Assembly: GCF_006345805.1 (NCBI RefSeq) | Contig: NC_042997.1 | Coordinates: 189,224,001 to 189,288,000, forward strand | Origin: Octopus sinensis | Lineage: Eukaryota | Direction of reading: 5' to 3' | DNA length: 64,000 bases | Part shown: piece after piece, positions 1 through 64,000 of the stretch | How the letters are laid out: every line of letters starts with the position of its first letter | Numbering within the stretch: position 1 is the first letter of the stretch | Position numbers and translations under genes: made by a program | The notes under the pieces: generated by a model | Databases searched by the model: none | Told to the model about the DNA's origin: nothing | What the model saw: the letters and a program-made list of their open reading frames with translations, nothing else

Positions 1-175
1 ATTTTAAATATAACAAAGAATTTAGTAAAATAACTTAGTTATCATTAAACTATTGTTAGGAAGATAAATTGTGACTAAGGTTTGGTGGAAGATTCTAATT
101 CAAAACTTATGAAAGCAAGACATTTGTACTCAGAGCCATAGCCGGTTTCAGTCGGGTTGGTAACGAAAAGGTTGA
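1..175. mobile_element. End of a probable non-autonomous DNA transposon (piggyBac-like terminus), cut by the window edge
   Basis: Ends in gggttggtaacgaaaaggttga, a degenerate form of the AGGG-TTAA end of piggyBac-type TIRs. The other end is not visible. Confidence 0.3.
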
Positions 176-276
176 GCTCCGAACGCAAAGATGGACGAAG
201 GCCCTCTAAATATTTTGTCCGGTGTGGTAACGATTCTCACCGTCTTCTATTGAAAATAAGTAATCCTTTCTACTGA

Positions 277-330
277 AGGCACAAAGCCCGCTATAGGCAC
301 AAAGCCTGCTATAGGCACAAAGCCTGCTAT
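277..330. repeat. 18-bp tandem repeat x3 (aggcacaaagcc[c/t]gctat) in the tail of a minus-strand SINE-A copy
   Basis: Three adjacent units at 277, 295 and 313. Confidence 0.9.
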
Positions 331-344
331 ATTGAGGGAAAACA

Positions 345-739
345 AGGTGGCGAGCTGGTAGAAAGGTTAGCACGCTAACGGTTTTTCATCTGTCTTTACG
401 TTATGTGTTCAAATTCCGCCAAGGTCGACTTTGCCTTTCATCTTTTTGGGGTCGATAAATTAAGTACCAGTTACGCACTGGGGTCGATGTAATCTGTCCT
501 TGTTTGTCCCCTCTATGTTTAGCCCCCTTGTGGGCAATAAAGAAATAAGAAACTTTAGCACACTGGGCAAAATGCTTAGCAGTTTTTCATCTGTCTTTAC
601 GTTCTGAGTTCAAATTCCGCCGAGGTTGACTTTGCCTTTCATCCTTTTGGGGTCGATAAATAAGTTGCGTACTGGGGTCGATCTAATCGACTGGCCCCTC
701 CCCCAAAATTTCAGGCCTTGTGCCTAGAGAAGAAAAGAA
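345..739 (+). mobile_element. SINE family A dimer nested inside an older minus-strand SINE-A copy (about 260-340 and 750-921)
   Basis: Head aaggtggcgagctggtagaa, B-box-like gagttcaaattcc, body gactttgcctttcatc...ggggtcgataaa present twice. Direct repeat tattgagggaa at 330-340 and 740-750. Confidence 0.85.
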
Positions 740-1220
740 TATTGAGGGAAGAAGCTAGTCGATTTCATCAACCCCCGTGCTCAACTGGTATTTCATTTAT
801 CAACTTCGAAATGATTAAAGGAAAACTCGACCGCGGCGGAATTTGAACTCAGAAGACACAAATCAGACGAAATGCTGCGAAGTATTTTGTCCAATGTGGT
901 AACGATTCTACTTCATCGCCTTCCATTAACAATAAATAATAAAACACAAATTACATATTTCGGAAAGAAGCCCCCAAACAGCGAGTTAGACTTAATACAG
1001 GTCTTAAAACAAGGAAACACAGTTTGGATAACGTATTGACATGCATGCTGTGTGTACGAAAAAAGAAGAAAACACAAAAAAGTTTCTGGTAGGAGCGGAA
1101 ACACTTTTGATGAAAGATCTTTTCAGTCAGTACTGGCTTCGGGCAAAACAACAACGACGACGACGATATATTTATACATACACACACACATACATACCTT
1201 CTTACTCTCCCCCTCTCTCA

Positions 1221-1264
<44 letters not shown>

Positions 1265-1334
1265 AATATATACACGATATGTGCGTGTGTGTGTATATAA
1301 AAAAAATATATATTTAAGTATACACACACATATG

Positions 1335-1550
1335 CTCTTAGCTTAGTTTTTCCTTCGGGCTGGCCAGATTGGAGCAATCTCGAGTATAACCAGCCGAAAT
1401 TGCAAAGACAATCTGGAACTCGACTGAGGAAAGAAAACTCCGAATGATCCCTCCTTGTTTTCTGTGTATCGTCTATCTGGATGTTTTGTTGTCCCTTTTT
1501 TGTATCACCTAACTGTCTGGATGTTTTGCGTTCTTGTCCGATTTTGTATT
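1335..1550 (+). mobile_element. Short TA-microsatellite-associated interspersed repeat, possibly a Penelope-like terminus; loosely related segments at 9490-9605(-), 17795-18005(+) and 29215-29345(+)
   Basis: Common layout: ctga[a/g]ga motif, then a T-rich tract running into (TA)n. The 17880-18005 and 29215-29345 segments are clearly homologous (cattgtgttcaa...gtcctgta.ccatatatgcatgtatata). Confidence 0.35.
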
Positions 1551-1567
1551 ATATATATATATATATA

Positions 1568-2030
1568 TAGCAGTGGCGACTCCGGCACTCGGGCTGTTCG
1601 GGTTTAGCCCGAGTATAAATTTAGTAAAATGAACGCGTATTTGCAATCTGATTCAATATCCAACAATACTGAAAGTATGTCTTGTAGCCAATGATTCGGA
1701 CTTCTATTGAGGCTGGTCGCAGTTAATTTATTTTCATTCAGCGTTTGGCGGTCGTCTCAAAGGTACCCTGTGTCAAAAAATATCATTTGTAGCAGACGTT
1801 TTCTCGACATCATTCACATGCGCCTGACTCGGGCTCTGAAGTTACAGCCCGAGTTGGTATCTATAATCTTAAAAATTAAAAGCAGTTCAAATTCAATGTT
1901 TTCTTGAAACAATAAATTTCTGTAGAGTTTAGGATTTAAATTCCAATGTATGAAAAGTTTCCGTTCTACAATATTCTTAAAGGGACGAAAAATTATCCAG
2001 CAACTCGGGCTAATACGAACGAGCCTGCTA
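1568..2030. mobile_element. MITE-like element with a partly deleted right TIR and repeated palindromic motif actcgggct-N10-agcccgagt
   Basis: Ends are tagca and tgcta. Motif at 1587-1614 and 1827-1854, and inverted/partial at 2003-2025. Confidence 0.5.
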
Positions 2031-2282
2031 GGTGTAAAAGACTAACTGGCATCTGTTGCCAAGAGTACAGGCGACAGTCAGATCGCTGATGTATTTTGTG
2101 CATTCCACTGTCGTTATTTAACTGTTATTCTGTGCGTCTGTGTGTAAAGATCAGTTGTGTTTTGCAGGGTTGCCCTATTTTCACCCTTAACTTAGAAATG
2201 GAGAAACATAGTGCTAGATATAAAAATTAGATATACATTAATTGGAAGCTGTATAAAAATTCGATACGCGTGACAGGGGTAG

Positions 2283-2592
2283 TTGCTGTTGTTTGTTCCT
2301 TCTCGAGCCATGCCTGGCTCATAAGGGCCGGTTTCCCGGTTTCATTGGCGTAGAGGTTCCCCACCTGGACGAGACGTCGGTCCGTCGCAGGTGAGCTGTT
2401 AGATGCAGGAGGAAAGAGTGAGAGAAAGTTGTGGCGAAAGAGTCAGCAGAAGTTTGCCATTACCTTCTGCCGGAGCCGCGCGGAACTTAAGTGTTCCGCT
2501 CCTAAACACACACATCGCCCGGTCTGAGATTCGAACCCGCGATCCCTCTACCGCAAGTCCACTGCTCTAACCACTAGGCCATGTGCCTCTAC
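2283..2592 (-). mobile_element. tRNA-derived SINE family B (tail type 1)
   Basis: Minus-strand head gtagaggcacatggcctagtggttagagc...gggttcgaatc with A and B boxes. Collinear with the copy at 5142-5437. Confidence 0.85.
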
Positions 2593-2929
2593 GTGGCAGA
2601 GGCAGTACTAATTTAAAGTAGCAAATTGTGCACCACATTTAATGCCGATGCATCATTTAAAGCTTAATTAATTGCGACGTTCGTCTTGAAACAATGTCTC
2701 TTATGGACGTACAGTGTTATAAAACACAAAATTATATAAGTAGCAGACATATAAAAAAAAAATCGTCCAGCAGCGGTAGGCTAAATGCGTATTATACCTC
2801 ATGAAGCTTCGTCTGTGGCTGTGGAGTTAGTCTTAGCTTATGTTTGCCTGTAGATACAATATATAATAAGGAAAGAGTTTCTCATACTCATTATTATTAT
2901 TAGTGTTGTTGTTAATTATTATTATAATT

Positions 2930-3365
2930 AATTTCAAATTCTCGATGAGGGAATAAATCAATTACATCGACTCCAGTGTTCAACTGGTATTTAACTTCTT
3001 GATCCCGGAAGGATGAAAAGCAAAATTGACCTCAGCGGAATTTGAACTAAGAATATAAAGACGGACGTATTGCCGTTAAGCATTTTCCCGGCGTGTTAAC
3101 GATTCTGTCAGTTTGCCGTCTTAGAGAGAGAGAGAGAGAGAGAGAGAGATATTGATTTCAAAGTTTTGGCACTAGGCGAGCAAGTTCGGGGGAGGGGATA
3201 AGTCGATTACATCAACCCCAGTCTTGAACTGCACTTAGGTTATTGATCCCGAAAGGATAAAAGGCAAAGTCGACCTCGGCGGAATTTGAACTCAGAACGT
3301 AAAGACAGAAGAACTGCCGCAAAGCATTTTGACCGGTGTGCTAACGCCTCTGCCAGTTCACTGTC
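2930..3365 (-). mobile_element. Two degenerate SINE-A copies separated by (GA)n
   Basis: ggatgaaaagcaaaattgacctcagcggaatttgaact and aaaggcaaagtcgacctcggcggaatttgaactcagaacg. Confidence 0.8.
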
Positions 3366-4085
3366 CTGAGGAGAGTGAAATATTGAAACGAAATGATTTG
3401 TAAATGCTGAAATAGATTGGAAAAAAGCTAAGTACACGGTTAAATAATCATTTGTATTTAACTGCTGTGTTTCTATTTTTTGTTTCTGTAAAGATAATAG
3501 TCTCATAATCAACTTTATTTTGGGATTTCGAAGAGAGAATACAATGCTTATTTAGCGAATCTTTCTTTTATGAATTTATCGTTTGATCAATTTGGTTCTG
3601 GTGTGAAAATTTTAATTGAAGTTTTACAAGCTGATGTTGGTTCATATTCAATTAGCGATCAGTTATCTATCCAACGCCAGTTATATTGAGTAAATTCATC
3701 ACCGGATGTTGCTTCCTATTCAATAGCATCAGATATCTCTGTAAAGTCAGTTATATTAATAATAGAAAATGTTTTCCGATTCAACGATTTAACGGCTTTG
3801 GAATAAAGGATGAAAGAAAAAGGCCAGACATAATCAGTAATATATTTAATGTTAGTTATATTCAGAAAACTCATCGACTAACATTGTTTCACAATCTGTC
3901 TGAATCGCCGACTATCCGTATAATGTCAGTTACATCCCGAATACAAAGTTTTATCCGCCTTGGAGTAAAGATAGAAAAAACAAAAACAAAAACAAAAGCA
4001 AAAAAGAAACAAAAAACTCCCTAAGCCTCAATCCACTTTTATTTTTAACTCACTTTAATTACTCATTATTTTACTTAGCACAATT

Positions 4086-4310
4086 TAAGGCTGTGAGCTG
4101 GTAGAATCGAGAATCGTTAGCACGCCGGTTAAACTGCTTAGAAGCATTTTGTCCGGCTTTACGTTCTGAGTTCAAATGCTGCCAAGGTTGACTTTGCCTT
4201 TCATCCTCTCGGGGTCGATAAAATAAGTAGCATTTGAGCACTCGGGTCGATGCGATCGACTTAACCCACCTCCCTTAAAATTACTGGCCTTGTGCTAAAA
4301 CTTAAACCAT
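4086..4310 (+). mobile_element. SINE-A monomer (tail type 1)
   Basis: aaggctgtgagctggtagaatcg...ttctgagttcaaat...ggccttgtgc. Confidence 0.8.
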
Positions 4311-4446
4311 TTTACTTCATCCGATCCAATAAACTTAAGAATCGAAACACTCGTTGCAAGTGTAACTGTTGGGTGCCTGGCATGGAGACCCGTCAATTTA
4401 AATAGCTTAAGTATTACATTAATTCAGTTAGTATAGTATACTATCA

Positions 4447-4900
4447 GTGTTTTTCGTAATCAATTTATTGTATGGGGCTGAGACATGGCGAACAACAGTT
4501 AAGTCAAATAAGCAAATACAATCATTCATCAACAGACGCATGCGTAGTATACTTAAAATTAGATGGCCCGAACACATAAGCAATATGGAGCTATGGCAAA
4601 GAACAAATGAAGTTTCGATTAGGGAGCAAATATTTAAGAAAACGTGGAAGTGGATTGGAAGCACAATTAGAAAAGACACACCAAATGTAGCGAAAAGTGC
4701 TTTACAGTGGAAACCGGATGGATATAGGAGGAGAGGTAGGCCTAAGAACTCGTGGCGGAGATCAACACAAAAGGAACTAGAGAAAGGAGGACGTTCATGG
4801 CAGAGTATTAGTACAGAAGCCAAAAATTATGCGACATGGAATTCAACTATAAGTGGCCTATACTCCGCGCTGGAGGGTTAAAGATATAAAGAAAGAAATA
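4447..4900 (+). mobile_element. 5'-truncated RTE-clade LINE, C-terminal part of the reverse transcriptase ORF
   Basis: Translation LLYGAETW...RSILKIRWPEHISN.ELW...WKWIG...ALQWKPDGYRRRGRPKNSWRR carries the RTE thumb/C-terminal motifs. An A-rich tail follows the stop. Confidence 0.9.
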
Positions 4901-5141
4901 AGTATGTTAGCTCAAAACGGTTTTCTTATGTCTTGGTATACAATACGTAGTTCAACTACCCATGTTTCGCCTAAAGTAGAATATAAATATCTAAATAATT
5001 TCGAAGAGGTCGGAACTGTGAGAAGTTGTAAGATAACCATTGTGACAGATAAAAGTGATATCTCCACTGATCTTAAAACTAAAGCAATCATCAAAAGAAA
5101 ATTGACGGAGAAAACATTTAGAAATGACTAAAGCTGAAGTA

Positions 5142-5437
5142 GTGGAGGCACATGTCATAGTGGTTAGAGCAGCGAATTTGCGGTAGAGGGAGCGCGGGTT
5201 CGAATCTGGGACCGGGCGATGTGTGTGTTTATGAGCGAAACACCTAAGCTCCACGCGGCTCCGGCAGAAGGTAATGGCGAACTTCTGCTGACTCTTTCGC
5301 CACAACTTTCTCTCACTCTTTCCTCCTGCGTCTTGCAGCTCACTTGCAACAGACCGGCATCCTGTCCAGGTGGGGAGCCTATACGCCAAGGAAACCGGCC
5401 CTATGAGCCAGGCATGGCTTGAGAAGGAACAAACAAG
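5142..5437 (+). mobile_element. SINE family B (tail type 1), full length with TSD
   Basis: tRNA-like head and (aaac)n end. TSD gctgaagta at 5133-5141 and 5438-5446. Confidence 0.9.
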
Positions 5438-5628
5438 GCTGAAGTAAAGTTAATTGAATAAAACTGAATTATATCTGAATTAATGGCTGAATTTTCTTAA
5501 AACCTATTTAGAAGTGGTTCTCACCAAAATATTATAAATATTGACTGATTATTAAATGTATATGCGAAGCAAAGTGTTTTCTTTTTGTGTGTCTTCTAGT
5601 AAATTTGAAGATTGATTAATACATAACA

Positions 5629-5791
5629 GGCGCAGGTATGGGTGTGTGGTTAAGAAACCCGCATTGCAGCCACGTGGTTTCGGGTTCAGTCCCGCTGCTC
5701 AGTACCTTGGGCAAATGTCTTCTATAGCCTCTGGCAAACCAAAGCCTTGTGAGAGTCTTATGAGTGAATTTGGTTGACAAAAACTATATGG
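5629..5791 (+). mobile_element. SINE family C 5' half (tRNA head plus CORE-like segment)
   Basis: ggcgcagg...gggttcagtccc...accttgggcaaatgtcttct. Homologous to 38189-38340. Confidence 0.75.
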
Positions 5792-5989
5792 TATCCGGAC
5801 AACCCAATAGATAGATAGATAGATAGATAGAGAGATAGAGAGAGAGAGAGAGATAGAGGAGGATGGGTAATGCCATGACCATTGTTGGACCTCTCGGACT
5901 GGTAGGAAACAAATTATTTTATGTTTTCTCTGGTTCCCAACAAAGAAAAGCCGACGGTTTTAACCAGGACGTACTTCTATAGAAATAAT

Positions 5990-6186
5990 CCTTTTTACTA
6001 TAAGCACAAGGACAGAAATTTAGGGGAGGAGCTAGTTGATTACATCGACCCGAGTGCTCAACTGGTACTTATTTCGACGACCCTGAAAGTTGACCTCGGC
6101 GGGATTTGAACTCAGACGCAAGGACGGACGGAATGCCGCTAAGCATTTTGTCCGGCGCGCTAACGATTCTGTCAGTTTGCCACCCT
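5990..6186 (-). mobile_element. SINE-A monomer with 16-bp TSD
   Basis: cttctataga[a/g]ataat at 5974-5989 and 6187-6202. Confidence 0.85.
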
Positions 6187-6397
6187 CTTCTATAGAGATA
6201 ATGAAATGGCAAATGTGACGTGTATGTCTTTTCGAAAGTTCTAAATGAAGTATAAGTAGAATAAAACTGATTCTTTAGCTCAGGGCTTAAATTCGACTCC
6301 CTAAGCAGGATATCTTTTAATCTACCCCCTCCTCATTAAGTTCTTGATACAATGTACTTACGGTGGTACGTTTTACAGACGTGGTTAGGGAAAGATG

Positions 6398-6816
6398 AAG
6401 GCGGCAGGCTGGCAGAATCGTTAGCACGCCGGGCGATATGCTTAGCGGTATTTCGTCTGCCGTTACGTTCTGAGTTCAAATTCCGCCGAGGTCGACTTTG
6501 CCTTTCATCCTTTCGGGGTCGATTAAATAAGTACTAGTTACGCACTGGGGTCGATATAATCGACTTAATCCGTTTGTCTGTCCTTGTTTGTCCTCTCTGT
6601 GTTTAGCCTCTTATGGGTAGTAAAGAAATAGGTATTTTGTCTGCCGCTACGTTCTGAGTTCAAATTGCGCCGAGGTCGACTTTGCCTTTCATCCTTTCGG
6701 GGTCGATAAAATAAGTACCAGTTACGCACTGGGGTCGATATAATCGACTTAATCCGTTTGTCTGTCCTTGTTTGCCCTGTCTCTGTGTTTAGCCCCTTGT
6801 GGGTAGTAAAGTAATA
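6398..6816 (+). mobile_element. SINE-A dimer (tail type 2 twice) with TSD
   Basis: Second unit restarts at ggtattt after gtagtaaagaaata (about 6630). TSD ggttagggaaaga at 6383-6395 and 6817-6829. Confidence 0.9.
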
Positions 6817-7485
6817 GGTTAGGGAAAGACTGTAACAAGCGTGTCTCTTTTTCCCGGGCATACAGCTCATGAAGAGGAGTAGGCAAAGTGACTGCAATTT
6901 GAGAGCTTAGTTTGTTAGAAGCTTATTTCTTACTCTTCGACGTCTGCTTCCAATTTATTGATTATGTTCATTCACAAAAAAAGTTTACGTATGGAGTGCA
7001 TAATGGTCTCATGTTTATACAAAGGATTCCTTTTAGCATAATATTTTCCTTCTCTTGAGAATACGTGTATAGATGTGCGCGAATCTGATAATCAATGCGG
7101 CATCGCATATTTGAAAAGCATAGCGGAAAAAGGATGTCAGTCTGACCTGGCACATTCTGAGATATTTTCAATCAAAATCGAAAGTCTATATTGTAATTCG
7201 CAATGACGTAGATTAGCTATAGTCAATAGTAGATTAAGAATAGTCACACACACGCATGCATGCATGCATGCATGCATACATACATACGTACATACATATA
7301 TAGATACACATATACGCGCACGCACAGGCGTTCGCGAAGCTTGTATGTTCCCCTCTCTAATATTGTTAATGCATTTACAAAATGTCTAAGCCTAAATGTA
7401 ACAGAATAAAACAATAGAATAAAAATCCTCACCTCTTATAAATACGACGGCTTCTGCAAGAATCATGAGTGTGTGTACGTCCGCG

Positions 7486-7748
7486 TACATACATACATAC
7501 ATACATACATACATACATACATACATACATACATACATTCATACATACATACATACATACATACATACATACATACACATACATACATACATGTTTATAT
7601 GTGTGTGCACACATACGCGCCTATAAACACGCACACACTGTTCAAGCATGAAACTAGAAGTAGCTCATGGATTACTCCTGTAGTCATTTAATGATATATA
7701 TATATATATATGTAAATATGTATATATATATGTGTGTGTGTATGTGTG

Positions 7749-7808
<60 letters not shown>

Positions 7809-7940
7809 TATATATGTATATATATGTGTATATATATGCATACATATATGTATATACATACATGTACATATACATACATGTATATATACATATATGTATA
7901 TATACATACATGTATGTATGTATATATGTATGTATGTACA
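7486..7940. repeat. Compound (CATA)n / (TA)n / (TG)n microsatellites
   Basis: Directly visible; source of several spurious ORFs. Confidence 0.95.
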
Positions 7941-9272
7941 CAATAGCGTGCAGCTAACATTTTAACAATAGGTTCACTCAACTAATTTGGTGGGGACATG
8001 GATGGATGTCCACGAAAGAGAGATACTTTGAAATGGTGGGAACCCTTAGAGGTGAGTTGAACGAAGGAGAATGGTCGGCTGGCTACTTGGCGAAAAAGAC
8101 TCTATACTTCTCTCGACTTCCCATGAAAATAATTATAGTTAAGACAAGTTAAAACGCAGTGGTAAGACTGTAGGAGACAGAGAGGGAAATAGATATAACA
8201 TGAAACAGCACAGATAAATACAGTTATATTACAGATTAAAGATGGGATGGTTGATGGCGCTTATGTAGCAAATGGTAAGCGTGTATGCAGGAGCATAAAT
8301 GTGAACACAGTTACATACACTCGAACATCCAACCGTACATCGATAAATCTTACTTATGAACTAAATATTGGAAATACAAGATCACATGCAGCAAACAAGG
8401 GATTAATTTTATTTTAAAAAAAACATTGAAGGGCCAACTGACTATGTGACATGTTTGGCATTGAAATTTTCTTCAGTAGATTTCTGTACAACATTTGGCG
8501 AAAGTCTACGACTGCTTCACTTTTATAAAGATTTTAATAACAGGCTCGTGCACTTTTACATCTACGCGCGCGTGCACACTCACGCACACATATACCCTTA
8601 TGCTTACATCTGTATTTTTATCAACTGAGGTTCACTAGTATATTGACTTCGATTGAACACATGCTAAACGTTCTAATGTTTAAGCATTTAATACGCAACA
8701 CGTGAAGTAGATTTTGACAGGATCTCATGGCGAACCACCTACAACATCATGCAGGGATATAATTATTATTTTATATTTGAGTTAGTTTTGCATTTTCAAG
8801 CGTTAAATGGCACGTAGCGGATCCATGTTGATAATTGAACCCTCAAGTTAAATTCCTAGCAATGCGTATTTTTTTTCAATATTTTATTGTCTATTCCAAG
8901 TGGATCCAAATTTCATATAAACTTGTCAACGAATGCAGGACAATGGAAAAATATATAATAGCATTGATATGTTGACTGGACGACTCTTCGGCACATATTT
9001 CGTTCTACAGGGAAGAAGAAGAAGAAGGAGGAGGAGGAGGAGAAGAAGAAGAAGAAAAAGAAGAAGAAGAAGAAACCTATGGAAGGGAGATCCAACATAC
9101 ATTCAACTTTGTTGAAAAGTATAATGGCGGTACTCCAGAATGGCCACAGCCTTAGGGTTAAGACGTATAAAAGAATACACACATATATATGTATATATAT
9201 ATATACATATATTTATATGTGTGTGTGTATGTATATATATATATATTATATATATATATATTATATATATAT

Positions 9273-9440
9273 AGTTAATCCAAACAAGAAAACACAAAAA
9301 AACACAGCAACGCAAGGACGTGGAACAAATAAAGTATTATTGGACGCTCAGGAAAGAAGGGAAGGAGGGTTTAACGTTTCGAGCGGAGCTCTTCGTCGGA
9401 AACAAAGGAGAAGGAAAGATCCCGAGAAGGGAAGACAGAG
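9273..9440 (-). mobile_element. Penelope-like short element (family P) with hammerhead motif; second copy at 35160-35372(+)
   Basis: Near-identical ~170-bp sequence at two loci, both abutting (TA)n at the same end. Confidence 0.7.
9369..9403 (-). ncRNA. Minimal type I hammerhead ribozyme motif, U4C variant
   Basis: GUUU-CCGACGA-A-GAGC-UCC-GCUC-GAAA-C-GUU-AAAC: stems I and II in register, palindromic AACGUU helix III. Confidence 0.6.
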
Positions 9441-9616
9441 GACATATATACACCCACACACCCACACACATCAAGTACAGGACATCACCAACGAGTGAAA
9501 AATACGTAAACACATAATGAGAGACAAGTACGGGACAGAATACCGAAAGAAGTCTGACCTCTCTTCAGTTGTCGTCTGTTAATTACTCCCTATTTCAAAC
9601 TTTCAATATATATAAT

Positions 9617-9649
<33 letters not shown>

Positions 9650-9680
9650 ACACACACACACACACACAAGCACACACACA

Positions 9681-9713
<33 letters not shown>

Positions 9714-10214
9714 CACACACACACACACACACACATTCAAATGTAAATGAAAGATCCGAAGTTTCCGAACTGAAAGGAACAGCTTCTTCAACTCACTCTC
9801 TACTGTTTGATAAAGGAGACGAAGTTAAGTGTAATCCCGAAGAAAAGATGAAATAGTCAAGGCTAGAATGCCTTGAATCATAACTTTGCACATTCAGAGC
9901 TACGTTACAAGAATTTTGAAACTTCGATTGAACGTAAAATAATTCGTTTCTACCAGTTGAACTGGAAGTAGATAAAGTTATGTATAGTAACATTAAATAT
10001 TGTATTAGCTTTGTCTACTTCGAGTTGAACCGTTAAAAACTAATTATTTTATATATATATATATGTAAAGGAACAGATTGATTGGAGCAGTCCTGAACAC
10101 AGTATGCTTAAATAACATACACGATGGCCATAGTTAGAGTATCTTCTCTCATACATATGCTTCTCGATCGGGGCTAAATAGGGAAGTTTTCAAACTGAAA
10201 ATACTAGTGAAATA

Positions 10215-10615
10215 TCCTTTCAACTCTAGGCACAATGCCCTAAATTTTTGGAAAGGGTGCCAGTGGATTAGATCGACCCTAGTATGCAACTGGTACTTAA
10301 TTTATCGACCTCGAAAGGATGAAAGGCAAAGTCGAACTCGGCGGAATTTGAACTCAGAACGTAATGGCAGACGAAATACCTATTTCTTTACTACCCATAA
10401 GGGGCTACACACATAGAGGGGACAAACAAGGACAGACAAACGGATTAAGTCGATTATATCGACCCCAGTGCGTAACTGGTACTTATTTAATCGACCCCGA
10501 AAGGATGAAAGGCAAAGTCGACCTCGGCAGAATTTGAACTCGGAACGTAGCGGCAGGCGAAATACTGCTAAGCATCTCGACCGGCGTGCTAACGTTTCTG
10601 CCAGCGCGCCGCCTT
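10215..10615 (-). mobile_element. SINE-A dimer (head-body-tail2-body-tail1)
   Basis: Junction acgaaatacc|tatttctttactaccc at about 10380. Confidence 0.9.
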
Positions 10616-10892
10616 GCCTCACCACTTTATTCATGGGAATAGAAAATATTTTGTATGTATACAATTCCTTTCTCGCTATGCTATTAAACACGTTTAAAAC
10701 CATCGAAATAAAATCATCTTAATCCTTAGCCTGTCTTGTGTTTCACATATGATACACAAGACATATTTCCTTGGCTTCCATGCATCATATATGATACACA
10801 TTTCCAATTTTTTTTTCAACCACTAGAGTAACCCAGGACTTATAAAGGGAAAATTATATATTACTTTGTACAGGCAAAAGGTTAATTTGATG

Positions 10893-11496
10893 AAATTGAT
10901 CTAATATGATACTTTCTTAGTAGAAAGGATGAACTCTGAACGGAAAACCGATGAATTCTGAAAGGAAAACCGGAAGAACTGTCGTTAAGTATTTTATCTG
11001 GCGCGATAACAAAATTGTTCCAATATAATGGTTTCATATGTTGGCACAAGCCTAGCAGATTTTGAGGGGGTGGTGGGCTAGTCGATTACATTGATGCCAG
11101 TGCTGAATTGGTACTTATTTTATCGACCCCGACAGGATGAAAGACAAAGTGGAACCTGGCAAAATTTGAACTCAGAACGTAAAGATGGAGGAAATGCCGC
11201 TAAGTGTCTTGTCTGGCGTGCCAACGATCCTGCCGGTCCGCTGCCTTAAAATTGATCTAATATAATGGTTTCAAATTCTGACACAAGGTCAGCGATTTCG
11301 GTGAGGGGTAAGTCGATTAAGTTTACCCCAGTGATCAGCTAGCACTTGTTTTATCAACCAAGAAAGGATAAAAGGCAAATTCGACCTCATTGGAATTTGA
11401 ACTCAGAACGTAAGGACGGATGAAATGCCGCTAAGCATTTTGCCCCGTATGCGAAAGATTCTGCCAGCTCGCCGCCCTAAATTGATCCAGCATGAT
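10893..11496 (-). mobile_element. Three tandem divergent SINE-A copies separated by a repeated ~18-bp target sequence
   Basis: aaattg[a/t]tc[t/c]a[a/g][t/c]at[g/a]at at 10893, 11012, 11249 and 11479. Confidence 0.8.
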
Positions 11497-11964
11497 AGCA
11501 TGGTAATTTGTTCACTCTCTTTTCGAACTTCACAATTTTTTGGCGTCATGAGGAACACTGGGCTAGGTGTCTAAATGTCTAAATGACAACAACAACAACA
11601 ACATAAATTGTAATTAAGAACCACACAAAAATTGTAAAATAATTATGAAAGCTCATAAAGGAGCATTGTATAATTTTACAGGCAAACATAATCTCATATT
11701 AAAAAACCAAAAACAAAAGCAAAAAAAAAAAACAGAAACAAAACACAAACCACACATTCGCAAACACATAAACACACGCATATTTAATATTTGGTATCAA
11801 AGTAAATATGCCAGACTACAATTCCATAACTTCGACTTCTCACGAATCGCCCATCACCAGCTTTATAACATGCCATTCATGTTTATCACTCGATGTGTGA
11901 CCGCGCATTTTTCTTTTAGATCCTGTATCAGAAGTTGACTCCGCTTTGTCTTTTATTGAATTGA

Positions 11965-11967
11965 CTG

Positions 11968-12028
<61 letters not shown>

Positions 12029-12077
12029 ATCTATCTATCTATCTTTCTCTCTCTCTCTCTCTCTCTCGCTCTATCTA

Positions 12078-12122
<45 letters not shown>

Positions 12123-12754
12123 ATCTATCTAACTACATATTTATATACATATATGTGTGTATGTGAGTGTGTGCGTGTATGTGTGTGTGCATGTGTGTAT
12201 GTATAAACATATACATCAAGAGAGAGTGAGTGAGAGAGAGAGAGAGAGAGAGAGGTGGAAGGACAGCCTGTGACATTTACAGTTTTGCAAACTTCAACAC
12301 CTCCCACACACTCACCCATATACACACACACACATACACACACACATACACACACACATACACACACACATACACACACACACACACACACCACAAACAC
12401 ATATACACATGCGTGCACGCATGCACACGCGCACACACATATAGATGAAGATTTACATTAACATACACATTCATTTGCACATATGCTGAAACTCAGACGC
12501 AGATATGTTTGTACGATATGATTCTCGAACTGTGAGACTTTCTCTTTTACCCGCACTTTCTCATTCCCACACTCGCTCTCCGTCTCTCTCTGTCTGTCTC
12601 TCTCCCTCTCTCTCTCTCTCTTTTCCCCAATATCTTCGTGTTTCTCTGTCTAACTCTTGTCTGATTCTTTATTTACCAACACGTCTGTCTGGCTTTCTGT
12701 TGCGCCCGTCTCTTTGATTTTCTTTCTCTCTCTTTCACACACACACACACACAC

Positions 12755-12805
<51 letters not shown>

Positions 12806-12815
12806 ACACACACAC
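11965..12815. repeat. Compound (TCTA)n, (TC)n, (TCTG)n, (GA)n, (CA)n and (CG)n microsatellites
   Basis: Directly visible. Confidence 0.95.
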
Positions 12816-13039
12816 TTTACTTAATTCTATCAGATTTCAAAAGCTACTCGCTCCACTTTTGTTGTCAATGTTATGCAAAGACCCCGCCTCACCTCACAAA
12901 ATAAAACAAAAAAACCCCCTTTAATAAAACACAAAAAAACCCTTAACAAAACACACACCCTACCTTAACAAAACTAACTAAAATAAATATAAAACACCCA
13001 CCCAATCCTTCATAGCCATCAACATCTACAGCATTAAAA

Positions 13040-13380
13040 CGTTTGACAAAGAGTGACATCTGGTGAATATTAATAGACAATAATTCGAATAAACAAGCTA
13101 CGAAAGAGTGACGTCATAAAACGCAATTCATACATTCTGGCCACCATCTTAGTATTTGGTTTTTGTTTTGTATTGCTGCCTACAAGTGTCGCAAGTCAAT
13201 GGTGTGGATGACTAGCTGCCTGCTTTCACCTAAACACGAAATAGGTTTCGGTAAAAATGAAAGAACAAAAACAAAAAATCAAATAAAAAGCAAGAACAAT
13301 GTCGTTAAAACTTCCAAACGCATCAGAGAAATGGGAATTTGGTTATGACGTTTTGGCATCTCCCAGTATGACAGGTCACA
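13040..13380. promoter_or_regulatory. Candidate cis-regulatory element in unique sequence
   Basis: Full CRE palindrome tgacgtca at about 13108-13115, YY1-like ccatctt at about 13144, repeated aaagagtgac. Motif-level evidence only. Confidence 0.2.
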
Positions 13381-13559
13381 CAGACACAGACACAGACACA
13401 GACACACACACACACACATACACGTATTAGCGTTTACACACTATATTGTTGCTCGTTTTTTGTTTGTGTTTATACACACAGACACACAATACCCATATAC
13501 ACACACAAGCAAGCATATATATGTATGTGTACATACATATATGCATGCTTATATGCACA

Positions 13560-13657
<98 letters not shown>

Positions 13658-15143
13658 ATATGTATTTTATACATATATATATATATACATGTATATAAAA
13701 TTTTATAATTGATAAATAATTATAATAGAGAGAACATGAAGTGCAAGCTTGCTAGAATAAGAGTTAAAATACTCAAACAAGCCACCAAACTCCCTGAAAA
13801 TCATAACAGACTAACAGAGATCGGGTAAACGAGCAAAGAAAATTTTACATTTTAACCCCGCTGAAAGCTGTAGAATTAGGTAATAGATATACCTGTATCA
13901 TGATTTCGAATTCTCAATTACTACTGAATTCTCTTCAGCTGGTCTTACCCAGTGCTAAAATCCTGAGCTGGCAGAATCGTTGGCACGCCGAGCAAAATGC
14001 TTAGCGGCATTTGCCTTTACGTTCTAAGTTCTAATTCCGCCTTTCATCCTTTCGGGATCGATAAAATTACCTTCTATCCCTTCGGGGATCGATAAAATAA
14101 GTTCCAGTTGAGCACTGGGATTGATGTATTCGACTTACGCTCATATTGGCCTTGTGCCAAAATTTAAAAGTAATTAGAGTATGTTAACAAAGCAGACGAC
14201 ACTTGGTTCGGGAAAATCAGTTAGCAAGAAAGGCTTTCGAACCAAAGGTTCCGGAAAATCGATGTTGTCTGCATCAGACAAGTATTAGGTTAATTTTTCC
14301 CCACCTCTCTCACTTAAAATTGTTTACGCTGCATCGTGGCGAATCACTAACAGTGTTTCTTGCCTTTAAGAGATTGGAGAAGTGCGGAACTCGAAGACAG
14401 CATAATAACAGACAGTTCTAAGATATCAGAGGCAATTGATGGACGTGGATAAACTGATATACTGCATTGACGGCACAGGACGATTTAAAAGTAATTAACT
14501 AAAAAAAAACAAAAAACAGAGTCGATTTTCGGTTAGCATGCGGTGCTTGCTACAGATGAAACTCAAAGATAAAAAAATTTTGATTTAGTAATGTCACGGC
14601 CGCTGCTAGAGGAATTTCATCTACGGCTGATATATTTCTTTTCTTTTTTTTTTACACTATACGTCTATAAGAGATGTTCTCTCGAGACAAATAGTTCAAT
14701 TTAGAAGGTTTTCAACAGTGTATATGCTTTAAGTATGATATACAGATTATTAATATGAACTAATACCGTTTCCGCTGCTAATAACGAAAACCATCATATG
14801 AAGGTAGTTTTTTTTTAAAAACAACTTAGGTAAAGTTTTTAGTAAAGAATCTGGGAGGTGGGTGGTAAGACACAGTAGATTGTGTAGAGGGGTGACAGAC
14901 GAGTTAGGTAAGTCTTGCATAGCTATGTTATGCGGCTGGAAAGTTCATATAAACATATATCATAGTAACAGAAGAGACAGCGATGCAAAATAACGCGTTT
15001 ATGGATTAGTGGGCGAAACTTGTTGATTAAATGTTTGCTACTTTCTCTGAAGAAGTATGGACTTTCGGATGCAATTTTGCCCATATATATCGTTGCTATT
15101 ATGCAGTAAACGAAAAAATAGTTTCACCATTCCAGAGCAAAAC

Positions 15144-15274
15144 CGCATCTATTTTTTTACTCGGCTGAAAGTTATAAAAGTGACTCAAGGCTCAAGTGTT
15201 TTGTGCATGGCACAAAACTTTTAGCCTTTGAGTCATTTTTCTAACTTTATGTCGATTTAAAATAGCAAAAATGC

Positions 15275-15275
<1 letters not shown>
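15144..15275. repeat. Imperfect ~130-bp fold-back palindrome
   Basis: Left arm ...aaagttataaaagtgactcaaggctc...gttttgtgc pairs with gcacaaaac...agcctttgagtcatttttctaacttt around a 3-nt loop. Confidence 0.8.
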
Positions 15276-15329
<54 letters not shown>

Positions 15330-15425
15330 TGCACATACATTCGTATGTATATACTTTTTTTATTATGTATACATGTTTGTGTGTGTGTGTGTGTGTGTAT
15401 AAATTCATAAATAAACATATATATC

Positions 15426-15464
<39 letters not shown>

Positions 15465-16573
15465 GGAAAGAGAGACTGTTTGTGAGTATAAATGCGCGCG
15501 CGTGAATAAATGTGTACAGTAGAATTGGGTTGACTACTCAGTCTTAATTTGTGAAGTTTCAAACATATTTGATAAAACTTATTGCGACACGGGAAGAAAA
15601 TGTGGTCTGCTTTCTGCTTACAAAGCGAAATGCCTTATCTCAACCTATCAACCTAAACAAGACACAGCTGTTAGCATGGTTCAGTACTCTATGGGGTTTT
15701 TTTTGTCGTAGACAAAAATACGGAATGTTTCAGAAAGACATCATACGTAATGATACATCTACCTCTCGACTCACTGTTTCACTGTTCATTGTTAAGTCAG
15801 GATCTATTCGATGTAATCGATTAGATCCCTCCCCGAAATGTTCAAGCCTTGTGCGTGTAATAGTAAGGATTATATTAGATCAACTTCATCAAATTAACCC
15901 TTTGCCTGTCCACAACAGTTTCATATGCTATAAAGTGATATAAAGATTTCCTTTCATAACTCCCAAGAGACGATAAAATAAGTTCCTGTTGAACAGTGTG
16001 GTCAATGTAATCGACTTACTCGTTCTCCTTAAATTGCTGGCCTTGTGCTAAAATTTAAAGCCGTTCCATCATATTGTAGGCATCTATCTTTGTTGTTTTA
16101 GAGTTTTCTTGACATCTTCTGGTGATAAGGATCTCTTTTTAAACTAAAACACACCTATTTTCTTTCTTTTATAAAGAACTGTGATTGTCCAATCGCCAGT
16201 CTAATCACAGAAGAAAATCAAAACTGTTCCAAAAGATGCTGTCTTTGTTCCCGATTGGTTTGATGAGATGTATAAGTTTGATTAGAACTTTGTCGATATA
16301 TTTCTATCAGTCGTAATCTATCTCTGCTTGCCTATCTAACTAACTAAATTATGTTCCTCTCGAAAGATGGATTTTAATTTTCCCCCCACCCCTGCGATAT
16401 AGAAAAAGTTTTCTTCTAATCTTTCCTTAAATTAAATTTCCGAAACAAAACAAATCTAACTTGTAAAAAAGAAACGTATGTGCCTGTGGAAATACTTGCA
16501 TACAAACAAGCATATATAGAGAGAAAGAGAAATATGTGTGTGTTTGGTGGTGGTGGTGGTGGTGGTGGGGGGG

Positions 16574-16620
16574 AGGCGGAAGTTTCAAATCAAACCGGAA
16601 GTTATGTCACAGGCGGGCAG
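16574..16620. promoter_or_regulatory. Tandem ETS-type sites plus GC-rich motif
   Basis: gcggaagt and ccggaagt about 19 bp apart, followed by ggcggg. Unusual CpG-containing motifs in an AT-rich background. Confidence 0.25.
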
Positions 16621-16959
16621 ATTTCACGAAAATTATAATGCTGTATATTTGCACACACATATATGGTTATTCCATATAACTCCGTAGGGAGCATAGGGCC
16701 GGTTTCTCGGTTTCTCTGGTATATTATATATATATATATATATATTCCTCTCTGGATGGGGTGTCGATCTGTTGCAGGATTATTAATTTTTACCAGCTGA
16801 GTGGACTGGAGTAACGTAAAATGAAGTAAAACAACTATATTTTGTAGTCATTATCCGTAATCTACTCCCAAAACACTTCAGTAACTCTACTTTGCATCGC
16901 TTGCAAACTTATATGTTCTATGATCATTAAAGTCCAACGACCTCCACAATAACCAGCCT

Positions 16960-17099
16960 TCAGTTTGATTTCCGTTCCTAGGTTAATCGAAAACATAGAT
17001 TGCCGTGCTACTCATAAACCTTCTCGATAGTTAAATTATTTGGTGAAAAAATACCATCAAAGCAATTTAAACCGCCTAAAGGACGGGTGCGTTTGCTAG
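16960..17099 (+). mobile_element. Helitron-like 3' terminus
   Basis: Degenerate hairpin ccgcctaaaggacgg, then gcgtttgctag|t, as in the 47118-47147 and 63559-63595 ends. 5' boundary uncertain. Confidence 0.45.
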
Positions 17100-17339
17100 T
17101 ATATGATGTAATAAAGTCGCTGATGTATGTTAAGAAAAATCTAACAAGTTCCATCATTTGGTAGCGGGCTGTCAGCAGTTTTTGAATTAATGGATGGAAC
17201 TTCCACCAAGTTTAAATTGTAAAACTTGGGAATTTACATCATGAGTAAACATGCGCAAACATAAATACACACACAAAAGTATGCATGTACAAATGCGCAC
17301 ACACATACACACACACACGAAATTACATATACACATAAT

Positions 17340-17598
17340 AAATAATAAATGCGCCCCTTTTAAAACCTAGCCAGGTTCATGGGCCCGGATTTCCCGGTTT
17401 CTATGGCGTATGTGTCCCCCAGCTGGACGGGACGCTAGTCCATCGCAGCGTTACTCATTTTTGCCAGCTGAGTGGACTACAGCAACGTGAAATGAAGTGT
17501 TTTGCTCAAGAACACAACACGTCGCCCGGTCCAGGAATCGAAACCACAATCTTATTATCATGATGCTGACACCCTAACCACTAAGCCACGCGCCTCCA
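17340..17598 (-). mobile_element. SINE family D (tRNA head + CORE-like domain + tail shared with SINE-B type 2)
   Basis: Sense sequence includes tgttgtgttcttgagcaaaacactt...tccactcagctggcaaaaatgagta. TSD ac[a/t]tatacacata. Partial copy at about 16680-16830. Confidence 0.85.
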
Positions 17599-18150
17599 CA
17601 CTTATACACATAGATAACATATTCATCTGCATGAAACTTAGTAAGAGGCAATTAATCTATGACTATATTTCAATGAAAACACTTACTCTACGTAATGTAT
17701 TGAGTACTTAGTACGCGATGTAACTGCAAGTTATTACATGTATGTACGTGTACGTGTTTATGCAGGTGTGTGTGTGTGTATATATATATATATCTTTGAA
17801 ATGCGGAGTAGATGAAACAGGGACAACTGAAGAAGGGGAATATTCTTTATGTTGTATGTCTCGTTTCTCTGTTTTTTCGTTGTTTGAAAAAAAGTTCGTT
17901 TCTATGTTTTCGTTTCCCATTGTGTTCAAAGTTTATTGATGTCCTGTATCCATATATGCATGTATATATACATATATATGTAGGTATGTACATATATGTA
18001 TGTATATATACATGAATTTATATATTATTTATGTATATATGTCTATATATATTATATGTGGTGTGTGTATGTATATATATGTATATATATATATGTATAT
18101 ATATGTGTGTATATATGTATATGTAGATTATACTATAATATATAATGTAG

Positions 18151-18218
<68 letters not shown>

Positions 18219-18569
18219 ATCGCAGACACACACACACGCACGTCTACCACACGAATACACTACCATTCACTCATTCATAAAGAGAAAGTAAGATGAGACG
18301 GGGGAATTGCCACCGCCTATTAAGTATTTAATTCATCAGCTCAACAGAATGAGAACAATATCTGAATTATTGCTGTGCAATGAATGATTCTTCTCAAAGA
18401 TATACAGAAACATTTATTGACGGGTGTAGGCACAATGCGTAATATTTTCTGCCTTTTTGATTCACGAAAACTATCTCAGCTAAGCAATTGATCTTCTCTA
18501 AATGCATTAAAAACACAATAGCTTATTCAGAACATTATTACAGAAAATCAGCTCAGTATTGTTTGAATA

Positions 18570-18831
18570 TAATGAAAAATAAATGCGCCTTTTTAAAGCC
18601 TAGCCAGGCTCATGGGCCCGGTTTCCCGGTTTCTATGGCGTATGTGTTCCTCAGCTGGACAGGACGGCAGTCCATCGCAGCGTTACTCATTTTTGTCAGC
18701 TGAGTGGACTGGAGCAACGGGAAATGAAGTGTTTTGCTCAAGAACACAACGCGTCGCCCGGTCCAAGAATCGAAACCAAAATCTTACGATCATGGTGCTG
18801 ACACCCTAACCACTAAGCCACGCGCCTCCAC
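18570..18831 (-). mobile_element. SINE family D, full length
   Basis: Collinear with 17340-17598. TSD att[g/c]tttgaata at 18558-18569 and 18832-18843. Confidence 0.85.
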
Positions 18832-20522
18832 ATTCTTTGAATAAACAAATGACAAATTTAGGTGGGGCAAAATAAATAAGACAAAGAAAGATAAATTTGC
18901 CTCTTCGATTCTCCAGAATTAGATTTGAAAAAAGACTCATACACATTAATATCCATCCTTAGACATCATAAAGATCAGAAATGCAAAAAATATCTAAGTC
19001 AAACGAGAGAGGATCGTGGGAAAATGGTACATAGTATGAAATTAATGAAACTCGACTAAATCTAAAAATCGACCATAAAATATTTTCAATAGCTTCTCGA
19101 TCTGCTAGAGTGGTCTCTTCCTGATATATTTACGCACCATTTACGCTGTTAAAGAGAAGAAGTTATTGAAATTAGTCGTTACTCATTTTACCTTACTTTA
19201 GACATCATGTTGTGAAAATTGAAAATTAAAAATTATCAAATTAGACAGTGTGGGGGAAAAAAAAAACATCGACCTGGAATCCCACAGAGAAAAGAACTTT
19301 GATTGTTAGGCACCAAAAATTATCCAAATATTTTGTTAGCAACCTCAATTACAATCGAGTCAACATTGAAGAAAAATTTCTTGAAAAAAAACTACAAAAA
19401 AACACTACAAAAGAACAAACAAACAAGTACCTGTCACTGACTACGTTTCAAACTTATTCAAATTCAAAAACAGCAACGATGCTGACCAAATTTTACTCCA
19501 AAAGATGATGCAACACTTGTAATGCAATGATTTAAAACCGGTAGGGGGAAAATAAGAACTCAGAAATAATTCATTTTTCCCACCCCCACACAGACAGCTA
19601 GTGTACGGCGAGGTCACAAGGCAGTGCCCGTCTCAGTCCAGTCAACAGACCATCGCTATGTGTGTAGCCCCTAGTGGGCAGTAAAGAAAAAAGATATGTA
19701 TGTATGTATGTATTAGTGCAAGTGTGCATTCACGAGTTACCATGTATATGTATGTGCACATTTGTCTCAGATGCGAGTGTCTGACTTCATGCATCATATC
19801 ATTTCTTCATGGTCAGATCCTGTTATTATTTCGGTCTCATGTTTTCAAATTATTTTGTCAGAATTTTGCAAAAGTTACGGTTTGTTATGCACCAAAAAGT
19901 AAAAATTATCCTTATTTTTAATTGGTTGTACTCGTGAAAACTTACTTCCAGCATCCCTCCCTCGTTTCATTCCCACCCCACACAAAACGAAAATAACACA
20001 AAACACCAAAAAATCCCGAGACCAAACACACACAAAATCAAACAACAACAAAATTAATAACTCGATTCACAAGAAAGCTACTGACTGTTCGAACAAAGAA
20101 GTCAGATCTGTAAAACATAAGCCCAAAACAAGCAGAGAAAAAAAACAAGATAAAACAAAATGTAGAACTAAAACAAGAGACTGAATTGCTAAGAGAACAG
20201 AATCCCACTGACAAAATTAAAAAACAAAAAAATTGCCCGACAGAGTAAGACAATAAGACAGAGACCCAGACACTATACAGCGAATGTAGATCAACGTTGA
20301 TATGGATTTCTGCGAAAATTTTGTGCTTTCCTTTCTGAAGGAAGCAAATATAGTCGATTGAAAGCAAAGCAGAAAAAGAAAAAAATAATGAAAATAGTAA
20401 AAAGTAAAGTCAATATGTTACTAGTTTTATCGACAATAACGGCTAAAAGTTGTAATCGACTATTGTATGTGGTAGTAGGGTGTTGTAGTCAGAAAAAAGC
20501 TAACAAAGGGAAAAATATCGTG

Positions 20523-20626
<104 letters not shown>

Positions 20627-20743
20627 ATATATATACATATATATATATATATAGTGTATTTAAACACACATAAGGAATCCACTTATAGGGAATTCAGCAC
20701 GCTAGAAAGAACAGCTAGGTTCTGTAAACCACAAAAATAAATA

Positions 20744-20920
20744 CTACATATTCCTTCAAAGAATACCAGATAAGCCACCCATAATTGGATACAACTCACC
20801 CAACAAAACTCACTACTTGAATGGACCATAAGCAAAACTTGACTTAACAGGATTCAAATAATCCTATCAGGTGGTGCTATTAAGTTAGATATGGCCTGGA
20901 CCAATCATTGGTCGAAACAT
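20744..20920 (+). mobile_element. Short 3' fragment of a CR1-type LINE
   Basis: Translates as IFLQRIPDKPPIIGYNSPNK/NSLLEWT with one frameshift. 3' end ggtggtgc...atggcc-hairpin(gaccaat/attggtc)-gaaac. Confidence 0.6.
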
Positions 20921-20938
20921 CATCTCAAGTTTATCTAA

Positions 20939-21017
<79 letters not shown>

Positions 21018-21018
<1 letters not shown>

Positions 21019-21277
21019 TGTTGTGTGTCTGGGGAGAGTCATTTTCTTTTTGTGTCTTATAATGTAACGCACTCACCGGTAAAATGACTATTGAAAAGGT
21101 TGCAAGACGCAACGAAAATTTTAGAAAAATAAAAATAAGAAATAAGTGGAAATTTTACCGGTGAGTATGTTACATTATAAGGCACAAAAAGAAAATGACT
21201 CTCCCCAGACACAACAAAATATGCTTCAACACACGAACTCAAATAAAGAATCTTAAAAACCAAATCCCAAAACGAAA
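21018..21277 (+). mobile_element. Family E fold-back element (Penelope-style inverted arm plus tail) with hammerhead motif
   Basis: Arms about 21019-21085 and 21152-21216 are reverse complements, followed by a ~60-nt unpaired tail. Homologous to copies at 38841, 43800 and 49127. Confidence 0.8.
21088..21124 (+). ncRNA. Minimal type I hammerhead motif with compensatory U3-A8 core
   Basis: CUA-UUGAAAA-G-GUUGC-AAGAC-GCAAC-GAAA-A-UUU-UAG. Identical at 43810-43846(+); one stem I change at 38935-38971(-). Confidence 0.5.
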
Positions 21278-21290
21278 TATATATATGTAT

Positions 21291-21532
21291 ATGTTGTTGT
21301 ATTTAGGAATGGTCATGTTGCCAGTTTAGCCAATAAAAACACACGCACTATATATTTGGTGTTAATTTGCTTCAACTTTATTTTTTACATTAATCTTAAT
21401 CTTATTTCGGCCAGAGTTCTTTAACACCAAATATATAGTGCGTGTGTTTATATTGGCCAAACTGGCAACATGACCATCCCTAAATACAACAACATCTGTT
21501 TCAACACACGATTTCACATCAGAATCTTGCAA

Positions 21533-21535
<3 letters not shown>
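21291..21535 (+). mobile_element. Family F fold-back element with a tail homologous to family E
   Basis: Arms 21291-21365 and 21421-21496. Tail ttcaacacacgatttcacatcagaatcttgcaaaac. Non-inverted copy at about 50245-50528. Confidence 0.8.
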
Positions 21536-21609
<74 letters not shown>

Positions 21610-21632
21610 GCATATATTCTTCTATTCTTGTA

Positions 21633-22045
21633 TTCTTTTATCTGATTCAGTCATTTGACTGGCAGCCATGCTGGAGCACCACCTTTTAGTCGAACAAATC
21701 GACCCCAGGACTTATTCATTGTAAGCTTGGTACTTATTCCATCTGTCTCTTTTGCCGAACCACAAGTTACGGTGACATAAACACAGACACAAAGACACAC
21801 ACACTTAAATATATACATACGACGAGCTTCTCTCAGTTTCCGTCTACCAAATCCACGCACAAACCTTTGGTCGGCTCGAGGCTTTACTAGAAGACATTTG
21901 CTAGAGTAGATGACACTTATTTTTTACTTGTTTGTCATTTGACTGCGGCCATGCTGGGGTACTGCCTTGAAGAGATTTTAGTCGAACAAATCGACCCTTG
22001 TATATTTTTAAGCCTGGTATTTTGTCTATCGGCCCCTTTTGCCGA
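21633..22045 (-). mobile_element. Two truncated SINE-C copies
   Basis: cagtcatttgactg.gccatgctgg tail and cagtttccgtctaccaaatccac segment. Confidence 0.8.
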
Positions 22046-22587
22046 GAAAGCAATAATATTGATTGAATTTTATAGATTTCTTTTATATTAACACAGACGA
22101 GATTGTTATTTACTTTTGGTAGAAGTGGGGGGGGGGTCAATTACATTCAACTTGATTGGCGTTTATTTAACGACCTCGTTAAGGTTTGAACTGTAAACAT
22201 AAAGGGCTATTACTAAATACTATAAAGCACTTTGTCCAACGTTCTAACGCAGTGGCTACCAACATTTATCCTACCAAGGATATATTATATCTACATGAAA
22301 TTTCCTGCCGACCGCATGGTTGTGCAACATGTGCCTTCTCAACATATTTTGAATGCAGTTCAATGATCTCCAGTACTTGTCTTGCGAATCCTCAGGGATC
22401 AGTGGACTCCAGGCAGGAAACTGCTGCTCTATGGCGAGTGCTGATGCTAAAAGACAATCTTGGCAAGTGCCACAGAAGCAAGAATGAAGCTGTTTTACGT
22501 GTACAACCATCTGTCTCTTTTGGCGACGTATAATGTCAACTAAAAGACGATAGAATGAAATCTTGATTCTGTTATGTAATCATATTT

Positions 22588-23204
22588 GGTTTCAAATTTT
22601 GGCACAAGGCCAGCAAGTTCAGGGGAGGGGTTAAGTCGGTAACATCGACCCCAGTCCTCAACTGGTACTTATTTTATAGACCCCGAGAAGGATGAAAGGT
22701 AAAGCCGACCTCGGCGGAATTTGAACTCAGAACGTACAGACGTACGAAATGCCGCTAACCATTTTACCCGGCGTGCTAACGATTCTTATTTCTTTATTGA
22801 CCTCAAAGGGCTAAACATAGAGGGGACAAACAAGGACAGACAAAGGGATTAAGTCGATTACATCGACCCCAGTGCGTAACTGGTACTTAATTTATCGATC
22901 CCGAAAGGATGAAAGGCTAAGTCGACCTTGGCGGAATTTGAACTCAGAACGTAACGGCAGACGAAATACCTATTTCTTTTATTACCCACAAGGGGTTAAA
23001 CACAGAGGAGACAAACAAGGACAGAGAGATGGATTAGGTCGATTATATCGATTCCAGTGCGTAACTGGTACTTTTTTAATCGACCCCGAAAGGATGAAAG
23101 GCAAAGTCGACCTCGGCGGAATTTGAACTCAGAACGTAACGGAGGACGAAATACCGCTAAGAATTTCGCCCGGCGTGCTAACGCTTCTGCCAGCTCGCCG
23201 CCTT
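22588..23204 (-). mobile_element. SINE-A trimer with two junction types
   Basis: Junctions at about 22785 (aacgattct|tatttctttattg) and about 22970 (cgaaatacc|tatttcttt). Confidence 0.9.
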
Positions 23205-23374
23205 ATTTTAACAAACACTCGAGCCATTTTTCTGCTGACAATTAAAATTCCACCACTCACCTGATATGTAATCATATTTTACATATCACAAACACAGTCA
23301 CATATACACATATACACGCACATAGACGCGCAGACACACAGATACATACACACAGGCACATACATATATGTATG

Positions 23375-23668
23375 CCTTAATTTATATACTTGTTTATTTA
23401 TTTATTTGCGTTCTTCCTCAAGGAAGATAAAAGCTTCATCTCTGGAATTTGGAGAGCGACAACGATAACTGTTACATGTCGAACTTTAAGAGATTTGAAT
23501 ATTTTTGTTATTCCATTTGCAGATTGTATCAGTTCGAGTTAGCCGGTCCATGTCTTAGTTTGAAAATCCTAGCTTTCCAAAGGTTATCGCTTAGACGTTT
23601 ATAAGCATAACGAAATGCACCAATGGTTATTGGTATAAATGCAAATTGATAACCAGGATAGAGGAGCT
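23375..23668 (-). mobile_element. Dong/R4-clade (restriction-like endonuclease) non-LTR retrotransposon, degenerate 3' fragment
   Basis: QLLYPGYQFAFIPITIGAF...GITKIFKS plus 3' UTR. Bounded by CATA-type repeats on the sense strand. Confidence 0.75.
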
Positions 23669-23850
23669 GTATGTATGTAGTATGTATGTATGTATGTATG
23701 TATGTATGTATGTATTGTATGTATGTATGTATGTATGTATGTATGCATCCATGTATGTATGTATGCATGTATGTATGTATGCATGTATGCATATATGTAT
23801 GTATGTATGTATGCATATATGTATATATATATGTATGTATGTATGTATGC

Positions 23851-23883
<33 letters not shown>

Positions 23884-24495
23884 TGTATGTATGCATATAT
23901 GTATGTATGTATATATGTATGTATGTATGTATGTATATATGTATGTATGTATGTATGCATATATGTATGTAAGCATCCATGTATATATGTATGCATGTAT
24001 GTATGTATGCATGTATACATATATGTATGTATGTATGTATGTATATATGTATGCATATATGTATGTATGAATATATGTATGTATATGTTAATGTATGTAT
24101 GTATGCATATATGTATGTATATATGTATGTATATGTTTATGTATGTATGTATGCATATATGTATGCTATGTATGTATTGTATGTATGTATGTATGTATGT
24201 ATGTATGTATGTGTGTTCTCTTTCTCTTTTTAATTTTAGAGTAAATTTTACCGGCACCAACTCTTGGTAGCAATGGGCAAGGAGAGTATTTTGTTTTAAA
24301 CACACGTCCTTTAAATCTTAAGAAGGTCTTGCAGATTTTTACAGTTCCAGATATTGTTATCATTTGTAGCATATGAACTAAGAATTTGATGTATGTATGT
24401 AAATATTTTATTCAGTTTTATTTCGAGATTTCTTGCCAACAGAAAAAGAGCCGAGATCCAAGGCTCCACCATTGGAATTTTAACAATATGCATGC

Positions 24496-24528
<33 letters not shown>

Positions 24529-25019
24529 TGTATTATGTATGTATGTATGTATGTATGTATGTATGTATGTATGTATGTATGTATATGTATGTATGTATGT
24601 ATGCATCCATGTATGTATGTATGCATGTATGTATGTATGATGTATGCATATATGTATGTATGTATGTATGCATATATGTATATATATATGTATGTATGTA
24701 TGTATGATATATGTATGTATGTATGTATGTATGTAGTATGTATGTATGTATATGTATGTATGTATATATGATGTATGTATGTATGTATATATGTATGTAT
24801 GTATGTATGCATATATGTATGTAAGCATCCATGTATATATGATGCATGTATGTATGTATGCATGTATACTATATGTATGTATGTATGTATGTATATATGT
24901 ATGCATATATGTATGTATGAATATATGTATGTATATGTTAATGTATGTATGTATGCATATATGTATGTATATATGTATGTATATGTTTATGTATGTATGT
25001 ATGCATATATGTATGTATG

Positions 25020-25051
<32 letters not shown>

Positions 25052-25335
25052 TGTATGTGTGTTCTCTTTCTCTTTTTAATTTTAGAGTAAATTTTACCCG
25101 GCCACCAACTTGGTAGCAATGGTGCAAGGAGAGTATTTTGTTTTAAACACCGTCCTTTAAATCTTAAGAAGGTCTTGCAGATTTTTACAGTTCCAGATAT
25201 TGTTATCATTTGTAGCATATGAACTAAGAATTTGCATGTATGTATGTAAATTATTATTCAGTTTTATTTCGAGATTTCTTGCCAACAGAAAAAGAGCCGA
25301 GATCCAAGGCTCCACCATTGGAATTTTAACAATAT
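23669..25335. repeat. ~845-bp tandem duplication made of a compound (TATG)n tract plus two Dong/R4 3' fragments
   Basis: 24211-24490 matches 25057-25335, and the variant pattern of the TATG tract (gcatccat, gtaagcatcc, tatgttaat) is repeated. Confidence 0.9.
25060..25333 (-). mobile_element. Two very short Dong/R4 3' fragments separated by tacatacatacat (duplicated at 24214-24490)
   Basis: One encodes LVHMLQMITISGTVKICKTFLRFK. The other is a 3' UTR sharing tggagccttg.atct...cggctc with the 25896-25990 UTR. Confidence 0.75.
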
Positions 25336-25341
25336 GCATGC

Positions 25342-25374
<33 letters not shown>

Positions 25375-25425
25375 TGTATGTATGTATGTATGTATGTATG
25401 TATGTATGTATGTATGTATATGTGT

Positions 25426-25869
25426 AGTATTTAAAGTGGATGCATGTGCAGATTCTTATACAGTTCCAGTGCTGGCTTGGATCTATAGTCTTCGAATCTG
25501 CTTTCTCTTTTCTGGTCTTTTGAAGCCCAATTTCTCGAAATTGGTTCTTAGGTAGTGTAATACATATCAAAGAGCCTCAATAATTACAGGTATAAACCTG
25601 AACTTGTGATCTGGGTAGATTGACTGTAAATTTCTCAATAGTTCAGTGTAGGAATTTTCTTTTTCGCTCAACTTTAGCTGTTTGTTAACATCTGCTCGGC
25701 AGCTGATTTCTACTACTGTACACAGTTTCTCTTCTCTATCCCAAATCGCAATGCCAGGTCTGTTGTGTTTACATTTTATTGAGGTTTTTATTGGGACATT
25801 CTACCAGTATTCCTTATAATGAGTGGCTATGGCTTCAGCCATACTGTGGGTTCTTTTTCATTGCAGTCA
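25426..25869 (-). mobile_element. Dong/R4 fragment covering the endonuclease domain
   Basis: KEYW*NVPIKTSIKCKHNRPGIAIWDREEKLCTVVEISC...YPDHKFRFIPVII is a decayed PD-(D/E)xK RLE with in-frame stops. Confidence 0.85.
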
Positions 25870-25895
25870 GTATGCATGTATGTATGTATGTATGT

Positions 25896-26595
25896 CTCTT
25901 CCATTTTTTAATTATTATAATTCTTCCACTGAGGAGGGAGCCGGTTTCCAACAAAGATACAAGGCTCCATTTTTGGGATGTAGTCAACACAGACAAATTC
26001 ACATTTGGAACTTGAGAAAAGTCTTGCATATTTTTACTGTCCCATCACAGATTGCACTTGTACGAATTAGCCAGTCGATTTCTCTGTGAAAATCTCAGTT
26101 TATCCAGATTCTCCTTTAAGCATTTACTAATAAAACCTAGTGCTCCAATTATTATTGGTATGACTATGAATTCGTAGTCTGGATATAGAAGTTGGAGGTT
26201 TCAAAGCAGTTGTCCATAGATATCCTCTGTGATGGTACATACCTTTGCCCCTCTGTCCTAAACAACAATATCCGGCCTGTTATGTTTACATTTGACAGAA
26301 GTTTTGATGAGAATATTTCACCGGTATTCCTTGATTTGGTTTTATGAATGTATTCCATAACAGAGGGATTTTTAAAGTATATTTCAGGACAGTCTTTTTT
26401 GCGGATGGTTTTGTAAATTGTTTTGGCAACAACATCGTGTCGCATAGGGAGGTAGCACCGTGACGACATTTTAGGACAGCTGCTAATCACACGCGTGATG
26501 TCTTCCACAAAGACATGACATAGCCTACACATGCAGTTGCACCTTAGGATTACAAGAGCATCATTGTCTCTCGTGTTCACCAGGTACTTTGTGAG
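25896..26595 (-). mobile_element. Dong/R4 fragment: zinc knuckle, RHD motif, internally deleted RLE, C-terminus and 3' UTR
   Basis: CRLCHVFVEDITRVISSCPKMSSRCYLPMRHDVVAKTIY...PDYEFIVIPIIIGALG...TVKICKTFLKFQM*. Flanked by TATG tracts at 25870-25895 and 26595-26680. Confidence 0.9.
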
Positions 26596-26994
26596 TATGT
26601 ATGTATGTATGTATGTATGTATGTATGTATGTATGTATGTATGTATGTATGTATGTATGTATGTATGTATGTATGTATGTCGCTACCTTAATATTTTGTC
26701 AAGGGCACTAGCGTCATGAGCAAAAGCATTTCCAACAGGTAATTGAAACCAGCCAGAAAACTCATTTCATCGGTCACTCACCACTGCTTTGAAATGAAAC
26801 ACACACATACACGCGCACGCACGCACCACACACACACACACATAAAGAAATACATACATACAAACAAAAACATACTAAGAATCACATAAACACAGATATT
26901 TATTTGTGTAAACACAAACTCAAACAACAATATATTAAGTACTCTTTCTCTCGTTTTGCATCTCGAAATGCTTGAATGTGTGTGCGTGTACGTA

Positions 26995-27040
26995 CGTATG
27001 TATGCATATATGTATGCACACACACACATATATATATATT

Positions 27041-27098
<58 letters not shown>

Positions 27099-27201
27099 GC
27101 ACAACATATATATACTATATATGTATATGTATATATATATAGAATATATATATATATTATATATATATATATACACGACACACAATATATATACATATAT
27201 A

Positions 27202-27249
<48 letters not shown>

Positions 27250-27500
27250 TATATTATATACGCACACACATATATATACATATATATTGTATAGTGTATA
27301 TATATAATATATATAATATATAATATATATATATATATATATATTATATACGCACACACATAATACATATATATGTATATGTAATATATATAATATATAT
27401 ATATATATATTATATATTATATATATATATATACGCACACACATATATGCATGCCATATATATATATACAAGCATATACGCATACACATGCAGATATATT
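26995..27500. repeat. Degenerate (TA)n tract
   Basis: Directly visible. Confidence 0.95.
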
Positions 27501-27959
27501 CATGGTAAACAATTTTGTTAACCGAAGTATGCTGAAACGATAAGCAATGCCAAGAGAGAAAGAAAAATAAAGACGGGAACAAAACAAGAGGTAAAAAAAA
27601 AAATGTAAATAATGTAAATAGCCAAAAAAAAAAAAAAGAAAGAAAAAAAGCGAACAGAAATTAAAAAAGAATATGACAACGAAAGATATTCAGTTAAGTA
27701 AGAATGCCAGAAACCTTGAAATACGGATGCGTGCGTTTATGTGCGTTTATGTGCGTTTGTGTGTGCACTTGTGTGTGCGTGCGTGCGTTTATGTGTGTGT
27801 GTGTGTGTGTGCGTTTATGTGTGTGTGTGCGTGTGTGTGTGTGTGTTCTAATCTATGTAAAGCTGGTTTACGATTCCTTGCTCTTCGTTTTTTTTTTGTT
27901 ATTTTGTTATAACTTGCACTAGCAACATGGACAGTTCTACGTAAGAGAACAACAGCAAT

Positions 27960-27960
27960 T

Positions 27961-27996
<36 letters not shown>

Positions 27997-28031
27997 CTGC
28001 ACTACTACTACTACTACTACTACTACTACCA

Positions 28032-28068
<37 letters not shown>

Positions 28069-28086
28069 CAGTACCACCAGCACCAG

Positions 28087-28117
<31 letters not shown>

Positions 28118-28159
28118 AGCACCGTCACCACCACCACTACTATCACTACTACAACTACA

Positions 28160-28227
<68 letters not shown>

Positions 28228-28334
28228 CATCACCACTATCACCACCACCATCACCACTACCACCATCACCACTACCACCATCAACACCATCACCACTACA
28301 ACACAACAACAACGACGACACGACGACGACGACG

Positions 28335-28414
<80 letters not shown>

Positions 28415-28722
28415 AGTTGCTGCTGCAATTGCTCTCGTTATTGTTGGTGGTGGTACAGTAACAGTTAAACAAGCTGAAGAACTAAGTAAGAGCCGGAATA
28501 ACAGCAACAGCAACAATAACAACAACCTCCACCTCCTCCTCCTCCTCCTCCTCATCATCATCATCACTATCATCATCATCATCATCATCATCATCGTCAT
28601 CTTCATTTCCAGCAACAACAACGGCAACAACATCAACAAACGATAACCGCATCTTCAAGACCAACAGCAGAAATAACTACTACAACAAGGACGAGAGCAA
28701 CAAGAGCAACAGCACCAATAAA

Positions 28723-28755
<33 letters not shown>

Positions 28756-28835
28756 ATGCACATTAAACAACAACAATAACCACAGCAATAACAGCAGTAG
28801 CAGCAGTAGCCGTAGCAGCAGCAGCAGCAGCATTG
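27960..28835. repeat. Mosaic trinucleotide repeat tract (TAC, CAC, CAT, CAG, CAA, GAC, CTC)
   Basis: Directly visible; blocks change by single substitutions. Confidence 0.95.
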
Positions 28836-29358
28836 ACAGCGAGGATAGAAGATACAATAACAAAACCAACAAAAAAAAAAAAGCAATGGCGAACGTCAAT
28901 ACGGACAATTTATTAATAAATGTAACTTATTTCTTGTTAAGTTGTTGTTTATATTGTACTCCAAAAGTTATCAGAATTTTAATATGGCCGCAGGGCTTCC
29001 TATCTCAATGCAAAGAGTTTACAAAGTAAAAACTCTTTGCATTTCATGCAACCGCATCTTCACAGGCACACGCACGCACCGAACACACACACACACACCA
29101 CACACACACACATGCACGTACACACTCATGCGCACAAGCACAAATATATATATGAGTTAAGATATTTACTCGTGAGTATACATACATACATATATACATA
29201 TATATATATACATAAAGTCCGTTTCCATGTTTTTCTTTTTATGCTTTCGTTTCTCATTGTGTTCAACGTATTTTTGTTGTCCTGTACCCATATATGCATG
29301 TATATACATATAGATGTAGGTATGTACATATATGTATGTATATATATTATTTTGTTAG

Positions 29359-29410
<52 letters not shown>

Positions 29411-29492
29411 TAATGCAATACGAGAGTATTGCTTTCCAGTAAAGAATAGCCCGTGAGGGAAAATTATACATAGAAGTAAATATATTTACTTC

Positions 29493-29535
<43 letters not shown>

Positions 29536-29686
29536 CGTAATTGAAAGTTCATAAACCAGATAGATAAAGTATGGAAAATATGTAAATGGATTTTCGTATG
29601 CATAAACACACATGCAAATATACTTAAGTATCTATACAAACACACATGTACTATACCCTCAATATCATATCCTATCATATCAAATC

Positions 29687-29762
<76 letters not shown>

Positions 29763-29992
29763 GTGATACACGATCCCTATTGATTGTTTTTTCTTTTTAC
29801 TTTCTTTTTTTTCCCGATCCCTTTTGATCGAAAACCTACCTCCCCCTTTTTTTTCTCCCCAAAAGAAAAGCTCTACTTTGTAATTGTCCCCTGTGTGGCT
29901 AATAGAGAAACATATCTATCTATAGGCATTCTGTATAGTAGTAGTGGTAGTAGTAAGTAGTAGTTAATGCTGTTCTCTTACGTAGAACTATA

Positions 29993-30044
<52 letters not shown>

Positions 30045-30266
30045 CACACACTCACATACATACAAACACAAACACGCGTACATAGGTATGTCATTATGTA
30101 TGCGCTTGTATATATATATATACACACATATGAAGTTGGTAACGTGCTTAGTGCATAGTGCATGTAAGGAAAGGATCAAGAAACGGACGGAAAATGGCCG
30201 AACAGATAGATATGAAGTGCGAATAAAGCAGACCAACACAAAGTATGTGTATTTTATAAACACACG

Positions 30267-30337
<71 letters not shown>

Positions 30338-30490
30338 ACACACACACCCGCGAGAGCGTATGTGTGCGCGCGTGTGTATGCGTATATGGATGTGAGAGAG
30401 TGGAGCAAGTTAAGAAACTGAGAAAAAAGAGAGTAAGCTATAAACGGGGGAACACACAACCCCTCTCGCCATCTCTGTGTGCGTGTGAGC

Positions 30491-30527
<37 letters not shown>

Positions 30528-30678
30528 TATATATATTAATAATATATAATAATATATAATTATATGCATATATGCATACATATATATACAGTACATATAT
30601 GTATGTATACATGTATATTTATTATATATTTTGTATTATTATATGATCGAACGCCACGCATACTTTTCCAAGTAAGTT

Positions 30679-30757
<79 letters not shown>

Positions 30758-31309
30758 CCTATCTATCTATCTATCTATCTACCTATCTATCTATCTATCT
30801 ATCTATCTATCTGTGTAAAGAGAACCCTGGAGGAAGAAAGAGAGAGAGAGAGAGAGAGAAAGAGAGAGGGAGAGAAAAAGAAAGAGAGATAGAGAAGAGA
30901 GATCTAACAATTTTGGTTAAGACTTACATACTTATAGGTACATGGAATAAAATGTTGATAGAGAGAAAAAGAAAAAAAAACATGATATAAATAAATCGAT
31001 AGTCCAATAAATAAAAGGATAGAGAAAGGGAGAGAAGTTGAGAAAAGTGAGTGGGAGGAGAGAGAGAGAGAGAGAGACAGAGAGTTAAAAGAGGTAGAGT
31101 GAAAAGCATGTCGAAAGAATGAATTTCAAATAAAAGATCACAGAACTTCAAAGGATATTTGAAGCTTTATCTTGAGAACGGAATATTTTTGCTGGAGATA
31201 GAAGGGATGAAAGGAAATTATAGGATCCAGTTCAAGAGCACCATGGAACAAATATTGAATATCGTTAGACATGTATAGATCTGCTGGTACAGTGTCCTAG
31301 CTTCTCAAA

Positions 31310-31990
31310 TAGTGACCCAGCTATATTTGTCTACATAGGTTGACCCAGCCATATTTTTTTACATAAATTGACCCAGCTATATATGTACATAGGTTGACCT
31401 AGCCGTATTTCTACTTAGATTGACCCAGCTATATATCTGTAGAAATTGATCCAGCTATATATCTAAATAGATTGATTCAGCAATATTTCTACCCAGATTG
31501 GCCCAGCTATATATCTACATATTTCTACGTAGATTGACCCAGCTATTTTTCTGTAGAGATTGATCCAGCTATATATATCTACATAGATTGACCCAGCTAT
31601 ATATCTATATAGATTGACTCAGCAATATTTCTACATAGATTGGCCCAGCTACATATCTACATAGGTTGATCCAGCCATATTTCTACATAAACCGATCCAG
31701 CTATATTTCTGTAGAACGATCCAGATATATTTCAACGAAGATTTACTGAACCACATAACCACATAGATTGTCCTAGCTATACGAGGTAAGTTCATAAAGT
31801 ATCCGTCTGTACTATAGGCGTAACGGACGAGATCTGACGCGGCCCCCTGGTGCGAAAACTTTCACACATGCACAGGAAGGTTGACGTCACCTCCTACCCA
31901 AACGATTTTGCGCGCACAGCATTAGTTTTGGCGGGAAAAAATCGAATCGTATATTTTTGAACGTACCTTGTACATATCTACATAGATTCA
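31310..31990. repeat. 26-bp minisatellite (attgacccagctatatatctacatag), about 18 units, interrupted by a MITE
   Basis: Units visible at 31310-31780, with one more after 31972. Confidence 0.9.
31782..31970. mobile_element. Tc1/mariner-type MITE, 189 bp, TA TSD
   Basis: Left ta|cgaggtaagttcataaagtat versus reverse complement of the right end ta|caaggtacgttcaaaaatat. Confidence 0.8.
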
Positions 31991-32429
31991 CACAACCACA
32001 AAGAACGAAAGACAAGTTTGATGTTGGCTGGATTTGAAGTCGAAGCCTGGAGCAACAAAATCAAATATAACTTTATGCTCTATCATTCTGATCTCTTTCC
32101 TTCCCTCATTTGCTTAAATATTATCTGAAAATCCTTTCTTTCAACTATGATTATATATCTAAAGGTATATATCTCTGATGTAGCCTTTAATATAGACAAG
32201 TTTGAGTATTTATATATCACTGAGAGGAACACAAAACTTGAAGTGCAGGAAAAAATACAATCAATAACACAATCGCCATCGTCGTCGTCATCCCCCTCCT
32301 TCTCCTCCTTCCTCCTCCTCCTCCTTCCCACCATCATCATCATTCGACATGGTTGAACAATTAATCCTAACCAATTGGGATTAATAGTATAGGTTGTACT
32401 ATTCACCCTTCCGATCACTCAATGCAAAT

Positions 32430-32870
32430 GTAGCCAAGCAAAATACTTAGTAGTACTTCGCCCGTCTTTACGTTCTGAGTTCAAATTCCGCCGAGGTCGA
32501 CTTTGCTTTTCATCCTTTCGGGGTCGATTAAATAAGTACCAGTTACGCACTGGGATCAATGTAATCAACTGGAATTTTTTTAAGTCGGTGAAACATCGTT
32601 ATGAAGATCTATCTATATAATACGTGAAATTTTGAAATTTCTACAAGTCATGGTAGTTATTATTCTTTTCTACTCTAGACACAAGGCCCGAAATTTTTGA
32701 GGAGGGGCCATTCGATTAGCTCGACCCTAGTACTCAACTAGTACTTAATTTATCGACCCCGAAAGGATGAAAGGCAAAGTCGACCTCGGCGAAATTTGAA
32801 CTCAGAACGTAAAGACGAAATACCGCTAAGCATTTTGTCTAGCGTGCTAACGTTTCTGCCAGCTAGCCGA
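32430..32870. mobile_element. Two SINE-A copies, tail to tail (+ 32430-32570; - 32664-32870)
   Basis: Family A body present on both strands. Confidence 0.8.
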
Positions 32871-33257
32871 CTTATCGTAGTTATCATTATTGTTGTTGTT
32901 GTGTTTGATGAACAGACGTGTCTAACACGGCTCCGGACACGATCTATGTTTAGTACGTATAAATTGGTTGAAAGCAATTTTTTTTGGTCTCAGTTTTAGA
33001 AATTTGTGATTTCTGAAACATTTTTTTAATAGTTTATATTTTTGTAAACATTATTTACTCGTGCTTTAATATAGCTTCTTGTAGAGGAGCAAGAAGAGGT
33101 ATAAGCCTTAAAATTGGTGGTAGTCAAGGGGTCACCCGAAATTTTGGTAAAAATTGTTCGGAAGGAAAATAAGCAATATTTGACAATTGCGTAGACAAGC
33201 ATTTTAAAAACAGTCAGTTATACTTCAGGAAACACAAGTGGCAAAACCGTAAATTCT

Positions 33258-33336
<79 letters not shown>

Positions 33337-33829
33337 AGAAAAGACTATAACTGTAATTATTTGTTTGCGATCGTTTTTATCCAGAAAGAAATTGATAATG
33401 AGGTCAGCTTCCAAAATAATGATGATAATAATAATAAAAAAAGGTAAGTTACTTAAAACTATGCCTCCTGGCCTGACGATTTTATCATAGAGGAATCAGA
33501 GACGAAAGAGAAGGTTTCATTATGTCCTAGAAGGGGTAGTTAGAGAACTCCCTGGCTGATAGACAGCAAGAATTATGCTCAGCATAGGGCAGATGGCAGT
33601 GTGTGTTTGTGTATTTAAAATTGAGGTCTTGGGTTTCGGCCTAATCTAAGCACGTGCCTGCCAATTGGGAAATGACAGCTAAAAGACGGAGCTTGCCCAT
33701 GATTGTCAGAATAAGTGAGGATCTTTGAGATTCCTCGATTCACTCTAAGTAGCTGCTTAGGAGTTTTTTTTTGGCTATCTATTGTTTTTGTTGTCTTCCT
33801 TTGTAACTTCTCTTCATGTGTTTTCATTC

Positions 33830-33972
33830 AGAGAGTTCAAATTCAGCCGAGGTCGATTTTGTCTTTCATCCTTTCGGGGTCGATTAAATAAGTACCAGTT
33901 ACGCACCGGCATCGATGTAATTGACTTAATCTCTTACCCCAAATTTAAGGCCTTGTGCTTCCAGTAAAAATA

Positions 33973-34028
<56 letters not shown>

Positions 34029-35015
34029 CATTATTGTTGTTGTTGTTGTTGTAGTAGTAGTAGTTGTTATTGCTGTTGCCCTCCCCGACATGACAACACC
34101 TACCATCTCCAAAACCACCACCACAACCATCAACACCATCATCATCAACATCATCATCATTAACATCATAAACCGTGTTGTGTTATTGTCATTGTTGTTA
34201 GTGTTGTTAGTACCGCCAAAGTAGTAATCTCTTAACGTTGTCAGGAGCGTGTAATTGGCTGACTATTTAAAAGAAAAGGAGCAAGAGAGAAAGAAAGAAA
34301 GAAAGAAAGAGAGAGAGTGAGAGAGGAAGTGAGTGAAATTGAAAGAAGGAGAAAGAGAGAATAAACGGGATCTGGTATCATAACAACCTCAATAATTGGA
34401 AACGAAATGTTACCCTGGATATTATGGAAGGGTTGAAGAGATCATAAATCGTATTTCACACTGGAAACGATTCAGTTTACAAACTTCTGATAGCTTTAAC
34501 GACTCTATAATGAGAACTGAAGACAGTTGTGCTGTGTGATGAAAAATTAATTAGTGCAAACAGCAAGGATTCCTGAAGATACAAATTGAAAGAGCAGCAG
34601 CAGCAGCAGCAGCAACGACAAAGGAAGCAACAACAATAACAACTATAGTTTCAAATACTGGCACAAGGCCAACACATTTGGGGGCAGAGGCTAAGTCGAT
34701 TACATCGACCCACCCCGAACAAACGAAAGGAAAAGTCGACCATTTTGGAATTTGAATTCAGAATGTAAAGACGGACGAAATGTCGCTAAGCATTTCACCC
34801 GGTGTGCTAATGATTCTGCCAGCTTTCCTCAATGAGCGCAGGGCCCGAAATTTTGGGGGCAGGGGCTGGTCGATAAGATCGACCCAGTGCTTAATTGGTG
34901 TTTATTTTATCGACCCCGAAAGGATGAAAGTAAAAGTCGACCTCGGTGGAATTTTAACTCAGAACGTAAAGACAGACGGCATACATTTTTCTTTACTACT
35001 CACAAGGGGCTAAAC
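33830..35015. mobile_element. SINE-A pieces (+ 33830-33970; - 34648-35015) around (ATT)n, (GTT)n, (CAT)n and (GAAA)n microsatellites
   Basis: Family A body motifs; visible simple repeats. Confidence 0.75.
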
Positions 35016-35227
35016 AATGCCGCAAAGCAGGAGGAAAATATGTCAAAAGTTGACTCTGGAGCTCAGCGCAGCCCAGCGATTCGCTGGACCGTTTCAAACT
35101 GTCTATTTCTTGCCGCCATGGAAAACGGATGTTAAATGATGATAATGATTACTCACACATATATACGAGCACCGCCAGCAATTTTTTTCCCTCTGTCTTC
35201 CCTTCTCGGGATCTTTCCTTCTCCTTT

Positions 35228-35262
35228 GTTTCCGATGAAGAGCTCCGCTCGAAACGTTAAAC
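35228..35262 (+). ncRNA. Minimal type I hammerhead motif, U4C variant, in family P element 35160-35372
   Basis: GUUU-CCGAUGA-A-GAGC-UCC-GCUC-GAAA-C-GUU-AAAC. Differs from the 9369 copy only at the free position 7. Confidence 0.6.
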
Positions 35263-35367
35263 CCTCCTTCCCTTCTTTCCTGAGCGTCCAATAATACTTT
35301 ATTTGTTCCACGTCCTCGCGTTGGTGTGTTTTTTTTTGTGTTTTTTTTTGTGTTTTCTTGTTTGGAT

Positions 35368-35438
<71 letters not shown>

Positions 35439-35871
35439 TATATATGTGTGTGTGTGTGTATGTATATATATATATATACAGTAGTACCTCGATTTACGAA
35501 CGCCTATGATCACAAATATATCGTGCTTTATATATATCAATATATATATTTATATACATATAGATACACACACACACATACACACATATATAATAGTGTA
35601 TGGAATATACACGGAGAGAAAACCACCATGTGGATTTCTTACATGCTAAAAATGGCAGTCAAAGCTCCAAACCAGGAAAAGACTTTCTAACATTAAAGCA
35701 CGTTGTATGCGAGCAAGACATTTGAGTGAATAAACATTTCGATTGACCTTATACCATGAGTTTCGCCGCTAATAACCAAATAAATCAACTAATAAGTTAA
35801 TTAATTGATTAATTAGTCATCCGTTGCTTGTCAGTAAGGTCGTTGTGAAATGCATAAATATGAGACTACAA

Positions 35872-36266
35872 TCTTTATATATAAAAGAAAGGTTGTGTGT
35901 CTGTCTCCTACGATTTAGATTCCTAACTACTCCCACATTTTGCGGTGCAGTGTATCCAAAAGCGGGTATCTTATAGTCGTGATTCATATCGAGCCCTTCT
36001 GGGTATTAGCGCGCGTCTACGATGAGTCTACGATTAAAAAAAAATTTACCATCATTTTTTCCCATTTTTTAATGCATTTTTTTGCTATTATATAAGGGAA
36101 GTAACTCTCTAAAAATGTATTATTAAATCTCAGAACGTAAAGAGCTACAGTAACACCCCCCTTTGTGGTTAGCCATATTGAGATGGCTATTATACTTTAC
36201 ATCTCTAAAAATGCTTATATAGTTATTTCCCTTACAAACCCGAGCAACGCCGGGCGATACTGCTAG
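35872..36266 (+). mobile_element. Non-autonomous Helitron
   Basis: A|TC 5' end (tctttatatataaaa), subterminal hairpin cccgagcaacgccggg, CTAG|T 3' end, no TSD. Confidence 0.85.
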
Positions 36267-36404
36267 TATGTAATAAAAATACGAAGTAAGCACATGCGCA
36301 TTCAGTTCCATCTTTATACATCAAAAATTCAAATCAAATGTTCTCAAACAGCGTGCAAGTATACATTTGAATTTATTCAACGTTATATACATATATAGAT
36401 ATTC

Positions 36405-36602
36405 ATTTATTCTTTTATTTGCTTCAGGCATTTGACTGCAGCCATGCTGGAGCACCGCCTTTAGTCGAACAAATCGACCCCAGGACTTATTCTTTGTAAG
36501 CCTAGTACTTATTCTACCGTTCTCTTTTTGCCGAACCACTAAGTTACGGGGACGTAAACACACCAGCGTCGGTTGTCACGCGATGGTGGGGAGACAAACA
36601 CA

Positions 36603-36610
<8 letters not shown>
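36405..36610 (-). mobile_element. SINE-C 3' half
   Basis: Homologous to 38405-38600. Confidence 0.8.
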
Positions 36611-36654
<44 letters not shown>

Positions 36655-36664
36655 ACACACACAT

Positions 36665-37260
36665 AGTGGCCAAACTAACAGCGGAGCTCGAAGCAGTCCA
36701 ATGACACTACACTAAAAAGATTGAAACTGTGCAGTGAATGAGCTACAGGGATAGGCTGAGAAAGCTACAACCTTACTCCCTGGAGTGAAGGCGTGAGAGA
36801 TATGCAATAATATACATATAGAAAATCCTAGAAGGGCTAGTACCTAAATTCAGTACTGAGTGTTATACAAATGCCAGAACTGGCCGCCATTGTATCGTAC
36901 CAAAAGTACCATCCCTTCCATTTAAATTCAAGACCAGGTACTGCAATAGTCTTGGGTTCAAAGACCCACAGCTCTTCAATGCCCTGCCACGAAAATTAAG
37001 ATCTCTGCTCAAGGTGGAAGTAGACGGGTTCAAAAAGGAACTAGACATCTTCCTCTCCACAATACCGAATGAATCAACAGTACGACATGAAGTGCAGACG
37101 AGGGCAGCGGAATCGAACTTCCTTATACGCTAAATGTACCAATAGCTGGAATAAAGGCACATACAGGAGTGGTGATGTGAAACACCCCAGACTGAGGAAA
37201 TCAGAAAGACCATGTGCTCCAGCATGATCACCGCCGCATCGCTGAAACGAGTAAAAGAGT
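36665..37260 (+). mobile_element. 5'-truncated CR1-clade LINE
   Basis: ELEAVQ*HYTKKI...SYRDRLRKLQPYSLE*RRERYAIIYI*KILEGLVP...RTGRHC...PQLFNALP...FKKELDIFLSTIP, with stops. 3' end resembles the SINE-C tail. Confidence 0.9.
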
Positions 37261-37407
37261 ACATACATACATAGATACATAGATACATACATACATACAT
37301 ACATACATACATGCGTGCATACATACATACATACATACATACATACATACATACATACATACATACATACATACACACACATACATACACACATATATAT
37401 ATATATG

Positions 37408-37446
<39 letters not shown>

Positions 37447-37553
37447 CACATGTATATACACATATATACATACATATGCACGGAAACGCATATATACACG
37501 CACACATATACACTGAAGCACATACATTTATATTTGTATATGTATTTATATAC

Positions 37554-37601
<48 letters not shown>

Positions 37602-38188
37602 CATACACATGCATGCATACACACATATATGAACATGCATACGCGCACATATGCTTGTGTGAGCATACACATCTAAAAGTACATTAAACATGAACCCAAT
37701 GTGTTATCCATAACGTCGCTGGTTAGAGGTTATTATCATTATATTACATGCTTAGGAATTCATAATGAAGATATGACGACGAGGAATCTTGTATTTATTT
37801 ACATTATCCAAATAGCTTTAGTTTGCAACATTCTCCGAGGCGCCTCGCTGTATTTGTTGATAAGATCTGTATGACGGTGGTCTTATGAGGGAGCTTTGTC
37901 AGTAACCATCCATGCGTCACCGTTTGTTGTTCCATAGGCAGCGGCACCAACTTTCGATAACATATTTCCTGTACATTGTTATAGAAGTTTTCGGTCGACA
38001 TTAACTGGGACTTCAAATAAGAAATTTCTTCTCCGCAAAATCTCGTTCTTACATAAACTGTAGACGTCTGAATGGATGCTTGTGTGTGTGTTACAGACAA
38101 AATATGAAGACAGAATTCCTCAATGTCTATAATATATTTTACTATGTCTACGATACATTTGATTTGGTGACTGAGTTATAAAATTGAC

Positions 38189-38352
38189 GGAGTGGCTGTG
38201 TGGTAAGTAGCTTGCTAACCAACTACATGGTTCCGGGTTCAGTCCCACTGCGTGGCATCTTGGGTAAGTGTCTTCTGCTATAGCCCCGGGCCGACCAATG
38301 CCTTGTGAGTGGATTTGGTAGACGGAAACTGAAAGAAGCCTGTCGTATATAT

Positions 38353-38388
<36 letters not shown>

Positions 38389-38612
38389 ATGTGTTTGTGT
38401 GTCTGTGTTTGTCCCCTTAGCATTGCTTGACAACCGATGCTGGTGTGTTTACGTCCCCGTCACTTAGCGGTTCGGCCAAAGAGACCGATAGAATAAGTAC
38501 TGGGCTTACAAAGAATAAGTCCCGGGGTCGATTTGCTCGACTGAAGGCGGTGCTCCAGCATGGCCGCAGTCAAATGACTGAAACAAGTAAAAGAGTAAAA
38601 GAAGAAAAGAGT
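38189..38612 (+). mobile_element. SINE family C, nearly full length, with internal (TA)n(TG)n
   Basis: tRNA-like head (tggctgtgtgg, gggttcagtccc), CORE-like cttgggtaagtgtctt, internal microsatellite, tail atggccgcagtcaaatgactgaaac then (gtaaaaga)n. Confidence 0.9.
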
Positions 38613-38840
38613 ATGTCTCTACAAATGGCCAGTGGCATATGTTATACTAGTCAAAACTGGATTTGTATTCTCTTTCGTCGTAAGCCGGTTTTGTTATTTT
38701 CCTTGAAGTGGTTCAAAAGGTAATGAATTCGATCTAAAATGTAATAATTTAAAGGCCCTTTCCTTCCGCTTTCATATGGTTCCTTTCTAATGAATTACAA
38801 ATTATTATCATTTACGTTTTTAGTGCGACTAACAACTAAA

Positions 38841-39055
38841 TCTGTTGTGTCTGAGGAGAGCCATTTTCTTTTTGTGCCTTATAATGTAACACACTCACCG
38901 GTAAAATTTCCACTTATTTCTTATTTTTATTTTCTTAAAATTTTCGTTGCGTCTTGCAACCTTTTCAATAGTCTTGACTCTCCCGAGACACAACAGAATA
39001 TGCTTCAACACACGAACTCATATAAAGAATCATGCAAACCAAATCCAAAACGAAA
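38841..39055 (+). mobile_element. Family E fold-back element with 12-bp TSD
   Basis: Long inverted arm switches to the sense arm at microhomology tgactc (about 38975). TSD taacaa[c/t]taaat at 38830-38841 and 39056-39067. Confidence 0.8.
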
Positions 39056-39125
39056 TAACAATTAAATGCTATCAATAAACTGAAAGATAGCTATTAATGC
39101 CCTCATATATATTTTATACCTGTTA

Positions 39126-39168
39126 TATACTGACAATCGTTCCGGGATCACTCCCTCATCTGTGTATA
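39126..39168 (-). ncRNA. Decayed type I hammerhead motif
   Basis: UAUAC-A-CAGAUGA-GGGA-GUGA-UCCC-GGAA-C-GAUU-GUC-A-GUAUA: GUC triplet, perfect stem II, three deviations from consensus. Confidence 0.45.
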
Positions 39169-39863
39169 TTTGTAGAATTTAAAGTCAAAATTCAATTCAT
39201 ATCGTTTCCTTTTCTTTTGAAATTTTGAAGTGAATACATAATACTTGATGCCCGGAAGATATAACGATTGAATCGAAACAGAGAGAAACACGATTATTCT
39301 TGCTCTAAATTCCTATTATTCATATGATATGATATAATATAAAGTTGTGTCTCATTAATGACTGCTAAGTTGTAGCTTGTGTTGGAGACATTAATTATTA
39401 TATATAGGACGGGATTCTTTCAGTTTCCGTCTACCAAATCCACTCACAAGGCTTTGGTCGGCCCGAAGCTATAGTAGAAGACACTTGCCCAAGGAGCCAC
39501 TCAGTGGGACTGAACCCGGAACCATGTGATTGGGAAGCAAGCCTGTGTAGCTTATGTAACTACACAGAGGAAGATTTTATTTTGAGGAAATTTGAACAAC
39601 GTACTTGATCTGTTACGCACTTTAGAAGTATAACTTTGGATTATTATTGATGTACAGTTAATGTCTGATTTGCTGATCATTAGGGAAATGCATAGTAAAG
39701 TTCAATAGTCAATTAAATTTTGCTGACGGAAAGGACAAATCTAAACAGTAAACTTAAGTGTGCACTAATTAGAGAATGAAATAATAATTACTATCTCCTT
39801 GAGAAGATACAACGCTTATGAGAGCACAGAAAGACACACATGCACACACAGACACAGACACAG

Positions 39864-39906
<43 letters not shown>

Positions 39907-40056
39907 TGCGTAAACACTCATGTAAGTATACATGTTTCCTTCGTTTCATTTCTGCCTCATTAGCACGGGAACTGTAGGATGAAACCGCGTCTTAAGGACG
40001 AGGAGGGAAAATAAGACGACAGCAATAATGATGCTGACAATGATATTGATGACGAA

Positions 40057-40115
<59 letters not shown>

Positions 40116-40130
40116 ATAATAATAATAAAA

Positions 40131-40526
40131 ACTTTTACTTTTACTTTTACTTGTTTCAGTCATTTGACTGTGGCCATGCTGGAGCACCGCCTTTAGTCGA
40201 GCAAATCGACCCCAGGACTTATTCTTTTGTAAGCCTAGTACTTATTCTATCGGTCTCTTTTGCCGAACCGCTAAATTACGGGGACGTAAGCACACCAGCA
40301 TCGGTTGTCAAGCGATGTTGGGAGGACAAACTCAGACACACAAACATACACACACACACACACATACACATATATATATACATGTACATATATACGGCGG
40401 GCTTCTTTCAGTTTCCGTCTACCAAATCCACTCACAAGGCTTTGGTCTGCTCGAGGCTATGGTAGAAGACACTTGCCCAAGGTGCCACGCAGTAGGACTG
40501 AACCCGGAACAACCACTCCTGTGCCT
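40131..40526 (-). mobile_element. SINE-C copy; further minus-strand copies at 39409-39543, 41664-41975, 47411-47836, 50535-50948, 56780-57205 and 60545-60880
   Basis: All are collinear with the reverse complement of 38189-38612. Confidence 0.9.
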
Positions 40527-40925
40527 ACTATTTTGATTTTTTAAATTATTTATGCTGTTGTTAATAGTAATGGTGGAAATTTTTAGAACGGCTGATCACT
40601 CGCTAATGATTCTAGTCGATTAAGAGATAATCTAGAACTAGAAAAATCAACAAAAACTAAGCGTCAAAAAAGGAAGGTAAGACACAAACTCACAGAGGTT
40701 CCAAAACATATCCAGCTTCGCCAATAAAGAACAAGAAGAAGAAAAATACAACAGTATTTTTCTGTGAATCGAATGCAAAATTATAGAAAGCGAAAAAGGC
40801 AAAAAATGGAACGTTTCGAACTTCGGTATTCTTCCTGTTTTAGAAGAAAGAAAAACCAGCTGGTAACTATTTAGAACTTCTGCGAGTTATTACCTACTGT
40901 GCGTTTATATGAACGAGTATTTACC

Positions 40926-41338
40926 TATTTCTTTACTACCCACAAGGGGCTAAACACAGGGAACAAACAAGGACAGACAAACGGATTAAGTCGATTACAT
41001 CGACCCCAGTGCGTAACTGATACTTATTTAATCGACTCCGAAAGGATGAAAAGCAAAGTCGACCTCGGCGAAATTTGAACTCAGAACGTAGCGGCAGACG
41101 AAATACCTATTTCTTTACTACCCACAAGGGGCTAGACACAGAAGGGACAAACAAGGACAGACAAACGGATTAAGTCGATTACATCGACCCCAGTTCGTAA
41201 CTGGTACTTAATTTATCGACCCCGAAAGGATGAAAGGCAAAGTCGACCTCGGCGAATTTGAACTCAGAACGTAGCGATGGGCAAAATACCGCTAAGCATT
41301 TCGCCCGGCGTGCTAACGTTTCTGCCAGCTCGCCGCCT
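40926..41338 (-). mobile_element. SINE-A dimer with perfect 18-bp TSD
   Basis: tatgaacgagtatttacc at 40908-40925 and 41339-41356. Internal junction at about 41108. Confidence 0.9.
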
Positions 41339-42049
41339 TATGAACGAGTATTTACCGGCGTTTAACTGACATACACGCATACAAACGAATGCATTCATTC
41401 ATAAGAAATAAAGCATCTGCGTAGGGCTTTCTAGGCAGGTATTCTGCTGTTTCAGAAGCAGCTGCATAAACAATGAAATCATGAAAGCACGTTAAAAACA
41501 TCCGAATGAATTTAATTCATTTGGTTTCTGACTAAAGATTCAAAACTTTAGATGTAACAACACTCTATGATGGAATTTGGAACATGTCCAAATCCCGAAT
41601 ATCTAAAAGTATGATTGCACTCGTAGACACCCATGCAGCGACATATTACACACTTTTATAACAACTCTTTTACTTGTTTCAGTCATTGGAGTGTGGCCAT
41701 GCTGGAGCACCTATTGAAGAGTTTAGTCGGACAAATCGGCTCCAGTACTTATTATATCAGTCTCTTTTGCCGGACCGTTATGTTAGGAGGATGTCAAGCG
41801 GTGTAGAGACAAGCACAAAGACATGCGCACTCTCACATACATATACACACACGACACAGTTTTCAGCAATCAAATTCACTGACAAGGCATTGGTCGACTC
41901 TTGCCATCAATAAAAGACCGTTTTCCAAGGTGTGCGTAATGGGTGTGAACCCTATCTAAAATCATGTGGTTGGGATATACCAGCAGATAGTTCTTACACC
42001 ATTTTGCATATAGTCATAGACAGCAAAACACATACCTTGTGTATGTGTA

Positions 42050-42513
42050 CCGTAAATCCTCGAGTATAGCCCACAGGAGATTTTTAGGGGTCTGTACCTC
42101 TGAAAAACCTAAACCTTGTGTATAATACGCACCCCTTCTCTAACTTGAGTCAAGGAGGTCTATATAACGTCCTTGGTTTGTAAAACTATATACAGTAACG
42201 ACCTTTATTATTATTGTATGTATAACATAATGCAAACGTGTAGCTTTTTCTTGCATTTTGTTTGCAGAAAATAAAGAAATAACAGTAATAACGTTTAATA
42301 AATGTTGCTTACTGCAAGTTATGGATGATTCTTTTATGACTTCATTGCTTTCAGGCTTAGCTTAAGGTATTTTCGCGTCTGAATAAACATTGCCGGACAG
42401 CAAATAGAGACTCGGACATTGCTTAGAAAATATTTTTCATTTTTAACCTTGTATATAGTACGCACCAGGGATTTTGACCTTTAAATTTTGGGAAAAATGC
42501 GGATTATACTCGG
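42050..42513. mobile_element. Tc2/pogo-like MITE, TA TSD, right TIR partly deleted
   Basis: ta|ccgtaaatcctcgagtatagcc at left versus ggattatactc...gg|ta at right. Confidence 0.65.
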
Positions 42514-42559
42514 TATTCAATATTGTTTATACCTCTCGAGCTACTTCTAATTCATACTT

Positions 42560-42887
42560 GAGGTTTTTCCTTGGTCATCCCAGTAGTTGTAGGGGCACTC
42601 GGAGCTTTAACAACGAAGTTCGAGAAATATGTTGGAGAAAATGGAATTGACATAAGGATAGAGCACGCTAAAAAAAAAAAAACTGATCTATTGGGGACAG
42701 TGAGGATTTTGAGATTGGTACTTGGTCGTTGAGTATCATCCACAATATTAAAAATCTAGGTACCAAGTCTGATAATTGGTGGAAAGAGAACCTGAGAGAC
42801 CTTGTGAAACCTTTGACAACAGGTTGCCGTCCGGTCTCACAGTATTTACCGGAGCGAGCAAGATAGAGAACTCTGAGAGGTAAAATA
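42560..42887 (+). mobile_element. Dong/R4-clade 3' fragment ending in (TAA)n
   Basis: VIPVVVGALGALTTKFEKYVGENGIDIRIEHA/KTDLLGTVRILRLVLGR* is a canonical R4/Dong C-terminus. The 3' UTR is followed by (TAA)n at 42888-43020. Confidence 0.85.
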
Positions 42888-42908
42888 TAATAATAATAAT
42901 AATAATAA

Positions 42909-42958
<50 letters not shown>

Positions 42959-42975
42959 TAATAATAATAATAATG

Positions 42976-43007
<32 letters not shown>

Positions 43008-43020
43008 GATAATAATAATA

Positions 43021-43524
43021 AATGCCCTGATACAATACCAGGCATTGGATTTGAAAGAGTTATGTATATTGTTTTGTCTTGGTATAAAAGATGGGCTATA
43101 GCAAATATTCTGCTCAATACCTCAGATTTGCTTGTCAGTTGTTTGACCTTAATCAGTTGAGCATGTCTCTTGGTGGCTGACGATATGTGCATCTCTGATC
43201 ACGAGCAGAAGTAGCGAGGGAGCATCATAACCATGTGTTGAGAGGAATTCTTTGGGGTTTGAATTATTCAATAATTCACTTTTGGGAACATGGGCGTTCT
43301 GTTCAACTCCTCAAAAAACCGTTATCCAGGGACTTTTTGAGTGGGATGGGATACTCGACCTGAAGAAAATTCTAACTGGGCCCCACCTGTAAGGTCATGA
43401 GCTGTTTATCTTGATGCATGTGCCTGGTGTACCCTTATCAGACGGGTAGTCATAATGGGTGTACTGGGCTTTGTATATTTGTATCCCAGTGTTACTTTGA
43501 TGGCTCGCTCTGCTCTCTCACTCA
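43021..43524. mobile_element. ~500-bp non-coding segment bounded by (TAA)n on both sides; probable TAA-targeted non-autonomous element
   Basis: Sharp rise in GC between two TAA tracts. Single copy in this window. Confidence 0.4.
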
Positions 43525-43803
43525 ATAATAATAATTGATAGAATTAACACTATTATAATTAAGCTTTGTAATTTACCTGCATCGGAGATCCGTCAATGGA
43601 AGCTGATTCATAAGTCTGACCGAATTTGAACTTGAATGTTCTTCCCTTGGGTACTCCTACAATACCAACATTGATTTCCCAGGTATCATCACTCAGTTTT
43701 TTATATTCAATCTCTGTACGGGCTGCTCTATACCACTCCTTCTTCTCGGCGGGCAGTCCTGTGGAGTAGAGAAATAAATAAAAATGTCATATGTTAAAAA
43801 GAG

Positions 43804-43943
43804 TCAAAACTATTGAAAAGGTTGCAAGACGCAACGAAAATTTTAGGAAAATAAAAACAAGAAAAAAAAAGTGGAAATTTTACCGGTGAGTGTGTTATAT
43901 TATAAGGCGCAAAAAGAAAATGACTCTCCCCAGACACAACAGA
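43804..43943 (+). mobile_element. Family E element without inverted arm, 14-bp TSD
   Basis: atatgttaaaaaga at 43790-43803 and 43944-43957. Contains the hammerhead motif at 43810-43846. Confidence 0.8.
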
Positions 43944-44371
43944 ATATGTTAAAAAGATATAGCTAAAAGGAGTGAAAAAAAAACAAACAAAATAAAACAA
44001 TATTAAAAAGATAAGTTTGCAAACGTTATTCGAAACAGGTCATTTGTCTATAGACAGTAATTTAGAGAGCCATGGCAACGCAGTTGGGACGAGTTCCATT
44101 ATAAATAAGAACTAATATAAAGATTGGACTTCAACGCTAAAATGTTTAACAATCTTATAATTCTTTCAAAAATAATCCCTATCAAAACGTAAAGGGAACA
44201 AGAGGGTTTCTGGCTTCGTTGCTGTGACAAGATTACAGCAATCACACTTGTATAAGGGATATTTCAACCACCGCCACCACACATGTATGTATGTATGTAT
44301 GTATGTATGTATGTATGTATGTATGTATGTATGTATGTATGTATGTATGAATGTGTGTGTATGTGTGTATG

Positions 44372-44402
<31 letters not shown>

Positions 44403-45429
44403 ATGTATGTATGTATGCAAATGGTCCCCCTACCAAAAAAAAAAACGGCCAATGCTATTGTGTAATATACATTGCATAACATGAATGATTAAATCTTTCT
44501 TATCATCCATGTGTGATTGTTTAATTCATGTTGTTGAAACAATTGTAAACCATGGAATAATGTTATGCCACCCTTTACTTATACATACATACATACATAC
44601 ATACATACATACATACATACATACATACATACATACATACATACATACATACATACATACGTACATACATGTATATAATATAACATTACATAGTATAATT
44701 ATATTGTATAATATATATAATATAATATTCATGCTTAATCTTTCTCCTAGTTGCATTAACACAAGGCGTTCATTCGCCGTTTTCATATATTCCACAAATT
44801 CTTCCTGCAAACTACAACACGCTTTGAACATTTATCAATCTAATAATATGGGAAAAGGACGAGGAATTCTGTGTCTTGGAGAGACATGCGTTCGAAAATT
44901 ATCGCAGAATGAAATCAAATATCGAGACCTGCACCAAAAATTTCAAATATTCGGGCTAGATATCGTTGCAAATTATCTTAATCTAGAGCGACAACTATAA
45001 AGGCGGCATTACGGGGATATTGGGTGTTCAGAAGAGTGGTGAATAAAAAAAATTTAAACCAGAGAGAGTACTTAAATTTTTAAAATACATTATATAAATC
45101 TTTGCTGGGAATAACATATGAGCAGTGTTATCAGTAAGAATATGACTGATGATGCCCCAGGGACGAATGTAATTCATTATATAACTCCTCGTCTTCTTTA
45201 GGAATTTTCATAAAATTTAAACATGGAAGGCACTAGTTTACGCAAATTATGGGATAGTACCAGAAAATATAGATAAAAAAACCAATGTGCAAAATCAGTT
45301 TTTGTTTGATTAAATAATTTGATTTTATTTCGTCAAAACACAGAGAATGGTATTATTTATAAAACATCATTCGGTGAAAGTGAGATATGATCATTTATAA
45401 AACATTTATAAAATGATCATTTATAAAAC

Positions 45430-45665
45430 AAAGGCGGCGAGCTGACAGAAACGTTAGCACGCCGGGCGAAATGCGTAGCTGTATTTCGTCTGCCGTTATG
45501 TTCTGAGTTCAAATTCCGCCGAGGTCAACTTTGCCTTTCATTCTTTCGCGGTCGATTAAATAAGTACCAGTTACGCACTGGGGTCGATATAATCGACTTA
45601 ATCTGTTTGTCTGTCCTTGTTTGTCCTCTCCGTGTTTAGCCCCTTGTGGATAGTAAAGAAATAGG
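45430..45665 (+). mobile_element. SINE-A monomer (tail 2) within locally duplicated atcatttataaaaca sequence
   Basis: Intact head to gtaaagaaatag. The flanking motif is repeated on both sides. Confidence 0.9.
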
Positions 45666-46039
45666 TATCATTTATAAAACATCAGAGTGGTATCATTTAT
45701 AAAACATCATTCGGTGAAAATGGGCTGTGATCTAGAAAAGTTTCTGAGCCACTGTTTTAAAGTATTAAAACAGATTATCTAACCTGAAAATTTGACAATC
45801 TTAGTTTAGAAATTTTGGCCTTATCATTATGAGTCACGTAGTTTCATACTTTATATGGATCCTTATAATGGTTTCATTAAGCTTTACTGCTGATTATTAT
45901 CATTTCTAGCCGACGGTTTTAAGTCATTCATGAGCAAAAATTATTGTGTTGGAAATTGATATAGTTTATTCGAAAATCTATGCTGCAAAGATCAAAGCTT
46001 CAGTTTCAAGCTTCATGGAAATTTTCGTTAGCCACACCG

Positions 46040-46330
46040 TTGATTTTTGTTGTCTGGCCTACTCCATCCCCATATCGCTTTTAACTTGACCAATAGATTC
46101 TTTTGTTCGTCAGTCAAACTTTCTTTCCGCCAGTTTTAATCTTTTCTTCAACATCTGTGATCTGGGATGCGTTTACTCTTTCAATAAGCTATTCCAAATC
46201 GTTCTTTACATACCAAACAACACCATTCTCTTCTGCTTCTATGCACTTTTCACATTCAATCAGATATCCTCTTGCAGCTGTAGTTATATGTATGAATGAT
46301 CGGTCCCGTTTTCAGATGGAATGTAGCCTC
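46040..46330 (-). mobile_element. Old Dong/R4-like internal fragment (post-RT region)
   Basis: RGYLIECEKCIEAEENGVVWYVKNDLE*LIERV resembles the GGRGLI.CE.C...EEN.L.WYV motif. Confidence 0.55.
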
Positions 46331-46397
46331 AGTTATTCTATTTTTCTATTGTTTCAACTATACATACGTATACATACATAATACCGCACACACACAC

Positions 46398-46744
46398 TTT
46401 TCGTTTTGGATTTAGTTTGGAAGACTTTAGATGTGAACTCGTGTGTTGAAACAAATTTTGTTGAATCTCGTGAGGGTTATTACTCCAATAATAAGCAAAC
46501 ACCCTGGTTAAGTTTTTTTCTTTATTATTTGTTAATTGGTTAGTTATTTAATCAACCAGCTAATCGATCGCCTCTTTAATCAGTGAGTTGTTGAGGTCAT
46601 GAATAGCAACAAAAGGATTTTCACAAACAACTGATTGCTTATTCAACCGACTGATTAAGCTAGCAGTCGATTAATTGGCTGATTAAATAACTAACCAATT
46701 GACTACTAATATTATCATTATTGGAGTAATGGCCCTCCCAAAAT
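46398..46744 (-). mobile_element. Family G fold-back element with the E/F-type tail
   Basis: Tail reverse complement at 46398-46465. Arms gagggttattactccaataat...aattggttagttatttaatca versus tgattaaataactaaccaatt...attattggagtaatggccctc. Confidence 0.7.
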
Positions 46745-46809
<65 letters not shown>

Positions 46810-46816
<7 letters not shown>

Positions 46817-47147
46817 AAATCCGTTCTGTCTGTCTGTCAGTGTGTCTTCTAGGATCTCGGGCATCCTCCATCTGATTGCGCTCAAGTTTGATATGTATGA
46901 GTCTTGAAAAGATTACAAAAATCGATTCCAGGTGAGAATGCAATTGATAAAGTGAATAAAATCGTTTTTCTTTGGAATAGAAAAAAGTCTATCTTTATTT
47001 CTTCTTTTGCTGGTGTCTCAAATTTAGGTTAAATCAGTGTTTCTCAAAGGGGAGGCCTATGGGACGGTGGGACAAGTTGTTTTGAGAAAATTTGGTTTAA
47101 ATGTTTGACAACTCAGCGCCGTCCATTGGACGGGGGGCGTTTGCTCG
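46810..47147 (+). mobile_element. Non-autonomous Helitron family 2
   Basis: Starts in (TA)n-aaaatccgtt. Subterminal hairpin ccgtccattggacgg. The second copy at 63559-63777(-) ends in CTAG|T. Confidence 0.75.
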
Positions 47148-47174
47148 TGTATATATATATATATATATATACGT

Positions 47175-47403
47175 TATTTCATGTTGCCCCTATCCATTCA
47201 GCTGGCAAAAATGAGTAGTACCTGTATTTCAAAGGCCAGTCTAGTCATATATCCTGTGTCACGCTGAATCTCCCTGAGAACTATGTTAAGGGTACGCGTG
47301 TTTGTGACGTACTCAGCCACTTGCACGTCAGTTTCACGAGCAAGATGTTCCATTGATCGGATCAACTGGAACACTCGTCGTCGTAACCGACGGAGTGCCA
47401 GTT
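47175..47403 (+). mobile_element. 5'-truncated CORE-like SINE with a distinct tail
   Basis: Starts with the family D CORE end tcagctggcaaaaatgagta, then diverges. Confidence 0.6.
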
Positions 47404-47607
47404 GTTATTATACTCTTTTCTTGTTTCAGTCATTTGACTGTGGCCATGCTGGAGCACCGCCTTTTAGTCGAGCAAATCGACCCCAGGACTTATACTTTGT
47501 AAACCTAGTATTCTATCGGTCTCTTTCGCTGAACCGCTAAGTTACGGGGACGTAAACACACCAGCATCGGTTGTCAAGCGATGTTGGGGGGACAAACAGA
47601 CACACAA

Positions 47608-47645
<38 letters not shown>

Positions 47646-48243
47646 AAACAGACACACATATATACATATATATGACGGGCTTCTTTCAGTTTCCGTCAAC
47701 CAAATCCACTGACAAGGCTTTGGTCAGCCTGAGGCTATAGTAGAAGACACTTGCCAAAGGTGCCACACAGTGGGACTGAACCCTGAACCATGTTGTTGGT
47801 AAGCAAGCTACTTACCACACAGCCACTCCTACGCCTATACTTTATAAATCTGATAAAAATATTCACTGCTTATATATTTTCATTTTTTTTATTTGTTTCT
47901 ACAACCGCGTAACACGCACACTATTGATGTTTGCTTTCTTCTTATAACAGATTATGCAAATTGGTTTCATATATACCACATAGTGTAATGTTACTTTTAT
48001 AACATTTTAATGTGCAGAAGTGTACGTAACAAACCCAGTTAACAAAATGCTTTTCATTCTCATGTTCACGATTTTATCAAATTCATTAAATTCAAGTTTG
48101 TCCTCAAGTTACCAAGTACTGGAATGTATCAGCCGTACGCGTCCAGTAATCGGTAGGAAGTACATAAGGAGGTAATAAACGATGCTTAAATTAATATATA
48201 AAATTTCAATATAAAGCAATTTTAGTTTTCCATTCAAGTGAAT

Positions 48244-48560
48244 GTGGAGGCGCAATGGCCCAGTGGTTAGGGCAGCAGACTCGCGGTCGGAGGATCGCGG
48301 TTTCAATTCCCAGACTGGGTGTTGTGTGTGTTTATTGAGCGAAAACATCTAAAGTTCCACGAGGCTTCGGCAGGGGGTGGTGGCGACCCCTGTTGTACTC
48401 TTTCGCTCCAACTTTCCCTCACTCTTTCTTCCTGTTTCTTGAGTAACGCTGTGATGGACTGGCATCCCGTCTAGCTGGGGGGAACACATACGCCATAGAA
48501 CCGGGAAACCGGGCCCATGAGCCTGGCTAGGCTTGAAAAGGGCGCATAAATAAATAAAAA
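48244..48560 (+). mobile_element. SINE-B type 2 (B head and middle + D tail), perfect 12-bp TSD
   Basis: attcaagtgaat at 48232-48243 and 48561-48572. Confidence 0.9.
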
Positions 48561-49126
48561 ATTCAAGTGAATATTAATAATTAGATGTTATATGATCTAA
48601 ATTATTTTGAATACAGAGTTTCTTCATCAAATTCGTTGTCAACCTCAATCTAGTCAACGTCAACTTCATATTCGTCGATCAGTATACGTATTTACTAACG
48701 TAAGCACATATATTACCATCACCGGATTCACTTTGATTACCGGTGATAATTGTTTTGGATTCTTTTTAGAAATATGTTAAGAGAGTTGAGAAATGGAAAT
48801 AATGAATAAAAAGTCAAACTAATGCCATTTATTTTTGTATATGCATATAGTATGATATTAATAGTTATCGCCAAGCTAACATGGCAGTCCAGAAAAATAG
48901 GATGAATGCTGCCGTTGATTAGCTCTAAGAGACCATCGCCTCTAGCTAGCTATAGAGAGAATTAGAAATAATGATATTTCTATATAGTATGAGTTTTACG
49001 TATATATAATTGATTAAATTTACATATCCTAAAATCCTTAAAAATGTTTCAGCCCTAAGGCTGCGGCCATGCTGAGGCACCACCGCTGAAATATATTTAT
49101 TATAATATATTTATTATAATGTAAGA

Positions 49127-49330
49127 TATTCTGTTGTCCCTGGGGAGAGTCATTTTCTTTTTGTGCCTTATAATGTAACACATTCATCGGTAAAATTTCG
49201 ATTTATTTCTTATTTTTATTGTAAAAAGGCACAAAAAGAAAATGACTTTCCCCAGACACAACAGAATATGCTTCAACGCACGAACTCATATAAAGAATCT
49301 TGCAAACCAAATCCAAAAGCGAAATGTAAC
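49127..49330 (+). mobile_element. Family E fold-back element with 22-bp TSD
   Basis: atatatttattataatgtaaga at 49105-49126 and 49331-49352. The hammerhead region is absent from this copy. Confidence 0.8.
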
Positions 49331-49603
49331 ATATATTTATTATAATGTAAGACGCAACAAATTTTATTATACAAAACTTGTAATACTTTACAAAACATTT
49401 AGACTGAATCTATTGTGTAGGCGTACACATTTTAAAGAGCAATATATATATATTTTAACAACTGGAAAATAACTCGCCTTTCTTAATTTTTACTGTTTCG
49501 TAATGGCATATTATTCGTTAAGCATATAATCTTTTAAATAAGTATTAGGAATGTGATTTGGATTGTTGACTGAAACAGGTCTTAAATATATGTAGCAATT
49601 CAT

Positions 49604-49836
49604 GAAGGCGGCGAGCTGGCAGAATCGTTAGCACGCCGGGCGAAATGCGTAGCCGTATTTCGTCTGGCGCTACGTTCTGAGTTCAAATTCCGCCGAGGTC
49701 GACTTTGCCTTTCATCCTTTCGGGGTCGATAAATTAAGTACCAGTTACGCACTGAGGTCGATGTAATCGACTTAATCCGTTTGTCTGTCCTTGTCTGTCC
49801 TCTCTGTGTTTAGCCCCTTGTTGGTAGTAAAGAAAT
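49604..49836 (+). mobile_element. SINE-A monomer (tail 2)
   Basis: Intact head to gtagtaaagaaata. Confidence 0.9.
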
Positions 49837-49969
49837 ATATATGAAATTAACGTTACTCCCACTCGATGACTGTCACCTTAGTTCAATTCTAAGGATTTAT
49901 ATATCGAATATTTTAATGTGTGATACAGAATATTTCTACAATGATTTTAAATCAGTGCCAACATCTTTA

Positions 49970-50215
49970 ATACGGTGGATCAAAATATTTCAGCTAAAAT
50001 TACATCCGTAGTGAGAAGAACGAATGCCCAAGGACGAAAGAAGAGAGGGAGATACAGGAAGAGATTGCACACCACCTTCAAAGAAGAGGTGAAGCAATTT
50101 AGCGTCGCCTGGGATGATACGGGCAATGATGCTAAAAACCAGCATTACTGGAAACGTCTTGTTGCTGAATGTAGAGGCCAACTGTACGGGAGGAACTATG
50201 ACCAATACTAAGAGT
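49970..50215 (+). mobile_element. RTE-clade LINE extreme 3' fragment
   Basis: GRKKRGRYRKRLHTTFKEE...W...AKNQHYWKRLVAEC matches the RTE C-terminal RGRP...W...A.DR..W pattern. Confidence 0.7.
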
Positions 50216-50363
50216 AATGAGAAGAAAAAGAACCCCCCACACTAACTAAACATAGACGCTCATAGAGTTATACGCATGCACAAATGAAGACACATACAAT
50301 AGAAATACAAAATGGCTGACGGTTAGTAAGGAGAGACGCACAAATAAGAAAGAAGAAAGCAAA

Positions 50364-50408
50364 GGACCACTGATGCGGTCACAGGAGTGTGACGAAAGAA
50401 CTCTGGCC
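50364..50408 (+). ncRNA. Type I hammerhead motif (A9C) in family F element
   Basis: GG-A-CCA-CUGAUGC-G-GUCAC-AGGAGU-GUGAC-GAAA-G-AA-C-UC-UGG-CC. Confidence 0.6.
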
Positions 50409-52039
50409 GAAATAAGATTAAGATTAATGTAAAAAATAAATAACACTGAAGCAAAGTAACACCAACTATATAGAGCGTGTGTTTTTATTGGCTAAACTGG
50501 CAAAATGACAATTCCTAAATACAACAAAACCCATTACTCTCTTTTACTTGTTTCAGTCATTTGACTGCGGCTATGCTGGAGCACCGCCTTTTGTCGAGCA
50601 AATCGACCCCAGGACTTATTCTTTGGAAGCCTAGTACTTATTCTATTGGTCTGTTTTGCCGAACCGCTAAGTTACGGGGACGTAAACACACCAGCATCGG
50701 TTGTCAAGCGATATAGGGGGATGGGACAAACACAGACACACAAACATATACACATACACACACACATACATATATATATATATACGACGTGCATCTTCCA
50801 GTTTCCGCCTACCAAATCCACTCAAAAGGCTTTGGTCGGCCCGAGGCTATAGTAGAAGACACTTGCCCAAGGTGTCACGCAGTGGGAATGAACTTGGAAC
50901 CATGTGGTTGGTAAGCAAGCTACTTACCACACAGCCACTCCTGCGTCATTAACTTAACTATTAATTTTTGCCAAAGAAGGTATGGGAGATAATCTTCAAA
51001 TTTAACATTTTTACGATTAGTTCAGCTTCTGTTAACGCCACACTTCTCTTTTCTATTTCTCAACAACTCAGTGTTATTTCTTCTGCCAACTTTGCACCAC
51101 TCTTATGAAGAAATATATTTCCTGACAATCCGTTACCGCACAGTTTTGATGAAAAATTCTGCGTGTTGCCGTACAAAAATCTTCACACATATGCACTACA
51201 TTAGATAAAATATATAACAAATACTCAGATGAATAGATATGTGTGGTTGTATAGTTATTATATTAACATTATGAATAAACATATGGTCTTTAATAGTGGT
51301 AATTACTTGCATCTCAATTGGAAGAAGTAAGTTAACAAACTCCTGCTGTTACATGTTTACATAAACCGACATATACACACATCAACACGTTCATAGGCAT
51401 GCACACAGGCAAGCAGGTAAATAACTTCCGTTTCACATAAGATTAAAACAATTAAGTTGAAGATAACTTATCAAGTAGTGTATGTGGGAGCGCAGAATAG
51501 TAATATTATTAATGACTAACTGCCGCGAACGGAGATCGAAAACGCATGTTTAAAGAAACGCCATTGCTATATTCGTCTCAGAACATATAACATATAACCT
51601 CTGTGTTATCAGGTGTATTTGTTGCCTGACTACAGCCACTGTACTTAGTAATACATGTAACCGACAGATGTGCTTGATTACGGCGTCATTAAGTACTGAA
51701 GTGAGTCGATCGTAGGAGCTCAATTATTGACAGGAAATGAGTGAAGGGGGATTCGTTATCGTTTTTAAATCAATTTATGGGTTTCGATATAATTTAACCA
51801 GAGAAAATATAGGAAGTGCTGAGAAACTTTAAGGAAAATTTGCTCTAGAACAATATTTAATAAGCATAGAGAATGCACCTGCAGGAAAGAGAAGAAAGAC
51901 ATATGAATGATGGAAGGAATAAAAGAATAACAGGAAGTAAAAGAGAAGGCGAATAGAGGAATACAGTAATACAGACATACTTTTCATATTTATTTAGATA
52001 ACATTATCAAATAATCAAGTAATTACACCATATCTAAAC

Positions 52040-52725
<686 letters not shown>

Positions 52726-53269
52726 ATTTGTGATACGTATACAATGACTAAGTTGGTTGTAGTTCTCGCAAGGTTAATGATGTACTTTAGACATTGAATT
52801 TGTTGGCATGTAACCAGACGTAACAGTTGTATACGAAATGACAAATTGCACTCATTAATGGTGTATTTTCATCATTCAACTTCCGGTCAACGTTGTTTTT
52901 GAATACCAATCCTTTTCATACAAACACATAGGTACATACATACATACGTGCAGGCATACATACACATACAAATGACACATCATATCATTTAGGCAACACC
53001 TACTTAACAGAAAAGAGAGAAATATGTACATCAGATGCTTACTCAACAGCAAAAATTAATAACATCATAACATCATGAGATTAAGCTAATAACTATTGAT
53101 AGGTACTCCGACTGCACAGCTGCTCCGTGTGAATGAAGAATAACTGGACGGATTTATTTTAGATAGGATCTTGAATGAGCATTTCTCATTATAGCGGCAG
53201 ACAGTTATGATTGTGTACATATCTGGCAATCTCGAAAATACCATCAACATTGTCAGAAATAGTAGCCTC

Positions 53270-53955
53270 TCCTGGAAGCCCCTCCTGGATATGTCATATA
53301 TACGCCATATTTCACTGTGGTTACGTCTTTGCTGTCGAGAAACAGGACATAGTTGATCACCAAGAGAGATAAAGATGCCCTTAAGCCTACACGTTGTGAT
53401 AGAAAATATCAGTTGGGTCATACCAGTGTGGAAGATATCACCGATATCATTTGATCAAAATGTCCTCAAGATACTCAGTTCCCACGAGATACAATATTTT
53501 CACTAAAACCATCTACAAAGCTTTGGTACAGATGGCCATACAAGATGTACATCAGAACCGGAATGTATCCACACCAACTGAAACAAGGAATACTGTTGGA
53601 TCATTCCAATAAAAATGTCAATCATATGTAAACAGAATAGGCCAGATATTATTTCATAGGACCATAAGCAAAAATCATGAATTGTTGAAGAGAGCAGCTC
53701 GCCGGCGATGTGGATATTTTCAAAGTTTAAGGAAAAGAACGTCTATGAAGAGTTAGGGTGAAATCTACAGTTCTTATATTAAGGCTATAGATTTATATTT
53801 GTACCTCTTATCATAGGTGCATTGGGCTACGCAACAAATGCTCTGCATAAATTCCTCGAAATGCTGGTGTTCTCTAAGGAAGAAGAAACTGATTTGCATT
53901 CTCCAAATATAATCGATTAGTTGTACCTTGAAAATTTGCAAAACATCAGGGATTG
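53270..53955 (+). mobile_element. Decayed Dong/R4 copy of the CATA-associated lineage
   Basis: SVEDITDII...TKTIYKA...KEYCWIIPIKMSIICKQNRPDII...FIFVPLIIGALGY...TLKICKT, with many frameshifts. CATA remnants lie upstream at 52931-52970. Confidence 0.8.
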
Positions 53956-53999
53956 AGTATGTACGAAATACGTACACACACGCAAATACACACACACAA

Positions 54000-54031
<32 letters not shown>

Positions 54032-54154
54032 CACACACACACACACCACACACACCACACACACCACACAGAACAGTGTTCTCATTCACTGCCTTAAATG
54101 TCTCTGGAAATTTGCCTGAATATACGTGCTCTCTCTCTTGATATATATATATAT

Positions 54155-54460
54155 CCCGGTGATCACCATGACCGACCAGGCCATCAGATGTTGTTACACA
54201 TCGCTGGTCACAATGCGCTTCGCATTGTTTTAGCCTTCAAATGATGCCACCCGCTGGCTAAGCGAGCAGGCCAACAAAAAAAAGAGTGAGAGAAAGTTGT
54301 GGCGAAAGAGTACAGCAGGGATCGCCACCACACGCTACCGGAGTCTCGTGGAGCTTTAGGTGTTTTCGCTCAATAAACACTCACAACGCCCGGTCTGGGA
54401 ATCGAAACCGCGATCCTACGACCGCGAGTCCGCTGCCCTAACCACTAGGCCATTGCGCCT

Positions 54461-54464
<4 letters not shown>
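54155..54464 (-). mobile_element. SINE-B type 3 (same head and middle, third tail)
   Basis: Head and aaagagtgagagaaagttgtggcgaaagagt are shared; 54155-54275 is unrelated to the other tails. Confidence 0.85.
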
Positions 54465-54501
<37 letters not shown>

Positions 54502-54616
54502 ACACACACATATATATATATATATTTCTTTGACTAAAAACCTTTTTAAACGGTGCTCCAGCATGGCTGCGGTCCTATGACTGAAACAAGTTAAAGAATA
54601 AAAGAGTGTATACATA

Positions 54617-54715
<99 letters not shown>

Positions 54716-55539
54716 CTATATCAATTAATCTATCTGTCTGTCTGATTGTCTGCCTGTCTGTCTCTTCATTTTAATATATGGTAAATCCGAGAATTTTATG
54801 GCGGTGATAGGAAACTGAATTAGAATCAATAGATAACCGCTACTACATGTATTGAACACTTTTTCTTCTAGTCTGTAAGTCCAGACGCACACCCACACCT
54901 ACACGCATTCACATATATATTACACATGTACTCACTCACACACACGTGATTACAAATTGGATGGAATTCGTTGATGTGGCAACTAACGTCCTGACGATCG
55001 GCTTTTACCAGACGTTTGTGGCTTAAAGTTTATGATGTGATAGTACGCAAATAGTTTGGAGAGCCGACTAGGTGATGGATTATCTGTGGCATCATGATTA
55101 TTTCCTTCAGTTGCATGCTTTGTATAATACTTGATGATTTGCGAGGAGGAAAAATCTAGTTTTAATCATCCGTTGGGGGAATTATGTATTAGGATAACGA
55201 CGGAGTAGTTAGGAAATATATCGATTAGCTATCGGGATAGTTTTTCAAATAAGCTTCCCAATGAAACAGTTATTAGGATTTTGTTTAATGTTTATTTATT
55301 AAGACGTTTCTGAATATTATCAAGCATTGCTGTTTATATAAGGATTGTGTTGTACTAACTATAGTCTCTTGCGTGATCAATACGTGGTTTGTATCGTGTA
55401 TACAAATCTATGACTAATTCCTAAGATGTATTATACAAATTTCTTACAAATACATTTTGTCTCGTCATTCATCATCTCTTGTCATTTCATTTGTCTGCTT
55501 TTGACAGGAAGTTACTGCAACCGTTGTTGCTGTTGCTTC

Positions 55540-55934
55540 TGTTGCTGTTGAGCGAAGCGGTCTTCGTCCCAGAGCTCGCAAGATCGCGCCTCTGTAGTGG
55601 GAGAAGTCCGAAACGTGGTCCTTTGCTATTCGTAAGATCCGCAGAAGAGAAAGCAGGTCAACCCCCGACACCGAGAGCATCGACGGATGATGGATGAATG
55701 CGCATCTAGGCTCAGCGGTTGCAGAGGAAGTTGGGGACAAGAAACAGGAAGAAAGAGTGAGAGAAAGTTGGGGCGAAAGAGTACAACAGGGGTCGCCCCC
55801 CCCACTGCCGGAACCTCGTGGAGCTTTAGGTGTTTTCGCTCAATAAACACACACAACGCCTGTCCTGGGAATCGAAACCGCGATCCTTCGACCGCAAGTC
55901 CGCAGCCCTAACCATTGGGCCATTGCGCCTCCAC
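55540..55934 (-). mobile_element. SINE-B type 4 (same head and middle, fourth tail) with TSD
   Basis: cc[g/a]ttgttgctgttg at 55521-55535 and 55934-55948. Confidence 0.85.
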
Positions 55935-56459
55935 CATTGTTGCTGTTGTTCAATCCATGGTCAATCTAATCAAGCAAACATATAGTGAAAGGTATTCCAG
56001 TTTTTAACCGTCTCATCTTTTTCCAGAGAGAGTGAATGTAACCAGGATTACATTGTTCAATGTACTCTTCCATTTTTTTTTTATAAAAATGGAAAAAAAA
56101 AAGAAGGCAGTAGAATTTGACTTTAGGGAGGTTTGACGATTACTTATCGCAGGTCTAGCGACCTTGTAGTGCAATCTCCTTATTGGCATGATTGCTATGA
56201 CGTGTTTTGGTAACGAATGTGGTGGCGGTGGTGGCGGTGGTGGTAGTGGTCGTGGGGTTGTAGATCTCAATTCTCTTTGGACATATTTTGGAGAAGACAA
56301 TCTAAAAGTTGATAGTTGACATTTTATTTGGTACCTGCAAACCGACCAAAGTTTTTTTCCCCCAAGGTCTGGGGTTTCCCGCCCCTAAGCCCTAGACCAT
56401 CACCTAATCACCCTTACCCGCCTTGTTGCTTAACCACCACCACCACCACCACCACCACC

Positions 56460-56509
<50 letters not shown>

Positions 56510-57919
56510 CACTGGTAAAATATTTTTGGAGCTCCTTCAAGCCGATTGCAAGGATGTGAAAGTTGAGGTGAAGGCGATCTGATGGGATTTGAATCGAGGA
56601 CGGAAAGGAGTTTAAATAAACATCGCAATGCATTTTGGGTCCGGCAATTTACCGAAAGCAACTTTGGACAAGTATTTCTTTATCTATTTTCTTCTGTATT
56701 TCTCCCTACTATTTCACTTTCTTTAATTTCCTCTCACATCTGAGAAAAAAAGGAAAGTATTCTTGTATGCAACCATTTTGTTTTTACTTGTTTCAATCAT
56801 TGGATTGTGGTCATACTAGGGCACTGCCTTGAAGGGTTTAGTCGAACAAATAGATCCAAGAACTTATTTTTAAAGCTTGATATTCATTCTATCGGTCCCT
56901 TTTGCCGAAATTACACGGACATAAACAAACCAACCCCAGTTGTCAAGCGGCGGTAAGAGACAAACACAACACAAACAAACAGACAGACAGAAAGCTAGAC
57001 AGGCAGAAAGACAGACAGACAGACAGACAGACACACACACACACAACTGGCTTCTTCAGTTTCCATCTACCAAATCCATTCACGAAGTCTTAGTAGGTCC
57101 GGGGCAATAGTAGAAGATACTTGCTCAATGTGCCGCACTGTGGGACTGAACCCAAGACCATATGGTTCGGAAGCAAGCTTCTTAACCACACAATCACACC
57201 TGCACCAAACTATTTATTGCATAACGATTGCAAGGCTACTTTTTTGCATCAACATTGAAGAAAACAAATCTAACAAAAACACTACCAAATAATGAGAAAA
57301 AAGTTTTCATCTAAAACCAGATTTCCCTCAGGAATTAAAAAAAGTTTCCTTTATTCTGATCTTCCTCGCTCTGGGAGACATTTTCCCCTGGTCTAGAATT
57401 GCAGCTTTGGACAAAATGATTCTTGCATGCTAATCTTCTCTTGGAATATAGAATATCCTATTTGTCGACATGCTCTATCAGGTATATATATATATATATA
57501 TATCACGAAGGTGATACGTCTCAGTGTTAAGGTTGATCTGTTAAGTTGCGATATCAGAAATGCGTCTCAAATGACTTACGCTTGTGTTTAGTCATAAATT
57601 AATAATCATATGTTGATGGAAGTGGGTAGTCTGTGTGGTCGCTTGACCTACTAGAAACAACAGCTAAATTTTCTTAAAATCATTGTTTTAGGAAAACAAT
57701 ACAAAAAAGGAGTTCATATTTGGCAATCTGGCCCTGTGTATAATGTATCTGGATAATATTTGGAAACAGTTACGGATGGAATTTGGTAAGTGGTGATAGG
57801 GCTAAAGAAGTGGAAGGAGGAGGAGGAGGAGGGGAAGAAGAAGAAGAAGAAGAAGAAGAACAACAACAACAACAACCACAACAACACAAACAACAATCTT
57901 CACAAACATGTTAATAGAA

Positions 57920-58308
57920 GAAGGCGGCGAGCTGGCAGAAACATTAGCACGCCGGGCGAAATGCTTAGCGGTATTGCGTTCTGAGTTCAAATTCCGCCGA
58001 GGTCGACTTTGCCTTTCATCCTTTCGGGGTCGATTAAATAAGTACCAGTTACGCACTGGGGTCGATATAATCGACTTAATCCGTGTGTCTGTCCTTGTTT
58101 GTCATCTCTGTGTTTAGCCCCTTGTGGGTAGTAAAGAAATAGGTATTTCGTCCGTCCTTACGTTCTGAATTGAAGTTCCGCCGAGGTGGGCTTTGCCTTT
58201 TTATTCTTTTTGGGGTAGATGAAATAAGTACCAATCGAGGATTGGAGTCAGTGTAACCGACTTACCCCCTCCCCCGGAATTACTGGCTTTGTGCCACAAT
58301 TTGAAATC
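57920..58308 (+). mobile_element. SINE-A dimer (tail2 then tail1)
   Basis: Junction gtaaagaaata|ggtatttcgtc at about 58141. The second unit is more diverged. Confidence 0.9.
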
Positions 58309-58434
58309 AGTAAGTAAGAAATTACAAGCACTAATATGGCACTTTACACCAGTGCAACTTTCATATCGTATTTTTGCAAGTGAGAGCACAAACGTTCTGT
58401 CGTGTGATAGGCACCGCAGGCGTCGTACTGGCAG

Positions 58435-58477
<43 letters not shown>

Positions 58478-59099
58478 AAGTTAGAGAGGGAGGGAGAGAA
58501 AGAGTGGCTTAATACATCTAACATGAATTGACAAAGCTGTATACACCGAACACGCTTAAGTCACACCGAGATGAGGTTACTATTACATTGTATAAGTCCG
58601 AAACGTTATTACGACACCATTTTTTTTTTGCCATGAAATGCGTAAGAGAAAAAGGCTTTCAACACTTCCCACACCTTTATCATTAAGGTAAAAGGGATAA
58701 AAATATAAGTAAAACACAAAACAATAACAGAAACAGCAACAAAGAAATAAAACTAATGGGAAACAAATGCGTGCTGCTCAAGGTACTCAGACACGCACAA
58801 AGACCAGCCCAGCCGTTATGTTGACTATGTAACAGTGATAAGGATTAAGTCGAAAAAAAGTGGCGTGTGTACGTGTATGTGGAGAGTAGGGTCGAGATGT
58901 GATGTGGGTGGTTGTGGTGTTGGTGTGGTGTTGGTGTATGTGGGTGATGGTGGTGGTGGTAGTGTGGTGGTTGCGGGGTGGTGTGGAGGAGGTGTAGGCG
59001 TTTCGTTTCGCTGTCTATTTCTCTTGTTCCTTTGGCTGTCCGCCTGTCGACCTGTTTTGTCGTTGTCGATGGCTGCTGATCCTGTTCATTGCTTGCCGA

Positions 59100-59160
59100 T
59101 GCGTTAATGAGCCAGTCATCTGGTGTGCTCAGCCGATATTTATAGGACAACCATTGTCAA
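59100..59160 (-). promoter_or_regulatory. Candidate TATA-containing core promoter facing left
   Basis: Minus strand: acaatgg (Sox-like), cctataaatatcgg (59137-59144), E-box cagatg and Inr-like tcatt at about 59108, within CpG-enriched, transposon-free sequence. Confidence 0.25.
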
Positions 59161-59634
59161 AAATAACAAAAACAAAAGCAAAAAAAAAAAAATAAAAAAT
59201 AAAAAAAACAATACTAAGCGAAATAAAAAAAAGATGTAAAAAAAAAAATGACGCATAGCATTGCAAAGGTGCGTGTTGAGGTCGACAAGGGCAAGCTTGA
59301 AAAACTAAAATAGAAATTTTGCAGCCGTCAGATTGTCTCGCCACAAAAAGGTAAAAAAAAAAACAAAAAAACCTTAACTCACTATAAACGTGAATATGAT
59401 GAAAATCGACTAAATACAATTCAGAGATTGTGGTAGGTGTATGTAATTTAAAGGAAAGTGGTGGATAAAGAATGAGAAGCAGAACTGATATTCAAGACAC
59501 AACAGAAGACTGGCTAGTTGGCTGCTGACAACCCGATTCACTTGCATGAATAATTTCAGTTAATCGAGCTTTTTTTTTTTAATTCATTATATTACATGTG
59601 TGAGACCATACCGTATTTCTATATAGCATGTAGA

Positions 59635-59875
59635 TAAGGCGGCGAGCTGGCAGAAACGTTAGCACGCCGGGCGAAATGCTTGGCGGTATTCCGTCTGCCG
59701 TTATGTTCTGAGTTCAAATTCCGCCGAGGTAGACTTTGCCTTTCATCCTTTCGGGGTCGATTAAATAAGTACCAGTTACGCACTGGGGTCGATGTAATCG
59801 ACTTAATCCGTTTGTCTGTCCTTGTTTGTCCTCTCTGTGTTTAGCTTAACCCCTTGTGGGTAGTAAAGAAATAGG
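59635..59875 (+). mobile_element. SINE-A monomer with 45-bp target duplication
   Basis: 59590-59634 versus 59876-59920, 3 mismatches. Confidence 0.9.
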
Positions 59876-60044
59876 TATTACATTTCTGAGACCATACCGT
59901 ATTTATATATAGCATGTAGAACGTTTCCCAGGGAATGCATTTTTTCCTTCAATCACATAAGTGATACTTTAATAAGCGTCCTTACATTCACCACACACAC
60001 GCACACACGCACACACACACATACATGTACACGCGCAGACACAT

Positions 60045-60530
60045 TTGGTGAACGTCGACTCGTGGCCGAGTAAAATCACTTCCTATAAACCGATTTCACC
60101 CTGTGAGGCATCTCACGTTTGGTCTCCCCCATCGATAATGATGTCACATATGGCTCCTAAGGCCTGTAAGCGACTTACAATTCATTTCTCGCTGACTACA
60201 AGTCAGCATTCCAACTGCAATCCCACACTCTGGCTGATGGAACCTTCAGTTGCCGAGTAAGTCCACTGGCCAACTCATACACTTTGCTACACAAGGTGCA
60301 CGAGAGGTCATGCTTGATATCACATTGGTAGACAGAGGCGTCTACGTGGCCGCCCTTGTGGCTGCCTTTGTGAAGCAGGCACGACCACACTGGTCACACG
60401 AAAAAAAAGTCTTTCGTGGCCTACACAGGAAGAAGGTTCACATACTCCATATATTTACCAGTATGTTTCAACTCAATGTATGCAACCATCCTTGTTGTAC
60501 TCGAAGTTAATCAGATTCCTCCACAGCTCC
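60045..60530 (-). mobile_element. Decayed 3' end of an RTE/BovB-like LINE with three C2H2-like zinc-finger remnants
   Basis: Across frames: CDQCGRACFTKA..SHK, CTLCSKVYELASGLTRQLK and CKSLTGLRSHM*HH. A short 3' UTR runs into (TG)n. Confidence 0.6.
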
Positions 60531-60881
60531 CTATCCCATGCAAGATCTACCCAGGACTTATTCTTTGTAAGCCTAGTACTTATTCTATCTGTCTCTTTTG
60601 CCAATACGCTAAGGTACGGGGACGTAAGCACACCAGCATCGGTTGTCAAGGGATGTTAGGGGAACAAACAAAGACACAGGAACATATACACACACATACA
60701 TATATACACATATATACGACGGGCTTCTTTCAGCTTCCGTCTACCAAATCCACTCACAAGGATTTGGTCGGCCCGAGGTTATAATAGAAGACACTTGCCA
60801 AAGGTACCACGCAGTGGGACTGAACCCGGAACCACGTGGCTGGTAAGCAAGCTACTTGCCACACAGCCACTCTTGCGCCTA

Positions 60882-63205
<2,324 letters not shown>

Positions 63206-63558
63206 GTATTGTCACTGTGGCTAGAATGATAATTATAGAGGAAGTTAGTAGATGGGCAGACAACAAGGTGAATTAGATGGGTTAAGGAGATAAACAGATT
63301 AAACAATTTGGATAAATGATATCTTCAAAGATATGCAGACAAGGAGACAGGCGTATTCTCGCAAGATGCAGACAGGGAGGTGAGGGTAAGGTAGGAAGAT
63401 GAATAGGTAAACAGTGAAGCTGGTTTTCAGGAGTAAGATATGTAACAAATAGGTAGAGTACTAAATGGATAAATAAGTGGAAGGATGCATAAATAAGATA
63501 GACAGAATGGTAGATAGATAGGCTGGTGTATGCGTAGATCAATAGTGATATAGAACGA

Positions 63559-63777
63559 CTAGCAAAACGCTCCCCCCCACGTCCAATGGACGGTGCTGAG
63601 TTGTCGAACATTTAAACCAAATTTTCTCAAAACAACTTGTCCGACTCTCCGACTGTCCGACTTATACACGCCCTGATACCGTCGGTATCTACATATCAAA
63701 TTTGAGCGCAATCGGATGGAGGATGCCCGAGATCCTAGAAGACACACCCACACAGACAGACAAAACGGATTTTATAT
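63559..63777 (-). mobile_element. Helitron family 2, internally deleted copy
   Basis: Homologous to both ends of 46810-47147. Sense end ...ccgtccattggacg...ttttgctag|t. Confidence 0.75.
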
Positions 63778-64000
63778 TTGAGAAACACTGGATCGTTTCG
63801 ATTAGAACGGCAGTTTTAAAAAAAATAATTTTCACGTAACTAAACACTTTTAAACTTCGTATACTGGTAAAATGTGTTTATTGTCCATTTTTCTCTTGGC
63901 TTTATTGAGAAAATTCTATCGTTTGTAAGATATTTGTTGCTTTTTTTCTTCAATTTCTGCAATTTCAACCAATCAATGACGTCTATTGAGTTGAAAACAT

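What the first reader, a model, noticed from the sequence alone, without database searches (positions are those of the whole stretch)
21018..49330. Three unrelated fold-back families (E, F, G) share one ~50-nt terminus and one insertion architecture
Seen: E (21018, 38841, 49127, 43804), F (21291, 50245) and G (46398) have different bodies but the same tail (ttcaacacacga..tca.at..ag..tctt.caaa.c). The fold-back copies consist of an inverted arm, a sense arm and an unpaired tail. The outer end of the inverted arm is fixed where the tail starts, while the inner switch point varies (microhomology tgactc at about 38975). TSDs are 12-22 bp. E and F also contain hammerhead motifs. Known: inverted pseudo-LTRs with a short tail extension are a Penelope-like element hallmark. 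Inference: a set of 150-350-bp non-autonomous parasites recognised through a common tail by one Penelope-type RT/GIY-YIG machinery.
Basis: partly seen in the sequence, partly recalled or inferred. Interest (0 to 1): 0.75.

Follow-up and report, generated by a model that had tools for sequence, protein, structure and literature searches.

The report
Short ends of octopus Penelope retrotransposons
The hairpin-shaped repeats are real but ordinary: two of the three families are shown, and the third is likely, to be short end pieces of related protein-coding Penelope-like jumping genes, and their shared tail is the start of that protein gene, where the copying enzyme likely begins.

Summary
The shared terminus, the inverted arms with a fixed outer end, the variable inner switch and the 12-22 bp target duplications are real. 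The reading as unrelated non-autonomous parasites is not supported. E and F bodies lie just downstream of a GIY-YIG gene end in 26 of 29 loci each. F has stop-free RT+GIY-YIG frames of up to 1044 aa. E and F proteins are 60% identical. G-type bodies are tied to the same ORF type more weakly. The shared terminus is the first 27 codons of the ORF, with third-position changes dominating. The bodies are homologous pLTRs (hammerhead, GTG.GTGTGTT motif, ATG, tail). All of this is described for Penelope-like elements, and this scan found such octopus stumps before on other DNA. Two numbers add something. Exactly one arm carries the tail in 30 of 31 classifiable head-to-head insertions. E arms that pass the hammerhead stop within 15 nt upstream of its core in 19 of 21 cases. 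Both fit paired priming at two fixed start sites, with run-off at the RNA's 5' end (inferred).

The parts
21018..21085 (-). E copy 1, inverted arm without tail (element positions about -12 to -73 from the tail start), in a TA run
21086..21277 (+). E copy 1, sense arm: hammerhead, 5' UTR, ORF start and tail
21088..21124 (+). Minimal type I hammerhead motif, U3-A8 core, palindromic AATT in place of stem III; cleavage untested
   Evidence: sequence; variant described in PMC4209133
21195..21277 (+). Shared terminus = first 27 codons of the family E ORF; tail proper 21225-21277
21291..21422 (-). F copy 1, inverted arm without tail (-5 to -140), directly after E copy 1 in the same TA run
21422..21536 (+). 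F copy 1, sense arm with ATG at 21470 and a shortened tail from 21500
38841..38980 (-). E copy 2, inverted arm (-7 to -144) holding the hammerhead at about 38935-38971; its 5' end is at the preferred E boundary
38975..39057 (+). E copy 2, sense arm (-29 to +54) with tail; TGACTC microhomology 38975-38980; 12-bp target duplication 38830-38841 / 39056-39067 with one mismatch
43802..43948 (+). E copy 3, single arm (-144 to -2), no tail, no inverted arm; 14-bp target duplication 43789-43802 / 43944-43957
46398..46589 (-). G copy, sense arm with tail (46398-46450); start codon decayed at 46480
46588..46748 (+). G copy, inverted arm without tail, with a decayed hammerhead at about 46585-46624; arms 68% alike (old copy); outer end placed by eye
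49126..49220 (-). E copy 4, inverted arm (-3 to -97)
49222..49328 (+). E copy 4, sense arm (from -50) with tail; 22-bp target duplication 49105-49126 / 49331-49352
50238..50527 (+). F copy 2, single arm (-293 to -8), no tail; hammerhead 50364-50408 with C3-G8 core and C at position 9

Best explanation
E and F are short insertions of the terminal repeat (pLTR) of two sister protein-coding Penelope-like retrotransposon families, G likely of a third and older one, and their shared terminus is the first 27 codons of the RT-endonuclease gene, inside which reverse transcription likely starts. Shown: the intact unit reads 3' UTR, hammerhead, short 5' UTR, ATG, tail and then the rest of a single ORF (Asn-rich N-terminus, RT, CX4CxxC linker, C-terminal GIY-YIG). 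Insertions end either at the tail's end (about +52 to +57) or just before it (about -2 to -4), and head-to-head pairs carry exactly one tail. Inferred, by analogy with the in vitro work on the anole element (PMC11167929): the RT-endonuclease, probably as a dimer, makes a staggered cut 12-22 bp wide in AT-rich DNA. One target end primes cDNA at +55 and the other at about -3. The two cDNAs stop at variable points and are joined through microhomology, which gives an inverted arm, a sense arm and one unpaired tail. Inferred and less sure: many E stumps are short because copying began at the start sites in the first pLTR of the transcript and ran off its 5' end near -147. Each family is probably moved by its own protein.
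For: E body 385-1155 nt downstream of a GIY-YIG end on the same strand in 26 of 29 loci; F body 346-536 nt downstream in 26 of 29 (seed loci left out). F frames of 695-1044 aa without a stop in 8 of 8 hand-picked loci. RVT_1 E 4e-4 to 3e-3 (below the Pfam cut-off); GIY-YIG E 1.5e-6 for the E protein, above the cut-off. E and F proteins 60% identical. Body plus tail run on into the 5' ORF in 9 of 30 F loci picked by 5' ORF DNA; in L299 the frame is open for 224 aa from that ATG. An E body precedes the ORF start in 12 of 40 hand-picked loci. Differences by codon position: E/F 4, 3, 12; E/G 2, 2, 7; F/G 3, 1, 7. A G profile scores best downstream of a GIY-YIG in 3 of 30 loci, one of them the seed (E 1e-12 to 1e-20), and at one ORF start (L323, E 3e-5). 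One tail in 30 of 31 classifiable pairs, p 1.5e-8. Stumps and ORF-linked E copies intermix on a tree, and nearest-neighbour identities are alike at 0.90-0.97. Precedent: pLTR plus tail equals the first 22 aa of a rotifer Penelope ORF (PMC3846280); tail = stretch between two RT start sites (PMC11167929).
Against: No G copy close to the window's own was found joined to an ORF: 0 of 30 loci picked by the G body show ORF remains within 1.5 kb, and the linked G-type bodies are only about 70% alike. The same test is nearly blank for the linked families too (E 0 of 30, F 2 of 30). On the E tree the stump label is mildly clustered (11 changes against 15.2 shuffled; 7 of 500 shuffles as low), the two sets were picked by different queries, and only 1 of 43 branches is strongly supported. 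The sharp 5' boundary is seen in E only, was found post hoc, and F shows none near its hammerhead. No start site, cleavage or priming was measured. Endonuclease resolution of a DNA intermediate could also give one tail per insertion (PMC8557442).
Confidence: 0.88

Rival explanations
1. Solo pLTR-tail units have become self-propagating passengers: a roughly 200-nt E unit (and perhaps G) is transcribed on its own and re-inserted in trans by Penelope proteins. This is a weaker form of the first reader's idea.
For: 19 of 21 E arms that reach the hammerhead core end within -134 to -149, where 2.9 were expected. 0 of 30 G-body loci reach an ORF. Non-autonomous PLE derivatives and trans-mobilisation through pLTRs are described (PMC8557442; PMC3846280; bioRxiv 10.64898/2026.07.22.740005).
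Against: Stumps are no more alike to each other than to ORF-linked copies and do not form a clade. The bodies are the families' ordinary pLTRs. None of the seven window copies is a tandem array of the retrozyme kind.
Confidence: 0.15
2. Same elements, different origin of the fold-back: the one-sided tail arises when the endonuclease resolves a folded or self-primed DNA intermediate by two staggered cuts, not from two RT starts on RNA.
For: It also predicts exactly one tail per insertion. It is proposed in PMC8557442, and self-priming in PMC3846280.
Against: In vitro, the anole element's two RT start sites match the two tail ends (PMC11167929). Both arms are independently truncated and overlap to variable extents, with a microhomology join at E38841.
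Confidence: 0.25
3. One machinery serves unrelated bodies that converged on, or captured, a common tail.
For: The termini are 77-86% alike between families while the bodies fail plain BLASTN.
Against: The bodies are collinear homologues. E and F each have their own ORF, whose N-terminus carries the family's tail variant. Third-position changes dominate.
Confidence: 0.03
4. DNA-type MITEs with terminal inverted repeats.
For: Inverted ends and target duplications.
Against: Arm lengths and duplication lengths vary (12-22 bp), the tail is one-sided, and the bodies run into an RT gene.
Confidence: 0.01

Closest known systems
Insertion units of endonuclease-positive Penelope-like elements with inverted pLTR and one-sided tail (PMC8557442, passages and Fig. 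2 legend; PMC3846280, passages)
   Same: 5'-truncated arms, adjacent inverted copy, tail on one end, target duplications, TA-rich targets, partial tandems, pLTR plus tail equal to the first codons of the ORF, Asn-rich ORF insert.
   Different: The tail here is about 55 nt (30-40 described) and the duplications 12-22 bp (8-10 in the rotifer copies). The one-tail rule is counted here (30 of 31).
PAc (Poseidon of Anolis carolinensis; PMC11167929, first two of four text parts read)
   Same: Hammerhead in the pLTR, tail inside the start of the ORF, two fixed ends, AT-rich targets.
   Different: There the ORF starts inside the hammerhead and the starts lie over 110 nt into it. Here the ATG is 104-135 nt downstream of the core and the ends lie at codons 9-10 and 27-28. 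The octopus proteins have the Zn-finger linker that Poseidon lacks.
Neptune/Nematis-type C-terminal EN+ PLEs (PMC8557442)
   Same: C-terminal GIY-YIG with two Cys in the core and a downstream HxxxxH, CX4CxxC linker, DKSG.
   Different: No tree with named references was made, so Neptune and Nematis are not told apart.
Minimal hammerheads of metazoan PLEs (PMC4209133, first two of four text parts read)
   Same: Type I, extra base before stem II, little or no stem III, U3-A8 variant, motifs on opposite strands 100-700 bp apart.
   Different: Sister families here show C3-G8 (F), U3-A8 (E), mostly U3 with G8 (G) and G3-C8 (H) within one lineage.
Metazoan non-LTR retrozymes (bioRxiv 10.64898/2026.07.22.740005, first of five text parts read)
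   Same: PLE-related, type I hammerhead, a few hundred nt.
   Different: Retrozymes are tandem arrays without an ORF. These are dispersed one- or two-armed ends of ORF-bearing elements.

Membership tests
EN+ Penelope-like element (E, F) | Single ORF with RT and GIY-YIG endonuclease joined to the repeat | tested here: met
   RT Pfam scores are below the cut-off, but YVDD and the other motifs are present
EN+ Penelope-like element (G) | Body joined to an RT/GIY-YIG ORF | tested here: inconclusive
   G profile best in 3 of 30 GIY-YIG loci and at 1 ORF start; 0 of 30 closest G-body loci
EN+ Penelope-like element | pLTRs in direct or inverted arrangement, partial tandems, one-sided tail | tested here: met
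EN+ Penelope-like element | Hammerhead motif in the pLTR | tested here: met
   (motif only)
EN+ Penelope-like element | RT groups with PLE/telomerase RTs in a phylogeny | not testable with these tools
   no named PLE reference sequences were among the fetched data
Neptune/Nematis type | CX2-5CxxC linker before a C-terminal GIY-YIG with CCHH | tested here: met
   (E, F; linker also in H)
Neptune/Nematis type | Placement in the Neptune or Nematis clade | not testable with these tools
   needs Repbase or published alignments as input
Hydra clade | DKT and RWK motifs, CxCX5C linker, no CCHH, under 3 kb | tested here: not met
   DKSG, no RWK match, CX4CxxC, ORF over 3 kb
Naiad/Chlamys | N-terminal GIY-YIG | tested here: not met
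   the endonuclease is C-terminal
Non-autonomous PLE-dependent element / retrozyme | No ORF-bearing form of the same body | tested here: not met
   (E, F); weaker for G
Non-autonomous PLE-dependent element / retrozyme | Own lineage apart from ORF-linked copies | tested here: inconclusive
   E tree intermixed but weakly supported, mild clustering; F and G not tested
Non-autonomous PLE-dependent element / retrozyme | Self-cleavage and circular RNA | not testable with these tools
   no raw RNA reads listed
MITE | Fixed terminal inverted repeats and constant-length target duplication | tested here: not met

The most novel reading that the evidence does not exclude
These stumps record the Penelope insertion reaction. 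Every two-armed insertion uses the two RT start sites as an obligate pair, one per target strand. Most short copies are not abortive products but complete run-off copies from the start sites in the first pLTR of the transcript to its 5' end (about -147 in E). A Penelope element would thus shed a defined 200-nt ribozyme-bearing unit as a by-product, the raw material for retrozymes and PLE-dependent SINE-like passengers.
Probability: 0.4. Interest if true: 0.55.

Novelty: new member of a known kind. Interest (0 to 1): 0.22.

Why it matters
As a finding it is ordinary: it classifies three abundant octopus repeats as Penelope-like ends and explains their common tail as coding sequence. Its use is as test material. 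F has near-identical 5' copies (98-100%) and long open frames, so it suits an in vitro test of how these elements insert. The one-tail rule and the E 5' boundary give sharp predictions for that test. Sister families also supply a natural series of the hammerhead 3-8 base pair.

Tried and rejected
Rfam scan of the window: the 150 best of 246 matches shown were all microRNA-family hits on microsatellites and hairpins, below the gathering scores; no hammerhead family was among those shown. A strict CTGANGA...GAAA search missed both E and F motifs because their cores are variant. tblastn of the E and F proteins against the window found nothing, so no ORF-bearing copy lies in it. Pfam GIY-YIG search of the genome: only 1 of the 30 fetched loci (L138) carried an E, F or G body; most belong to another PLE family about 25% identical. 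A stem between the 5' UTR motif GTGTGTT and AACACAC in the tail is possible in all families (91.5% of cells paired), but it shows no two-sided change, a consensus energy of -0.3 kcal/mol and folding no better than shuffles. It is kept as a lead only. The same motif resembles a splice donor; no joint at that place was seen in contigs, which cannot settle it. No RNA holder on record was listed; contigs of four runs were laid and are not used as evidence of expression or copy number. A phage collection search was empty. In alignment A2 the rows L281, L244 and L232 were mis-picked stretches and were ignored. A clustering of 5' ends at the predicted ribozyme cut (five E arms at -99 to -103, two F arms at -131) is too weak to use. 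One search timed out. Five paper searches returned no paper describing these particular octopus families; Repbase and Dfam were not available.
Full report
Setting. The window is G000:C1:189224001-189288000 in a 2.72 Gb genome. The F protein is 98% identical to a predicted protein labelled Octopus vulgaris (P0006), so the host is an octopus. Positions given as + or - numbers count from the first base of the tail (TTCAAC).

Observation. All seven copies exist. Five have an inverted arm, a sense arm and a tail. E43804 and F50245 are single arms that stop at -2 and -8. The first look of genome searches with the termini gave 1104 (E), 1426 (F) and 758 (G) candidates, 40 scored each, and I took the top 30 loci of each. 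An inverted arm was found in 20, 22 and 8 of 30. Its outer end lies mostly at -2 to -12, and in two loci the inverted arm also carried a tail (the window copies are among these loci, and L048/L049 are duplicates). Target duplications of 12-17 bp were found in 11 of 13 E, 5 of 7 F and 0 of 6 G loci with non-repetitive flanks, against 0 of 228 swapped-flank controls. The window shows 12, 14 and 22 bp, and the TGACTC microhomology at 38975-38980.

The bodies are related. E, F and G align in the same order: hammerhead, AT-rich spacer, GTG.GTGTGTT motif, ATG, tail (three mis-picked rows ignored). The hammerhead 3-8 pair is C-G in 35 of 40 F motifs and U-A in 19 of 23 E motifs (the script's other calls include false motifs). 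It is U with G in 8, U-A in 2 and C-G in 2 of 12 motifs from G-selected loci. U3-A8 and opposite-strand motif pairs are described for truncated PLEs (PMC4209133, first two of four text parts read). Cleavage was not tested.

They are ends of coding elements. F copies extended upstream into a GIY-YIG C-terminus, and one of 30 Pfam GIY-YIG loci had an E body downstream. Searching with these two domains gave 151 and 150 matches of 150 scored candidates each. Among the top 30 of each, with the seed locus left out, 26 of 29 have the E body 385-1155 nt downstream and 26 of 29 have the F body 346-536 nt downstream, on the same strand. Eight hand-picked F loci hold stop-free frames of 695-1044 aa; the longest E frames with the endonuclease are 413-428 aa. 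Pfam gives RVT_1 below its cut-off for F and GIY-YIG above it for E. DKSG, YVDD, a CX4CxxC linker and the GIY-YIG Cys/His residues are present. E and F are 60% identical. This is Neptune/Nematis-type anatomy and excludes Hydra and Naiad by the definitions in PMC8557442 (passages, section 11 and three supplement look-ups). No tree with named references could be made.

The tail is the start of the gene. In 9 of 30 loci picked by F 5' ORF DNA, body and tail lie in sense directly before the ORF. In L299 the frame from the ATG at -30 is open for 224 aa. From 149 matches to that N-terminus I picked 40 by hand. Twelve have a clear E body before the ORF start, three an F body, one a G-like body (L323) and one is between E and G (L342). 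The majority peptides are MTLPRHNKICFNTRTQIKNLANQIPKR (28 E loci), MTIPKYNNICFNTRFHIKNLAKQIYKR (30 F) and MTLPRYNKICFNTRVHIKNLANQIQKR (20 G). Differences by codon position are 4, 3, 12 (E/F), 2, 2, 7 (E/G) and 3, 1, 7 (F/G). So the terminus is conserved as coding sequence while the untranslated body drifts. The same arrangement is published for a rotifer element, where pLTR plus tail equals the first 22 aa (PMC3846280, passages), and for the anole element (PMC11167929, first two of four text parts read).

G is less firmly tied. Its closest copies are 74-82% alike and 0 of 30 show ORF remains within 1.5 kb; tail-picked E and F loci give 0 and 2 of 30 in the same test. A G profile scores best downstream of a GIY-YIG in L261 (the seed), L265 and L281, of 30 loci, where E scores best in 15. 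Those bodies are intermediates about 70% like the window's G. G is most simply the oldest of several waves.

Mechanism. In loci not picked by the tail, arm ends fall into two groups, near -2 to -4 and near +52 to +57. Of 38 head-to-head pairs, 30 have one tail, 1 has none, 0 have two, and 7 could not be classed; 30 of 31 gives p 1.5e-8 against free assortment. The tail sits on the ORF-bearing arm or on the inverted arm. With the in vitro result that the tail lies between two RT start sites and that both target strands are cut and extended (PMC11167929), the likely reaction is paired priming, one start site per target strand, followed by a microhomology join. This is inferred. Endonuclease resolution of a DNA intermediate (PMC8557442) remains a rival.

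An extra feature of E. Of 53 E arms, 21 reach the hammerhead core at -134 and 19 of these stop by -149, where 2.9 were expected from the truncation rate nearer the tail (p 7e-15, post hoc). I dropped two values by hand, a cross-hit to the F tail and a partial arm in L018; counting the latter gives 19 of 22. Endonuclease-picked loci continue past this point in 15 of 20 by a strict pattern, against 3 of 27 stump contexts, so it is not an alignment artefact. The boundary lies upstream of the ribozyme, not at its predicted cut (-103). It likely marks the RNA's 5' end. F shows no such peak near its hammerhead. On a tree of 20 stump and 26 ORF-linked E bodies the labels intermix, with weak support and mild clustering. 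A separate non-autonomous lineage is not shown, and not fully excluded.

Known or new. The architecture, the hammerheads and the coding tail are in print. Penelope-like elements are listed as abundant and partly recent in Octopus vulgaris (PMC13282606, passages). Five paper searches found no description of these particular families; Repbase, Dfam and bioRxiv supplements could not be seen and may hold them. Earlier notes of this scan report octopus Penelope stumps, two fixed starts and a G3-C8 core on other DNA; they are unchecked notes, not support. Verdict: new members of a known kind, interest 0.22.

Noticed in passing
L325:798-986 (+), L330, L331, L332, L343, L344, L110: A fourth sister family (H), 54% identical in protein to E and F, with the same coding tail and a hammerhead core swapped to G3-C8 in the 3 true H motifs called; no copy in the window.
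   Followed up: partly
window 50370-50377; F loci: Many F copies, including those of the young subfamily with long open frames, have C in place of the conserved A9 of the hammerhead core; this may mean relaxed need for cleavage.
   Followed up: no
window 21018-21536: An E and an F fold-back sit back to back in one TA run, likely two separate insertions into the same target; L159/L225 shows an F fold-back directly after an E end too.
   Followed up: partly
L358:890-7018: Eight repeats of a 5' piece of the F-type ORF (from +34, about 395 nt period, 78% to L294), without the pLTR.
   Followed up: partly
L059/L060 (G000:C1:157894993-157895913); L098/L099: Head-to-tail repeats of F ends with periods of 844 and about 407 nt.
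   Followed up: no
L299:1043, runs X1, X5, X9; L339, L352: Several contigs match F from exactly the ATG onward with other sequence before it, suggesting further sister families whose likeness starts at the start codon.
   Followed up: no
L127, L128 and most of L132-L150: Another, very abundant and young GIY-YIG retroelement family with frames of up to 883 aa, only about 25% identical to E and F.
   Followed up: no
window 4432-4878 (+): 149-aa open stretch resembling the C-terminal part of a LINE-type (RTE-like) ORF; the name is recalled, not tested.
   Followed up: no
window 2289-2592, 5142-5436, 48244-48541, 54281-54464, 55745-55934: Another dispersed repeat family of about 300 nt with a tRNA-like end on one side (by eye).
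   Followed up: no
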